Program-made: the position numbers and the translations under genes
Notes under the pieces: model-generated
What the model saw: the letters and a program-made list of their open reading frames with translations, nothing else
Database searches by the model: none
What the model was told of the DNA's origin: nothing
In this document: positions 1 to 64,000 of the stretch, one piece after another
How positions within the stretch are numbered: position 1 is the first letter of the stretch
Layout of the letters: every line of letters begins with the position of its first letter
Assembly (NCBI GenBank): GCA_021613535.1
Contig: CP075492.1
Location: 682,001-746,000, forward strand
DNA length: 64,000 bases
Direction of reading: 5' to 3'
Source of the DNA: Adineta vaga
Taxonomy: Eukaryota; Animalia; Rotifera

Positions 1-288
1 AGAATTCACAGCACGCTGCTTCGACTTGATCAAAAGTTTCAAACGCAGTAGAACCTCTACACCATCGAGTTCGAATGATGCGCTCGAGCGTTGTCGTGTT
101 GAAGAAGAACATGTTTTTAGCCCTTTCTCCTTTTTTTTTATCGTTCTCCTCTTTTCCACATACACACCATCTGTCAGCCCTACAAAAAGACTAACACTAG
201 CATACAAGAGATACGCAAGTTTTAAAAATGAAACACAACAGACTTTGAGAGTAAACTTGAAAAAATTAAAATTTTTGTAAGTGACCGG
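1..288 (-). mobile_element. Internally deleted mariner-type transposase remnant (runs off window start)
   Basis: Minus-strand fragments in different frames read VLLQHDNARAH (mariner HDNARPH motif), ELDGVEVL and FETFDQVEAACCEF (mariner C-terminus). Outer boundary near TA at 289-290 is tentative. Confidence 0.6.
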
Positions 289-1271
289 TAGGGGTGGCAC
301 ATTTACTTTACTATTACTTTAGGTAAATAAGATAAAGTAAATATATTTACTAGTAAATAAAAGAAATTAATTATACGTAATTCTTCTACCCAGATAATCA
401 TAATTATGCTGTGTCTAACAAAAAAAGCCAGTTATGCAGATATATTAATACATTAAAATACAGGCAGTTTAACGCATGAAATAAACGGACAAATGAGTTG
501 TACAATGAATCTCAGCAGATGTGCCGGGTGAGATCACTGAAAATACTAGATCTTCATTTCGTTCGAGGAACCGTGGACAAATCCGACGAATGAGTTCTAT
601 TTGGTAAATATGAGCTGAAGCCTGTGAACTATATCTCTATAATACAAGCTTCTTCCGTATCTGAAATCTATTCCCAAGGTTTCGACTCGCGATCTATATC
701 TGCCTAAAAACTATTCTAGCTTCTTTAAGACCTCAAAACGTACGTGAGTCTCACAACTTATTTTCAGCGCATCATTAGACGTATGTATAGTCAAACCGCT
801 TCCTTAGATACTTTATCGAAAACTAAAATATGTGCAAATATAATAATTAGCTCAGATAACTTGCGATGCTCAATATTTAACAGTTGTAGGTAATACATGA
901 ACTAATTGAAGTAAAGCTGATTTCTACTTTTTTTGGAATAAAATATTAGCCCCGATATATAAGTTGTTATCATTTGCTATTGAGTATCGTACTAGATGTT
1001 CGATCATTCAAAAATGTAATTGTGGTAAACGTTTCCAAAAAAAGTCCCTAGGTCAAACATATATTCTCATTTGGTCTTACGAAGCATCAAACATTTTCCG
1101 CGACTGTTAGCAATACAACTGATTTTATCAGTAGCCTATCTAAAAACAATAAGAAGTCCGATAGCATCGAAAACATACCTTCAAGTCACTAACCATTTAT
1201 TATATTTAATTAACATTTCGGTATTTATTGATTTAATGAAGAATTTAATTTCATGTCGAATGGACTGGTTC

Positions 1272-1754
1272 TACGTAATAACAAAATCGGTGCTCTACTG
1301 AACTTCTAGAAAAGGTTCCGTCCTTATAAAAAAGATTGCATATACGTCGACGGCTTCAAAAACACAATAAAAAATTCTACGAAACCATTAAAGGATCGTC
1401 CCGTGTTTTGGCGGGAAGAACCTTCTCCTAAGAAACCTTTATTTTAAGTTCAGCACACAAAAATTAGGTTTCGTGCTAAACTTCAAATGAACATCAGCAT
1501 TTAGTACGAAATTATTTGATTTTCATGTAAAACTGTAAAAGTTTTATATTTTGCTACAAAATCTCATTTCTGCGTGCTGAACTTAAAAACGTTTCGTAAG
1601 AGAAGGTTCTTCCCGCCAATACACAGGACGATTCTTCAATGGTTTCGCAGAATTTTTTATTGTGTTTTCGAAGCCGTCGACGTATTTACAGTCTTTTTTA
1701 TAAGGACGAAACTTTTTCTAGAAGTTCAGTAGAGCACCAATTGTTTTTCGTGTG
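1272..1754. mobile_element. Foldback MITE, imperfect palindrome ending ...TTTTTCGTGTG
   Basis: About 1289-1470 is an imperfect reverse complement of about 1565-1738 (GGTGCTCTACTGAACTTCTAGAAAA / TTTTCTAGAAGTTCAGTAGAGCACC). Shares motifs with 35451-35914. No TSD seen. Confidence 0.8.
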
Positions 1755-2327
1755 CTGAGACTTCACATTATGATACTTCATTTGTTTATTCTTTGTTATC
1801 ACGGATGTTCATAGAAGTGATAGAGAACATTGCTTTTTTAAGAACTTTTGAGCAACTGAACATATTTCCAGAATGCTATGTGTAACGGAAGTATGATAAA
1901 GATGAGAATACAAGCTCTATCACTTTAATGGGCATTGATGTAAATGGGCTATCACTGCATCTGTATCTTTATGACAAATGGTGAGGCACAGTGTAGTGTT
2001 TTGCTCTACATCCAAATGTAACTATTTTACATATAATACGAGTTTATATAATAGAGAGACAAAGAGACAACATGAAGCGATAGAATTAGCTAGATAAAAA
2101 AGGAAAGAGAAGAAGAGAGATGAAAACACCTAGGGAGTGTCATTCAAAAGGATGTCCGCCACTCATCTGGGCACACTCTGAATTTACAGTTACATCGCTC
2201 GAAATCGCAGTTGATATACAGACTTCGTATTTTCATGCAGGCTTACACCACTAGCAAACGTTTTCTCTAATTTCTAAAAACCAGGCTTTTGGAACACCAC
2301 AATTTTCCCCAATGTTGTTTTAAATTG

Positions 2328-2550
2328 GCTCAGGTTATAGAGCACATCGAATTATCCGTGAATCAACGTGTTTTTCTTCTTTGCAAGAGCGGACTAGAGG
2401 AAAGTAAAGTAAACTTTTGGGTTTTTATATGAGAATGCTGTGGTATATTCTTCAAAGGGATTTAAATAGCTATATGTCTAGGAAAAAGTTAGTATGAAAT
2501 AGAAATAGTTACTATTTTGTAGACACTTCGATATGCTCTACTACCTGAGC
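2328..2550. mobile_element. MITE with ~28-bp imperfect TIR and 3-bp TSD (PIF/Harbinger-like)
   Basis: GCTCAGGTTATAGAGCACATCGAA ... TTCGATATGCTCTACTACCTGAGC, with TTG at both 2325-2327 and 2551-2553. Confidence 0.7.
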
Positions 2551-2553
2551 TTG

Positions 2554-2672
2554 CCCAGGTCGATAAATCCGATAGAAAGATTCAACACGGATCCTATTAA
2601 CTGATGCGACAATATCCTCTCGAATCCGTCAAACTGAAGGAATTCAACTAAATCCGATCTAATGCAATTCGA
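2554..2672. mobile_element. Terminal fragment of a CCC-ended, TCCGA-repeat element
   Basis: Starts CCCAGGTCGA, matching the reverse complement of the end of 41430-41858; contains repeated ATCCG(A) motifs. Confidence 0.45.
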
Positions 2673-4070
2673 TATAAACAGAGCGCAACCGGCACAAACC
2701 GCGCATCACAATAGTTCAAGAAAACAGTTTCATGAAAACCTACAGATTCAGTCTCCATGCTTATGAAGAAAAAACGAACTATCAGTGTCTGGTTATATCA
2801 TCCAGTATACAGAACTACAAATAAAACGCTCAAACACAACACGAGTCAGATATTAGATTGCACTATAACATTGTCGACTCAATATTCTCACTCAATGACC
2901 ATACGTTATCCATATCGGATTGCCGTAGCTTCTCAAAAAAAATATATTTTAATTAAATCGTTCGCAATTTAAAAATCTCAAAAGTGATACTTTTTAATGA
3001 AACTTGTCTATTTAAAGAATGTGTATCTATTTAAATCTCTTGATCATTCTGTTTTTTTCAATCATACGATTGAAAACAGAACGAAATACTGTTTATTGAA
3101 TTGACAGTTTAACAGTTATGTTAGTCTCTGTATATCTTATTGACAAATGGTGTGAATTGAACACATCAAATGATAAGATCAAATTTATTTTGAAATCGGA
3201 AGAAACTGTCAAAATCATTTACATAACTTTAAATAGATTAATAGTCGATCTTTCTGAACAAAATAATAGGAAAAAAACATTCTTATCAGAAAATATCTTT
3301 TGTAGAATTTGTTGCTGTTCATGGTATAACGGAGTTTTGTTTGTTGAACCTAATGAAATTAATCACAATAGTAAACTGATCGAAAAGAGTTGTTAAATCA
3401 ATCGTTTTCATAACAACCGCAAAAAGAATTGATCTTAATCATACGCATTGTTTTTTAGTTTTTCTCAACAAACATGATGTTTGTTTTCTAAGACAGATAT
3501 TTTATTCATATTTGTATATTAATTGAAATATAGTTAGAAGAAATAGGAATAATGGATTATTCAGTCAAATATCTTTTTAATATTGAATCATATACAGTAA
3601 ATGTTTTTTTTTCATCTTTCTTTTTCTCTTAGCCGTCCCCTACTCAGTATAACATAAGTAAAATGAGGTGGAATTTCATTACAATTTATGTGAGATTATA
3701 ACAATTCTAAAACTCATTGATGTTCCATAATATTCTGACGTGAGTTACTCAGATGTAGAAACGTATGAAGCAGGTTAATAGATTTATATAGAAATGTGTA
3801 TGAGATTAAATATTGATTTGCTTTGGTTGTCTTAAAAGTTACTGCTAGCTTTTAGAAATATATTATTCCTAAATATTGTTAGGAATTCTTCTTTGTTATG
3901 AATGTGACAATGGAAAAAGGGATAATTGGAAAGTAAATTTGATCATCGATATTTAATGAGCTTGTTTGACGCGTTGATTAGATTGTTGAAGCAAAAGATC
4001 GTTGCAATAATGAATGACTCATATATTTGTACAATAGATCAAATAGCTGTGCAGCAGATTAAGTAGCTAT

Positions 4071-4093
4071 NNNNNNNNNNNNNNNNNNNNNNN
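4071..4093. other. Assembly gap (23 N)
   Basis: Run of N in the sequence. Confidence 1.
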
Positions 4094-4149
4094 GCATTGA
4101 CAAGACGAATGTAGATTTTTGTCACAGAACGGCAAAACATGGATGACTA

Positions 4150-5130
4150 TCATTTGCCCAAAATTGTGGTTCCCAGAATTGGTCCACAAATAAAGTCCAC
4201 AATTGTGGACCATTCAACAATTATGTAAATTTTGGTCACCGATTACCACCTATTCAAAAATCCCAAAATTATCTTTCTACTTCTAAATTACTACCCATAA
4301 GCAACTAGTAACAGGCTCTATTCGCAAAGCACCTTACCCACAACTCTAACTCAATCGTCTCTAAACATATCTGGTCACCACATCATTCCGACTAACTCAT
4401 TTGATTGCACATCTTTGGTCACCAGATCATCCCAAAGATAATCGTCATTTGATTCAATTTCATTGGAAACTAAATTCAGTGAAATCCATACTATACATAC
4501 GACTGGTTACCAAAGATACATAATGCTGATTTTTTTTATGGGGTATAGACGGTCACCAGAACGTTTAAAAGAAATGTTTTGAATCCGGATTGACTTAGTT
4601 TATAGAGTTGGCTGGCTTTTAGAAAGAGGAAACGTGTTCCTGGTTATCAGTCATAAATCGGGATACTTTCAGTGTTTATGATTCATGGAATTGATGAGTG
4701 CATAATTAAAAGTTTGTAAAATTGTCAAAGCAGTGCTTGAGGCTCTTTATGGAATGTTTTTTATTTTTATTATTTACGAGTATAATAGCTGAATAATTAT
4801 TTGTAATATATATATATATATATAAATAAGTGATTAGTAGCATAAAATCTTTACAAAAATTTCAGTATTCACGAATCCTAACTAAAACTTTCTATTTCGA
4901 ATATCTTCCACATAGCCTTTCAACATAGTATATTCTCCATTTCAATGATACAGCCACTACATGTATCAATTGGAACAATTAAATTGAATTAAGTTTCAAA
5001 AAGAAATAAAACGCCCCGCAATTTTCCCTTGGATGATCTGGTGACCAAAAGTTACATAATTGTTGAATGGTCCACAATTGTGGACTTTATTTGTGGACCA
5101 ATTCTGGGAACCACAATTTTGGGCGAATGA
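4150..5130. mobile_element. Non-autonomous DNA transposon with 91-bp TIRs and TA TSD
   Basis: 4150-4240 is a near-perfect reverse complement of 5040-5130. TA lies at 4148-4149 and 5131-5132. Internal GGTCACCA(GATCATC) motifs are repeated. No ORF. Confidence 0.9.
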
Positions 5131-5269
5131 TAACCTACCATTTTAAGTAATTGCATCGTCACTAATAAAATATTTCTTCATCTAAGGACCTTCACTTTCT
5201 TCTTTGGAAGTAAATGAATCTAATATTAATGAAAGATATTTTAATGGAGAAAATATATCCATTAACAAT

Positions 5270-5498
5270 TGTTTTATATAATAAAACAATCTACCAAAAC
5301 TAATATTATGTAGAGCATAAAGAAAATCAGATGGTACGAATTGAATTGTATACAATTGCAAATTGAAAATGAACTCGAAAACCAACGTTGATTTGGATGT
5401 TTATGAGCAATATCACGTGATAATTGAATAATTTCATCCACAGTCAAAAATTGGGAGTAATCGGAAACATTATTCATTAAGGTACCATACATTGCCAT
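5270..5498 (-). pseudogene. Degenerate zinc carboxypeptidase (M14, bacterial-type) fragment
   Basis: LMNNVSDYSQFLTVDEIIQLSRDIAHKHP and, in another frame, PSDFLYALHNISFGRLFYYI resemble N-terminal and LHN motifs of bacterial M14 peptidases. Large internal deletion and frameshift. Recognised from memory. Confidence 0.55.
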
Positions 5499-6028
5499 GA
5501 CGTTTTTCTATGTAAGTGTATTGGAATATAAAGAAAATCAGTTGTGTTTTAATGAAGAACGTAAAAGAAAGAAATACTCCTTTCTGTTTTGTTCTAGTGA
5601 TTGAAATCTATCACAAAAAGTACAAATATTCCAAAAAGATATGTGTAAAAACAGATAAAAAGTAAAACAATTAAATTTGTCTCAGACATATGCACCTTGA
5701 ATCTGAACCGAATATTAAAATACGCTATGAAAATATAGAGAATAGTTTCAAATTTCTTGTTTCATATATTTAGTCATACAAATTATCGAGGTAATATTGA
5801 GGATGTAAGATTTGTGACTTATCAGATATGCATGTTGATGAAAATTTAAAAAAAAATATTTAGATTTCAATTTAATTAATTTAATTTTTCTTCATAACGT
5901 AAATCAATACGTATACGTGGAGATATACTTAATGAATTCATAATCTAAAATGTTATGGTATAACCGTGTGATCAGAAATCATCCAGTATTATATTTATCA
6001 ATTTTTTTTATTAGAAAAAATGATACAA

Positions 6029-6712
6029 TTACAGAATAATAATCAAAATAATTATTAATAGATAAATATTTATAGCGAGTGATGGTGAATAACCAGAAAT
6101 TGTTGTTGTTGTATATCTTGGACAAGTATCAATGGTAATATCATCAAGTGCAACAGAAACACTATTTTTAATATCTGCCATGATATTGAACCAAATCGTT
6201 ACATTACATGTAAGATCAAGAAGTTGGATTCGATCAGTTTTCCAACCAAGAGTATCATCCGTACGGATCACCCATAATGTGCTGCTGTAACATCCTTTGA
6301 TAGAAACAGTTAATACTGTTCCATTACGAATGCTATTCATCGATTTGATATAATAAGCAAAATTAAAACACAAATGCTCATGCAGTTCGAATATCGGTAT
6401 ACTTAAACAACCGTCCCTATCTGTATGTGGAGAACCCAATGGTTGATGCCAATAAGCAAAATGACCTGAACTAGTATTGTAAGTATGATCTGTCATCGGT
6501 GCTAATGATTTATCAGGTACGTTTTCTCCAGTAGTTAAAGTAAAATTATGAACAGGACGTTCAGGATCAAACCACAGACTATTCTGCATTTCACACATCG
6601 TTCCATCTTCAAAATTACAAGACAACACTGAAGTACTACGAACTTGTATAGAATAAAATAAAACAAAACTAAAAATAAGAAGCATTTTATGACAATAAAA
6701 ACTCACGGTCAT
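6029..6712 (-). CDS. Single MAM-domain secreted/membrane-anchored protein
   Basis: Signal-like N-terminus; SCNFEDGTMC, DHT..TSSGHF, CFNFAYY and VALDDITI MAM motifs; hydrophobic C-terminal tail; intronless. First ATG at 6712. Confidence 0.85.
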   Translation of the reverse strand: MTVSFYCHKMLLIFSFVLFYSIQVRSTSVLSCNFEDGTMCEMQNSLWFDPERPVHNFTLTTGENVPDKSLAPMTDHTYNTSSGHFAYWHQPLGSPHTDRDGCLSIPIFELHEHLCFNFAYYIKSMNSIRNGTVLTVSIKGCYSSTLWVIRTDDTLGWKTDRIQLLDLTCNVTIWFNIMADIKNSVSVALDDITIDTCPRYTTTTISGYSPSLAINIYLLIIILIIIL

Positions 6713-7080
6713 TTTTATATAACTCCACAAAAGAATCTCTATTATTGACTCATGATGTTATCATGTTTGTGATAACATACTGTTTTATTCTTTTCTCTGT
6801 TAAATAATTGGTTATACTGTTGACTTCAGAAGTAAAATCAACAGATGGCGACAAAATTCTGATTTTATTCTTAAAAAGTATTATCAATAATAATCATGTG
6901 TGAGCAAAGGAAGAGGAAATAAGTAATTATTTATAACGATGAATCAGTCATAGACAATCAGCAAATGTGTATATATTTTGTACATTCGATAAAGGACGGC
7001 ATCTATTCGTTCTATAACTGATTTTAGTTACCAATAGATAATTATACTTCAAAACTTTTCTTTTTATAAAGATAACAGTA

Positions 7081-8310
7081 ATGGAAAATAACAAAATTCA
7101 ATGTTCAACATGTAAAAAAGACAAAATTACTTATTTTTGTCGAGGATGTTTAAAAGAATATTGTTTTTTACATTTGGAAGAACATCGACAAGCGATAAAT
7201 GGTGATTTAGATGAAATAGTCAATGATTTTAATCAATTTCAACAAGAAATTCATGATGGAAAACAAAATTCAATTTTAATTAAACAAATTAATGAATGGG
7301 AACAAGAATCAATTGAAAAAATCCAACAAACAGCTGAATATTGTCGGGAAAAAGTGAATCAATATACGAATATATTAATTGATGAAACAAAAGAAAAATT
7401 TACTGAATTAAATCAACAAATTAAAATAATTCGTGAAGAAAATGAATTTAATCATATATAGATCGAATTTCTATTTGATCATCATCATTAAGTATGTTTT
7501 GTTTACCGTTGTTCATGAAAAGAAAAACAACGAACTTTATATGTTTAATTTTAGAATTAAAATATAAAAAATGGAATTACTTTAGTTGGTAATAATGAAT
7601 TATATCATATTAATAATCCTAGTGCAATTTTTGTTGATGAAAATCAAATTTATCAATTAAAATATCCAACAAATTTAATCGTTAATAAAAGAAACGATTC
7701 ATATATTATTGCTGATATGGGAAATTCATGAGTCATTCGATGGTTTTATTCAAAATATTCAGAACCACAAATTCTTATTGATAATATTGATTGTTATGGT
7801 TTAGCAAGGGATAAATATGGATTTATTTATGTTTGTGATCATGAGAAGAACGAACTAAGAAGATGGAATTTTGGAAGAAAACAGCAATTATTAGTTGCTG
7901 GTGGAAATCAAGTTAATCAACTCAATGGACCTACATTTATCTTTGTTGATGACGAACAATCTGTTTATATATCTGATAGTAGAAATAATCGTATCATGAA
8001 ATGGAAACAAGGTGTTATTGTAGCAGGTGGTAATGGTGAAGGTAATAATCTTAATCAATTATCTTATCCTTTTGGTGTAGTTGTCGATGATTTTGCTCAA
8101 ATTTATGTGTCTGATTCAAATAATGATCGAATAATGCGTTGGTATCAAGGAAGTACACAAGGTGAAATAGTTGTTGGTGGAAATAGTGAAGGAAATGAAA
8201 CAGATCAATTAAATTTTCCAAATGGTTTATCACTTGATTTCGAAGGAAATCTTTATGTTGCTGATTGTGATAATTATCGTATAGAAAAATATGAAATCGT
8301 TTTTGATTAA
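7081..8310 (+). pseudogene. B-box/coiled-coil + NHL-repeat protein, disrupted
   Basis: CxxC...CxGC..CxxHxxEH B-box and coiled coil (7081-7461); NHL repeats (GGNGEGN..NQLSYPFGV, LYVADCDNYRI). Stops at 7459-7461 and ~7728 with a degraded middle. Confidence 0.8.
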
Positions 8311-9947
8311 ATTCTTTACTAAAAATAAAATGAGAAAATATTTCTTATTTAAGAAGATTTAAATATCTCTATTAACTGTTTGTCCAAAATGATGAATACG
8401 ATGTTTTGAAATTTATATCTTTGTAACTACACCATCTAGACCGGAAATTTACACGACATAAATAATCTTCTGATAAGAAATGAAAGATGATCGATTACAA
8501 ACACAACTCTTAAAACTTATGGGAGAGAAGTATATCTTTCAGTTGTTCGGAATCACAGTCATTGATCAATTCGATACTCGTCTTTTTATTACTGATTCAA
8601 ACTGAAAAACTAGTTTTTAACAAATCTTATAATTTTCGGAAGAATGTCAGGTAAGACCAATTATGAGGAAACACCTACATTTTACATCTGTCTGTATCTA
8701 TTCTTAACCTGTTATACCAAAAAATACGATAAAAATGAAAAGTCACATTCATGCGTAGTTTTTATTGAACAATGAATTGCCCATAGCTGTAGAATATTTA
8801 TTTTCCGTTGCAGAATAGAAGCCCAATTGGCTCCTAACATAAACTGAAGATTATAAGTTCAAACTTAGATACATATATTCAGAGACCTCTAGTTTTTTCC
8901 CTTAATCATCTATAATCTAATCTCTTTCATCATTTTATTTGTTCACACACAACTCTTTATTATGGTTAAATAAAATAAAATCTGATTGTACCTCGATTTG
9001 TTATGTTTGTGGTGCAAAAAATATGAGCATATATCTATGAGAAATCCAATTAAAAAGAAAAATTAGATCCATAAGCTCGGTAATAATCATTCCACAAGAA
9101 TATTTAGAAGAAACATCTGATTCAGAATTAAATTTACCAACTTTCAATTAGGACATGAAATCGTCTATTATTACCTGTAATTAGGGATGGAATATTTACT
9201 TTTGTTTAAAATCAATATTAACACGACCGTTAATCAACATCTGTTAAATTAAAGTGATTTATTCCTAAGCAACGGCATGTAAAACGTGATATTAGTTCTA
9301 TGTACGTCACTTTGCACTGAGAAATACATCTAATGAAATAGATTTAATATGTCAAATATTTTCAAATCTTAATGACCTTGAATTAACGACAAAAATATCT
9401 TCATAGATTCGAATCAGCGAATCAAAACTTAATATTAACTTTGATTTCGCCTCAAGTATTTAATTTTTTCATGACAATGGTAATATAAGTAGTCTCTTTT
9501 TTGGCTTGATCATATCCAACAGAACATTTGTTATTTAAAACTTGATTTTTTGAGAATATGAGTAAAAATAAAAGTAAGTCTATTTCTTTAAAAAAAAAGA
9601 CAAATTTGAAATCTGATGACTTTTCAAGTCACTGCGCGACCGTAGAATTGAATAAATATATACCGAAAAGGAAAAAAAATTTCATTTCTATATATAGCTG
9701 GAATATATATAACAGCCAATCATTCTATGTCTCTCTCATTAAAAAACAGTTCAATAGAAAAAAAATTGGTTTATTTTCTCAATACAATTTTAATGTCCCG
9801 AATGTCCCGTTTAAATAAAAATCATATTTATTATAATCTATCGAAATAGAATAAAGTTTCTTTCTGTTATTTACAATTCTTCATCAAAAATAAGCACCGA
9901 TTGTCAATGATTGAAATTTCTCTTTTCTAATTTATACTGTTTTCCAT

Positions 9948-10337
9948 CAGACATTGGACGCAAGTACTTCTAAGTACTTTGTTAATTCAGTCTTATTCAT
10001 CTTTCTTATCATGATTGATATATAACCATAGTACTCATTTTGATCGTCTTCTCAAGAGCGACAAAACGGTACTCCTTGTATTTCAATCCGAATAGTTTCC
10101 GGTTAGAAAACCCAAAGTACTTAAGAGATTTTGCCACGTTTAAAAATGACAAGAAACATTTTAAGTACTTTGGGTTTTCTAACCGAAAACTATTCGGATT
10201 GAAATACAAGGAGTACCGTTTTGTCGCTCTTGAGAAGACGATCAAAATGAGTACTATGGTTATATATCAATCATGATAAGAAAGACGAATAAGACTAAAA
10301 TAACAAAGTACTTAGAAGTACTTGCGTCCAATGTCTA
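9948..10337. mobile_element. hAT-type foldback MITE, 177-bp arms, 8-bp TSD
   Basis: Arms 9948-10124 and 10161-10337 are near-perfect reverse complements. Termini CAG...CTA. TSD TTTTCCAT at 9940-9947 and 10338-10345. Confidence 0.93.
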
Positions 10338-10896
10338 TTTTCCATGATCTTTATAAGATTTCATACTGATTACATACACAATTATAGATTCTACTTTTTC
10401 TCTTCAAATAAAAAAGATAGATTCAAATATCGTTTCTATATTGATATATATTCCAATCACAACCAAATTCTCTAACCAACTGCGGCATATTCAAAGTGTA
10501 GTATATTCTAGAGAGCTTGAATTTCAGAAAATGAGTTTTACGGTCATCGGTAATAATAGAGAAAATTTTTTTAAGACATATCATTTTTTTTCTTTCTTTC
10601 TCTATGTTGGAAAAAACCTATTACACCCAGTAAAATAAAAGCTTTCAGCGCAATCCCTTGCGGGATTAAAATGTGAAACACGATCAAATTTTGGCAATTT
10701 CAATCTTATTGATTTTTGATGAATTTTTTGTGACATTTTCGATAGAAAAATGTGAATCATTCTAGATAAAAAGATCAAATTCTTAGGCAATTAAAGATTA
10801 TGATAATTTATTATAAGAAAGTAAATCGAATTTTAAAATGTGTTTAAATAAACTTTGAGAAAAATCAAGCAAAGTTTTCGATGACTTGTTTTTTTT

Positions 10897-11856
10897 TCAA
10901 ACATCAATTTGATAAATCTGAATATCAATCAAATTTTTATTTTTTGAATTGAAAGTAACGGACAGATTGATAGTTGATAATACTAATAAAATTGATTCGT
11001 TTTCGAGCAGGCCTTCTTCAGATAAATGTTTATTGTTAGATTGATGTAATAATTGCTTGAGTTTTTCTTTTTCAGTGATCACTTCTACTAATTCATTGTT
11101 ACGAGTATCGATAGTTAATTTGATTCGATTTTCTTGAACATCTTTTTTCATTATGGATCTTGTCTTACATCGTTTACATTTTATGCTTTTATCACTTATT
11201 TCAATTTCTTTGGAATAACATTTGGGACAGATCAACTTCTCTTCTAGTAATCCTATCGAAACGATATTACCAATTACATATGTATCATGATCGATCTCAA
11301 AAAGTTCAGATGATTGTACATCACCTATGTCCTTGATTTCTTCAAATCTTGAAATTTATGAGAAAATATCAAATTATGATCATGTAAGGGTATACGAATA
11401 AACATATTTACGTTGTACTCGTAATTGTTGTTATTGTTACTTCACTGTTAAAAATTTTGACTTTAGCTAATTTAACTTTATAGCTCGAATTTTGTTTAAT
11501 GAAATCAAATTGATCTTGCCATATATTCATACACATAGACGAAGTTGTATCAGCAATGATAATTGCTCTTTTCAGTTTCAAAACTCGTTTTGCTGCATTA
11601 TTGAAAATTACACTTTCATCCTCAATTATAGTGGTGAGTTTTAAAGAAGAAAACTATTTTCTAACTTACAGAACCAATTTCAATGATTTTCGCGATAAAA
11701 CTGATATATTCACCATCACATTTATTTTCAATATTTTCAAGTGGAGTAATTTGTAAACAATTGGGCTTAATTGATAATTCTTTCAGTACGACAGTTGTCT
11801 CTGGGGTTGCAATATGGCTGTCCTCAGCATTGAATTTTAGTTTATTCAGTTCACAA
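10897..11856 (-). pseudogene. RPA70-like OB-fold + Zn-finger gene, 3' part, interrupted by hAT insertion
   Basis: Spliced reading ISFIAKIIEIGS/DESVIF..LKRAIIIADTTSSMCMNIWQDQF..YKVKLAKVKIFN/..ICPKC..CKRC, with two short GT-AG introns. Probable 5' piece at 15088-15156. Confidence 0.65.
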
Positions 11857-12042
11857 CAGAGGTAGGATAAGTACACGTACACAAAGTACACGTACAAGTA
11901 CTTGTACGTGTATCGATGTACTTGTACTTGTACTCGCATGAATGTACTTGTATCACAGGTAAGACAAGTACATCAAGTACAAGTACAAGTAATTTTACTT
12001 GTCGTTGACGAACCATACTTCCACCTCTGTCTGACTATTATT

Positions 12043-14745
12043 TACTCAATAACCTTTGAAGAGGTCTAAGCGGAAAAAAATAAAAATTTAAAGCTAGAAG
12101 GACCACTCATGTGTCGTTGACCTTTGCCTGGATTTTCTTACTCCCTTTAGTCGAAGATGGACGCCTTCATTTTTTTAAAAGAGTTTGGTTGGTTTGAACT
12201 AAGCAGTTCTGGTTGTATGCGCACATGAGGAAGATTCTGAACGTTTTGTTTTAGACATAGTGAAATTGACATGTAGATGGGGCACTCGATTGGTTCTTCT
12301 TACTTCTGATTGGTGTATTACTATCGGTGAATCACAAATTGCCACGGTGGACAGTATATATACCGTCGATTTCTCGTTGTGTTTTCATTTAGTTGCATAT
12401 CATAGTAGTGAACAGTTGCACCTTTAATATAAGTATTCAAAGTATTTGTGTGCATTAAGCATTTCACTTATTTTCTTGCGGTGTTATGGAATTTCTGAAA
12501 CAGTTTTATCACTTTGACCTACCGAAGGAGGGTAAAGTAATGGACCATTGTAAGCGCTGCAGTCGCAAGTATACTGATAAAATTGGTTCCACTGGAAATT
12601 TTCATAAACATCTGAAACGACGGCATAAGGAAGAATATATGCAAAGCCGTGGTCGTAATCCTATTAGCTCACATGATGAGGAACAGGAGAATATTGAATA
12701 TGAAAGTACTGATTACGATGCAAAGATTAATGAGTCGATAGCCACAAATTTAATAGTGAAATGTAACTTGCCTCCGTCCATGATTGAACAGGGTGGTTTT
12801 CGAAGATTCATGAACGTGATCGCGCATAAATGGAAACCATGTTCAGCACGTTACATCAAGGCCCAGATGATTCCATCTTTGTATGGGTCTGTTAAAGGAA
12901 AGGTTGACGCAATGCTCAATGAAATCGATCATCTTTCAGTTACCATCGATATTTGGTGTGACCGAAGAGCAAAGGCGTTCTTAGGAATTACTGGGCATTT
13001 TATCGATGTTGATTTCAAATCACATGCCGTTTTATTGAAATTTGTGCGACTGAAAGGACCACATACAGCTGAGAATATTCGAAATATCACAAAAGATATT
13101 CTAGAAGAACTGGGAATCAGTAGAAAAATCTATCGAATAATCACGGACAATGCACCAAATATGATTAAGGCATATAAATTCGGACTGGCAGTTAATGACG
13201 AGAGCGATCTAGAAAATCAGTCTCAGACTAGTGATACTTCCGAAAACTCTTCAGAGTACGGTATTATCGATGAATCTGATTCTGAAATGGAATGGACACT
13301 ACTTGATCCTATCGATGACAAAGCTGACGGATCAAATGGGGCTGAAGAGACAAACGTGCGACTCTCTTGCTTCGCACACAGTCTACAGTTAGCAATTCGA
13401 GATGGGTTGAACAAGATACCATATCTCTCTAAAACTTTGTCGAAATACAAACAGCTTTCAAAAAAGTCTCATAAGTCATCAAAAGTTGCTGATATCTTGG
13501 AGGGTGTCGATAAACGAATAAGTCGATCAAATAAAACACGATGGAGTTCTGAATATTTTCTTATTCAGTCAATTCTTCGGTTGGGAAAGAAAACCGTTGA
13601 TGATATTACTAATACTATCGGTGATGACACGCTTAGCTTTAACAATAGAGATTTCACCGTACTCGAGGAGGCTGTTGATGTGCTTGAGCCTTTTGCTGAT
13701 ATAACTACTGTTTGTCAATCTGAGACTACAGCTACCGTTGGTATGGTTGTGCCTGCAGTTGTGCATATAATATCTCATTTGAAACAAATGAAAGGCAAAG
13801 TGTCATTATTGAAAAAGTTGATAAGTCAGTTGGAACAGTCAATGAATACTCGTTTCGCTGGAATTGTGAAGCGACTATCTCTGCAACCAGTCCTTGATAG
13901 TGATCCGTTCAATGACCAGTTATATTTTGTTGCAACCTTATTAGATCCAAAATCCAAGTTTCGTTGGATGTACTTGATGGATTATACTCCATCAATGGAA
14001 TCTAAAATAAAGCATGCAATGATAAATTTAGTACTAGATGAATGTGAACGGAATCGTGCTCAACAGAAAGGCCAATCATCATCACAGCATTCTTTCTTGA
14101 GCGGCGATGAGGACTCAGGACAGTCCACTATAAACGTTAAAAAACGAAAGTTATTTGAATATGATGATAATGAAGGACCCGTTTCATTACATACAGGCGC
14201 TAGTCCTGCAGATGAATTGACAAACTATATTAACGATACGTCTCGCATTAATTCCCTTTTATCATGGAAAACTAGTGTCCCATCCTTACTAGCAGATATT
14301 GTCAAAAAGGTTTTTTCCGTCCAAGCATCATCTGTTCCAATTGAACGTGCCTTTAGTCAGTCTGGAATCGTCATGTCACCTAGAAGGACATCGATGGGAG
14401 ATGAACTCTTTCAGTCACTAGTGTTTCTACGAGTTAATCAGAACCTGTCATAGATAGTTTTCAAATCTTCTCTTTTGTGGTTTCTCTGTATATTCAGTAA
14501 AATATGTTTTTGTAGTTCCTTCTCAATCACTCATTTTTTTTGGCGTTGTATATTTCTGTTTACGCATAATTTATAATCTAGAAGATGAAAATAACGAAAT
14601 TCTTTTGTTTCTAAAATTTGAGCTCTCGATATTTGACCATACCTAGTTCTAAAATCGGCAGAAAAGGTCAAAGACACATCAGTGGTCCTTCTAGCTTTGA
14701 ACTTTTATTTTTTTCCGCTTAGACGTCTTCAAAGGTTATTGAGTA
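12043..14745. repeat. Internal 83-bp inverted repeat pair (12043-12125 / 14663-14745) bracketing the transposase
   Basis: TACTCAATAACCTTTGAAGAGGTCTAAGCGGAAAAAAATAAAA vs TTTTATTTTTTTCCGCTTAGACGTCTTCAAAGGTTATTGAGTA. Confidence 0.9.
12486..14453 (+). CDS. hAT transposase (BED finger, DDE core, C-terminal dimerization domain)
   Basis: CKRC..STGNFHKHLKRRH, TIDIW, ITDNAPNM, CFAHSLQL, TRWSS, ASSVPIERAFS; uninterrupted 655-aa ORF. Confidence 0.95.
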   Translation: MEFLKQFYHFDLPKEGKVMDHCKRCSRKYTDKIGSTGNFHKHLKRRHKEEYMQSRGRNPISSHDEEQENIEYESTDYDAKINESIATNLIVKCNLPPSMIEQGGFRRFMNVIAHKWKPCSARYIKAQMIPSLYGSVKGKVDAMLNEIDHLSVTIDIWCDRRAKAFLGITGHFIDVDFKSHAVLLKFVRLKGPHTAENIRNITKDILEELGISRKIYRIITDNAPNMIKAYKFGLAVNDESDLENQSQTSDTSENSSEYGIIDESDSEMEWTLLDPIDDKADGSNGAEETNVRLSCFAHSLQLAIRDGLNKIPYLSKTLSKYKQLSKKSHKSSKVADILEGVDKRISRSNKTRWSSEYFLIQSILRLGKKTVDDITNTIGDDTLSFNNRDFTVLEEAVDVLEPFADITTVCQSETTATVGMVVPAVVHIISHLKQMKGKVSLLKKLISQLEQSMNTRFAGIVKRLSLQPVLDSDPFNDQLYFVATLLDPKSKFRWMYLMDYTPSMESKIKHAMINLVLDECERNRAQQKGQSSSQHSFLSGDEDSGQSTINVKKRKLFEYDDNEGPVSLHTGASPADELTNYINDTSRINSLLSWKTSVPSLLADIVKKVFSVQASSVPIERAFSQSGIVMSPRRTSMGDELFQSLVFLRVNQNLS

Positions 14746-16379
14746 CATTGTAGGAAGCGACAAGACCGAGGTGAATTATCAAGAAAATAGTACTATCAGA
14801 CAATATTCTGGCAAAGATCTGTGCCACTGGAATAACGTCCGACCTCGGGTTGATAGACATGTTAGGGTAGAAATCCATGATAATATCTCACATATCCCTA
14901 GGCGGCTTTGGGGCGAGTCAAAAGATAGGCTCAAGATTGGGTAAATTCATATATCGTCAAGTCGATATTTTATTCGAGTACAAGTACTTTGCTCAAGTAC
15001 AAGTATTCTCTCAAAAGTACAAGTATTTCTACGTTGTACTTGAAAAGTACAGAAAGTACGAGTACATGTACTTGCGTCCCAGTTCTGGTTCGATGATATT
15101 AGACGAATAAAATCTTCATCCGCAGTGACAATCAACACTTTTGCTTGAGCAGACATGTTATTTTTCTTCTAACAAACTGCGTTCTCTTTGCTACTATTAT
15201 AATTTCTCATATAAAATATCTATTTTGCAAAAACGAACGACGACGGTAAACGTGGACAATGTAAGGACGAAGAAATTAAAGATAAAAATAAGAAAAAGAA
15301 CGACATAAAGTAGTTTTATTAAAAGAAACAAGCAAAACGAAAGAAAACGAGAAAAATAAACACTCTTTACATGATGAATTAGTGCCTGCCTATGTTAACG
15401 TAGAAAATACGAATGCAATATAAGTATCTTATTTAGCTTCAGTTACACGTGTTAATGTAATGTATTGTAATCAAAGAAAAACGATGGTCAAAAAGAATTT
15501 TTGACGGAGCGAATATATTTCTCGACATTAAGTTTTACAATGTGTTTACAGAACATTAAATGATAAAAAAGATTTTAGTAACAAGTAAAAGAATTTGTTT
15601 CTTTAGTGAACAAGGAATTTGCAAATAGCCTTTGTCTAAATCAGAATGAGATAATGAATCCCTTTTAGATTTCTCACATGCAGAAGTGTCAGTGTTTTTC
15701 ATCCTCAGACCGAAAATATGAGCTATCATTTCCATTTCCGTAATGAAACGCGAACATGACATTCCTCTATTTTATGACTGATGGTAAATTCAGTAAAATG
15801 ATCATAATTCATCAAGAAAGATCTATGAGTCCTTGTCCTTCTAAGCTTTACTCGTCAGCGAACTAACAGTCCAAAAGCTGAGAACTACTTGGAATTGTTC
15901 TTTCGTGAAATTTCTTATATTAAATCATTTTTCTTATACGGAAAAATATCGTTTCTCGGTGAAAGCTCAGGTTTTATCATACCTCGGGGTGTACCCCATT
16001 CAGTAATCAGACTCAGTGAATGCTTCCGCAGAATTGTGGTATTAATGGAAACTGAGCTAGTTTCGAAGTACTCTTCACTCGAACGGCACATTTCTGCGAA
16101 TAGGATGTCAAAAGATTTCAACCTCGGATTCACATTGAAATACAAAAGCGAAGCTTAAACTATTGGAATTTGATTCTTTATTCTTTTTGGATCGAAATAA
16201 AGTCGAACGTTTCCAACTGAAATCCGAAATATTTATTTGAGAGGATATCATTTCACATACATGTTAATAATTAAGTATCTTATTCAGACACAACCATCAA
16301 CTTTGGGATAAAATAAGCTTCTTAAAAAAATCAAACTCGAAAAAGGATAAAAATAAAGTCATGTTGAAAATGTCGCTGA

Positions 16380-16954
16380 TTATTCGACACGTTTGAACCA
16401 ACGATGAGCTTCTACCGAACCACATTTCATATCCTGTAACAAAAAGTATTGTAGAACATAAGAAGAAATCAAAACTTCACTCACAATCTGTTGTTGACCT
16501 TGATCATTGACATAACGAACTGCCACACATTGTTTTCCATCTTTGCCGTGCATTGTATGTTCCAATGCATTACCTTTGACACGCACAATTGTCTACAAAC
16601 ATCAAATCAACGAACAAAAGTAAACGAAATCGATAAACGAACTTTGACTTCGCGACCATCACTTGTTGTTTCATCGAATTCAACACCTGGTGTAAATTCG
16701 ACCGTTTTTGTTTTCAGTGTGCTTTCAGATCGAATTGCCCATTTACCACCATTCTCAGTTATAACAAGGCGACGTTTCATACTTTTCACTGCCATTCGCT
16801 TAGTCATTCCAACGCCGAGTTCTTTCAGAAATTCATCCATGTTTTCATCGTTGATCTAATTTAAGAGAAAAAAACAAGGAAAGATGAACGAGATAAGTAA
16901 CAAACAACTGACTTGATCCCATGTTCCTTTGAGTGCTTCGACACCTTTGGACAT
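16380..16954 (-). CDS. FABP: Fatty acid-binding protein, 4 exons, 138 aa
   Basis: Exons 16954-16913, 16855-16643, 16592-16485, 16433-16380 with GT-AG introns; LKGTW..ENMDEFLKELGVG and FTPGVEFDETTSDGR signature motifs. Confidence 0.93.
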
Positions 16955-17343
16955 CTTTTGTGTTTTGGCTGATTGGTTTGAAAGAAGAGAAATCTGTTGT
17001 AGATGAGATTGTTCGACAATGCATAACAAAGTGTTGCAATCGAAGGGTTTATATAGAAAATCTGCCAACCTCGAGGAATCGTGGGCAGAAAGTACGTTTC
17101 TATGAAGTTATTCATCGGGAATTGTAGTAATAATAAAAACAACCGCCAACGCTATGCCAAAAGTGCGACGAAAGTACGTTCCTGTCGAGGACAACTGACA
17201 GGAAGAGAAAATATTCACTGCGAGCAAAAGTTCGCAAAAGTATTTTGGTGTGACATGCAACAGAATGGAGTAAATATAGAAGAAAAAGCGATGATTGTTC
17301 TTTCTCATGATTATCGAATCACATCTTAGTACATTTTTGCTTT

Positions 17344-17407
17344 CTTGAGGGTAAGGGTGAGGGTGTAATTGGAGATAAGAAATATAAATCCACATTTACG
17401 TTCTTAA
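17344..17407. repeat. Degenerate telomere-repeat palindrome element
   Basis: CTTGAGGGTAAGGGTGAGGGTGT followed by a core and a decayed C-rich arm (ATCCACATTTACGTTCTTAA). Confidence 0.5.
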
Positions 17408-17689
17408 ATCCTGGTCTAATGGTATAGACTGTTTTTTTTTCAATACAATTTTCAGAAGACAACTCATCACTTTTTATAGACTTGTTAATAGCACCCATTT
17501 TGAAATTTCCTCATGCTATAGTCATCTGATCGAACAGATCAGAAGTTGAAAAGTGGAGTATACAAAACTTCTGACATTTATTTAAAAGAATATTAGTAGT
17601 TCTGCAAAAGCCAGTACAGATTGCAAGATCAAGTGTACTATCACGATTGAAATCGCCAATAGCAATCGTAATTGGACTTTCTTATATTG

Positions 17690-18170
17690 ATGATATTATT
17701 TATCTTACACATTTAACGATCGAATATTTCTCTTATGATAATGATTGTCTTGAAATGATATTTAAACCAACACCAAATTTAACAGATTTGAAGATAAATA
17801 TGTTTTATGATAATAATATTATTCGTGCTTCTCTATGGAAAATCTAATCCGTTCATATTTACATCCTTTAAACAATTTTCAATTCGTATTTTCTTACGTT
17901 GGTAATATAGAACACTGCCATATGAAAATGTGTTTTGAAGAATTTGACGAGAAATTTTGGGTCGAAGAACATCATTGGTATACGGAATATATAATATCAA
18001 ACACCTCAGCAAAGATCTATACAATTCCACATATTTCAAACACGTACAGACTTGACAAACATGCTTATATATATTGTAATATATTGTAATTTATCGATAA
18101 ATGATATTGATAAATACCATAAAATAACTAATTTAATTATTGATATTGATACATTAGGGAAGCAAATATA
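17690..18170 (+). pseudogene. Fragment of an F-box/LRR-like family gene, frameshifted, abutting the Helitron 3' end
   Basis: LTHLTI..PNLTDLKI..WENLI..FQF..FW.EEHHWY..IYTIP pattern split across two frames. Confidence 0.55.
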
Positions 18171-18176
18171 TCCTTA

Positions 18177-21100
18177 CTAGCGGAGGTACCCGCTGCAAGT
18201 CCGAATAATGGAATAGTATAAGCTTGAAGGATGAGAATATAATAACCTTAACATAATATATATGTAATGGAACTGTGATGTTATAAATTTAGCTAGGACC
18301 TTCCTACTTTCGGCTTTGATATTCAATATCTGAGATTTGTTTTAGATATTTTTTATTTATTAACTTCTTTCAATTTAAAAGTGGGATAGTTTTTTATTCT
18401 AAAGCCTTCGGGTATACAACGTTTTTCGTTTTGCCATCAGGAGCAAACAGATATAAGTTTTTTCCAGTTCCTACTCTTGAACATACCACGTAAAGTTGGC
18501 CATGAGAAAAGCAAGGAGTTTCTAAATTGACACCAGCAACTTTAAGTGATTGCCCTTAGGACTTATTGATTGACATCGCGAAGGCAAGGCGTACTGGAAA
18601 CTGGAGTCGCCTAAATTGAAATGGCATATCAGAAGGAAGGAGAGGTATTCGCGGTATGCATACATCCTCACCTTTTGCACAACCTGTCATGATCGTTGCT
18701 TCTATTATGTGAGACATTAGAGTTTTGACACATAGTCTTGTACCATTACATAATCTTGGCGCATCCGAATTTCTCAAAAGCATAATAGAAGAGCCAATTT
18801 TCAGATGCAAGTTATGCAGTGGCATTCCAGAAGGTTCAAGTGAATTAAGAAATTCAGTCGGATACTGCACTGCCGCGTCCACATCCGTAACTGTATCAAC
18901 TGACTTATATGATTTCGTTTCTCCAGGAAGTTCTTTCTGAATTTGTAGATTGATGGCATTCACGTTCACGTTTTTGGGAGCCAGAATAGCACGTTCACAT
19001 AACCATTTATGATCCTTGAAATGAGTTTGTATGTTGGGAAACACACTATTCTTGAGTTCTTCAACCGATCCTACGATGTTACAAAAGTTGTCAGGAATAC
19101 TAATGAGTCCATTGACTGGATCTGCTCGTATTTTTCTGTTTCCGATCGCAAGCAGCTGCTCGGCAAACTGACCGGCAGACACGTCACCTTGTAAATGAAC
19201 TCTCATGTTGGTACTGAGTGTTAATGGTTTAACATGTATCCAGAGAGCTGAAGATTTCAAGCAAGCCTTAAGCTCATCAGCCATTGTACCCTTTTGAATA
19301 ACGGGCAATGTTTGCCTAAAATCTCCAGCAAGTAGTACAACTACTCCACCCATAGTTTTTCCATTGCCACGAAGATCTTGTAACGTTTCATTTAAGGCTT
19401 CTAATGAGCACATGTGCGCCATTGTACACTCGTCCCATACAATAAGTTCACATACTTCTAGAATCTTTGCTGCTCCAGTTCCTTTTTGAATACTACAGAC
19501 ATGTTTTTGATTCTGCATAAATTTGAAAGGCAGTTTGAATGTTGAGTGAGCAGTACGATCCCCTTGAAGCAGCATAGCAGCAATGCCTGAAGAAGCCACT
19601 GCAATCGTAATTTTTGATTCTTTGCGAATTTTAGCCAGGAATAAATTAATGACAAATGTCTTTCCAGTTCCACCTGGCGCATCAAGAAATATTATTCCAC
19701 ACGCTTTTTTATTGATCTGACCCAAAATACCGTTGTATGCAGCTCTTTGATCTAGTACTAACAATGGTTCATTTGCTGCTACATAGGCATCGAACTCTTT
19801 CACATCATAACTTGTTTCTCTGAGCATTTCGCTGCTCAATCTATCACCAAGGTTTCGTTGAGGAGTGGGAAGGCCAGATTCCTTAAGCTTTTTGCCACCC
19901 ATCTGTAGAACTTTATCTTCGACAATTATAAGCACTTGATTGAACATATCAGGTGTGTAATTTAAGTTCATTCCAGGATTTCTTCTGCGCGCTTCTCTAA
20001 GAATGTCTTCGGTTAAACTTTCTTTGTACGACTCCCACAATTGCGCTGGATTGGAGGGTCCACAGATGGCTAGTATGAGTGCAAATAGATTTCTCAATCT
20101 TAGTGGTGATTGAGCTGCAGCTGCTTCCGACATTGTGGCATCCCATTGCTGGTCATCTTCCAATAATCCCTATAATTGACATGCCTCACGAAATGTCGCA
20201 CAGACTCGACCATTTACAGTCCGTAGAGCTTCAAATGAAGTAGGACCTCTGACCGTATGAAGTAAGAGTCGTAGAAAAAAGCATTCGAAGTTATTGGGAT
20301 GTACAGTGTAGACACGACCGAAGGCCTCTGATTCCCTTATAGTCGGATGGTCATCCACAGCATTTCCTTGAACACGCCGCTTAAAAAATTTTCCGGATGC
20401 ATCCCATGTGTAATATTTTGGAACATCACAGTACAGCAGCGTTTTGGCGAAGCCATCTTTCTGACATAGTAAGAAAAACGCCGTCAGTGTTGTTCTTGGT
20501 GGTTCTTTAACTTTCTCAAGAACATTATCTTCCGTAAAATAGACCCGTTGACCATTTTCCAAATGTACGGCTAAATGAACTACCGTGGGATATCTTTCAT
20601 GATTTGGAAAATCCAGAATTCGCCAGACTGCCTCGTTACTGCTTATGTATCTCCCCAACTGGTATTGCTTAATTTCATCAACTGCTGTCCCATCCTTGTT
20701 CAGACCAAATACTGCCTGATCACTACCCTTGTTGACATATTTGCAGATATATTTGATCGATTTCACCGAATTGCAATATTCTACATTTATATGAGCTTGA
20801 AAGATCCGGCAGAGTAATAGGCAATATGGCACAACCCATTTATTATCTATTTCAATGTCTTGTTTGGAATTGTTAATTTTCATTTTAATTGTGGCTTTGA
20901 TACCATCATCTTCTGGACTTCGTCTTCTATATAATGGATACCCATCGTCACCGGTTTCTGTATTTTGCAAAAGCTGTCTTGGGTATCCTTTCGTGCACTT
21001 TTTTGTATCTTTGTCCATACAGATAGAATTCGGATTGACGTTACCACAGGGACCATGGAGCATCGTTTTGATGATTATTGCAAAGAGGCGCGGATCTTGT

Positions 21101-23580
21101 TGAGGATCAGGTAGTTCTGCACTGATGACACTATCTATTTGATCCGATTTAATCTTGTTCTTTAGCCATATCAAAATATGTGCATGTGGTAGGCCTCTCT
21201 TTTGCCATTCAATAGAATACATCCAGCATCTTGTTGGACCGAACACATGGCTTTGGCAACAATATTCATCAGTTTTGTGAGCTTTTGTCTGAACACTCTC
21301 GCTATTAAATCATGACGATCGGAAGCATCTTGACCAAACAGCAACTCTTCTTGAATATCTTCCCGCTTAGGATTGCATGTGAATGTCACAAAAAGATCGG
21401 GTCTTCCGTGGTTTCTCGCGTAGGTCATAGCATCTTGTGTATACTCGTGCATGTGGCGTGGGCTTCCGGTAAAAGTGGATGGTAAAATCACTAATTGGCC
21501 AACATTGCTTGCCTTTCCATCATTAGCTATGGCATCCTTCAGATGAATGTATTCATCCACTCTCAATGGTGTCTGATGGTGACGTAGGTAAGATAATCGT
21601 TCACTTTCGATCTTAGCGCACATGTCAACCAAAAACTGTTGAAATAGACGTCGACAGCGTAAGATGTGATTGACAGATCCAAATCGTATCATAATTCTGT
21701 AAGCATAGAAGTCCATGGCCGATACTGTTTTCTTCTCAACAGGCAATCCTGTTTCGGGATCAGTCTGTGCGATGGCGATATCATAACCATCTTCTCCTTC
21801 CCAAAATATCAGAGGGTATTGCAAGGCGTCATAAGCTCTGTGTATCTCAGACACTCTTTTTAACTGACCGTTTTGCTTCTCGAGGACAATATCTCGGTTT
21901 CCAAATGTGTTGTCAACTATCACGGCGGCCACATCATTTGTCGTCGGTGCATTGAAGCGTCGTGCATGCTCTCCGACAGGTGTCTTGTCTGCTCGAATAA
22001 CCACCGTGCGTTGATCCTTAGTCATTGCCTGAAGGGCAGTCTTGAAAGACCGCACATAAGCATTGTTTTCATGAAGCATTTGCTGCAGTTTCTTGACGAT
22101 ATCGGGGAGTAAATCAGGTAGAACTCTGCAACGTTGTTGTACTTCTTTTCTATCGTCACCCATGAAGTAAATTTGAAGAAACTGATGTTCTTGGTCTGGG
22201 AGTGGCAACAGAGATCCTATGCGATGGTATACTTGACCCTGAACTCTAAAGGTTGGATTGAAACCTGGCACAGTCTCTTTCTTTGACGCTCCAAAAGATG
22301 TCATTTGAAAACAGGAATTGTATTTCCTAATGTTATCCAGGAACTTAGTCGATTTAGTCGTTTTTCCTGACATTAGTGATTCCAATGGTTCAGGAGGAGG
22401 TTGAAGTTCATCTAACTTAACCTTACCGTTCGAGCAGCACATGGCCGGTGCTTTCTCCAGGCCACTTCGTCTCTGTTCTGGTGTTTCAGCTGCTCTTGCA
22501 ATTGTTTGTCTCCTACGTTGATCATCAAGTCGATTGCTTGTCTGTTCTGGAGATTCAGCTGCTCTTGCGGCCCCCATTCTTCTTGAAGCTGATGTACTTC
22601 TTCCCAAAGAGGTTCTTTTCTTTACTGGCATTAGGTAATCTTTTTAATCTAAATATGATAAATAGACAGTAATTCAAAAGGGACACATCTCACTACTTAC
22701 CTTTTCAAATGATTTTTGGTATGATGATCGAAGAATATTTGGTAATCTGTAAGTTTATAATGTTTGTAAATACACTGATTTCACACTTACTTGCTTTTCG
22801 ACAATTAAGTTGAGTGATAGAATAGGATAGAATATCTATATCGACTTTAATATGTATTGATAGACAGTAGAAAAAACGATCTGTTTATATAGATGAAAAG
22901 CGCTGGAGATTTCGCAGCACCGTCTTGTATCATGACATGAACATTTCAATGACGATACATGACGTATGAGAAAGAATGTTATACGTCATATCATATACAA
23001 TAATACATTACACAGGGAACAATTCAGATTCATTCAAGAGAGAATGTGCAATAGATAATTATCCAATATAGCCATACTTCATTCGTATATTCCGATCATT
23101 CATATCTCATGTTTTATGAGTCAAGAAAAACAAAGAAAAATGCACAAAAATTTATCGTACATCAGAAAAAATGAATATATCATAGTTATCGATACATAGA
23201 AAGATCAATACACATTATTATTTAAGTATTATAAAGATTATATATTATATTTAGATTATAGATATAGATAAAAGAACCTTTGATTTTCATACATATTGCG
23301 AAAAAAATAGCATTAAATAAACAAAAGCTCACAGAACTTCAATATTTTATGTAATTTTCTGCAAAAATCATGACAATTTCAATTCATTACGACTTCAATG
23401 AGATTTTCTCCAAATAAAATATAAGTTATATAGAAAGAACATATAGATGATTCATGAGCGCTCAGACGGCCTTCGGCCGCCTTCGCTATTAATGTTTCCA
23501 AAATTTTGAGATGCTGAAATCCGATTGGTCGGTTTTATAGGTGACTTGTAGCAAGTGTAGGACTGCTATACATAAGTAGA
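18177..23580 (-). mobile_element. Helitron, near full length, defective
   Basis: 3' end AGCGGGTACCTCCGCTAG|T (CTAG at 18177-18180). Candidate 5' end TCTACTTATGTATA at 23580, preceded by T rather than A, so tentative. Rep-helicase inside. Confidence 0.8.
18394..22631 (-). pseudogene. Helitron Rep-PIF1 helicase (RepHel)
   Basis: FVTFTCNP, EWQKRGLPHAHIL (HUH), KYICKY, GGTGKT, WDE, GDFRQ, FAMSINKS*GQSL, HGQLYV. Frameshift near 21245; in-frame stops at 20170-20172 and 18556-18558. Confidence 0.95.
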
Positions 23581-23615
23581 AGGTGTTAGTTGTTGTCTGT
23601 GAGCGGTCAGACGGC

Positions 23616-23715
23616 ATCTGAGGGTGTGGGTGTGGGTGAGGGTGGGTGGGTGTAGGTTTACGTAAAGAGATTACGCACCCACTCTCAAACTCACCCACAC
23701 CGACACACTCAAGAT
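23616..23715. repeat. Telomere-repeat palindrome element
   Basis: ATC-TGAGGGTGTGGG arm, core GTAGGTTTACGTAAAGAGATTACGC, C-rich arm ending CTCAAGAT. Confidence 0.85.
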
Positions 23716-23826
23716 GGTCCCCTGAGACATATCTAGGCACATTGGTCTCGGGATACAGGTTTTGTCCATTTTGAGACCTTGTTCAGACAGATTTAGTTAA
23801 CAAACGGTGATTTAGTTAACAAACGG

Positions 23827-23909
23827 TGAGGGTGTGGGTGGGTGGGTGTAGGTTTACGTAAAGAGATTACGCACCCACTCTCAAACTCACCCACACCCAC
23901 ACCCACACC
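23827..23909. repeat. Local duplicate of the 23616 palindrome element
   Basis: Same core and same CCACTCTCAAACTCACCC variant arm; preceded by a tandem duplication of GATTTAGTTAACAAACGGT. Confidence 0.85.
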
Positions 23910-24005
23910 ATCATAAATACAAAAAGAAAAACATCAATTTAAAAAAATATATATATTCATCATATTACAGTTTCATATATACACAGTCGAAAACATTGTA
24001 ACAAT

Positions 24006-27000
24006 ATGGCTGACAAATTTATACTATCTCTTCATACTCTACCAATGGAACTTTTTTATCGAATCTTGGATTTTCTTGATCCTTATGACATTCTTATGTC
24101 GGTTGAAGATGTTTGTACACGCTTTAATGCAATATTAAACACATATCATCGTTATCAGGTTAGCTTTTCACATATTTTTTATTGGCGAAATCATATGCAA
24201 ATTTTATCTGCTAACACACATTCAACTACTTATTGTAGAATTATAAGAAATCGATAAGTTTTATTTATCATCTAGATATGTCATTATTTTCAACATCGTA
24301 TACCTCAACCAAAGTTAGTGTCAACTCTTCATGCCTTATGTCGTAATAATGTAATCATTCATTTTCAATTCATCTTACATTTCAATAAAGCTCTTCTTCA
24401 TGTTAGACAATTACCATGTTGACACTTCATTATAACGCATTTAGCAGGCAAATAATACAACAGCTTGCTATTACTTTGAAAATCAATCAGGTAACAACAT
24501 AGTAACTTTATTTTCCTATGATATATGAAATATTCGTACTGATGATAGGCAATTATCACTTTGGATATTCACTACAATAAAATTGAGGGTGGAAATGTAT
24601 GTCAGTTTGCTGATTCTTTAAAGATCAATAAGGTGATATAATATCTCAGCTTAACAACGTTCAACATTTTCATTTCTAATAGACAATTACTACACTGAAG
24701 TTCGTGAATTGCCAATTTAATCTTGAAATAATAAAGCATCTTGCCGATGTTATAAGGGTTAATCAGGTACTGCAATATCTCTTTTTATATATCATATATT
24801 TAGCTATTCTCTTAATAATAGACACTCATTACTCTGAACCTCTCCGATAATAATATTGGTGCCAAAGGTGTTGACCACATTGCCGACGCTCTGAAAATCA
24901 ATAAGGTAATAGAACATCTTCGCTTGTCTGATTTGTATATCATGGTTGTTCATTGATAGACACTCACGACGCTACATCTTTCATGTAATGAACTCGGCAG
25001 TGAAGGAATGCATTGTCTTGCTGATGCTTTGAAAGTCAATCATGTAATATCTTATCTATTTCCTGTCAGATAAGTGACATTCCGATTCATCATAGACAAT
25101 CAAAACATTAAATCTTAGACACAATAAAATTGATGATGAGGGAGCATTCCATCTTGCCGGTGCTCTGATAAAAAATCAAGTAAAATAAGTTTTTAGTTTA
25201 TTTTGCTAGATCTCTAACATCTTTCTTCATGTTAGACACTCTTGAATATCGATCTTCAATACAATAAGATCAAAGATAAAGGCGGGTATCATCTTACTAA
25301 TGCCTTAAAGAAGAATCAGGTAGCATAACATTTGTAACAGTCTGCCATATCTTCAACATTTTTATATAACAAAGACACTGGAGACACTAGGTATTCGAAA
25401 TAATCTGATAGGATGTTCGAAAATCATTGATATTCAGCTGATTTTGGATATTAATCAAGTGAGATAGTTTTTAGATCTATTATAACCTCTTTCATTTACT
25501 TCTTCGTTATAGATTGCTAAGAATAATACATCGAACACTGTGGTGATATATACGTCTTTTTTTATCTTCTATTTTCACAACATAATTATTCTTTATAGAC
25601 AATTGACAAATTAAATCTAGAAAATAGAAATATCAGTGACGATGAAGTTCATTACCTAGCTGATGTCATAAAGCCAAATAATGTGATACAGAAAACAATA
25701 TTGACCTGTTCTTCATTAAATATTTCGTTTATTATAGACAATCAAAACATTTAATCTATGCAATAATCAGATTAGCGATTCAGGAGTTCTCCATATTTGT
25801 CATATTCTCGAAATTTCGAAAGTAAAACAAAAGATTCATTTATCCATTTTATATCTGCATGATTATAGAGTATAAATTCATTGTATCTTCAAATAAACCA
25901 GATCGGTACTACAGGAGCACATTATCTTGCTAATGCTTTAAAGATTAATCAGGTGATAAGGTATTTCTTATTATCTTTCACATCTAGAACATTTTTTTTG
26001 ACTGTAGACTGTCACTACACTGCATCTTGGACAGAATCAAATCAGCAATGAAGGAGCACGTTTTCTTGCTGATGCTCTGAAAACTAATCAGGTACCATAA
26101 TATTCCTTCATATGTATCATATCTTCAATATTTTTCCACATTTTAGACATTGATCATTCTCGATCTGGACCAGAATCGTATTACTGACGAAGGAGCACAT
26201 TACTTTGCTGATGCTCTCATGTTGAATCAGGTACGATTATATCACTCTTATCTATTATACGTACAATATTTGCACTAATAATAGACACTCATGACTCTTA
26301 GTCTTCGATACAATCGCATTAGTGAAGATGAACTATGTTATCTTCAGAGAGTTTCAAAAGGAAATCAAGTGAGTAATGATCTTCTCAAGTTATTTCTCAC
26401 ATTTTGCACATTTTCATTCATGATAGACAATTAGTATATTAACTACGTCGAATGATGAGATGGACCAAAAAGAGCAACAAATTTTTTCAGCTATTTTCAA
26501 GATCAATCATGTTAGATAACTTCTCTATTTCATTATTATATTTTCAAGTCTCTTCTTCATGACAGATCATTAACAAATTTAATCTTCAGAACAATAATAC
26601 AACTAACGCATTAAGTCTTGCAGACATGAATATCGGTAATGAAGAAATATATTACTTTGCTAATGCACTAAACTCCACCGATGTGAGAGAAAACGTATAC
26701 ATATCCATCAGTAGTACAGTTCAATCATTTATTATAGACGATGAATATATTAAATCTTCGAAGCAATCAGACTGACGATGGAGATGTCGATGTCGTTTGT
26801 GACATACTCAAGAACTTGAAGGTCGATCACTTGCCTCTTGATAGCAGTGGGATTGGTAGTGAAACAGCACATCATCTTCCTAAGGTCTTAAAGTTAAATC
26901 GAGTATGCTACGTTTCCTATTTATCTGCTATATCTTTGTTTCTACATCATTGGTCATAGATTATTTCAACATTAGATCTAGGAGAAAACAAGATTACCCA

Positions 27001-28025
27001 TATAGGCGTAAAGTATATTGCAGATGCTCTGAAGACTAATCAAGTGAGAAAGAATTTTTGTTTTCTTTTCATATCTTCAGCATTTTCATATATCATAGAC
27101 AATCAGTACATTGAATCTTCGATTCAATCATATTGGTGATGTAGGAGTACAACATATAAGTGATGCTCTCAAAACTAATCATGTAAAAGAAGTTTATTGA
27201 TTAGTTATCAAGTGCGACCTATTGTATATTTTGTAGACAATCACAGCATTGTATCTTCAAGGAAATACAATCGGTATTGAAGGAGCTTATTACCTTTCAG
27301 ATGCTCTAAAGATTAATCAAGTAAGATTCAGTATTCTCTTCTGTGTACAACATTCATGTTCATTATAGACTATTACTTCGTTGCATCTTCGACAAAATCG
27401 AATTGGTGCAGCCGGTGCTCAATATCTTGCTGATGCTCTCAAGATCAACAAAGTGAAATAAACTGTTCTTTTTATCTTTAGTATTGCTATTTATTCTAGA
27501 CAATTAGTATATTGAATCTTGGATGCAATCAGATTGATGACGAAGGTGTACGTCATCTAAGTGATGTTCTGAAAAGCAATCAAGTGAAGTTAAATTTATG
27601 ATCATAGATAGAGTAATTACAAATTTCTTATTCGTTTTAGACCGTTACAATAATGAATCTTGATAGTAATCAAATTGGCGATCAAGGAGCATCTTATCTT
27701 AGTGATTTTCTTAAGAATAATCAAGTGAATTAACATTACTATTCAGTCTATCTGTTTATGTTATTTTTATTTACTGTAGACAATTAGGAATTTATATGTT
27801 TGGGGTAATCAGATTGGTAATGAAGGAGCACGTTATCTTGCAGATGCACTGATATTGAATCAAGTAAGAGAAATAATGTCTATTCATCTATTATTTGTAT
27901 AAATGTCAATTTCTCATTCATTATAGTCAATATTAATACTAAATGTTACCAATAACCAGATTGATCGTCGAATATTTCAGGGTTTTCCTGATGTTGTTAA
28001 AACAAGGATGATCACATATATGTAG
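24006..28025 (+). CDS. F-box-like + ribonuclease-inhibitor-type LRR protein, ~28 exons
   Basis: Exon 1 (24006-24158) LHTLPMELFYRILDFL, then 22 phase-0 84-nt exons each encoding one 28-aa LRR (e.g. TLITLNLSDNNIGAKGVDHIADALKINK) plus a few atypical exons. Stop TAG at 28023-28025. No internal stop found by manual splicing. Confidence 0.9.
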
Positions 28026-28048
28026 GAATGTAAGCAAGAACTAATTGT

Positions 28049-28099
28049 ATCTTGAGGGTATGGATGAGTATTCGCACTCTCACCTTCATATCCTAAAAT
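28049..28099. repeat. Degenerate telomere-repeat palindrome element
   Basis: ATCTTGAGGGTATGGATGAGTATTCGCACTCTCACCTTCATATCCTAAAAT, 24 nt after the LRR stop codon. Confidence 0.6.
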
Positions 28100-28599
28100 A
28101 AATTTCATTATTATTATCTTTGAATTCGAATTGCTAATATTTGTACTCTCTTTTTTACATATAAATTAACTTTTACTGTATTATAATTAGCAACGATGAC
28201 AAATAATTGATCTATTGATTTGTTGCCGGTTTTCGGATGATATAAAATACGTCTAAGTTTTGTGAAAAGAAAAAAAAACTTTTACTTCTAATTCAAATCT
28301 AATCCGTTGATAATGAATGTTTTTCATTATAAAGAACTTTTAGCTCTACTAGAAATAAAATATATTTGTCTCATAAGTGAACTGATACAAAAAAAGATAT
28401 GCCAATCTAAAGCATTAGAGAACAAGAAGAAGAAGATATGATATGTCCAATCGCTTTTCAAATATTGATATCAAATGTAAAATGTCACTTATTTTGAAGA
28501 CTATCTTAGAAATAATGGAATTGATATTATCTTTATGTTAAAATCAAACTACGTTCAATTTTGGTGATATGTTATTTTCGCGAAAGTGTGTCGTTTCTT

Positions 28600-28993
28600 T
28601 TCTTACACTACAATCAAGAGAGATTGCTTGTTCAACTTTAATCAAACTGCAAATCAATCTACGGAATTTCTTTGATTTGATTTACTTACTTGATGGTCAT
28701 TTTTTGTTGTTTATCAACATTAATTGTCCCATTACTTTTTGGAATGATAAATCTTTATGTTCAATGTCAAAATTAAAAAATTCACATTCGTTATCAAGAC
28801 AAAGGTTCGAAATCGAAATGCTAACATTGAACTTTCATCAAATGAAGAGATTCAACATAATTTTCTAGACAGAATTGATCAACAAGTATTTTCGTATGTT
28901 AATAGAAATTCATCTAAATGTGTAGGTGAATGTCACGTTTATTCACTTCTAGATGATTTTGAATACCCTATTACATCATGTTGTTTCTTTTGA
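28600..28993 (+). pseudogene. F-box/LRR-like family remnant
   Basis: CSTLIKLQIN..LIYLLDG, KKFTF.I.T, LSSNEEIQ, CHVYSL motifs in shifted frames. Confidence 0.5.
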
Positions 28994-29649
28994 AAAAAAT
29001 ACGCTCATCTTCCTTATTTATCATATCTATAAACATCGAAGGAAAATCACTTAAAAAATTAATCGATCAAAAAACTTTCATGTATATTATTGTCTTTATT
29101 ATCATTGTATTAAAACATTTAAATAACAAATAATTGTTAATTTTTATCTTGATTGATGTACAAATAATGTGTCTGAGAACATATTTATAATATTCCAAGA
29201 TTTCTAATTCTTCTCTGTATGAGAAAGTTTTATTGAATATAATCACCATTGATATAAGAATAAAATGAATAATTTATGTAATATACAATATTGTATTCAA
29301 TACGACAGTCGATTTAAAAAACACGGAAAGTCTATTAATGATATTGGATTGACTAGTATATCGTCAGACCATTTATTTAATTATTGTGTATCTTTATCTC
29401 ATTATCTTCAAAAGAAATTGAATTAAACGAAAACAGCACTCGATAGAGATGTGCAACGAAAAAGTTTATTGATAATGGTTTAAAAAGTAAATGTCATTTT
29501 CGTATGCCTTAATAAAAATAATAAAAAATCATCAAAAAGATAAAAATAATTTTGAACATCAAATCCTATTGAGATTTTATATAGGATTTTCTACAAAAAG
29601 ATATACAAAATTAATATCAAACTAATTTTTTATGTGAAAAAAACCTACG

Positions 29650-30770
29650 ATAAACAAATTCGAAGTTCATTTCGTCGTGGAAACGTTATTTGACAAATAT
29701 TTGAATTCAATAATCGTTTATTTCCAGTATTGAATATTGTTTGTTGAATTGAAATTGAAATTTCTGAATCAATTGATATCAAACTATTTTTATTTAAAAC
29801 TAATTGAACAAGTTTAATAATTGTATCAACAATTTTTCCAATAAATTTGACTAAATTTTCATTAAATAATAAATTAATTCGACAAATTTCAAGACAAGAA
29901 ATATTAGATAATAATTGAAAAAGATAATCATTATTAATATATTCATTTGGATCTTGACATCTTTTATTTACTAAAAGATTTAATTGTTTAACATTTCTAT
30001 TTGAATAAGAACAAAGACATAAATCTTCCCATTCTACAATAAGTTTTAGAAGACGAGGTGAAATACGAAGTATTTGATCAATAATATAAGCACAATCCGA
30101 TTATTTCATAACTTTATATTCAAAATCAAAAATTATAGAACGTAACCAAGGAAAGCACGTAAGTAACTATGATAACATCGATTCATCATTTTGAAGAAAT
30201 CTCTGAAAAAAATTGTATTTAGATGTGAATAGAAAAAAAGAAGAAAAGCAGATGTTTTTCGATTCTTTTGGGTGATATCAAAACCTGGAATATATCTTTT
30301 CCTCTCTTTGAACAATACTAACAAAATATTCTAAACAATCATGTACTAACTTTCATTTGATAAAATTCTAAAACAAATATATCAACATATTCCAGTAGCC
30401 AATTTATTAAATGTATTTGTTAATTGAATAAGATTATCTATTTGATTACACATCTATCTAATACAATGTCGATTAATCGGTTTTGAATATTGTACAAATG
30501 AATGATTATGAATAGTACGTGGATATTTGAGTAATATATTTAATGGAAAAGTATAAAAAAGAATAAGTTTTTTTTGTTTTTTGATAAACAGTATAAGAAC
30601 AAACAAGTTGATCTTCAATATGATAAACAAGATTATTAAATGGCTATATCATATCCAATTTATTAATAATAATCTTTTCAAATTCTTGATAAAGATTTTC
30701 AGGAAAATAAAATTCTTTTAAATAAAGTAAATATTTCTTATTAACTATTTGACGAAGTTCTTCATAATGT
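29650..30770 (-). pseudogene. Decayed F-box/LRR-like family gene
   Basis: Minus-strand residual coding (IDQILRISPRLLKLIVEWEDLCLCS..NENLVKFI..LVQLVLNK) with many stops; boundaries approximate. Confidence 0.4.
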
Positions 30771-31002
30771 TTAAGTGCTAAAAATAAAAATAAATTCAGA
30801 TTTTTATTTTTATACCTAAATATAACTGACTTTTATCAAATATTTCAACAAGTATTAATTTTTTCAAAAGAAGCATATTGAGTGAACGAATTAAAATTGT
30901 TACTTTATTCAGAGATAAATGACGTAATATAAGAGTTTGAAGTCGAGTTACATCAGTCATTTGACGAATATGATTTTTGTATTTGATTGTTGTTGTTCAA
31001 TA

Positions 31003-32103
31003 GTTATTCCCTCGACTGAAAGGAGGGTTTTGTGCAAAAAAAGTGGGGTCGAAAACTGAAATTCGTTTGTATGTATGTATGTCTGTCGCGGGTCAAGGGT
31101 CAAAAAAACATTTTTTTTCAAAATTTTTAAAAACGTTTGAAAGTGATAATAGGATGGGTCTAGGTCGAGTGTGAGTGAGGGGGGGGGCTCAAAGGTCAAA
31201 AAAACATTTTTTTAAGATATGCTGAAAAATATTTTAAAATCCAGAGAGACTGCCTTTTCACGGGTTAAAAACAACAGTGACTCTAAAGGGTAGCCTCAAG
31301 TCCTTAAGTCCGATGCCAGATTGGTACCCGTGGGTCCCTATATACTATATGATGGAGGTGCTCTTGGGTCCTAACATACTGTACTACGGGAGTATTCTTG
31401 GGCCATCAAGTGCTATACTATGGGGGTACTCCCGGGTCCTCAAGTCCCTTATTTCGGGGGTATCCTTGGGTCCTTAGAAAGTATATTACGGAAGTATCCT
31501 TGGGTTCACAAGTCCTACTATAGGACGGTATTCTTGGGTCCTCAAGTCCTACTATAACGACGCAATCTGATATGATGAGTTGCTCGCATGATATTTGATG
31601 TGATCAAATACCAAAACGTAAGGAATTGGCCAGGACATCATATTTCTAATCAAATACACAGTCAGAATTTCTTTGTGTGAGGATGTTCGAGGATAAAATA
31701 GAAGAAGAAGGCTTTCATCCTGATACAAGTGTCTTGGGTCAAAGCTTGAATCCGAAAGCATATAAATCGTTGCGCTTAAGGGCAGACCACCTATGAGCTC
31801 AGTGGTTCCGTATTGCGAAGAGATCTTCTACAGTGAATCTAAATGTAAGCCGCTAATTCACTCAGTATTCTTTTAATTTAAAGCGTCTCTCTGGAAGTGG
31901 TTGTAGCCAATTAACAATTATTTTGAGTCTACAATACTCACCATATCATAAGCACTCATTTGATTCCTCGTTCCTTAGGATGTTAACCTGCACGCACCTA
32001 TGCACTTTATTGAAGTAAAAATGGAAGATGTCGACTAGCCCTCAGTCGAAGTCAGTTACAATGAAAATCAGCCGAGGCGGTTAGTGAACACATTTCTCGT
32101 AGA
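31003..32103 (+). mobile_element. Possible Helentron-associated (DINE-1/HINE-like) non-autonomous element
   Basis: 5' TTATTCCCTCGACTGAAAGGAGGG short inverted repeat, (GTAT)nGTCTGTC microsatellite, internal minisatellite, CAGTCGA/CAGCCGAGG near 32043-32077. 3' end uncertain. Confidence 0.45.
31288..31556. repeat. Degenerate ~30-bp minisatellite
   Basis: About 8 copies of GGGTATTCTTGGGTCCTCAAGTCCTACTATA-like units. Confidence 0.8.
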
Positions 32104-32397
32104 ACAGTACACAAAAAGAAAAACAAATCATCAAACAAAACACAATAAAAACTATCAGTTCTTATCACGAAGGTATACACAAACCGTCACTTAATAGGCA
32201 CGAACTATCTTCAGCCTAAAAGATAATATTTTTCAGTGCAAACAAACATTCTTCCCTATCCAATTCACTGTAGTGCTTTATCGAACAATTTCCGAGTTAA
32301 AATTATGAAAATAAAACAAACTCACACAGAAAAAGATCGTTCTCCAACCGTTCTTTGCGTATATCCACATGTATATTGTGTGTATGATAACTTTCAA

Positions 32398-32800
32398 CCG
32401 AGAAATTCTCTCTAACAGAAAATTATTTTTGAATTCAAACAAGTACATTTTCATTCAGAACTCGATTTAGCTACTCGTGACACTATTTCGAAATTCAAAT
32501 TCCAAAACGAGAGGAAAACGGCGAAGAAAAAGATGGTGCTAAAATCGTTTGTACTGTGTATGTTTGTACCTACATTGTATATGATGACGCTGAAGAGACA
32601 AATTCTCTATATTAGAGAATTATTTTCAAATTCAAAGAAATCAACTCTATTTCAGAATTCGATGTAGTTGCTCATGAAACTATTTGAAAAACGATATTTC
32701 GAAATATGATGAAAATCAAAGACGGAAAAAGATGCTACTGATATCGTTTCTCATGTGTATGTACACGTTTGGTACATTTATTGACGCTGATAAATTAATT
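32398..32800. repeat. Diverged ~197-bp tandem duplication
   Basis: AAATTCTCT..AATTATTTT.AATTCAAA..TTCAGAA.TCGAT.TAG...CTC.TGA.ACTATTT..TGACGCTGA recurs at ~32403 and ~32600. Confidence 0.7.
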
Positions 32801-34276
32801 TCGTTATTTTACGAACTTTTTTGTGAATGAAAAGCGACATATTTTGATTCACAGTTTCACCTACAATTTGAAGAGCGTATTGAAAAATTGATACTGGATT
32901 TCATTTGGGAATTGTTTATTTCGGCAACAGCGAAGTAGAATAGAACTGTAATAAATAAAAATATTCTCTAACTTTGATTTCTCGAAAATAGATTGAAGAC
33001 TGAGAAAGTTCCTCATCTTTCAATTAAGTTGCATGTAAAAATACATGTCGACATATTTTTTTCTTTCTAATTTCATTGCAAATATCTGCATTCCATAGAG
33101 CATGTGACGAATAAACACAAGTAACGCTCATCCTTGGGATTCGCTGACCCTTTTCTGAAAGAATTACACTTCATTATGAATATAGATGAGCTGTATTTTA
33201 AAAAATAACCGCTATAGCTATTTGTCGACGTCAAGTATTAGTAGCTGACTTAGTCTTATTCTTTTCAAGTATTATGTAGATGTCAGATTGAATGAAATTC
33301 AATAATTTAATAATGTAATTGTTAAAGCTTGACAATTTCATTTATCATACATCTCTCAGTGGATAAACTAACCGATATTTCTCGTAAAAAACGCCATTCA
33401 TATAATGATTAGAGTGTATTGTTGATTGCAGTGCATATAGAATAACATCAGACGATGAAGAAGTGGTGTTTTTGTTGTAAGTCATATTCACTGTTAAATA
33501 TTTAACGCGTCATATTCTCAATTCACTCGAATTTTACTTTTTATTTTTGTATACAGCGAAAGTAATGTTATGATTCATGCTCAGCGCATGTTAATTGTAG
33601 TTAGGTAATCAAATGATTGAAGTATATAATTAAAAGTGGCTTTTCATGTTTAGATATAATATTTTATTTATTAGCAAAAAAATTCTACTACAATTGATTA
33701 TATTTCATGAAGATAAAAAAAACATTGAAATACATTATAACTTCTATTTTCATCAGTAAAAATCAATATCAAACAGATTCTAAATGAAGTATTTAGATAT
33801 AGATTCCATGAATAATCAATAAGCGACTAGTAGGCACGACATGTGAACTACAAACGAGGATAGATTCAAAGACAACACTAAGCAATAAATATAAGTCTAT
33901 TATGAAAGAGATTGCACAAGAAAAAATGAAGGTTTGCGCTGTATAAAAACAAGAAGAAGCATTGTAATATGAACAATTAATTTTAAATTATAGATAAATA
34001 TTAAGAAATCATTAGAAACATTTGACGAAACCAATTTTTGAGTTCATATATCATCAATAAGAGAATTTATGTAGTTATTATTATCAGATTTGTTTAACTT
34101 AGTCAAATAATAGATATTGAGAAAATGGATTTCATTTCAGTATTAGTCATAGTACGGTACGAATAAAAATTTTCATGATAATTATCTATCTAACTAAACA
34201 TGTATGATTAATATTCTGACAGAATATGGTTACCTAGAAAAAGACAATTCTTTCACTTCTATTCATTTAATCGATT

Positions 34277-34500
34277 ATCTTGAGGGTGTGGGTGTGGGTG
34301 TGGGTGAGGGTGGGTGTGGGTGTGAGTGTGGGTGGGTATGGGTGTGTGTGAGGGTTACAAGTATAGCCTGACCCACACCCACACCCACGCCCACCCACAC
34401 CCACACCCTCACCCACACCCACACCCACACACCCACCCACACCCACACCCACACCCACACCCTCACACACCCTCACCCACACCCTCACCCACACCCTAAT
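34277..34500. repeat. Telomere-repeat palindrome element (long arms)
   Basis: ATCTTGAG(GGTGTG)n, core GTTACAAGTATAGCCTGA, (CCCACA/CCCTCA)n. Confidence 0.92.
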
Positions 34501-34530
34501 GCCTTCATTCGCACGTCATCATACAGTGAT

Positions 34531-35307
34531 ATGACTCGAGACACCATGTCAAAATTTTTGGACGAAATATTCGAGGGTGTGACGTTTCCACCAATACCTT
34601 CATTTCACAATTGCACGAAAATGTTTGGATCCGACGATAGTCCTCAATTAGATGCTGTATTAAAAATTTGTTCTCAAGCACTTACTCAGCTTAGCATTGT
34701 ACCCAGAGATGAATACAACAATCCTTCTGATAATAAGCGACTGATTGCTCGGATGGCACTAGACCTTTTTGCCAAATCAATAGCAGAAAATATTACAGAG
34801 CTCACTAAAAATCTAAATTACAAGAATGCTGGTTTTGGCTATGTTCGCGATGAGTTTGTCGTTTCTGGTGATAATGAACAGTTCGATTATTTTGTAACAG
34901 CAATTCAATCTGTGCGCCCAATTGGTCTTACTACAGACTCTTACAACTCGACAATACTCTTTGCATGGGGAGTATACAACTCAAAAACAGATGTGAAAAT
35001 AAATAACTATATCTTAGAAGAACGACAAGAGCAAAATGAATTGACCTATTTGCTTAGGATATTCGATGATGAAGAGGATTCTGTTCCATCTCATATTTAC
35101 GGTACAAATCCTCCTATGGATATTTACTATTCAACAAAATTAGTATTGATACATACATTAAATGGTAAAGGTAACCTAGCCAAATTGGCTATCGATGACA
35201 TAGATTATGTAATGATACTAACCAATGATGAACATGCAGCAGAAATAGTAGCTAAACAATCTGTTCGTGATAAACAAATAATCGATAGAAAACAAAGTGA
35301 CCTATAA
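34531..35307 (+). CDS. Intronless 258-aa protein of unknown function
   Basis: 777-nt ATG-initiated ORF in AT-rich DNA with globular-protein composition; no family recognised. Confidence 0.7.
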   Translation: MTRDTMSKFLDEIFEGVTFPPIPSFHNCTKMFGSDDSPQLDAVLKICSQALTQLSIVPRDEYNNPSDNKRLIARMALDLFAKSIAENITELTKNLNYKNAGFGYVRDEFVVSGDNEQFDYFVTAIQSVRPIGLTTDSYNSTILFAWGVYNSKTDVKINNYILEERQEQNELTYLLRIFDDEEDSVPSHIYGTNPPMDIYYSTKLVLIHTLNGKGNLAKLAIDDIDYVMILTNDEHAAEIVAKQSVRDKQIIDRKQSDL

Positions 35308-35397
35308 ACTTTTGCTATTGGCTTTCTCCAGTTATCATCTTTATGTGTATTGCAAAACCAAATATAAGAAAATAAACAGATAGCTGTTGTAAATAAC

Positions 35398-35937
35398 ATC
35401 TTTGAGAGTATGGGTGTAGATATGTTATAATCTCTATATGCACACTCACACACTAAATAAAAAACGTTTACTACCGAATCTATCGAAAAGGTTCCGTAGG
35501 TTCTAAAAGCTTTAGAATGCGACGACAAATCGAATGAAATGATTTTCAAAATCTACGAAACCTAAAAGGATCTGACGGCGAGCACAGTCTCCGAACCATT
35601 GTCTACGAAACCATTTTAAGTTCTGCAAAACAAAAAATAGATTTCGTCGGGAGATAAGAAACTTCGAGGTTCAACACTATAATTTTATACGGAACGAATA
35701 AGATTTCGCAACTCCCATCGAAACCGTTTTCGCTTTGCAGAACTTAAAATGGTTTCGTAGACAATGGTTCGGAGACTGCGCTCGCCGTCAGATCCTTTTT
35801 TGGTTTCGTAGATTGTGAAAATCATTTCATTCGATTTGTCGTCGCATTCCAAAGCTTTTAGAACCTATGGAACCTTTTCGATGGGTTCGGTAGTACATCT
35901 TTTTTTTCACAGTGCCCTTATCCCTCACGCCCTCAAT
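35398..35937. repeat. Degenerate telomere-repeat palindrome element split by a MITE
   Basis: ATCTTTGAGAGTATGGGTGT..GCACACTCACA [MITE] CCCTTATCCCTCACGCCCTCAAT. Confidence 0.65.
35451..35914. mobile_element. Foldback MITE with CACT...AGTG termini
   Basis: About 35470-35627 is a close reverse complement of about 35736-35895; right end TTTTTTTTCACAGTG; no clear TSD. Confidence 0.88.
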
Positions 35938-38354
35938 ACACTTCTCATAATGACATTCTAGCTTTTTATAACTCTTAATAACAAAAACAAAAATTGCTAA
36001 CCTTGTATTTTAAATATTTTTGAAATATGAATTCTCAGTACGTAGTGAAAACGACAACGTTCGTATATATAACTTCTCCTTCCTTCGAAACTTTGTATTC
36101 GTTTTAAGAGCACTTCAGGGTTTTTTTCTCACTAAGCAAGTCAACTTCTAGAGTCAGTAGTGAGTCAACGTGTTATCTTGGCTACTTGAAAAAATCAAGT
36201 ATTACATATCACTTATACTTGGAAGAAACGAAGGAAAAAAATGTTTTGCTTTTTTATATAAGGTGCACCCATAGCAAAATTACAGCACCTCTTATTTTTC
36301 TCTAAGATATACATGGTTAGATGCAGTTTTTCACGCTGATCATGAATATCACCTTGGTTTGTAGATTTGATAAAGTTTTTGTGGAGATATACCCAAAACA
36401 CTGAACAAGTTTTTACACCTATTCAGACTGAAAGGATAGTGACGCATCCTTGGAAAAGTAGATTTCATTATTTATCTGTTCAAATTCCATTCGTATGGAT
36501 ATGATTTTTGGATTCTACAAGTGAAACGAATCCTAGGCAGTTATTTTAGAGTTAGTCACATATTACATGTTCGTCCATAAAATTCATGGGTGGGTTTTTT
36601 TCTAGAGACCGCTAAAGTACATTCAATTGTCAGCCTATTTAGTTTTTTTTTGGGAGGAGATAGAATGTTTCTTCTTGCGTCATTCGACGCGCAATTTGAT
36701 GGAGAACAAAAATACGGCTCGCGTTTTTCCATTTTCCCTTTCTTTCCAAAAGAAGAGGCTTCTTATGTAGTAAGGACTACCTCTTCAAGAAGTCTTAGAC
36801 AGTATTTTGCGTTTTTTGCAGCTAATACAATCTCTAGCATTAAAAGCAATTTGATATCTGAAATCAGCATAAAATTCCGCGTTGATTCGTATAATTTCAA
36901 TGTCATTTTGGGGAACTTCATTTTTTCACATAATTTCTATGATTTCATCTAATATTTATCTCGTCATGACAAATTCTTTAGATCAGCTGTCATTATGGAA
37001 GATTATACAAAAAGTCTAAAAATACTGAAACAGCGGTGATATTCGATTTTGTCAAAAAAATTAACTTTCACCAATGATATACATATATGGAATAGTTTTT
37101 GACATGAATCAATAGTAGTGCCGCGTCTCCTTAGTACTTTTGCACCTTTTCTTAGCAAAAATGACTGATTTTTAAGATTCTATAGTTAACTTGTATGATT
37201 AGCAGGGCACGATACCTATGCCCTGCCCTGCCCTGTGGACACCTCTGATATGAATCAAACAAAAACGAACGATTATCATGGATGAAATAGTCTTGTTCAA
37301 TTAGTTAGTTACGGTCATGCGTTTATCATTAAATATCCGATCGGAAAAAAACTGAATTCGATACAAAATCAACGACTGGTGGGAACACACCATTAGCTGT
37401 TGCAGCGACAAAAGAAAACATAGGTTTAGTCCGATCATTCGTGTGTGGTAGGTGTTTTTTAACAAAACATCAATCATATTAGCAGTCGAAAATGAACATT
37501 TCAATATGGTTGGATTTCTACTTGAATTATATCGTGATGAGACAGTGTTCATTGATTTGGAATTCACCCTCACACCACAGATACTCACCTAGCAGAATAG
37601 TGCCTGAGAATCGTTTCTCAGGTTTTTGTGATTTGATGAATCTCAGAAAAGTCATCGATTATATCTATTTTGATAATGCTTGAAGGTAAGACAATCATCA
37701 CGAAAACATTTTCTAGACAGCATCTATAAATATTGATCATCTTTATTTATTCTCATGATTTAAAGGTTCAAGGAATATATGCACTTGCATCCAACCGAGA
37801 ACTGATCATCGTCACCAATTGGAAATTGTTCGATCAATATAATGTATATGTCTATTCAGTAAAAAATGTCGGAATATTGTTAGACAGAATTTCACTTCTC
37901 GTTAAAATTTCTACGAACCCGAGACAATCAAGTAAAAGCAGAAAAAACCGCAAGGATGTATAGGGTGAATGATGATCATAAATTCAAACTTGAAATGATT
38001 TAGTTGGTAAACGGTCTATACTGCATCGCATCCTGTTTTCATCACCCGCTGATGTTTATTATCCCTATGTTTGTCGATGAATATCACATGTTTTTTATGA
38101 TCTATATATAAATTTGTGCATTCTTACTTTATCAATCTTGTTTTTTCTTGTGATTTTTGTTTGCCGTACTTTCAGTGATAATAATATCTCTCTTAATTTT
38201 TTAGATCACTGATTTAATCGAAATGGATTTCTAATTATATCATATTGACGGAAAACATTGTTTTATTTGGTAAGAAAAAATATTTATTAATAAGATCGAA
38301 ATGTTCAGGTACTTTCAATGAATTTTTCTTAGAGGAATATTATCCGAAAAGCGG

Positions 38355-39151
38355 ATGGACTATTCTGATGAAGAAGACGAGCTGCGTTCATTACAATCAG
38401 CATCGAGGACTCCAAATTCAAATCAACTACTAAACTCCAGCAATGTATTATTAAAACGAATGTGTCCTGTTTCAGTATTGGTGATGATTACTTTTATAAT
38501 GCTCATCATACCAATAATTAAATTCATTATTAGCATCATATATCATGGTAACTGTCCAATACGACCATCTATTCCCAATTATATTATCGCATCTGCTATA
38601 ATAGAGATAATCATTTGGTTTTTGATTTTAAAAGTATGAACGTTTCTGTTCCCATTTGATTTTGGACAATATATGAGAAGTGTCATTTTCATTTCTGTGA
38701 CTAGTGCTATCGATTATTCGAAAACGACGTTCGGAACAAAATTCAAAACGGAAAACTAACGAACACATGTTTAGACGCTTGTTGTTGTGAAAAAGTGATG
38801 ATAATCTTTGGATATCTTTATCTATTCTCATTTTGGATCATAACGCTTATTTTACACGTTGCAATTATGATTATTTTAACAATTGTGGTAAGTCATTACT
38901 GTTTTAAACACATATACAGTGACCATCTTCGATATATGACTACATATTAAATTCTATATTTTCGTTTCTAGGGCAGTGTTTTAGTGTTTTCTGTCAGGCG
39001 TACCGTACAGTTTTCAAACTCATCTCTTGCAACATATTGTCATCCGACATTGTATAATTTTACATTCACAATAATTATTGTTTCTGATGTCGTATGTCCT
39101 GTTGCTATCATTGTTCTCATTACTTTTGTGGCATGTTTAATGCGTCCGTAA
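38355..39151 (+). CDS. TMEM272-like multi-pass membrane protein, 3 exons
   Basis: Exons 38355-38633, 38705-38887, 38972-39151 splice in frame; NCPIRPSIPNY and YCHPTLYNFTF motifs. Confidence 0.8.
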
Positions 39152-39226
39152 GATAGTGGAATTATCCATATCGTCGAACAGTGTGTTATGAAGCTTTTTC
39201 TTACTGATTTGGTTTTATTCAACTCG

Positions 39227-39259
<33 letters not shown>

Positions 39260-40365
39260 GAGCTAATTGCAAGTTTATTATACCGTTGTATTTTTGAACA
39301 AATAATCTTTATATCTCGAGCTTTACCAAAACGATGCTTCTAATTTTTTCACCATATAAAGGGTGTCCCACAAGTTCTGAAGCACTTTTAAAATTGTTCC
39401 TTCTCGCATTTAACAAAAGCAAAGTTTTTGAAAGGACAGGGCGTATAAGAAGGGAAATCGGCCCATTCTCAAGTCTATTCACGAAATACATGAAACGATG
39501 CAGAATGAAACGGCGAGTCTTTCTATAACAACCCTAACCTTTTTTGAAAAGAAAATAAGAGTTTGCGGCTATAGACACTGACCTCTATTTTGACCCTAAA
39601 ATATCTCAGTTTTGACGAATTATCGATATCAAAACATATACACTATAGGCTTTAAATAGTCTCATTCGAAAGAGCAGGCGATTCTGCACAAAACCATATA
39701 TGAAATATATTAAAAACTTTTCAAGAAAGCTAACTTCTAGGACTCATATCGGGGTGAGACAAGCTGCCATGACCGGTTTCGAACTTATTAAAGTTCATCA
39801 TCAGATGGCTTAAGTCAAAAATTGATTCAAATGACTCAATTTTAACTAAAAAAGTCAAAATTGATTCATTTTAATCAAATTTAAGACGATTGCACTGTTA
39901 TAAATTGATTATTTAGTTCGAAATCAAAGAAATTGAATAAAAATCAAATTGTAATGACAAAATTAATCTTACCGATGGAAGCCTTGATATAGAAGAAGTA
40001 TTATCTGTAAAGAATAGTTCGAAATGATAATGATAATATAATTATGAAAGTGCACAATTAGAAGCCTACTTGTTAGTGTAGCTTGGTTAAATAATGATGT
40101 GAATGAAGAAAATTTTTGCTTTTTATATGTTAAAAAGAGGAGGAGAGGAGAATGTGAAATATGGCTGAAATATAAGAGAAATTGCGTATTTTCTATGGGA
40201 AGAATACCATTGCCCACCGTTTTGAATGATTAAAGTCCATGGAATGCCATTTTTTTCAGAAGAAATATTGTTGAGTATATTGTCTTTCTTTACAGGATCA
40301 AAGTTTAACTTGGACGTGACTTAATGCTTCAACCTAAATCGACCAGAGATGAATCTGTTCTAAAA

Positions 40366-40533
40366 TGGGTGTGGGTGGGTGGGTGTGGGTGTGGGTGTGA
40401 TGTGGGTGGGGGTTAAGAGTATAGTCTGACCCTAACCCGCACCCACACCCACACCCACCCACACCCACACCCACACCCACCCACACCCACACCCACACCC
40501 ACCCACACCCACACCCACACCCACACCCTCAAG
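40366..40533. repeat. Telomere-repeat palindrome element
   Basis: (TGGGTG)n, core GTTAAGAGTATAGTCTGA, (CCCACA)n CCCTCAAG; core nearly identical to the 34277 copy. Confidence 0.92.
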
Positions 40534-41429
40534 TCAATGTTTGATATACAAATCTCTCTGAAGAAAACGAATATAACTTATATTAAATTGGTTTTACAGA
40601 AAGTGTTCTCATAGTTATGAATTTTGTTTCAAACCGCTTTTGAATAATTAATTGAAAGCAACGGTATTTGATTTATTATTCGTTGCCAAAGAGATGATGT
40701 GAAAAATCTTAATAATGAATATCAACAAATTAGTTTAACGTAGAAGCAAGATGTATAGTTGACTATAATCCAGAGATCCTGGTGCAGGTTTTTTGGTTAA
40801 GGTTAATATACTATCATAATAGCTGTCTACAAGCAACTTCTCGTAAGATATCACAGTAATATCAAATATTTAAATAACAACTGATTAGAAATTCATTATA
40901 CATTGATCGAAAAAGAATAGTTTTTTATCTGATTTTTAACATGATTGCTAAAGATTAATGATGAATTTCATTTTTTTTATTAGCGTTCAATAAGTTTAAA
41001 TGCATTATTAAGACTATTCAACTAGGATCAATTCCTAGCAACCAAGAATAAGTCCGTTGTTTATAGTTCTCAATTTGTTATTGTGATCATAGTTCAATCA
41101 TCAAGAGAGTATAATGTGATGTTTATCTACACAAAGCAACAGGGAGTTCGTTTCAGTTATTAGAAATTTTTTAAGATTAATGCAACAAGAAATGAATTTG
41201 CTTATTTTTTAGCATTACTTAAAAGCCGAATATATTTCGATAAGCAACAACTATTTGTATACTTACTTCGATTTAGTAATTATTAACATGTTTGATTGAG
41301 ATATGAGCGTGTTAATCATTGGATTTAGTTTTGTTTCATAAAATGGAGCGGAGTAAAATTTCAATCATATTAGACCGTTTTATTTTTTTGACAGTACGCT
41401 AATCATGATAATCAGTTCAATTATATATA

Positions 41430-41858
41430 CCCACGAGTTTCTGATTAGTTCCGATGTGCACCAGCAGCTGATCCGATCGGATCTATTTCATATGACACAA
41501 AGAAAATCCGATCGATGGAACTTCTACATCCTTGTAGAATCCGACAAGTTCCTGTCACAGTCATTGGTCGGATTGATCATGAAATCCTGTGTCATGTGAA
41601 CCGACAAATCTTGACCATTTCTGGACGTTGGATTAGCCTGAATTAGTCTAGAAATTATCGGATCTTGAAATCGGATCTTGTCGGTTCCGAATACATGGAT
41701 CTGATCGGACCTTTGCGAATTCGACTAGTAGATTGCAAAGGAAAACAACGGATTATATCGGAATCCGACAAAAAGTAACCGACCGAGTCCGATTGTCCGT
41801 ATTGCATCGGATTTTATACCCTCCCGACAAGATCCGATGTACCCGCTTCGACCTGGGG
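41430..41858. mobile_element. CCC...GGG-ended non-autonomous element rich in TCCGA/TCGGA motifs (CMC/EnSpm-like)
   Basis: TA|CCCA...TGGGG|TA ends and more than 15 TCCGA/TCGGA-like motifs. Confidence 0.55.
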
Positions 41859-41884
41859 TAAATCAGTTCTATTTAACTATGTGC

Positions 41885-41941
41885 ATCTTGAGGGTGAGAG
41901 TGTCAGTATGAGTATCATTCCTCCATTCACATTCTCAAGAT
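41885..41941. repeat. Degenerate telomere-repeat palindrome element with both termini intact
   Basis: ATCTTGAGGGTGAGAGTGT..ATGAGTAT..CACATTCTCAAGAT. Confidence 0.75.
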
Positions 41942-42003
41942 ACTACCGATTAAATCAAAAACGGATACAGAAGTACACGTGTGACTCTCTAGTAACAGTA
42001 CGC

Positions 42004-42945
42004 TTAGAGTTTGCTGAGTTGTGACTTGACTCGCTGAAGACTTAGGTCACAACTGATGACTTGCGAATGATGAGCTGGGAGAGTCTTGTGAAAAATAACA
42101 GATGCTTTTTCATAATATATCGAAGCTAAGTTGAAATCATCGATTGCTTCATAAATGATACCCATGTTAGAATAGATAATAGCAATGTTACGATGTTCGT
42201 GAGGAAGAGATCGAAGCGAAATAGAAAGTGAACGGTTGAAATGTTCGAGAGCAATATCGAATAGACCCAGATATTTATAGACAGAACCAATATTAGTATG
42301 TGTCTCAGCCAGACTATGGTGATCAGAGGGAAGCACTTGTTCATTAAGCGCAAGAGATGTATACAGGTATTCTAATGCTTCTTCATACCTTTTTTGGTGT
42401 CTTCGAATGAGAACCATATTGGTATAACATGCAGCAATCCGATGATGGCGATCCTCATCATCGGTCTTCTCGAAAATATTAACAGCTTTGCTCAGAGATT
42501 CTAGCGCGCTCTCGAGTTGATTCGTTTTCCAATAAACGATACCAAGTTATTATAAATAAAAAGCAATGTCTAGATGATCAGGAGAAAGTTTTTGTCTCAG
42601 TAGTTCGAGCGCCTTCTGATTCCATACAAGACTGACTTCATAGTCTCCTCTGTCGGCAAAGATAATCGCTAATCCTTGATAACTTTCTGCTAAACTAGAA
42701 TAATCGTTCGAAGGTAATTCTTGGAGCATTTTCTGAAGAAATCGTTCAGCTTGGTTAAATTTGCCTGACTCAGACAGAGCACTACCCAATATCAGCAAAG
42801 TAATAGTTGATGTTTTCTTTTTTGTCATGTGTACATAAAGTGCTCGTAAATCATTTTCTTCTTCTCTACAGAGAACTAATCTAATGGTCCATATTCCGTT
42901 GACTTCTTTAATCTCAGTAAGACGAAAGATACTTCCAGCCATGAA
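42004..42945 (-). pseudogene. 5'-truncated ADP-ribosyltransferase-TPR family gene
   Basis: Starts at FMAGSIFRL..IW.IRL.LC (tail of the ART-like domain) followed by TPR repeats; two in-frame TAA at 42547-42552; no upstream coding visible. Confidence 0.8.
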
Positions 42946-43391
42946 TAACGAATACTCGGATCAAATTTATCAATATACGTAATGTAGTAATCTGTTACGT
43001 ATGAAAAATAGTTATATTCTGCATATTTATTGAGCAAATACATGATCCACGAATAAAAAGAAAGAAATATGTGCTAGCATTCTGAAATTATCTTTTCGAT
43101 AGAAAGACGATGATGACTTGTGCGATTATGGGAGATAGTCATTGGTAAAAGAATTACTCACTTCTTCACATGTGATTCACATGATATATACGTATGCTTT
43201 GCACTCGAACAGAAAGAAGAAAACGAAACAAATTTCTTTCTATCCATGTGAGATTTTTTCATCATTAAACTGCGCGCGTGTAAGAGCATTATTTTAAACA
43301 AATACAAAGGTAAAAAAAGACTATAAACATTTCATATTTCTATACAACAAGTTAATAATAACGATTCTTTTTTTTCCTGCCTACTGTAGAC

Positions 43392-44281
43392 ATGCCGTCA
43401 CTATCTTCTCTGTTTCGTAGTATTATTTCATCTGCATTTACTTGCGTTTCGTGTAAGTTAAATTTTCAAATGTGAAAAATATCATCCATATAAAATTTAA
43501 CTGATTTAAAGACATGTGTGATTATTTTTCTTTTAATTTTTCTTCTACAGGTCGAAATAAACGAAGCAAAAAACATCGTAATGATTTAGACGATATCCCA
43601 GACTCTTTATCAAAGCATAAATTGACGAGTGTGAGTCACGTGAATGTTGATGGTAAAAACATTAAGATCGTTGCTACGATAACACAAATGAACGATTCAT
43701 TGAAAAGATTACATTTAATAGAAATGATAGATAATGATAACACTAGTAATACATTTTCATTACAACCAATGGTAGAACAAGATGTTCTATTGTTGCACAA
43801 CAACTCAAATGAAATAACTAACTCATTGGATGGTGAAAATGTTTCAATGAATACAGTTATTGCGCCTATACTTTCTTCCTCTCACACACTCAGTCTTCAA
43901 TCGAATTTATCCAGAACACAATCACATGACGAATGGTGGATCGATGATGATGATGAGATTGAGAAATTATTCGATGAATTATCAACAATCGATTCCATTC
44001 GAACAAAACATAGAATATTAAATCCAACGTTATCCTATGTAAACAATAATACTACTTGTGAAAACAGTAATATGATACTTAACAATCATCTTTCTAATTT
44101 ATCTAATCTGTTAACAATTCACAAACAAATTGAGAAACAAGAATATGAAGAACATCAACAGTTACACGGTTCAAAACCAAATATTTATGAATACGAAATA
44201 ATGAAACAAACACAAAAACAACTTCTAAACAAGTCACAAATGTCAATAACATCAGATGATAGCGAGAAAAGTTATTATTGA
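43392..44281 (+). CDS. Uncharacterised, likely disordered N/S/D-rich protein, 2 coding exons
   Basis: Exon 43392-43452 (MPSLSSLFRS..) ends at GTAAG and splices to the CAG acceptor at 43551 in frame with the 255-aa ORF; AATAAA at ~44309. Confidence 0.65.
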
Positions 44282-45300
44282 TCTCTTAAAGTTGAATCTT
44301 GACTAATCAATAAAATAAGAGTCATATTGTCAAGCATAGACATTTCCTTTCAACAATATAAGTAATATATATCGACTAAACACTTCCATTTACACTTACT
44401 AAGATAACAGTAAGTATTTTTAAGGTTGAAAAATATTATATTTAGAAGCTCATATTATCTGATATAGCTTTGACATAGAGAAGAGAATGATTAATCGCGA
44501 TTTATTCATACAATATTCTACGTAGTAGTATACTATATTTAGTGATAGAACGCGGTGAAAATATCTGTTGAGTTTTCTATAATGTCGATCGAATATAACA
44601 TTTTTTTCTAATTGGGCAATCATTAGAAAGACTAATCCATTGATTCTTTGTATTTGATTGTTATTTTTTCGTTTATATCGGTCGCTTAAGATGCTGTGAT
44701 TTGACTTGTACTGAATTTATTCTTGTGTGGTTACCGATGCTACGGTTCGTATTAAGTGAAAATGCAATTAATAATAACGATCAACTAAATTGGACAACAA
44801 CAGAAATTATCAAACATTTATGAAATGTTTTGAATTGTACAAGGCATTCTCAAAATTTAAATACTCGTTTTTAACAATTACTTCAATATATATTTCTATT
44901 TTTCATCCCAGACAAAATTAGATCATAGGATTCGTCATTTTTTATACGATAAATGGGAATGACAATTTGATGAATTTGAAATATTAATTAAAAAGATCAT
45001 TTCTATAATAATTGATGACAAGACTTTCTTGTATTTTCTTTTAGTGAAAAATAATATCAGAAGAATTCTTTCAATTCTAATCAATCATCTCAATTAGTCG
45101 TGGTTGATTTTAGGTATAGTATCAAAAGATGTCACCGAATGACGTCAATTTATCTACTTATGCTGGACGAAATTCATTGTCCTCCTTTATCATGTTCTTT
45201 TCTTTTTCATTTGTGGTTTGTTTTTTCATTCTCTTCTTTATTGTCTAAAACGGTCGACGATCAAACAAGATTCTTTTGGTTAAATTTCTTCTCGGCAAAC

Positions 45301-46449
45301 ATGAGTGACACTGACAACACAATGTCTCCTGAACGAGCCTTGGATTTAGTAACCAGAGTCTTCTTGAGAGAGTGGTCTTTACTCAAAATGGACGGCATAA
45401 CTGTGATGAAACTCTCAGGAGGATATTCAAATACCATTTGGTTGATTTCTCGAAAAGCATGCAACAATAATTCTACCAGCGACGAACCACATCAAGTTAT
45501 CATAAGAGTTTCTGGTGGAAATCTCATGCGAGACAGTAATCAAGGCTTTTCTCCTACAACTGAAAAGGAAGAAATTATTATCACCAATGGTGCTTCTAAC
45601 TATGGATGTGCACCCAAACTCTATTGTCTCTGTGGTAATTCTATGGTAGTCGAATATATCGAAACTATTAAACTAACACCAATACTCGCATTGGAACCAA
45701 ATATTGCCAGAGAAATCGCAACATCTTTAGCAAGATTTCATTCAATAGACCTACCACTCAATAAAAGAGGATTTAATGTGCTCAAAAAAACTAAAGAATT
45801 CATTGAGAAAGTGCCAATTTCACAATTAAAGTCATATTGGAATGAAATCAAAGATTCTATAAAAGACAAGATCAACAACTTTCAAGATATCGAAGTTTTT
45901 CTCGACTGGAACATTATTGAAGAGTTGGAATGGGCTTTGCTTGTGAAAGACAAAATCAAGTCACGTATAGTAATGAGTCATGGAGATTCAAACTTCTTGA
46001 ATCTCTTAGTCCGAAAAACTGAAGTCGAAGGTAAACTTCAAGTACTTTTGTGTGACTTTGAATTTTCATGCTATTGCGAAAGAGCTTTCGACATCGGTGG
46101 TCATTTTTCCAATTACATCTTCCAATGGAATGAAGAAAACAAACTAACTGGTCATGCTATTCCAAAAATGGATCAACGAAGAGAATTCCTGATTTATTAT
46201 CTTCAAGAAACAAAGAAGCTGAATTACATTCATGATTTTGATGATGCAGGAAGAGATTCCATTGAAAATGTCATGCAAGAGGCAGATTATGGTATTATTC
46301 TTTACTATCTCTACATCCTCGGATTGTTCAGACGATCTTTTGATACTTACATCAAACCACATCCAACTTTTGGAAATCTTTTCAAAATTATGACTGATGA
46401 TTATAAGAAGCTTAAGCATGAATTCATTGAAAAATATCTAAAGATTTGA
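45301..46449 (+). CDS. Choline/ethanolamine kinase, intronless
   Basis: LSGGYSN, PKLY, LARFHS, Brenner motif SHGDSNFLNLL, LCDFEFS, FDIGGHF. ATG at 45301 preferred over the GTG at 45100. Confidence 0.92.
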   Translation: MSDTDNTMSPERALDLVTRVFLREWSLLKMDGITVMKLSGGYSNTIWLISRKACNNNSTSDEPHQVIIRVSGGNLMRDSNQGFSPTTEKEEIIITNGASNYGCAPKLYCLCGNSMVVEYIETIKLTPILALEPNIAREIATSLARFHSIDLPLNKRGFNVLKKTKEFIEKVPISQLKSYWNEIKDSIKDKINNFQDIEVFLDWNIIEELEWALLVKDKIKSRIVMSHGDSNFLNLLVRKTEVEGKLQVLLCDFEFSCYCERAFDIGGHFSNYIFQWNEENKLTGHAIPKMDQRREFLIYYLQETKKLNYIHDFDDAGRDSIENVMQEADYGIILYYLYILGLFRRSFDTYIKPHPTFGNLFKIMTDDYKKLKHEFIEKYLKI

Positions 46450-46629
46450 ACTAGTTTCATTTCGACTAAGACAATTCACGAATGGCTTAGATTATTATGA
46501 TCCAACAATTGATAAAATCCAATTAGTTCAAATTCATCAATCACTTGAAAAATTGTATTATAAAGATTGTTTTTTATTTTCAATAAAATATTTCACTATT
46601 TCTTCATAATTATTGATACCAACCATTGT

Positions 46630-47325
46630 TAATGGTGTATCATCCTTCATTATCTTTAATAATTTAACTGTATTTAAATGTCTTCAATATGCTGCTTGAT
46701 GTAAGGCAGGAGATCCTTTTTTATTCACTGCATTCAAAAGTTTATTTTGATCTAAACTTCATAAATATTTAACAATATGTTTGGATACAATCATAAGAGC
46801 TGTTGAATCATTATACTATCTATATGATATAAATCAGCATTATTCTCTATTAAATATTCAATAATGTCAAATCGTTTATTCTCACATACCAAATATAATG
46901 GTGACATATACAAGCTAAACATTTAAATGTTTGTATTTAACTGCAAGTCAAAATGCTGTCTATTTATGAAAATGTTCAATATCAATTTCATAATCAACAT
47001 CATAGCAGGACGAATAATTTAGTGCATAAACTATACAATAATCAGAATAATTTTCTAATAGAAAACACACGATTAAATCATGTCCGTAAGCAGAAGCAAT
47101 CATCAATGCAATGTAGTATGTCTCACAGGAAAGTTTATCACCATGAATCATTGCATTTAAATAATAATCAAGTTTATCTGATTGAAATGATTTTAAAATG
47201 ATTTGTAATGTATCTATGAAATCGTGCATACATGTTTCATGAATATTCTCCAATATTTCAGAAACAAGATCTGTTGCCTTTTCAAAACCATCATTACGTT
47301 TATAAATCATTTCATAAGAATACAT
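46630..47325 (-). pseudogene. Ankyrin-repeat gene remnant
   Basis: ALMIASAYGHDLIVCFLLE, SPLYLVC..IIEYLIENNAD and GSPALHQAA fragments with stops and frameshifts. Confidence 0.65.
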
Positions 47326-48352
47326 TTGTTTGACGAATATATAAAATAAATTTAAAAATATTTATTATAATTATTAAAGTGAATAAATCTCTTGTTTGTA
47401 GGTATTGGATGAATGTTTTTAATTACACCTCCACTATTACTTCTGATATTTAATTACCTTTGAAAGTTCATAGCTATTCCGTAAAACGTATTATCCGTCA
47501 TTTTCCTAGTCTCTTTCTGTATATCTCTAAAACTATATACCTCAGAAAAGTCCACACCTAACTTTCTCTGTCGTATTCTAACTTTCTGAATGTTTTTAAC
47601 CAACTTTATAACACTAAATAGAGATAAAACTTGCCAGTTTTATTGTATTGTATTCCGTACATTATATCGAAATAAAACTCTTGAGTCATATCTCTACGCA
47701 GCAATAAATTTTATACAAAGTATGTTAATACAGAAACGAACAGAGGGGGAAGACATTTTTCAGAGGATGTACATATAAGTTAATCTAAACCATGATATCT
47801 GTATTTGACTGTTTATAACTATTTATCCAAGATGCGGGTGTGAAAAAAATCTGAATCATTTTCTCGTATATAAAGTTGCTTCGTCAATTGGTTTCACTTT
47901 TGGCACACGTTGCAAATACCTCTCTTCTACAGTTGAGAGTAATGTGAGTCGGCACGACGAACGTTACTTGTTACTAAATTTTCATGGTAATAGAAAAGAA
48001 TGCAAATTTTCTTTTATTTCGAATTTATTCTTAGCAAAACTTTTAATTTTTAATTATATTTTTCTTTTTACATTCTGATTCTATAATAAGACTTGTGAAA
48101 TACAAAAAAAAATATTGAAAACTCTTCATATATGTTTTTTGACTTGACTTGACTTGCCCATCTCTGTATGTGATGAATCTAAATCACCTCATAAAAGACT
48201 TTTTGTTGATGAAAACGAAACGAAACTATTTTAATAATTTTCATGCGTTTGCATATTTACCATCTTGAGGATTTTGATGAATTTCTCTAGAAAATATATT
48301 CCTTCTATTCACTGCCAATATATAAAAAACGATCGTTGAGGGTGTGTATAAG

Positions 48353-48516
48353 TGTTAATGATCTGTCCTTTGTTTATTTATATGCAGGTTCGAATAGAAT
48401 AAACAACCGACTAGTACATACACACGAAAGAGAAATGAATGAATATAGGAAAGTAAAGAAAGAACGAAAGAAATAGATAGATATGATCTTAGTGTATGTA
48501 TACACAGATCGTAACA
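48353..48516 (-). repeat. 3' LTR
   Basis: Identical to 54327-54490; preceded on the minus strand by purine tract GGGGGAAG (48517-48524). Confidence 0.97.
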
Positions 48517-49337
48517 CTTCCCCCGGTTAAGTTAAAAAAATGATGTTTTATCTTTCATTTTTTTTTTATAACATCGAGAAAAACAACACGAGTAATGAGA
48601 AAGTTACAAAGAAATAATCCAGAGAAAATAAATGCATAACGAATAATTGTATGTTGAAGACAAAGAAAGAAAAAATGTTCTTGTCCAGCATATGTTGTTG
48701 TATAGATGCACGAAGAATTAAAAACCGGTTGATTTGTTAGTGATACATCACATAATACAAGTTGACCAGGTTAAATATAGAAGAATAAAAGAAGTAAGAA
48801 CATAACTGAATCATGATAAATCAAGAATATAATTTCAAATAAAGAAAAATGTATTTTTTTTTTTTTGATTAACTAAAGGAAAAATAATGTAATGCTAATG
48901 AATAACCAACTAATGATATAATATCGAGAATAATCGTTATGTTAAACATAATAATAATATTATATAAAGAAATTTATAAACCATCAGTTTTTAATAGAAT
49001 AATTCACTACATAAATATAAGACCATTTTCGAGATACGATAAATCAAATTTCAGAATTAATAGAATTAAAGTCAAATGAAAGATATAACCAGTGAGATCA
49101 TTTTTAAAAATGTGATAAATAACAATGAGAAATTGAATAAGCATTAGCTTGGCCATGACCAATACTATTCATTCTTCAAGTCCATTAAATATCATAAGTG
49201 TATAACTTGTCCAGCAAGAAGATTCTTATGAATGATGTTAATTCGACACAACCATAATTTGACACAAAATAAAGTAATCCACCAACAATAGGTTCAAATG
49301 ATGCTTCAGTAAATTGTTAACATATTTAACAATGAAA

Positions 49338-52300
49338 TTAATTGCCTGAAAGTAATAATGGTCTAATATCACCAACATGAACTTTTGTAATTCTTTTCGT
49401 GTTCATATCTTCGACAGTATAAATTGGATGATGTTTTTCGACGATTATTTTTGGATTAATTGAAAATCGTGGATCTAATTTAGATCTGTTTGTAAATATT
49501 CGAGTTAAAACTGTTGTACCTAATTCATATTCAGGATTTGTACGATTACGATCATAACGAGATTTTGTTTTTTGTTGTTGTTTGAGAACCATTTGTTTAG
49601 CTGTTTGATGATAATATTTCAGATTTTGAACTAATTGTCGAAAATAATCATGAGAATCAGGAAATGCAAATGTTGTTACTGGAGGATCAGTTAGAAGATT
49701 TGCTTGTCGACCAAATGTAAGTTCATATGGAGAGATATTTGTTGTGGTATGTGTACCAGTATTGTATGCAAAAACAATGGGGTGTAAGTACTCATCCCAA
49801 TTATTTGTTTCATTATCTGTTAATTTTGCCAGTTGTGTAACAAATGTACCATTAAATCTTTCGATAGCACCATTAGATTGAGGTCGATATGTTGTTGAAA
49901 AGACATGATGGTAACCAATTAATTTGGATAATGAATGCATCAAATGGTTTTTGAAACATGTACCTTGATCTGAAATAATTGCTTTAGGTACTCCAAATTG
50001 ACAAATATAATATTTGAAAATAGCTTCAGCTGTAACACCGGCAGAACATGTTGGTAAAGCAACAGCAACAATAAATTTGGTGAAATAGTCAGTAAGACAG
50101 AGAACATATTTGTTTTCTTGTGGTGTTGTTGGAAATGGACCACAGAAATCCGTTCCGAGCAGTTGATTAGGACCATCTGGTGGTGGTGTTGGATGAAGAA
50201 AACCAGGAGGTTTTTGTCGAGTTACATTGTAAGCTTGACAAAGAATACAAGATTTAATATGGTCAATAACTGTTTGTTTCATTTCGGGCCACCAAAACTG
50301 TTGTTTAAGTTTTTCTAATGTTCGTCGAATTGCAAAATGACCACCAATAAGAGGATTATTGTGATAAGACATGAGTAATTGTTTGATCATAGATGATGGA
50401 ATGTAAACTAATTTACGTTTAGTCTTTCCATGTGGAACAGATACTAATTTAAATAAAATTTCATCTTGATAAACAAAAGACATGTTTGAATTTTCTTTTA
50501 AATCATTAATAATCTTCTGAATTTGTTTATCATTAGATTGATATTCCTTTAATTTGGTTATATCAAAAACATTTTCGTCATCATTCGAATAATTGAGATC
50601 ATTTGTAGGTAATGTTGAAGATGATATATGTGGTAATGGAGATGTTGTTGTTGATGATGATGCTACAGGTTGTGCTATTGCTTTGGATTTTGATCGAGTA
50701 ACTACTGCACCAAGTAATTGAATAGAAGAGGATTTATCTTTGGTAAAACCTAATCCATAATCATGATCAATTAATTCATCATCAGCTGCAATAGGATGTC
50801 GTGAGAGATAATCTGGTAAACAATTGTATTTTCCTTTAACATGTATAATCTTTTGAATATTAAATTCTTGAAGTAAGATCGAGATTTTTTCAACACGTCT
50901 ATTTGAAATTTTCTTATCCATCATATGACAAATAGGACAATTATCCGTATAAATAATTATATCACGACCAAGTAAAAAAGACTTCATTCGAGTAAAACAT
51001 TTGAAAATTGCTAATGCTTCAAGTTCAATAGGAATATATCGCTTTTGAGTTGAATTCAGTAATTCTGAATGATAATAAAGTATTTTCTTTTCATTATTAA
51101 TCTCTTGGTACAGTACGCCACCTAAACCAACTTGAGAAGCATCTGTAGCTAGAAATACTGGCTGTGTATCATCAGGAAAATTTAAGAAAAGTGGAGATGA
51201 TGTTAACATATTTTTCAAATCATAAAAAGACTTGGATTGTTCAGATCCCCATTTAAATTTGTGACGATTAGATTTTGATAGATTAGTTACTGCATGAATT
51301 GGTGCAGCAATTGATGCAAATGCAGGAATAAATTTTCTGTACCATGATAATAAACCAATAAAACGATTTGCTTGAGCTAATGATTTGGGTTCTGGTAATG
51401 CAGTAATTGAATTAATTCGATGAAGTAATGGAGTAAAAGTTGTTGATGAAACTACATGACCTAAATATTCAATTTGTTCTTTTGCTAATTCACATTTTGC
51501 AGGATTTAATGTTAAATTATGTAGTTTTAAAGCATTTAAAACTTTTTCAATATGAACTAAATGTTCATCATAACTGCGACTAAAGACGATAATATCATCC
51601 AAATAGATTAAAGAGAAATCGATACATGAAGATAAAACCTTGCTCATAGTACGTTGAAAAGTTGGTGGTGAATTTCGGAGACCTTGAGGTAAAACTGACC
51701 ATTCAAACAATCCAAATGGTGTAATGAAAGCTGTTTTAGCACGATCACCTGGATTAATTGGAAGTTGCCAAAAGCCAGATCTTAAGTCAAATTTAGAAAA
51801 ATAAGAGTATCCAGCACCTAATGATTGAAGCGTGATTTCCATATTTGGTAAAGGATAATTGTCCTTAATCGTAACAGAATTGAGTTTTTTGTAGTCGATA
51901 ACTAATCTCCAACTTTGATTTTTCTTTTTCACTAAAAGTGCTGGAGCTGCATATGATGATTGTGAAATACGTATAAGTCCGGCATCAAGTAATTTATCAA
52001 TAATTATTTTTAATTCAGCATTTATTGTTGGATTACCAGGATATGGTTTTGAAACAGGTGGTGTATGAGGAACTGTTTCAATAAAATGTGAAATTTCTGT
52101 TTGTGCAATTGTATAATTTGTTGTATCAAACGTAGATTCATATTTAAATAATAACGATTGAAGTTTATCATATTGAACTTGGTGAGAAATATGATTGATT
52201 AATTTAAAAATAGATTGTTGAATAACATGAGCTAATGGTGTTACAAGAGTATTCAATTGTTGTATTGGTGGTGATTTTATAAAATTTGATAATTGTAATG

Positions 52301-52742
52301 AATGATGAGTTGATGATAAATCAGGATCCATTGATATCATACTCTTTTGATTATTAAAATTAATAGTAATCAATTTTTTCTTGGGATAAATTTCTAAATC
52401 ATATTTCAACAAATAATCCATACCTAATATAATATCTGTACATAAATTTGTGGTAATAAAGGCTGGAATGGATGTTATCAAATCACCTATTGAAATCTTC
52501 AAATGAACAATACCATTTACTTTTATCGAATTTAATCCATCAGCCATAAAAAATTGTTGAGGAGTAATATGAGAATAATATAACTGATCAAGATCTTTTA
52601 AACAAGTATGATTAATAAAACAATGTTGTGCACCAGTATCAATTAAAAGTTTCATTTGTTTATTATTAACATATGTGGTTATAAAAATTAAAGGAGTAGA
52701 TGGATATTGAAGTGGATTATTGAAGTCAAGACCATCTATCAT
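49338..52742 (-). CDS. pol: Pol polyprotein
   Basis: LIDTGA protease, LPQGL and YLDD RT, TDAS RNase H, HHCC + DDE integrase; frame is open from ~52845, first ATG at 52742. Confidence 0.97.
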   Translation of the reverse strand: MIDGLDFNNPLQYPSTPLIFITTYVNNKQMKLLIDTGAQHCFINHTCLKDLDQLYYSHITPQQFFMADGLNSIKVNGIVHLKISIGDLITSIPAFITTNLCTDIILGMDYLLKYDLEIYPKKKLITINFNNQKSMISMDPDLSSTHHSLQLSNFIKSPPIQQLNTLVTPLAHVIQQSIFKLINHISHQVQYDKLQSLLFKYESTFDTTNYTIAQTEISHFIETVPHTPPVSKPYPGNPTINAELKIIIDKLLDAGLIRISQSSYAAPALLVKKKNQSWRLVIDYKKLNSVTIKDNYPLPNMEITLQSLGAGYSYFSKFDLRSGFWQLPINPGDRAKTAFITPFGLFEWSVLPQGLRNSPPTFQRTMSKVLSSCIDFSLIYLDDIIVFSRSYDEHLVHIEKVLNALKLHNLTLNPAKCELAKEQIEYLGHVVSSTTFTPLLHRINSITALPEPKSLAQANRFIGLLSWYRKFIPAFASIAAPIHAVTNLSKSNRHKFKWGSEQSKSFYDLKNMLTSSPLFLNFPDDTQPVFLATDASQVGLGGVLYQEINNEKKILYYHSELLNSTQKRYIPIELEALAIFKCFTRMKSFLLGRDIIIYTDNCPICHMMDKKISNRRVEKISILLQEFNIQKIIHVKGKYNCLPDYLSRHPIAADDELIDHDYGLGFTKDKSSSIQLLGAVVTRSKSKAIAQPVASSSTTTSPLPHISSSTLPTNDLNYSNDDENVFDITKLKEYQSNDKQIQKIINDLKENSNMSFVYQDEILFKLVSVPHGKTKRKLVYIPSSMIKQLLMSYHNNPLIGGHFAIRRTLEKLKQQFWWPEMKQTVIDHIKSCILCQAYNVTRQKPPGFLHPTPPPDGPNQLLGTDFCGPFPTTPQENKYVLCLTDYFTKFIVAVALPTCSAGVTAEAIFKYYICQFGVPKAIISDQGTCFKNHLMHSLSKLIGYHHVFSTTYRPQSNGAIERFNGTFVTQLAKLTDNETNNWDEYLHPIVFAYNTGTHTTTNISPYELTFGRQANLLTDPPVTTFAFPDSHDYFRQLVQNLKYYHQTAKQMVLKQQQKTKSRYDRNRTNPEYELGTTVLTRIFTNRSKLDPRFSINPKIIVEKHHPIYTVEDMNTKRITKVHVGDIRPLLLSGN

Positions 52743-54265
52743 TGACTTCGATTCTCGAAATGGTGACAATTGCGTGCTATATGAGTTGTAGAACCACAAT
52801 TGAAACAACGTTGAAATGATTGGCGGCGTCGTTGAAAACGATTATTTTGATGTGTATTATTATAATATGATGATGAAAAATTTTGTGGTGGTTTAACAGA
52901 ATCTGCTTGACGAGATGAATTAAAAGATGAGGATTTCGAAATTTGATTCAAAAATCGATGTTGATTATTATCATGAGAAGAATAATTAGTATTATCATTG
53001 TGATAGTGATTATCAGCATTGGAATTTCGACGAGAATCATTATAATCATTTTCTCGTGTTGAACCATTTGTATTTGAATAAGAAAAAGAAGTTGATGATG
53101 TTAATTCATCATTATTAATAGAATTGCAGGAAAATGTATTATTCAATGCTGTCAGTTCTTCAGCTATTTTTGCTCGTACTAAAAATGCTTCTGTATTTGT
53201 AGGATAATTTCTTCGAGTTTCAGTAGATAGAGATGGACGAAGACCATTCATAAGATATCGAACTTTTGTTGATTCATTCATTTGTGGATCAGCTTGTTTC
53301 ATTAATTTAATCATTTCCATATAATATTGTGTTGCTGATTGATGAACTGTTTGATGATATTGCTTGAGTTTCTCAAATGCTAGATCACGTTGTAAATTCG
53401 ATGTAAATGATTGTTTAATTTCATCAACGAATATTGACCAGCAAGTAAATTTGTGTTTGTTCTGCTTAAACCACTGTAATGCATCACCTTTGAGACAAAT
53501 ATGAATCAAATTTAATTTATCGGCGTTATTTAAATGCATCGTATTGAATTGTTGTTCAATCTCATCAATCCATGTAATAACATTTTCTTTACCAGCAGCA
53601 AATTTCAATGGATCTTTGATAAATTTATCGACTAATGCTTTAGCAATTGTTGTAGACAAAATTGAATGAGATAAATGATTATCACGTGAATGAAGTGGTG
53701 TATCTTGATCAGCAGCTGCTACTGCTTTATCACCTAAAAGATTTATTAAATCACCATGTATAGATTCATTAACAACAACAGGTGGACGTAATAAAAAAGA
53801 TTGATTTGATTGTTTCATATTAGCATTGACATCAGGACAAGAGGTTTGTTCGAGATTGAAATATTCATGAGCAAATAATTGACATAAATGAGCATATGAT
53901 TGAATTTTGTCTTGATTCAACGTATACCAAATGAAAACATCATCTTCGAAAAAATAAGGAATGATTTTCAATCGTTCATCAAATGTTAAATTAAATTCCG
54001 AAAATTTTGAATGAATATGTCTAAACCATTGACGAGCATCATCTTGACCATTAAATAATTTCACATCATGACGAAGTACTTCTAATAATGTTGGTTTTTC
54101 ATCACGTTCTACTGCAGAACATTCATCAGCTGTAGCTGGTTTATTATCATTATTTGTATTTGTTAATGATAATGAATTTGGATTAGATTCATGTGTAACT
54201 TGTGCAATAGGTTGAGGATCAGTATCATTATTTGATTCACCTTGATTACGTGTATGAACTGTCAT
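52739..54265 (-). CDS. gag: Gag with two capsid-like domains and a CCHC knuckle
   Basis: 508-aa ORF; FNG..DA..W / FAAGKENV..W repeats; CFNCGSTTHIARNC. Confidence 0.93.
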   Translation of the reverse strand: MTVHTRNQGESNNDTDPQPIAQVTHESNPNSLSLTNTNNDNKPATADECSAVERDEKPTLLEVLRHDVKLFNGQDDARQWFRHIHSKFSEFNLTFDERLKIIPYFFEDDVFIWYTLNQDKIQSYAHLCQLFAHEYFNLEQTSCPDVNANMKQSNQSFLLRPPVVVNESIHGDLINLLGDKAVAAADQDTPLHSRDNHLSHSILSTTIAKALVDKFIKDPLKFAAGKENVITWIDEIEQQFNTMHLNNADKLNLIHICLKGDALQWFKQNKHKFTCWSIFVDEIKQSFTSNLQRDLAFEKLKQYHQTVHQSATQYYMEMIKLMKQADPQMNESTKVRYLMNGLRPSLSTETRRNYPTNTEAFLVRAKIAEELTALNNTFSCNSINNDELTSSTSFSYSNTNGSTRENDYNDSRRNSNADNHYHNDNTNYSSHDNNQHRFLNQISKSSSFNSSRQADSVKPPQNFSSSYYNNTHQNNRFQRRRQSFQRCFNCGSTTHIARNCHHFENRSQ

Positions 54266-54311
54266 AATTTAATGTGAAGTAAAAAAAAATAATCGATTGT
54301 TTATAAATTTA

Positions 54312-54325
54312 CTGCAGGGTCGCCA
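54312..54325 (-). promoter_or_regulatory. Primer binding site
   Basis: TGGCGACCCTGCAG 1 nt inside the 5' LTR, complementary to a tRNA 3' CCA end; tRNA identity (possibly Arg) not established. Confidence 0.8.
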
Positions 54326-54326
54326 C

Positions 54327-54490
54327 TGTTAATGATCTGTCCTTTGTTTATTTATATGCAGGTTCGAATAGAATAAACAACCGACTAGTACATACACACG
54401 AAAGAGAAATGAATGAATATAGGAAAGTAAAGAAAGAACGAAAGAAATAGATAGATATGATCTTAGTGTATGTATACACAGATCGTAACA
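54327..54490 (-). repeat. 5' LTR
   Basis: Identical to 48353-48516. Confidence 0.97.
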
Positions 54491-54866
54491 ATAAGAGATG
54501 ATGATAACACCCACCCACACCCTTCCACATTTTAGCTCCGAAGGAGCTCCGCTAACAAGCTTTTATCTATACAAATTGAAGAAACTAAACTCAGAGTCGT
54601 ACTCTTCGACGACGATTACATTTCGGTCAAAATTATTCAAAAGGAATCCTTTTTATTTCCGCCTTATTTTTCGACCAATCAGTGAAGCGCGAACACACAA
54701 GCAAGCAAGCAAAGCAAACAGACAGTTTATGTTTATAAGACTCTCCTCTACGAGAAAAAAATTCATGTGATCAAATGTAATAAAATATTTCATAAGAAAT
54801 GACGTATGAATTCATTTCTGTATGAAGTTTTAAAGTTTCAATGTCATTCACTTCATCGAATCGAAG

Positions 54867-56141
54867 TTAACTTTGAAGCTGTGGCTTTATTGTACGATGT
54901 CTGACTCTGTATTTTTGACAATGAAATGTGATAAACGTAACTAAACGTGGTACAATCAATTTTAATACTGTTATCAAACCACCAACCAAGCCAATAATTG
55001 TTGTAACAATATAAATAACACTATTCTTTGTTTCATGAGTATAACTGCATTGTGACGGCTGGCACTCATTAAAGTAATTTGAATATTCTATCGATGAATT
55101 CCATTTTTCTACCATTAACTTGTTAAGAATACTTTCAATTGTTGAATTTACCATAAATTCTATTGAAGAAGAATCGTCAAGAGCTGTAATATTCATTGAC
55201 GGAATTCCATATAAATATGATTGCAATTGATCAAGACATGTTTGATTATAAAAACATTGAAGATCAGATTGAAGTAATGATTCAACAATATAACATCCTG
55301 TCTTCATACCTGATATAGTGAATAATGTTCTCGCATCTACATAATTGTATATTGAAGATGAATAAGAACACTGGGCTGAACTTCCACAGTTACAAGAACC
55401 ATAGCGGAGGGAATATGAATATACAATCAGACTATCAGAATACGTAGCAAACCTATAATTTGTTAGTCGTCCAGAGAGTAAACCGTTGCTTTGAATTATT
55501 TGTCGTACTGTTGAAAGTAATAATAAAAAATCATTGATAGTTGATGATATAAATTGAGAAATGAAATATTCAATTTGAAATTGAAATGTTTCTGAAGATA
55601 CAAGAGAAGCGCTTACATATGCACTTGAATAAAACTGTGTTAAACGATTTTCGATTGTTTCACGAACTAAATCACAAAAGGTGCGTAGTGCTTGAAATGC
55701 AGATGAACTTGTCCATCGAAAATCATCAGAATATATAGTATCATTTCCAGAAGAATCAGCAAGATAATCAATCCAATTTTGATTGATAAAAGTACTATTG
55801 CAAACTTGATGAAATGTATATTCAATATGAAGAAATGTTTGATAATTAATGGCTATTTTTGTACAATCACATGATAATGCTTGTGAATATGTTGAATATA
55901 ATTGTAAATATTGTGTTATTGTTGGTGTTTTGACATAAATGGTTTGAGTTATAGTGATTAATGATAAAATAAGAAGAATAATGAATAACCTTGTTGATAT
56001 ACGTTGATTTCGAAGTTGATGTTCATCGGTTGTAGGTGGATTTGATGGAAATAAATTCAATGTAAACACATGATCTTGGATTTTTTGTCGAAAATTCTGT
56101 GCTGCTTCCGGTTCGGCTGTTTCTTCAAGAAAGATAAACAC
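54867..56141 (-). CDS. Cys-rich membrane protein with two TM helices flanking a large loop (lineage-expanded family)
   Basis: 424-aa ORF; TM1 RLFIILLILSLITIT, multiple CxC/CxS motifs, TM2 IVTTIIGLVGGLITVLKLIVP. May be the 3' module of a longer gene. Confidence 0.75.
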   Translation of the reverse strand: MFIFLEETAEPEAAQNFRQKIQDHVFTLNLFPSNPPTTDEHQLRNQRISTRLFIILLILSLITITQTIYVKTPTITQYLQLYSTYSQALSCDCTKIAINYQTFLHIEYTFHQVCNSTFINQNWIDYLADSSGNDTIYSDDFRWTSSSAFQALRTFCDLVRETIENRLTQFYSSAYVSASLVSSETFQFQIEYFISQFISSTINDFLLLLSTVRQIIQSNGLLSGRLTNYRFATYSDSLIVYSYSLRYGSCNCGSSAQCSYSSSIYNYVDARTLFTISGMKTGCYIVESLLQSDLQCFYNQTCLDQLQSYLYGIPSMNITALDDSSSIEFMVNSTIESILNKLMVEKWNSSIEYSNYFNECQPSQCSYTHETKNSVIYIVTTIIGLVGGLITVLKLIVPRLVTFITFHCQKYRVRHRTIKPQLQS

Positions 56142-56907
56142 ATCATAAAATAGACAATTAAATTTAAATAAAACTCATATTCCAAATACACAGTAGAAGA
56201 ATAATGGTACCAGTGTGGATTGTCATTTCAAAAAGAATCCTAGATGAAATGCTTTTTTTTCATTTTCTTCTGTCACGTGAAGTATATATGTAAGAGTGAA
56301 AAGAAAAAAAACATTTCATCAGGAGACATTTTTGGAAAGGACGTTTTAGACTATATTTGCTTGGCTATTGCCTACATCTCTATAATGCGCGTACAAGTAG
56401 AAACATACACTTTGAGTGATGATTGGTTGTAGAACTGGAATTTCGATGGTGGTTAGATGTTAGTGGGGCTCAGCAGCTGGAATTTTGCTTAGTGATGGGG
56501 GTTAGTAGTATGATATCGCTGGAGCGACTTTGTCAAGTGATAGGGTTGAGCTCAACCTACTCACTCCCTGTATACGCTACTAGTGATGATATAGCCTAAA
56601 AAACATCATGCCGAATGCTACAGCCAGACATTTATCAGCATCTATCGTTACAATAAGTGCTGTATTATTATACGAGAATTTTCTGCAATGTACTGATACT
56701 GAGAAGTGAAAGAGTGTTATGCTACTCATATAATTTTTACAGTAAGATGCAATCTGAAACTATAAATAGTAATGATAGTTAAATATTCACAGCAGATTTG
56801 TTCCGCTAAAACAACATTAGTTTTTGAGAATACCGATATGTCATAACATATGATGAAATTAGCTTACGGCGCCGAGGAATCCAAAATGACAACTGGTTTC
56901 TCGAAGT

Positions 56908-56964
56908 TGGGTGTGGGTGTGGGTATTACATCTATCTCACACCCACACCCACACCCACACCCTC
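56908..56964. repeat. Telomere-repeat palindrome element fused to a truncated LRR exon
   Basis: TGGGTGTGGGTGTGGGT-ATTACATCTATCTC-(ACACCC)4 TC; the minus strand joins CAAGGAG|GGTGTGGG. Confidence 0.88.
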
Positions 56965-59900
56965 CTTGATGAGCAATGCGATTGTACGAAAGATTTATTG
57001 TGGTGAGTGTCTGAAGAAGGGAAAGAAGATGAATGTATAATTCTGTGAAGAGGATATGAATATTACCCTATTCGTTCGCAAGGCAACACCTATATGCTGT
57101 GCTCTTTGATGGCCGATTTGATTCTTCGTAAGATTTAGTGTGGTGAGCGTCTGTAGATGAGATAGAGGATGAATCTGTGAGTTCTGTGAAGAGGATATGA
57201 AAATTACCCTGTTCGTTCGCAGCACATCACTTATATGCTGTGCTCCTTCATCGTCGATTTGATTCTCCCTGAGATCTAGTGTAGTGAGTGTCTGAGGAAG
57301 GGAGAGAAGATGAATGCATAAATCCTGTGAAGAGGGAAGGAAGATTACCGTGTTGGTTCGGAGTGCATCACCAATATGTTGTGCTCCTTCATGGCCGATA
57401 CGATCGTAATGGATATTTATTGTGGTGAGTGTCTGTATGCAAATGTATTGAGACTTCAGGTTTATGTTTATGAAGTAGATGTGTTATTTCAAAATAAGTC
57501 TGGTGGAGATCGGGGAATCGATTTGGATATCCTTTGTTTGGGCACATTAGGGAAAGATATGAATTGTTGTTGGACGGATTGTTACTGAGTCAAGTTCGGA
57601 ATATTGGATAGGTAGGGTCACGATACTATTAGAGAATGGTGGCTGGTTTACGGAAGTAGTTTTAGTCTCCGAAATAATTCGATCGGAACCGCAGTAGACA
57701 GTTTATTGTGAATAGTGGTTATGAACGATTCGTGTTTTCTCAGTTTGGAGACTTTCTTGGGAGTTTCTGGTTTGTTCACAATTGGCGGAGCTATAGTTGC
57801 GTATATGGGGAAGTGATTTTTGCTGTTGTTTTATTTTTTCATCGAAAAGATTTTTTTTGATGTTTAAGGTTTTACCTAAGATACTCAAGATAATGATAGT
57901 ATATACTTGGTAATGATTTTCTCTTGTTATTTTTATAGTTAATTAGAGCGAGAGAATGTTGAGTTGTATCTAATTATAGAACATTGCAATTTGTTTTGAT
58001 TCGGTCAGTTTCAAAAAAAGTTGTCGCACTGTTTGAGAGATTCTTTAAAGGCATGTGTTTGAAATGGGAAAGGTGTTTTATAATTGTACCATTCCATTCG
58101 TATCCTTCTTATGATCGCGTATTAGATAAAATGCATATTCTATGGACGTGGATAGAAAAAAACAGAACGAAATAATAGTTGTTTTGTAATAACATCAGTC
58201 AATGTTGTGTCTGACTGACTCGTCAGAATTGCGTCTAAATTTTGAAATTATTTCGATTCTTCTTTGAGAAAACTCAGTAAGTAAGATATTAGTAGGCTCA
58301 TGTGTAGTAGAACACCTACGGAAAAAAACTTCAGTCAATACCGCGGTTTATGACGGTTTCTAGCTTGAAGGTTCGAAACGATTATTGTGAACCGCAAAAG
58401 TCAGACTTTCTATTAGGTTTTTAAAAACCACTACATAGAGCGATATTCTGAAACCGTGGTGCTTACCGATTTTCAAAAAAACCTAATTCATCGTGGTGGT
58501 GAATTATTTCTGTCATCTATCCTGCTATTCTTGACTTTCCATGTTAACCACTAGTCTACGATACTAACCCGTTGATCTTACACCGCGGTAAACTCTTCTA
58601 ATATCACTATCTATTTTATATTCATCTGCTTCATGTTAGATTTGAACTCCTTACCGTGCAATTGTCGTTCACTAATTCCATTGAACCATCTGGTCATATT
58701 TATACTAAGATTAGATATGATAGCCTATCTGATTATTAATGAAAAATATTTTCATATCCAAATATACATATCATATACAGATAAAATCTTAATAACTCCA
58801 TGAATATTTCCTATTAATTTGTAATATCTCTAAAACTTTATTCAAATTTCCTCTGACAATTGTATTTATAGTATATTTTGTATAGGATTTATTGGATTGT
58901 ATTTATCCTTTATAGTTAGGACCATTGATATATAAACACACTTTATTGTGATAAGATTATACCGATGGTGAAAGGTAGAGATTTATCAGAATTTGTAGAT
59001 ATTTAACCGCGGTTTTGTGCGGTATTGAAACGTCTAACGATCGAGTAGGATATTGTAATTCAGTAAATAGATGTGAATCTCAATATTAAAACGCATGCAA
59101 ATTATTAAAAAAAGTGAAAACATCTCAGTTTTATTGACTCACGAAACTAGTTTATGCCTATTTCTGTATCTGATAATCTACAAACCTGTGAACATTATCA
59201 GAAGTATAGTCATCTGAATTAATTTTGACTAAGCTATTCGATATGTTCATATTTTTTTTAATCTGCTAAATCCTTATATAAAGTTGACGTTGATCAACAT
59301 TTGTTCTTGATCTGGTTTATTTTCTCTTTACCTTCAACTTTTCAAATTATAATTGTTCTAAATTAAACTACATTATATGCTGTCATAAAAAGCAAAAAAT
59401 GAATTTGAATATTACCGATTTTTGGCATTTAATAAAAATATTCTGTTTTGATTTAAAAATCACACGTTTCTACACTGTAAAAAGATGGAGAATAACCAAC
59501 GATAAAAGCCTTTATTAAAGAACTCCGTTTTTATTATACTTGACGAAGATATAAATCCATTTTGGATTTATGAAGCACTTAAAGAAACAGAAAAATGATT
59601 TATTATACATTGCAAATCGATAAATCTTTATTTTTCCAACGTAGTTTTTTCGAACTTTTCATGTTGTAAGATGATGATAAATTTTGTTTTAATCGATGAG
59701 AAAATGTTTTTATATCATACTGTGACTTTTAAGTAGTAAGTTTTAGTGATATAACCTTATTAGAAAAATAACGTTAGAAAATCCAGTCATACTTTGAAAA
59801 TAAATTGATTCAAATAATCATACTTTTCGAGATAAAGCACAGACCACGATTTCTAACAGGGATTTCGCGAATAAAAATACCGTAAAAGATGAAGGTTGTA

Positions 59901-60166
59901 TGGTACCACAACTAGTTACCAGCATACGGTGTTTTTTGAAACCGCAGCATCTACTAAAATATTTTCCCGTGGGTACACAAGAGAATAGCCCAAGCACTTA
60001 GCAAACTTACCCGATATCGATGATAAGTATTAAGGATTTGATTGAAACGGCGACAAACATTTTGCATTGAACAAAACAGTGTAAAATCACTCTGATGATC
60101 CATAATTCGATAAACGAGTTCGATAGGTAATGTTAAAAATGTGTACATGTTCTTTTCACATTCCAT
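56962..60166 (-). pseudogene. 3'-truncated F-box-like + LRR gene (paralog of 24006-28025)
   Basis: Exon 1 60166-60011 (FLTLPIELVYRIMD..YHRYR|GTAAG); 84-nt LRR exons 57432-57349, 57291-57208, 57150-57067; fourth LRR exon from 57010 broken at ~56962. Confidence 0.85.
58315..59973. mobile_element. Old non-autonomous DNA element within intron 1 of the LRR gene
   Basis: Weak TIR CCTACGGAAAAAAACTTCAGT / ACTAAAATATTTTCCCGTGGG; recurrent ACCG(CGGT) motifs. Confidence 0.5.
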
Positions 60167-60365
60167 ACAAAAGATTATTGAAAATACAAGGTTTTGAATA
60201 TATTTTCTTTGTTATGAGAAGGAGTTTTCGATACTGAAATATTTATCTTTTTATTATCGACAAAGAAAGAAGTCTGACGATTTCAACAATAGCGAATGGA
60301 TGGTTTAGGTAGAAAGATGGCGTTAATGCATATGTTGAGTAGAGTTTAGTCTATTGTGTGTGATC

Positions 60366-60389
60366 GTGGGTGTAACCACACGCTCAAGA
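60366..60389. repeat. Minimal remnant of telomere-repeat palindrome element
   Basis: GTGGGTGTAACCACACGCTCAAGA, ~200 nt upstream of the minus-strand LRR gene start. Confidence 0.5.
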
Positions 60390-60757
60390 CGCGTCACTGT
60401 TCATTAGTACACTTTCCAGTTTGACAGAAGAATTTATTTTAAGAAAGGGCGAATCCATGGGAAGCGTACCACGTTTACATCGACCTCCTCAGATTTTGCT
60501 CAAACTTTCGGAGTTTGTAGAACTCGATGAGTTGATCATTTTGGTATAAAAATATCCTACGTTTCTATCTAGTTTGACCAAGAACGGCCCATAATACGGT
60601 TTCATGAAAATGTGCAAGATTGGACGTCCACTAACAGTATGTTGCCTATTTTATCTCCATTAAAAATCGAAATCCTAATTTTTTATACATATTCTGATAG
60701 CTCGTTTTCCGTTCTACCCAACTATATACAACTCAAATAACTTGGCTTAGTCAAGTG

Positions 60758-61809
60758 CAGAGATGCGCAAATACAAATACAATTTGTACTATACTTTCTA
60801 TATATTATTTATAATACATATTCTTGCCAAATTACATGTATTCAAAACGAAGGATCCTTCATTACAACTATGTACACTCATTAGTTTATCTGTATCTCAT
60901 CATCTCTCCTACAGTTATTATTCATGTACTATTATTTATTCAACGTACTTTGGATCTAAAGCGTAGCATTGCGTAGCTTCTACTATTGTGAACTTATCCC
61001 ACTTTGGATCTCAAACCTAGAATCAGTCACCTTATTACAATATGCCCTAGTAGAAACCAGATTTAAATCTAAAAAGTTTATAGCCATGCACTCTCATGTT
61101 CCGTTTAATACAATTATCTAACTGCTAATTCTTTCCATTGCTCTGTCATTTCAATTCTAATGAAAATTGAAATTGATGCTTAACATCTTAACGGTAATCG
61201 TAAAGTATGTACTTTAAAACATTCCTACAAATAGTTACATCGGTAATTAATAAATCATCCCAATACTTAAATTTTATGTGATCTTGCTCGATCTCAATTC
61301 ATATCTTGATGATCGAGCATTATGAATATTTTTATTTTATATAATCTTGCTCGATCTCAAATACTCGATGTGCTAAGCTTTTCTCCTTCACTAAAGCTAA
61401 AACCATATCCTGTTTCATAAAAGACTGTTTCCTATATTTTATCTTTTTTCATCGTTTATAATTGAAGCCATATTCGTTTCAAAGAAACCGCTAGCGAAGT
61501 AATTCCAAATCATCACGCTTCGTTGATTATACGAATCAACAACCGTCACGAACAATACGCAAATTATTTTAACCCTAGTCTCAAAGCACAAGTAACAGAA
61601 GCCCATACATAACACTACAAGCTAGCCGACTCAAAAATTTCGACCCAAAGTATGTTAAATATGCAATAGTACATGAATAGTACATAAAGTACACGACAAC
61701 CGATTCTAAGCTTTAGACCCAAAGTATGTTGAATACACAAGAATACACAATACTGTGTACATGATATAGTCGGTATAGTACAAGTTGTACTTGTATTTGC
61801 GCAGCCCTC
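60758..61809. mobile_element. hAT-like non-autonomous element
   Basis: ~37-bp TIR CAGAGATGCGCAAATACAAATACAATTTGTACTATAC / GTATAGTACAAGTTGTACTTGTATTTGCGCAGCCCTC; GTAC-rich subtermini; TSD decayed. Confidence 0.75.
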
Positions 61810-63071
61810 TATAATTGAGCAAATCGCGATACAACTAGACTTTAGCTAGTGGAGAAAAAAGGACTAAGATTTAATCAACAATCATAGTTTGTTTCATATA
61901 CATTATATAGATAACGAAGTCTGTTTAGATCAATGATATCGTCTATGCACTATAAAATGGTTACTAAATCATAAAGAAAGCAATATGTTCTTTTTTTTTG
62001 ATAAAAATATTGTGTAGAATAATAAAAAGGATAAAAAATAGCTAAAACGCAATCAATCTTATATTGTTCCTCTAAGAAACGATCGAGATCAGAGAACACA
62101 AGGTATTTCCCTCTCGAATGTGTTGATGCTTTTGCGATTTCTTTTGCTCCATTATGTCGAACAGGACGACGACACTACGCTTTAAGTTTGGTCATTACAT
62201 TGATTAAAATTCCAATCTTCAGACGAAGAAAAGATATTCAACAGAAAAAATGATGACCTCCTCTTCACTTATGATCCACTAGTAGCTTATTTTTACTTAG
62301 TTAGTGAAATCCGATTCCAATCGCCACAAATAACTTTTTTACCTTTTGACTGACCTCTTTTCTAATATATTCTGAAGTTCATATAACTCTGTTAGCTCCT
62401 TTTAAGCTTGTTTCGTGTTTATTTAATCTCACTGTAAACACAAGCACACACACATATATATGTAGAGAGAGAAAAACATAGAAAGAGAAATCAGAAAATA
62501 AAGGATCCAGTGGAGGACGCTCTCATTATCTTACGCAACCTTTTTCCATTCGTTTCTCTTTCATCTTTAGCAACACTTCGACGAAGAGTCGAGGACTGAT
62601 CAAGACAATAGTTACACGAATAACTGTGAATAATCGAGTACATGTACAACGATAGAAGAAAGATAAATATAATCTATATATATATATTCATTCACAAAAA
62701 AGATTCATAATTTTTAAACACAATGCGAATTAGAAAATGTACTTTTTCGCAAATTCAATCGTCATATATGACCGAAAAATGTCAGTGAAAATGACAATTA
62801 AGTTCAAGTTCTTGATATCTGAAAATTTGTTTCTCATCAATCTTTATGGGTTATCGAAGTGTGAAATTGTTTGCTTGAATAACTAATAAGATACTGAAAG
62901 AATTTGAAAAGAAACTATTCATGATTTTGTCACATCAAACTAAATAAAATAGGCATTCAAATACTTCCAATTCTATGAGATGGAAACAAATTCTGTCATC
63001 ATGATTTCATGCCATACTCTTTTTTATAAAAAGAAAGAAAATTTGAGATCTTTCTCATTTCCATTTCTAAC

Positions 63072-64000
63072 ATGTCTTCGAATAGTGTAAGTTCTGGTCT
63101 ATTAATTGCTCCAATACAATTGAATATTTATCTTGGATTATTGATATATGTAACTGGTGTTCTTGGTAGTATTGGTAATATAATTATTTACAGATCTCGA
63201 TCATTACGTGATCGAGCTTGTTCGGTTTATTTATTTTGGCGATCTGTTGTTGATTTTATTTATATGAATTCGATTCTTTTAGCACGAATTTTACAGAAAG
63301 GTTTTAAAATTCCCATCATGACACGATATGAATTTTTGTTTAAAATTCGTCAATTCGGTTCGAGTTATGTTAATCAACTTGCTTTTACTTTCTTAGCATT
63401 GGCAACACTTGATCGAATTTTCTTAGCACATCGATCACCTGGTAAGTCGAGTGAATTCTTTTCTTTTTCGCAAAAATTCTTTCTTTAATTTTAGGCCTTC
63501 GTCGATGGGGAAATCGTATTCCTTTAGCTAAAAAACTCGTCATTATGTCTAATATCATATGATTAATTGCACTTTGTCATAAATTAATTTGGTATGGCGG
63601 AGCAGCAAACGGAAAATGTGAAGCTCAACCAGGTTTCTATGCTTATTTCGACAATATATTCGGTGCAATTGTCACCTGTCTTTTCCCAATGGTTGTTTTA
63701 ACTATACTTGGAATTTTAATTGGGCGAAGTGTTCATCGTGTTGCTCAACGACGGCGGGTTGTTCCAGCAGTAACAAATGGTGGAGGAACTCATGCGGAAC
63801 AATCTGCTATACAAAAAATGGATGTACAGTTGACAATTATGCTCTTCTTGGATATATTTGTGGCAATGATTTCATTTTTACCATATGCAGTAAATTTAAT
63901 ATATGGAAATATTACGGGAAATTGGTCAAAATCAGCATTACAAGTTGCTTGGGAAAATATTATCGGTGAAATTATTAATTTATTATCTTATACATTTTTT
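63072..64000 (+). pseudogene. Rhodopsin-like GPCR with a premature stop (runs off window end)
   Basis: GSIGN TM1, ATLDR TM3, intron 63442-63494, in-frame TGA at 63560-63562 where a TM4 Trp is expected; frame then stays open through FLPY (TM6). Confidence 0.8.

Follow-up and report, generated by a model that had tools for sequence, protein, structure and literature searches.

Palindromes of telomere-like repeats in a subtelomere of Adineta vaga and their relation to retroelement tails

Introduction

The Athena and Terminon elements are summarised in PMC6431247 and PMC8557442 (after Gladyshev & Arkhipova 2007 and Arkhipova et al. 2017) as endonuclease-lacking Penelope-like elements of bdelloids. 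Their 3' end consists of a hammerhead ribozyme followed by reverse-complement telomeric repeats (PMC6431247, PMC8557442), which in Terminon tails take the form of TCACCC/ACACCC stretches (PMC6431247). Elements of this type reportedly use exposed 3' ends as primers, either at telomeres or at double-strand breaks (PMC6431247, PMC8557442, PMC3846280), and head-to-head inverted repeats are a known product of Penelope-like elements (PMC3846280). In bdelloids, the published telomere unit is TGTGGG (PMC8494291), in agreement with one of the units named in an initial, sequence-only reading of the DNA described here.

This DNA, referred to below as the window, is a stretch of 64,000 nucleotides from Adineta vaga (contig CP075492.1, positions 682,001 to 746,000 of the forward strand, assembly GCA_021613535.1). 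The sequence-only reading had listed 11 copies of a palindrome in which a G-rich arm of telomere-like units is followed by a short core and a C-rich arm, and all 11 can be located in the sequence. We describe the anatomy and distribution of these palindromes and then consider how they may have arisen. The genome searched comprises 100.8 Mb in 6 contigs, to which all genome-wide figures refer.

Palindromes and Insertions in the Window

The features are given in window coordinates, with the strand where one is assigned.

12486-14453: hAT gene, whose ends do not coincide with palindromes
17342-17400: decayed copy with TTCTTGAGGG at its end and a short G arm, the C arm being nearly gone
18556-22631: Helitron (RepHel genes), lying between the 17342 and 23616 copies, with its ends elsewhere
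23616-23715: complete palindrome with the variant end ATCTGAGGG, G arm, 30-nt core, C arm and exact CTCAAGAT
23827-23907: second copy, sharing its core with 23616 (local duplication) and having the ATCT end on neither side
28049-28093: decayed copy with an exact ATCTTGAG end
34277-34496: largest copy, with exact ATCTTGAG, G arm of ~75 nt, core TACAAGTATAGCCTG and C arm of ~126 nt; right end lost
35398-35453: decayed copy with a ATCTTTGAG end, G arm, core and the start of a C arm that is cut by a foldback repeat
35454-35907: foldback repeat of ~470 bp with inverted arms and many genomic copies, on both strands
35908-35939: last part of the 35398 copy, with the remaining C arm and the decayed right end CCCTCAATAC
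40366-40533: long-armed copy with core TTAAGAGTATAGTCTGA; left end lost, right end truncated to CTCAAG
41885-41941: decayed copy of 57 bp in which both 8-bp ends are exact
48332-48352: left half of a split copy, with an ATCG variant end, a short G arm and the first part of the core; the ATAAG duplication forms its right edge
48353-54490, minus strand: young Ty3/gypsy-type LTR retrotransposon with LTRs of 164 bp that are 100% identical and a 5-bp duplication, ATAAG
54491-54526: right half of the split copy, with the ATAAG duplication, the rest of the core and the C arm
56908-56964: copy without ATCT ends, with core ATTACATCTATCTC
60362-60389: tiny remnant GATCGTGGGTGTAACCACACGCTCAAGA, a plausible but weak candidate for a palindrome remnant

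Clear palindromes begin at 23616, 23827, 34277, 40366, 41885 and 56908, and decayed copies at 17342, 28049, 35398 and 60362. The segments 48332-48352 and 54491-54526 constitute a single palindrome, split by the LTR retrotransposon. Two palindromes of the window bear transposon insertions. The LTR retrotransposon is a secondary insertion in the core of the split copy, and the foldback repeat, also a secondary insertion, interrupts the 35398 copy in its C arm and stands outside the palindrome family.

Two other mobile elements of the window were considered as possible parents. The palindromes were rejected as Helitron ends, as other Helitron copies lose homology at ~23562, around 50 bp before the palindrome, and as hAT ends, given that the CTCAAGAT at 14930, close to the hAT gene, has no telomere-like arm and is therefore a chance match.

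Anatomy and Genome-Wide Distribution

The left end ATCTTGAG is exact at 28049, 34277 and 41885 and variant at 23616, 17342 and 35398, while the right end CTCAAGAT is exact at 23708 and 41934 and truncated at 40528-40533. The 8-bp end, which the sequence-only reading described as shared where intact, is thus absent from some window copies, but across the genome it lies far above chance: ATCTTGAGGGTG occurs 581 + 571 = 1,152 times, against 2 + 0 in a reversed control, and 45 elements carry both 12-mers in perfect form at a distance of 10-400 nt. The first telomere-like unit, directly after ATCT, is TGAGGG in every case, which leaves (C)ATCT as the only truly non-telomeric bases of the end.

The order of the arms is equally constrained. 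Per strand, 771 G-to-C pairs are found genome-wide against 5 C-to-G pairs, and within 264 kb the figures are 27 and 1; pairs in direct orientation, G-G or C-C, hardly occur. With a constant end and a fixed, non-random G-then-C order, the palindromes are not plain microsatellites but form a structured, dispersed, hairpin-capable family, as had been claimed from the sequence alone. Single strands of intact palindromes are predicted to form strong hairpins, with z-scores of -7 to -10; the DNA hairpin of the 23616 copy, for instance, has a predicted energy of -32 kcal/mol and a z-score of -7.1. In Rfam searches, the palindromes returned only sub-threshold matches to generic microRNA hairpins.

The cores fall into families that recur at many loci. 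The ATTACATCTATCTC core of the 56908 copy belongs to the same family as those at L018:7178 and L016:4994, and a longer form of this family resembles a hammerhead-adjacent leader. Copies with the same core have arms that are unequal in length and in their pattern of variant units, one example being 9 nt against 53 nt, although two copies at L003, 3.4 kb apart, have nearly the same arms. The palindromes vary from pristine to strongly degraded and give no indication of being conserved. They sit between genes or gene fragments and at the edges of duplicated segments, and among the matches listed their positions cluster toward contig ends. The palindromes of this A. vaga subtelomere are real and very numerous.

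Relation to Hammerhead-Linked Tails

The same parts are found in a second arrangement. A hammerhead, a leader, a C arm and then CCCTCAAGAT occur in this order at 22 places, against 0 in the control, so that the ribozyme is followed by the same C arm and CTCAAGAT tail that close a palindrome. Under a strict hammerhead pattern, CTGATGAG...CGAAA, the combination of hammerhead, leader and C arm is present at ~22 distinct loci, many of them within tens of kb of contig ends. The segment L006:5128-5173 is a full-model match to Rfam Hammerhead_1 (22.4 bits, E 0.0015). The ribozyme belongs to the parent-type units, and the palindromes themselves are without a hammerhead. A hammerhead lies within 150 nt of only ~2% of ATCTTGAG termini, and the link is one of shared parts rather than of adjacency. 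At curated thresholds, the only Rfam hit across the window and 15 + 20 loci was one tRNA in a metagenome contig. To the right of 56964, a TTGATGAG...CGAAAG motif with a 140-bp tandem repeat looked hammerhead-like by eye and was set aside, having no Rfam hammerhead match.

Several loci show further arrangements. 5'-truncated, Terminon-like tails are capped by palindromes at L006:4987-5220 and L018:7178-7995, three ATCTTGAG-G starts lie in tandem at L009:4827-4905, half-units are found joined to antisense hammerheads, and the same end is present on hammerhead-linked tails that are not palindromic. No Athena reverse transcriptase gene was found within the genome stretches examined. The connection of the palindromes to the retroelement tail is fairly firm.

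The correspondence between the palindrome core and the leader, the segment between the ribozyme cut and the C-rich tract, is suggestive only. At C3:17650, the ribozyme cut gives way to the leader ATGGCGGGTATTAC, and the core at L018:7178, ATGCGAGTATTAC..., has a similar start. The cores of the window copies at 40366 and 34277 are similar to the L006 leader GCTATACTC, and the core family TTGGTTATTA is preceded by a hammerhead-like motif at C1:1064048. When 48 cores were scored together against two local leaders, the result was weak, with p 0.045 relative to random genomic segments and 0.006 relative to shuffled cores. When two core families were searched for individually, each yielded a single hammerhead-linked parent, and one core family retains a few bases from before the presumed ribozyme cut.

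Flanks and Edges

No direct repeat of 1-10 bp flanks the ~20 intact copies, and moving the assumed palindrome boundary likewise revealed no target-site duplication; the AT within the terminus is its own complement and cannot be scored as one. L019 and L020 share a ATTTTTTC-like flank, which is taken as coincidence or paralogy. Conservation in the flanks fades gradually outward without a sharp stop, and the consensus before ATC is (A)xC in this genome and ACT in rotifer-like contigs of a moss metagenome.

Other repeat families start or stop at, or within ~12 bp of, several palindrome edges. Ends of unrelated families abut palindromes at window position 40534, L007:5005 and L006:4363. A 3.5-kb paralogous segment (24516-28036) stops 12 bp short of the 28049 copy, and a 1.33-kb repeat family begins at 40534, the base adjoining the 40366-40533 palindrome, and terminates 24 bp before the 41885 copy. 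At five junctions with repeated flanks, either the families on the two sides differ or a family ends at the edge. Some of these edge-to-edge contacts could reflect targeting of the palindromes rather than their origin, since transposons also insert into palindromes.

Neither an empty site nor a de novo event was seen. Public reads yielded no palindrome-free allele but say little on the matter: contigs of the reference strain contain each of the three L003 palindromes, and three runs with the same species label nearly lack the region. In A. ricciae, the choline kinase orthologue (77% protein identity) lies on a contig of which 21 kb are free of palindromes; the genes around it are different, however, which disqualifies the locus as a true empty site. 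L001 and L007 were rejected as an empty and filled pair, as their shared 210-bp repeat ends at the palindrome and does not continue. In the L013 tandem array, a palindrome and 51 + 25 extra nt lie between two repeat units, with a similar stretch of ~25 bp on each side; at ~70% identity, this similarity is indistinguishable from the array's own internal repetition.

Origin of the Palindromes

We propose that the palindromes are by-products of Athena/Terminon tails that were copied onto both ends of a break and joined head-to-head, a reading to which we give an even chance of being correct. The parent tail, read on the sense strand, would comprise a hammerhead ribozyme, a leader of 13-25 nt, C-rich reverse-complement telomeric repeats and CTCAAGAT. 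It would give rise to an RNA with the 3' end ...CCCUCAAGAU, often just the short piece left by ribozyme cleavage, which the element's reverse transcriptase would copy from its extreme 3' end onto any free DNA 3' end, yielding ATCTTGAG, then G-rich repeats and then the antisense leader. If both ends were extended in this manner, whether those of a double-strand break or those of two loose DNA pieces, head-to-head joining of the two extended ends would give the order of flank, ATCTTGAG, G arm, a single leader that forms the core, C arm, CTCAAGAT and flank. The RNA terminus at AGAU, the two-ended priming and the joining are steps that we infer. Each palindrome would then be a dead-on-arrival repair patch that does not move itself, and the core families would represent different parent retroelement families. 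Unequal arm lengths may arise because the two sides are made separately and the repeats slip, and the tandem starts at L009 would be expected from serial abortive initiations. Among the possibilities raised by the sequence-only reading, a recurrent break-healing cassette comes closest to the evidence.

The sequence-only reading also raised the possibility of a MITE, a class II or foldback transposon with telomere-like terminal inverted repeats that is moved by a transposase through cut-and-paste. Such an origin would suit short, numerous elements with inverted arms of sub-repeats, common terminal bases, matching inverted ends ATCTTGAG...CTCAAGAT and several subfamilies by internal sequence, and there is mention of foldback-like DNA elements in A. 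vaga (PMC2861651). However, the ~20 intact copies lack target-site duplications, the conservation of the flanks decays without a sharp end, the families differ where both flanks are repeated, and the terminal motif is common to retroelement tails beside hammerheads. A longer copy with a transposase between matching ends, for which the earlier reading had proposed a search, was not found within 264 kb, and we consider the MITE very improbable. A self-propagating hairpin retroelement, in contrast, would need no target duplication: the whole palindrome would be transcribed and trimmed to the base of the stable hairpin, and an Athena-type reverse transcriptase would copy it in one piece, or else a short cDNA would snap back and prime itself, before insertion at breaks. 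Consistent with this are sharp ends exactly where complementarity stops, core families common to different loci, such as the L003 pair, and the proposal of self-priming, with palindromes at inverted junctions, for Penelope elements (PMC3846280). Yet same-core copies often differ strongly in the length and pattern of their arms, the tandem ATCTTGAG half-units of L009 and those joined to antisense hammerheads fit poorly with unit copying, and the same end is carried by non-palindromic tails, all of which makes this origin appear doubtful.

A retroelement template could also be dispensed with altogether, if telomerase added repeats to both ends of a break and the new telomeres fused head-to-head with a small amount of filler. 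Two chromosome ends joined head-to-head would have the G-then-C order, independent arm lengths and no target duplication, and neotelomere signatures have been reported at breakpoints in A. vaga lines (PMC13564844). The fixed end would be explicable only if the flank of the telomerase RNA template read CUCAAGAU; pure addition to arbitrary ends leaves the constant ATCT and TGAGGG start at 1,152 sites unexplained. Moreover, the cores recur in families rather than as random filler, and the same C arm and CTCAAGAT directly follow hammerhead ribozymes. Interstitial tracts made by telomerase are recognised by pure repeats, an arbitrary start and a single orientation, whereas inverted pairs, shared cores and a fixed start are found here, and we hold telomerase healing and fusion to be distinctly improbable. 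Finally, whatever their origin, the palindromes may have been retained by the host as boundary or regulatory elements, for example G-quadruplex or hairpin insulators, terminators or heterochromatin seeds. Their strong predicted hairpins and their location between genes or gene fragments and at the edges of duplicated segments would accord with such a role, but the spectrum from pristine to heavily decayed copies, their absence from the 21 kb of A. ricciae and the transposon insertions that they suffer argue against it, and host selection seems extremely unlikely.

Implications

If the reading of the palindromes as joined tail copies is true, each marks a site where a retroelement reverse transcriptase tagged two ends that were subsequently joined, and together they would provide a countable and datable record of end healing in an animal famed for surviving the shattering of its genome, as well as a means of chaining gene fragments, transposons and perhaps foreign DNA into subtelomeres. 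A broader version, which we regard as speculative and rather unlikely, is that bdelloids routinely patch broken or loose ends with short ribozyme-released Athena/Terminon RNA, copied onto both ends by a telomerase-related reverse transcriptase as tags that enable joining, and that the same process stitches foreign and transposon DNA into subtelomeres. Were this so, the hundreds of palindromes would be a fossil record of RNA-templated end-joining, and tolerance of breaks would be linked to the high load of horizontally acquired genes. If instead the palindromes move as units, they would represent an unusual non-autonomous element without target duplication. The palindromes inflate the counts of interstitial telomeric repeats that are used as a subtelomere marker, and their strong hairpins and G-rich structures may hamper assembly.

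Comparison with Known Systems

Mobile DNA whose inverted ends contain telomere repeats is found in ciliates. In TBE1 and Tel-1, the repeats are outermost and run C-then-G, a transposase is encoded, and insertion duplicates 3 bp of target; all of these features are absent from the palindromes. Foldback elements and MITEs share with the palindromes their small size, many copies, strong hairpins and inverted arms of short sub-repeats; the palindromes differ in having no target duplication, no transposase partner found within 264 kb, no sharp outer boundary and an end motif in common with retroelement tails. The interstitial telomeric sequences of mammals (PMC7215372) are likewise short telomere-type tracts at repaired double-strand breaks without target duplication, but they have a single orientation and are ascribed to telomerase, whereas the palindromes pair two inverted tracts, with a fixed non-telomeric end and a putatively templated core. 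Where pLTRs of canonical Penelope elements are inverted head-to-head (PMC3846280), with a palindrome at the junction of the terminal parts, self-priming or template jumping by a reverse transcriptase of the same clade is held responsible; these structures, however, flank full or truncated endonuclease-bearing elements, often with target duplications of 8-10 bp, and are without telomeric repeats.

The Athena/Terminon tails have C-rich repeats, (ACACCC)n or (TCACCC)n, after the hammerhead, as do the parent-type units described here. They also attach to free 3' ends without an endonuclease or a target duplication, are subtelomeric, and include 5'-truncated copies bordered by short telomeric stretches, with host genes between units. 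The palindromes differ from them in having neither ribozyme nor coding sequence, in consisting of two inverted tail fragments that face each other across one leader, and in number, with hundreds of palindromes (1,152 termini and 771 G-to-C matches per strand) against ~22 hammerhead-linked tails; their fixed CTCAAGAT after the C-rich tract is unmentioned in the Athena/Terminon literature searched. The sequence-only reading knew of no description of such an element, and here a distinction is needed. The building block, a hammerhead with reverse-complement telomeric repeats, is known and published (PMC6431247, PMC8557442), whereas a description of the palindromic form or of the fixed ATCTTGAG end was not found in the literature searched.

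Genomic setting of the palindromes

The Adineta vaga genome encompasses 100.8 Mb on six contigs at 32% G+C, and the window represents bases 682,001-746,000 of contig 3. In the chromosome-level assembly of this species, (TGTGGG)n is found at the chromosome ends and the subtelomeres are loaded with transposons and foreign genes (PMC8494291). Mobile DNA is abundant in the window, which harbors a hAT transposase, a Helitron Rep/helicase and a Ty3/gypsy-type retrotransposon, and also a choline kinase gene. A row of 23 N at 4071-4093 may be an assembly gap.

The sequence-only reading listed about 11 palindromes, each with a G-rich telomere-like arm, a short core, a C-rich arm and, where intact, fixed ATCT-type outer ends. 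All are present, and the described range from pristine to decayed is borne out. The hairpins of the intact copies are computed to be very stable when folded. Bare coordinates below refer to the window.

Features of the window
1285-1742 and 9949-10336: foldback-type self-complementary repeats, about 400-470 bp, only inverted self-matches seen
12486-14453, + strand: hAT transposase gene, 655-aa frame; domains: BED zinc finger (weak), hAT dimerisation
18556-22631, - strand: Helitron, Helitron_like_N and PIF1 helicase domains over three reading frames
23616, 23827, 34277, 40366, 41885, 56908: six clear palindromes
17342, 28049, 35398, 60362: four decayed palindromes
35454-35907: foldback-type self-complementary repeat, about 400-470 bp, many genomic copies, both strands matched
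35908-35939: remaining C arm and decayed end of the 35398 copy
48332-48352 and 54491-54526: single palindrome split in two by a retrotransposon
48353-54490, - strand: very young Ty3/gypsy-type LTR retrotransposon, two 164-bp LTRs, 100% identical

Long reading frames for gag and pol, of 508 and 1,156 aa, are present in the retrotransposon, which is bordered on both sides by a 5-bp ATAAG duplication and has inserted into a telomere-repeat palindrome, within its core. The C arm of the 35398 copy is similarly broken, by the multi-copy 470-bp foldback repeat. A tandem repeat of about 140-bp period (56962-57437) starts directly at the border of the 56908 palindrome. Its first unit has a motif that looks hammerhead-like by eye (TTGATGAG...CGAAAG) and has no Rfam hammerhead match.

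Ends, arm order and distribution

Close inspection covered 264 kb, made up of the 64-kb window and 200 kb of the genome from elsewhere; counts from pattern searches take in overlapping registers. The terminus reported as shared is enriched genome-wide, with ATCTTGAGGGTG found 581 + 571 times against 2 + 0 for the reversed control. Both 12-mers are perfect and spaced by less than 400 nt in 45 elements genome-wide, mostly of 48-120 bp and toward contig ends. The order of the arms, G then C, is non-random, outnumbering the reverse by 27 to 1 in the 264 kb and by 771 to 5 per strand genome-wide, and arms paired directly as G-G or C-C hardly occur in the 264 kb. The fixed end is real, as claimed; its supposed 8-bp non-telomeric terminus shrinks to (C)ATCT, since ATCT always continues with a TGAGGG unit.

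An exact 16-mer scan of metagenome contigs, in which chance matches are plentiful in G+C-rich bacterial contigs, finds full palindromes on about 40 contigs of low G+C, most of which belong to a single set of related samples; we take these contigs to be other bdelloids. The family therefore occurs beyond this strain. The conserved end is longer in these contigs, where ACT precedes ATCTTGAGGG; in this genome (A)xC precedes ATC with a conservation of about 50%. Conservation of the flank weakens gradually outward, without a sharp transposon-type boundary.

Flanking DNA

Long stretches around the palindromes were compared with the whole genome. In every case of repeated flanks the two sides belong to different families, and homology ends at or near the palindrome. 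The Helitron ends some 50 bp away from the 23616 copy; its 5' region has roughly 15 genomic copies (about 71% identity), which all end near 23562. Further boundaries, including some at other loci of the genome (L prefixes), are as follows.

Repeats and tracts bordering palindromes
40534: start of a 1.33-kb family, immediately following the CTCAAG that ends the 40366 copy; one end is common to its copies, the other varies
Other end of the 1.33-kb family: 24 bp short of the 41885 copy
3.5-kb paralogous segment: stops 12 bp short of the 28049 copy
Another repeat: stops 11 bp short of the 40366 copy
L007:4796-5005: 210-bp interspersed repeat with sharp bounds, SINE- or MITE-like, more than 25 genomic copies of 89-94% identity; stops 1 nt before the palindrome at L007:5007
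L006:4363: palindrome start, where one arm of an 800-bp foldback family stops
L001:4970-4983, L008:5072-5095, L009:5199-5260: other G-rich tracts (GGGGATGGGAT, GGTGGGGATGGGGCGAGGGG and GGGGGACGGGGGACGGGGA) just beyond the ATCTTGAG end of three palindromes

Because transposons also insert into palindromes, part of this edge-to-edge pattern may come from the targeting of fragile hairpins. Long reading frames enter a palindrome and stop within it at L005:4914-5828 (- strand, a TPR-repeat protein) and L017:4028-5002 (+ strand, a 325-aa frame), a pattern consistent with fragments of genes that were broken there. About 65 kb from L006, a 95-98% identical segmental duplication (G000:C1:17465146-17466525) bears two of the L006 palindromes, so passive spread by duplication takes place too; it is without the approximately 750-bp repeat present at L006:2997-3807. 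No palindrome-free allele of three L003 palindromes is found in contigs of the sequenced strain, and three runs with the same species label barely cover the region.

Relation to Athena/Terminon tails

Athena/Terminon elements are endonuclease-lacking Penelope-like retroelements of bdelloid rotifers. Their published 3' end has a hammerhead fold followed by (ACACCC)n or (TCACCC)n, used for attachment to G-rich overhangs, and their copies are 5'-truncated, carry short telomeric stretches at their borders and are chained with host genes in between (PMC6431247, PMC8557442).

At L006 the palindrome at 4987-5107 is followed by a short spacer and a type I hammerhead ribozyme, a full-model match to Rfam Hammerhead_1 (22.4 bits, E 0.0015) that falls under the curated cut-off, as is expected of the minimal Penelope-type motif. 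Past the ribozyme come a 19-nt leader, the stretch between the ribozyme cut and the C-rich tract, and a second, decayed C-rich tract. The order hammerhead, leader, C arm and CCCTCAAGAT is found 22 times genome-wide and never in the control. A strict hammerhead pattern (CTGATGAG...CGAAA) gives about 22 distinct hammerhead-leader-C-arm loci, several of them no farther than tens of kb from contig ends. Only about five of the 22 keep CTCAAGAT, as expected if only priming on a non-telomeric end leads to copying of the final 8 nt.

Many cores, read on the pyrimidine-rich strand, resemble these leaders, whose first bases are ATGG, GTGG or TTGG and which include GCTAT..CTC or CTGCT motifs. The core at L018:7178 (ATGCGAGTATTACATCTATC) matches best: it opens in the same way as the leader ATGGCGGGTATTAC in the C3:17650 unit, and the G arm is joined to the first leader base; the 56908 core (ATTACATCTATCTC) and L016:4994 are shorter members of the same core family. 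The L006 leader GCTATACTC is similar to the cores of copies 40366 and 34277, and the TTGGTTATTA core family has 14 of 15 bases in common with the sequence after a hammerhead-like motif at C1:1064048. In pattern searches specific to two core families, each family gave only one hammerhead-linked parent. A pooled core score test against two local leaders gives p 0.045 with random segments and 0.006 with shuffles. These matches are suggestive of the cores being leader sequence.

Other structures also bear on the origin of the palindromes. At both L006 and L018 a 5'-truncated Terminon-like tail is capped directly by a palindrome, with the core in the sense of the tail. Three successive units in the same direction, each with a (near-)ATCTTGAG start and a few G repeats, are found at L009:4827-4905, as serial abortive starts would produce. 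At C6:3846765 a ATCTTGAG-G arm leads first into antisense leader and then into antisense hammerhead, and a C arm and CTCAAGAT close the structure 340 bp on, which shows a continuum between long and minimal forms. Copies with the same core differ in arm length and variant pattern.

Origin of the palindromes

The most likely route, inferred from sequence in all of its four steps, is two-ended tail-copying followed by joining. An RNA ending in ...CCCUCAAGAU, often just the piece from the ribozyme cut to that end, would be copied by a Penelope-like reverse transcriptase priming on any free DNA 3' end and beginning at the last base of the RNA. Extension would add ATCTTGAG, then G repeats, then antisense leader. 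The two sides of a break, or two loose fragments, would have their ends extended likewise, and the extended ends would then be annealed or ligated to each other, with one leader lost as a flap. The product would read ATCTTGAG, G arm, then leader, then C arm, with CTCAAGAT last. Such a process would account for a fixed outer end beside arbitrary flanks, with conservation fading beyond it, and for the fixed G-then-C order without target duplication. It would also account for the single asymmetric core, the independent arms and the half-units, and for the location at the ends of other mobile DNA and of truncated retroelement copies.

A hairpin retroelement copied as one unit, or as snap-back cDNA, explains the sharp ends and core families, but less well the tandem half-units and unequal arms. 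Telomerase healing followed by fusion explains arm order and why the arms are unequal; it leaves the constant ATCT-TGAGGG start, the recurrence of cores and the connection to hammerheads unexplained, and would be revived by a telomerase RNA with CUCAAGAU beside its template.

The MITE suggested by the sequence-only reading fails, since target-site duplications are absent at about 20 intact copies, the 264 kb yielded no transposase-bearing long copy, and the flanks are discontinuous. The window hAT gene has no telomere-like ends and is unconnected with the palindromes, which on present evidence appear not to be a cut-and-paste transposon. A host-selected boundary role may exist as a secondary use, although the copies are free to decay, and no palindromes are present around the choline kinase orthologue in A. 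ricciae.

Comparison with known systems

Already known are the Athena/Terminon tail, free-end priming, the short telomeric stretches that accompany truncated copies, and the head-to-head repeats of Penelope. No mention was found in the literature searched of a class of minimal palindromes dispersed in hundreds of copies, of a constant CTCAAGAT that follows the C-rich tract, or of palindromes as a record of two-ended joining; the primary Athena/Terminon descriptions, outside the scope of that search, may have them. According to the literature, Athena/Terminon elements prime on 3' ends that are exposed at telomeres or double-strand breaks, and canonical Penelope elements make inverted terminal repeats, ascribed to self-priming (PMC3846280). 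The hammerhead-leader-C-arm units of this genome show the published hammerhead and C-rich telomeric arrangement of the Athena/Terminon 3' end, and the head-to-head form of the palindromes parallels the Penelope inverted terminal repeats.
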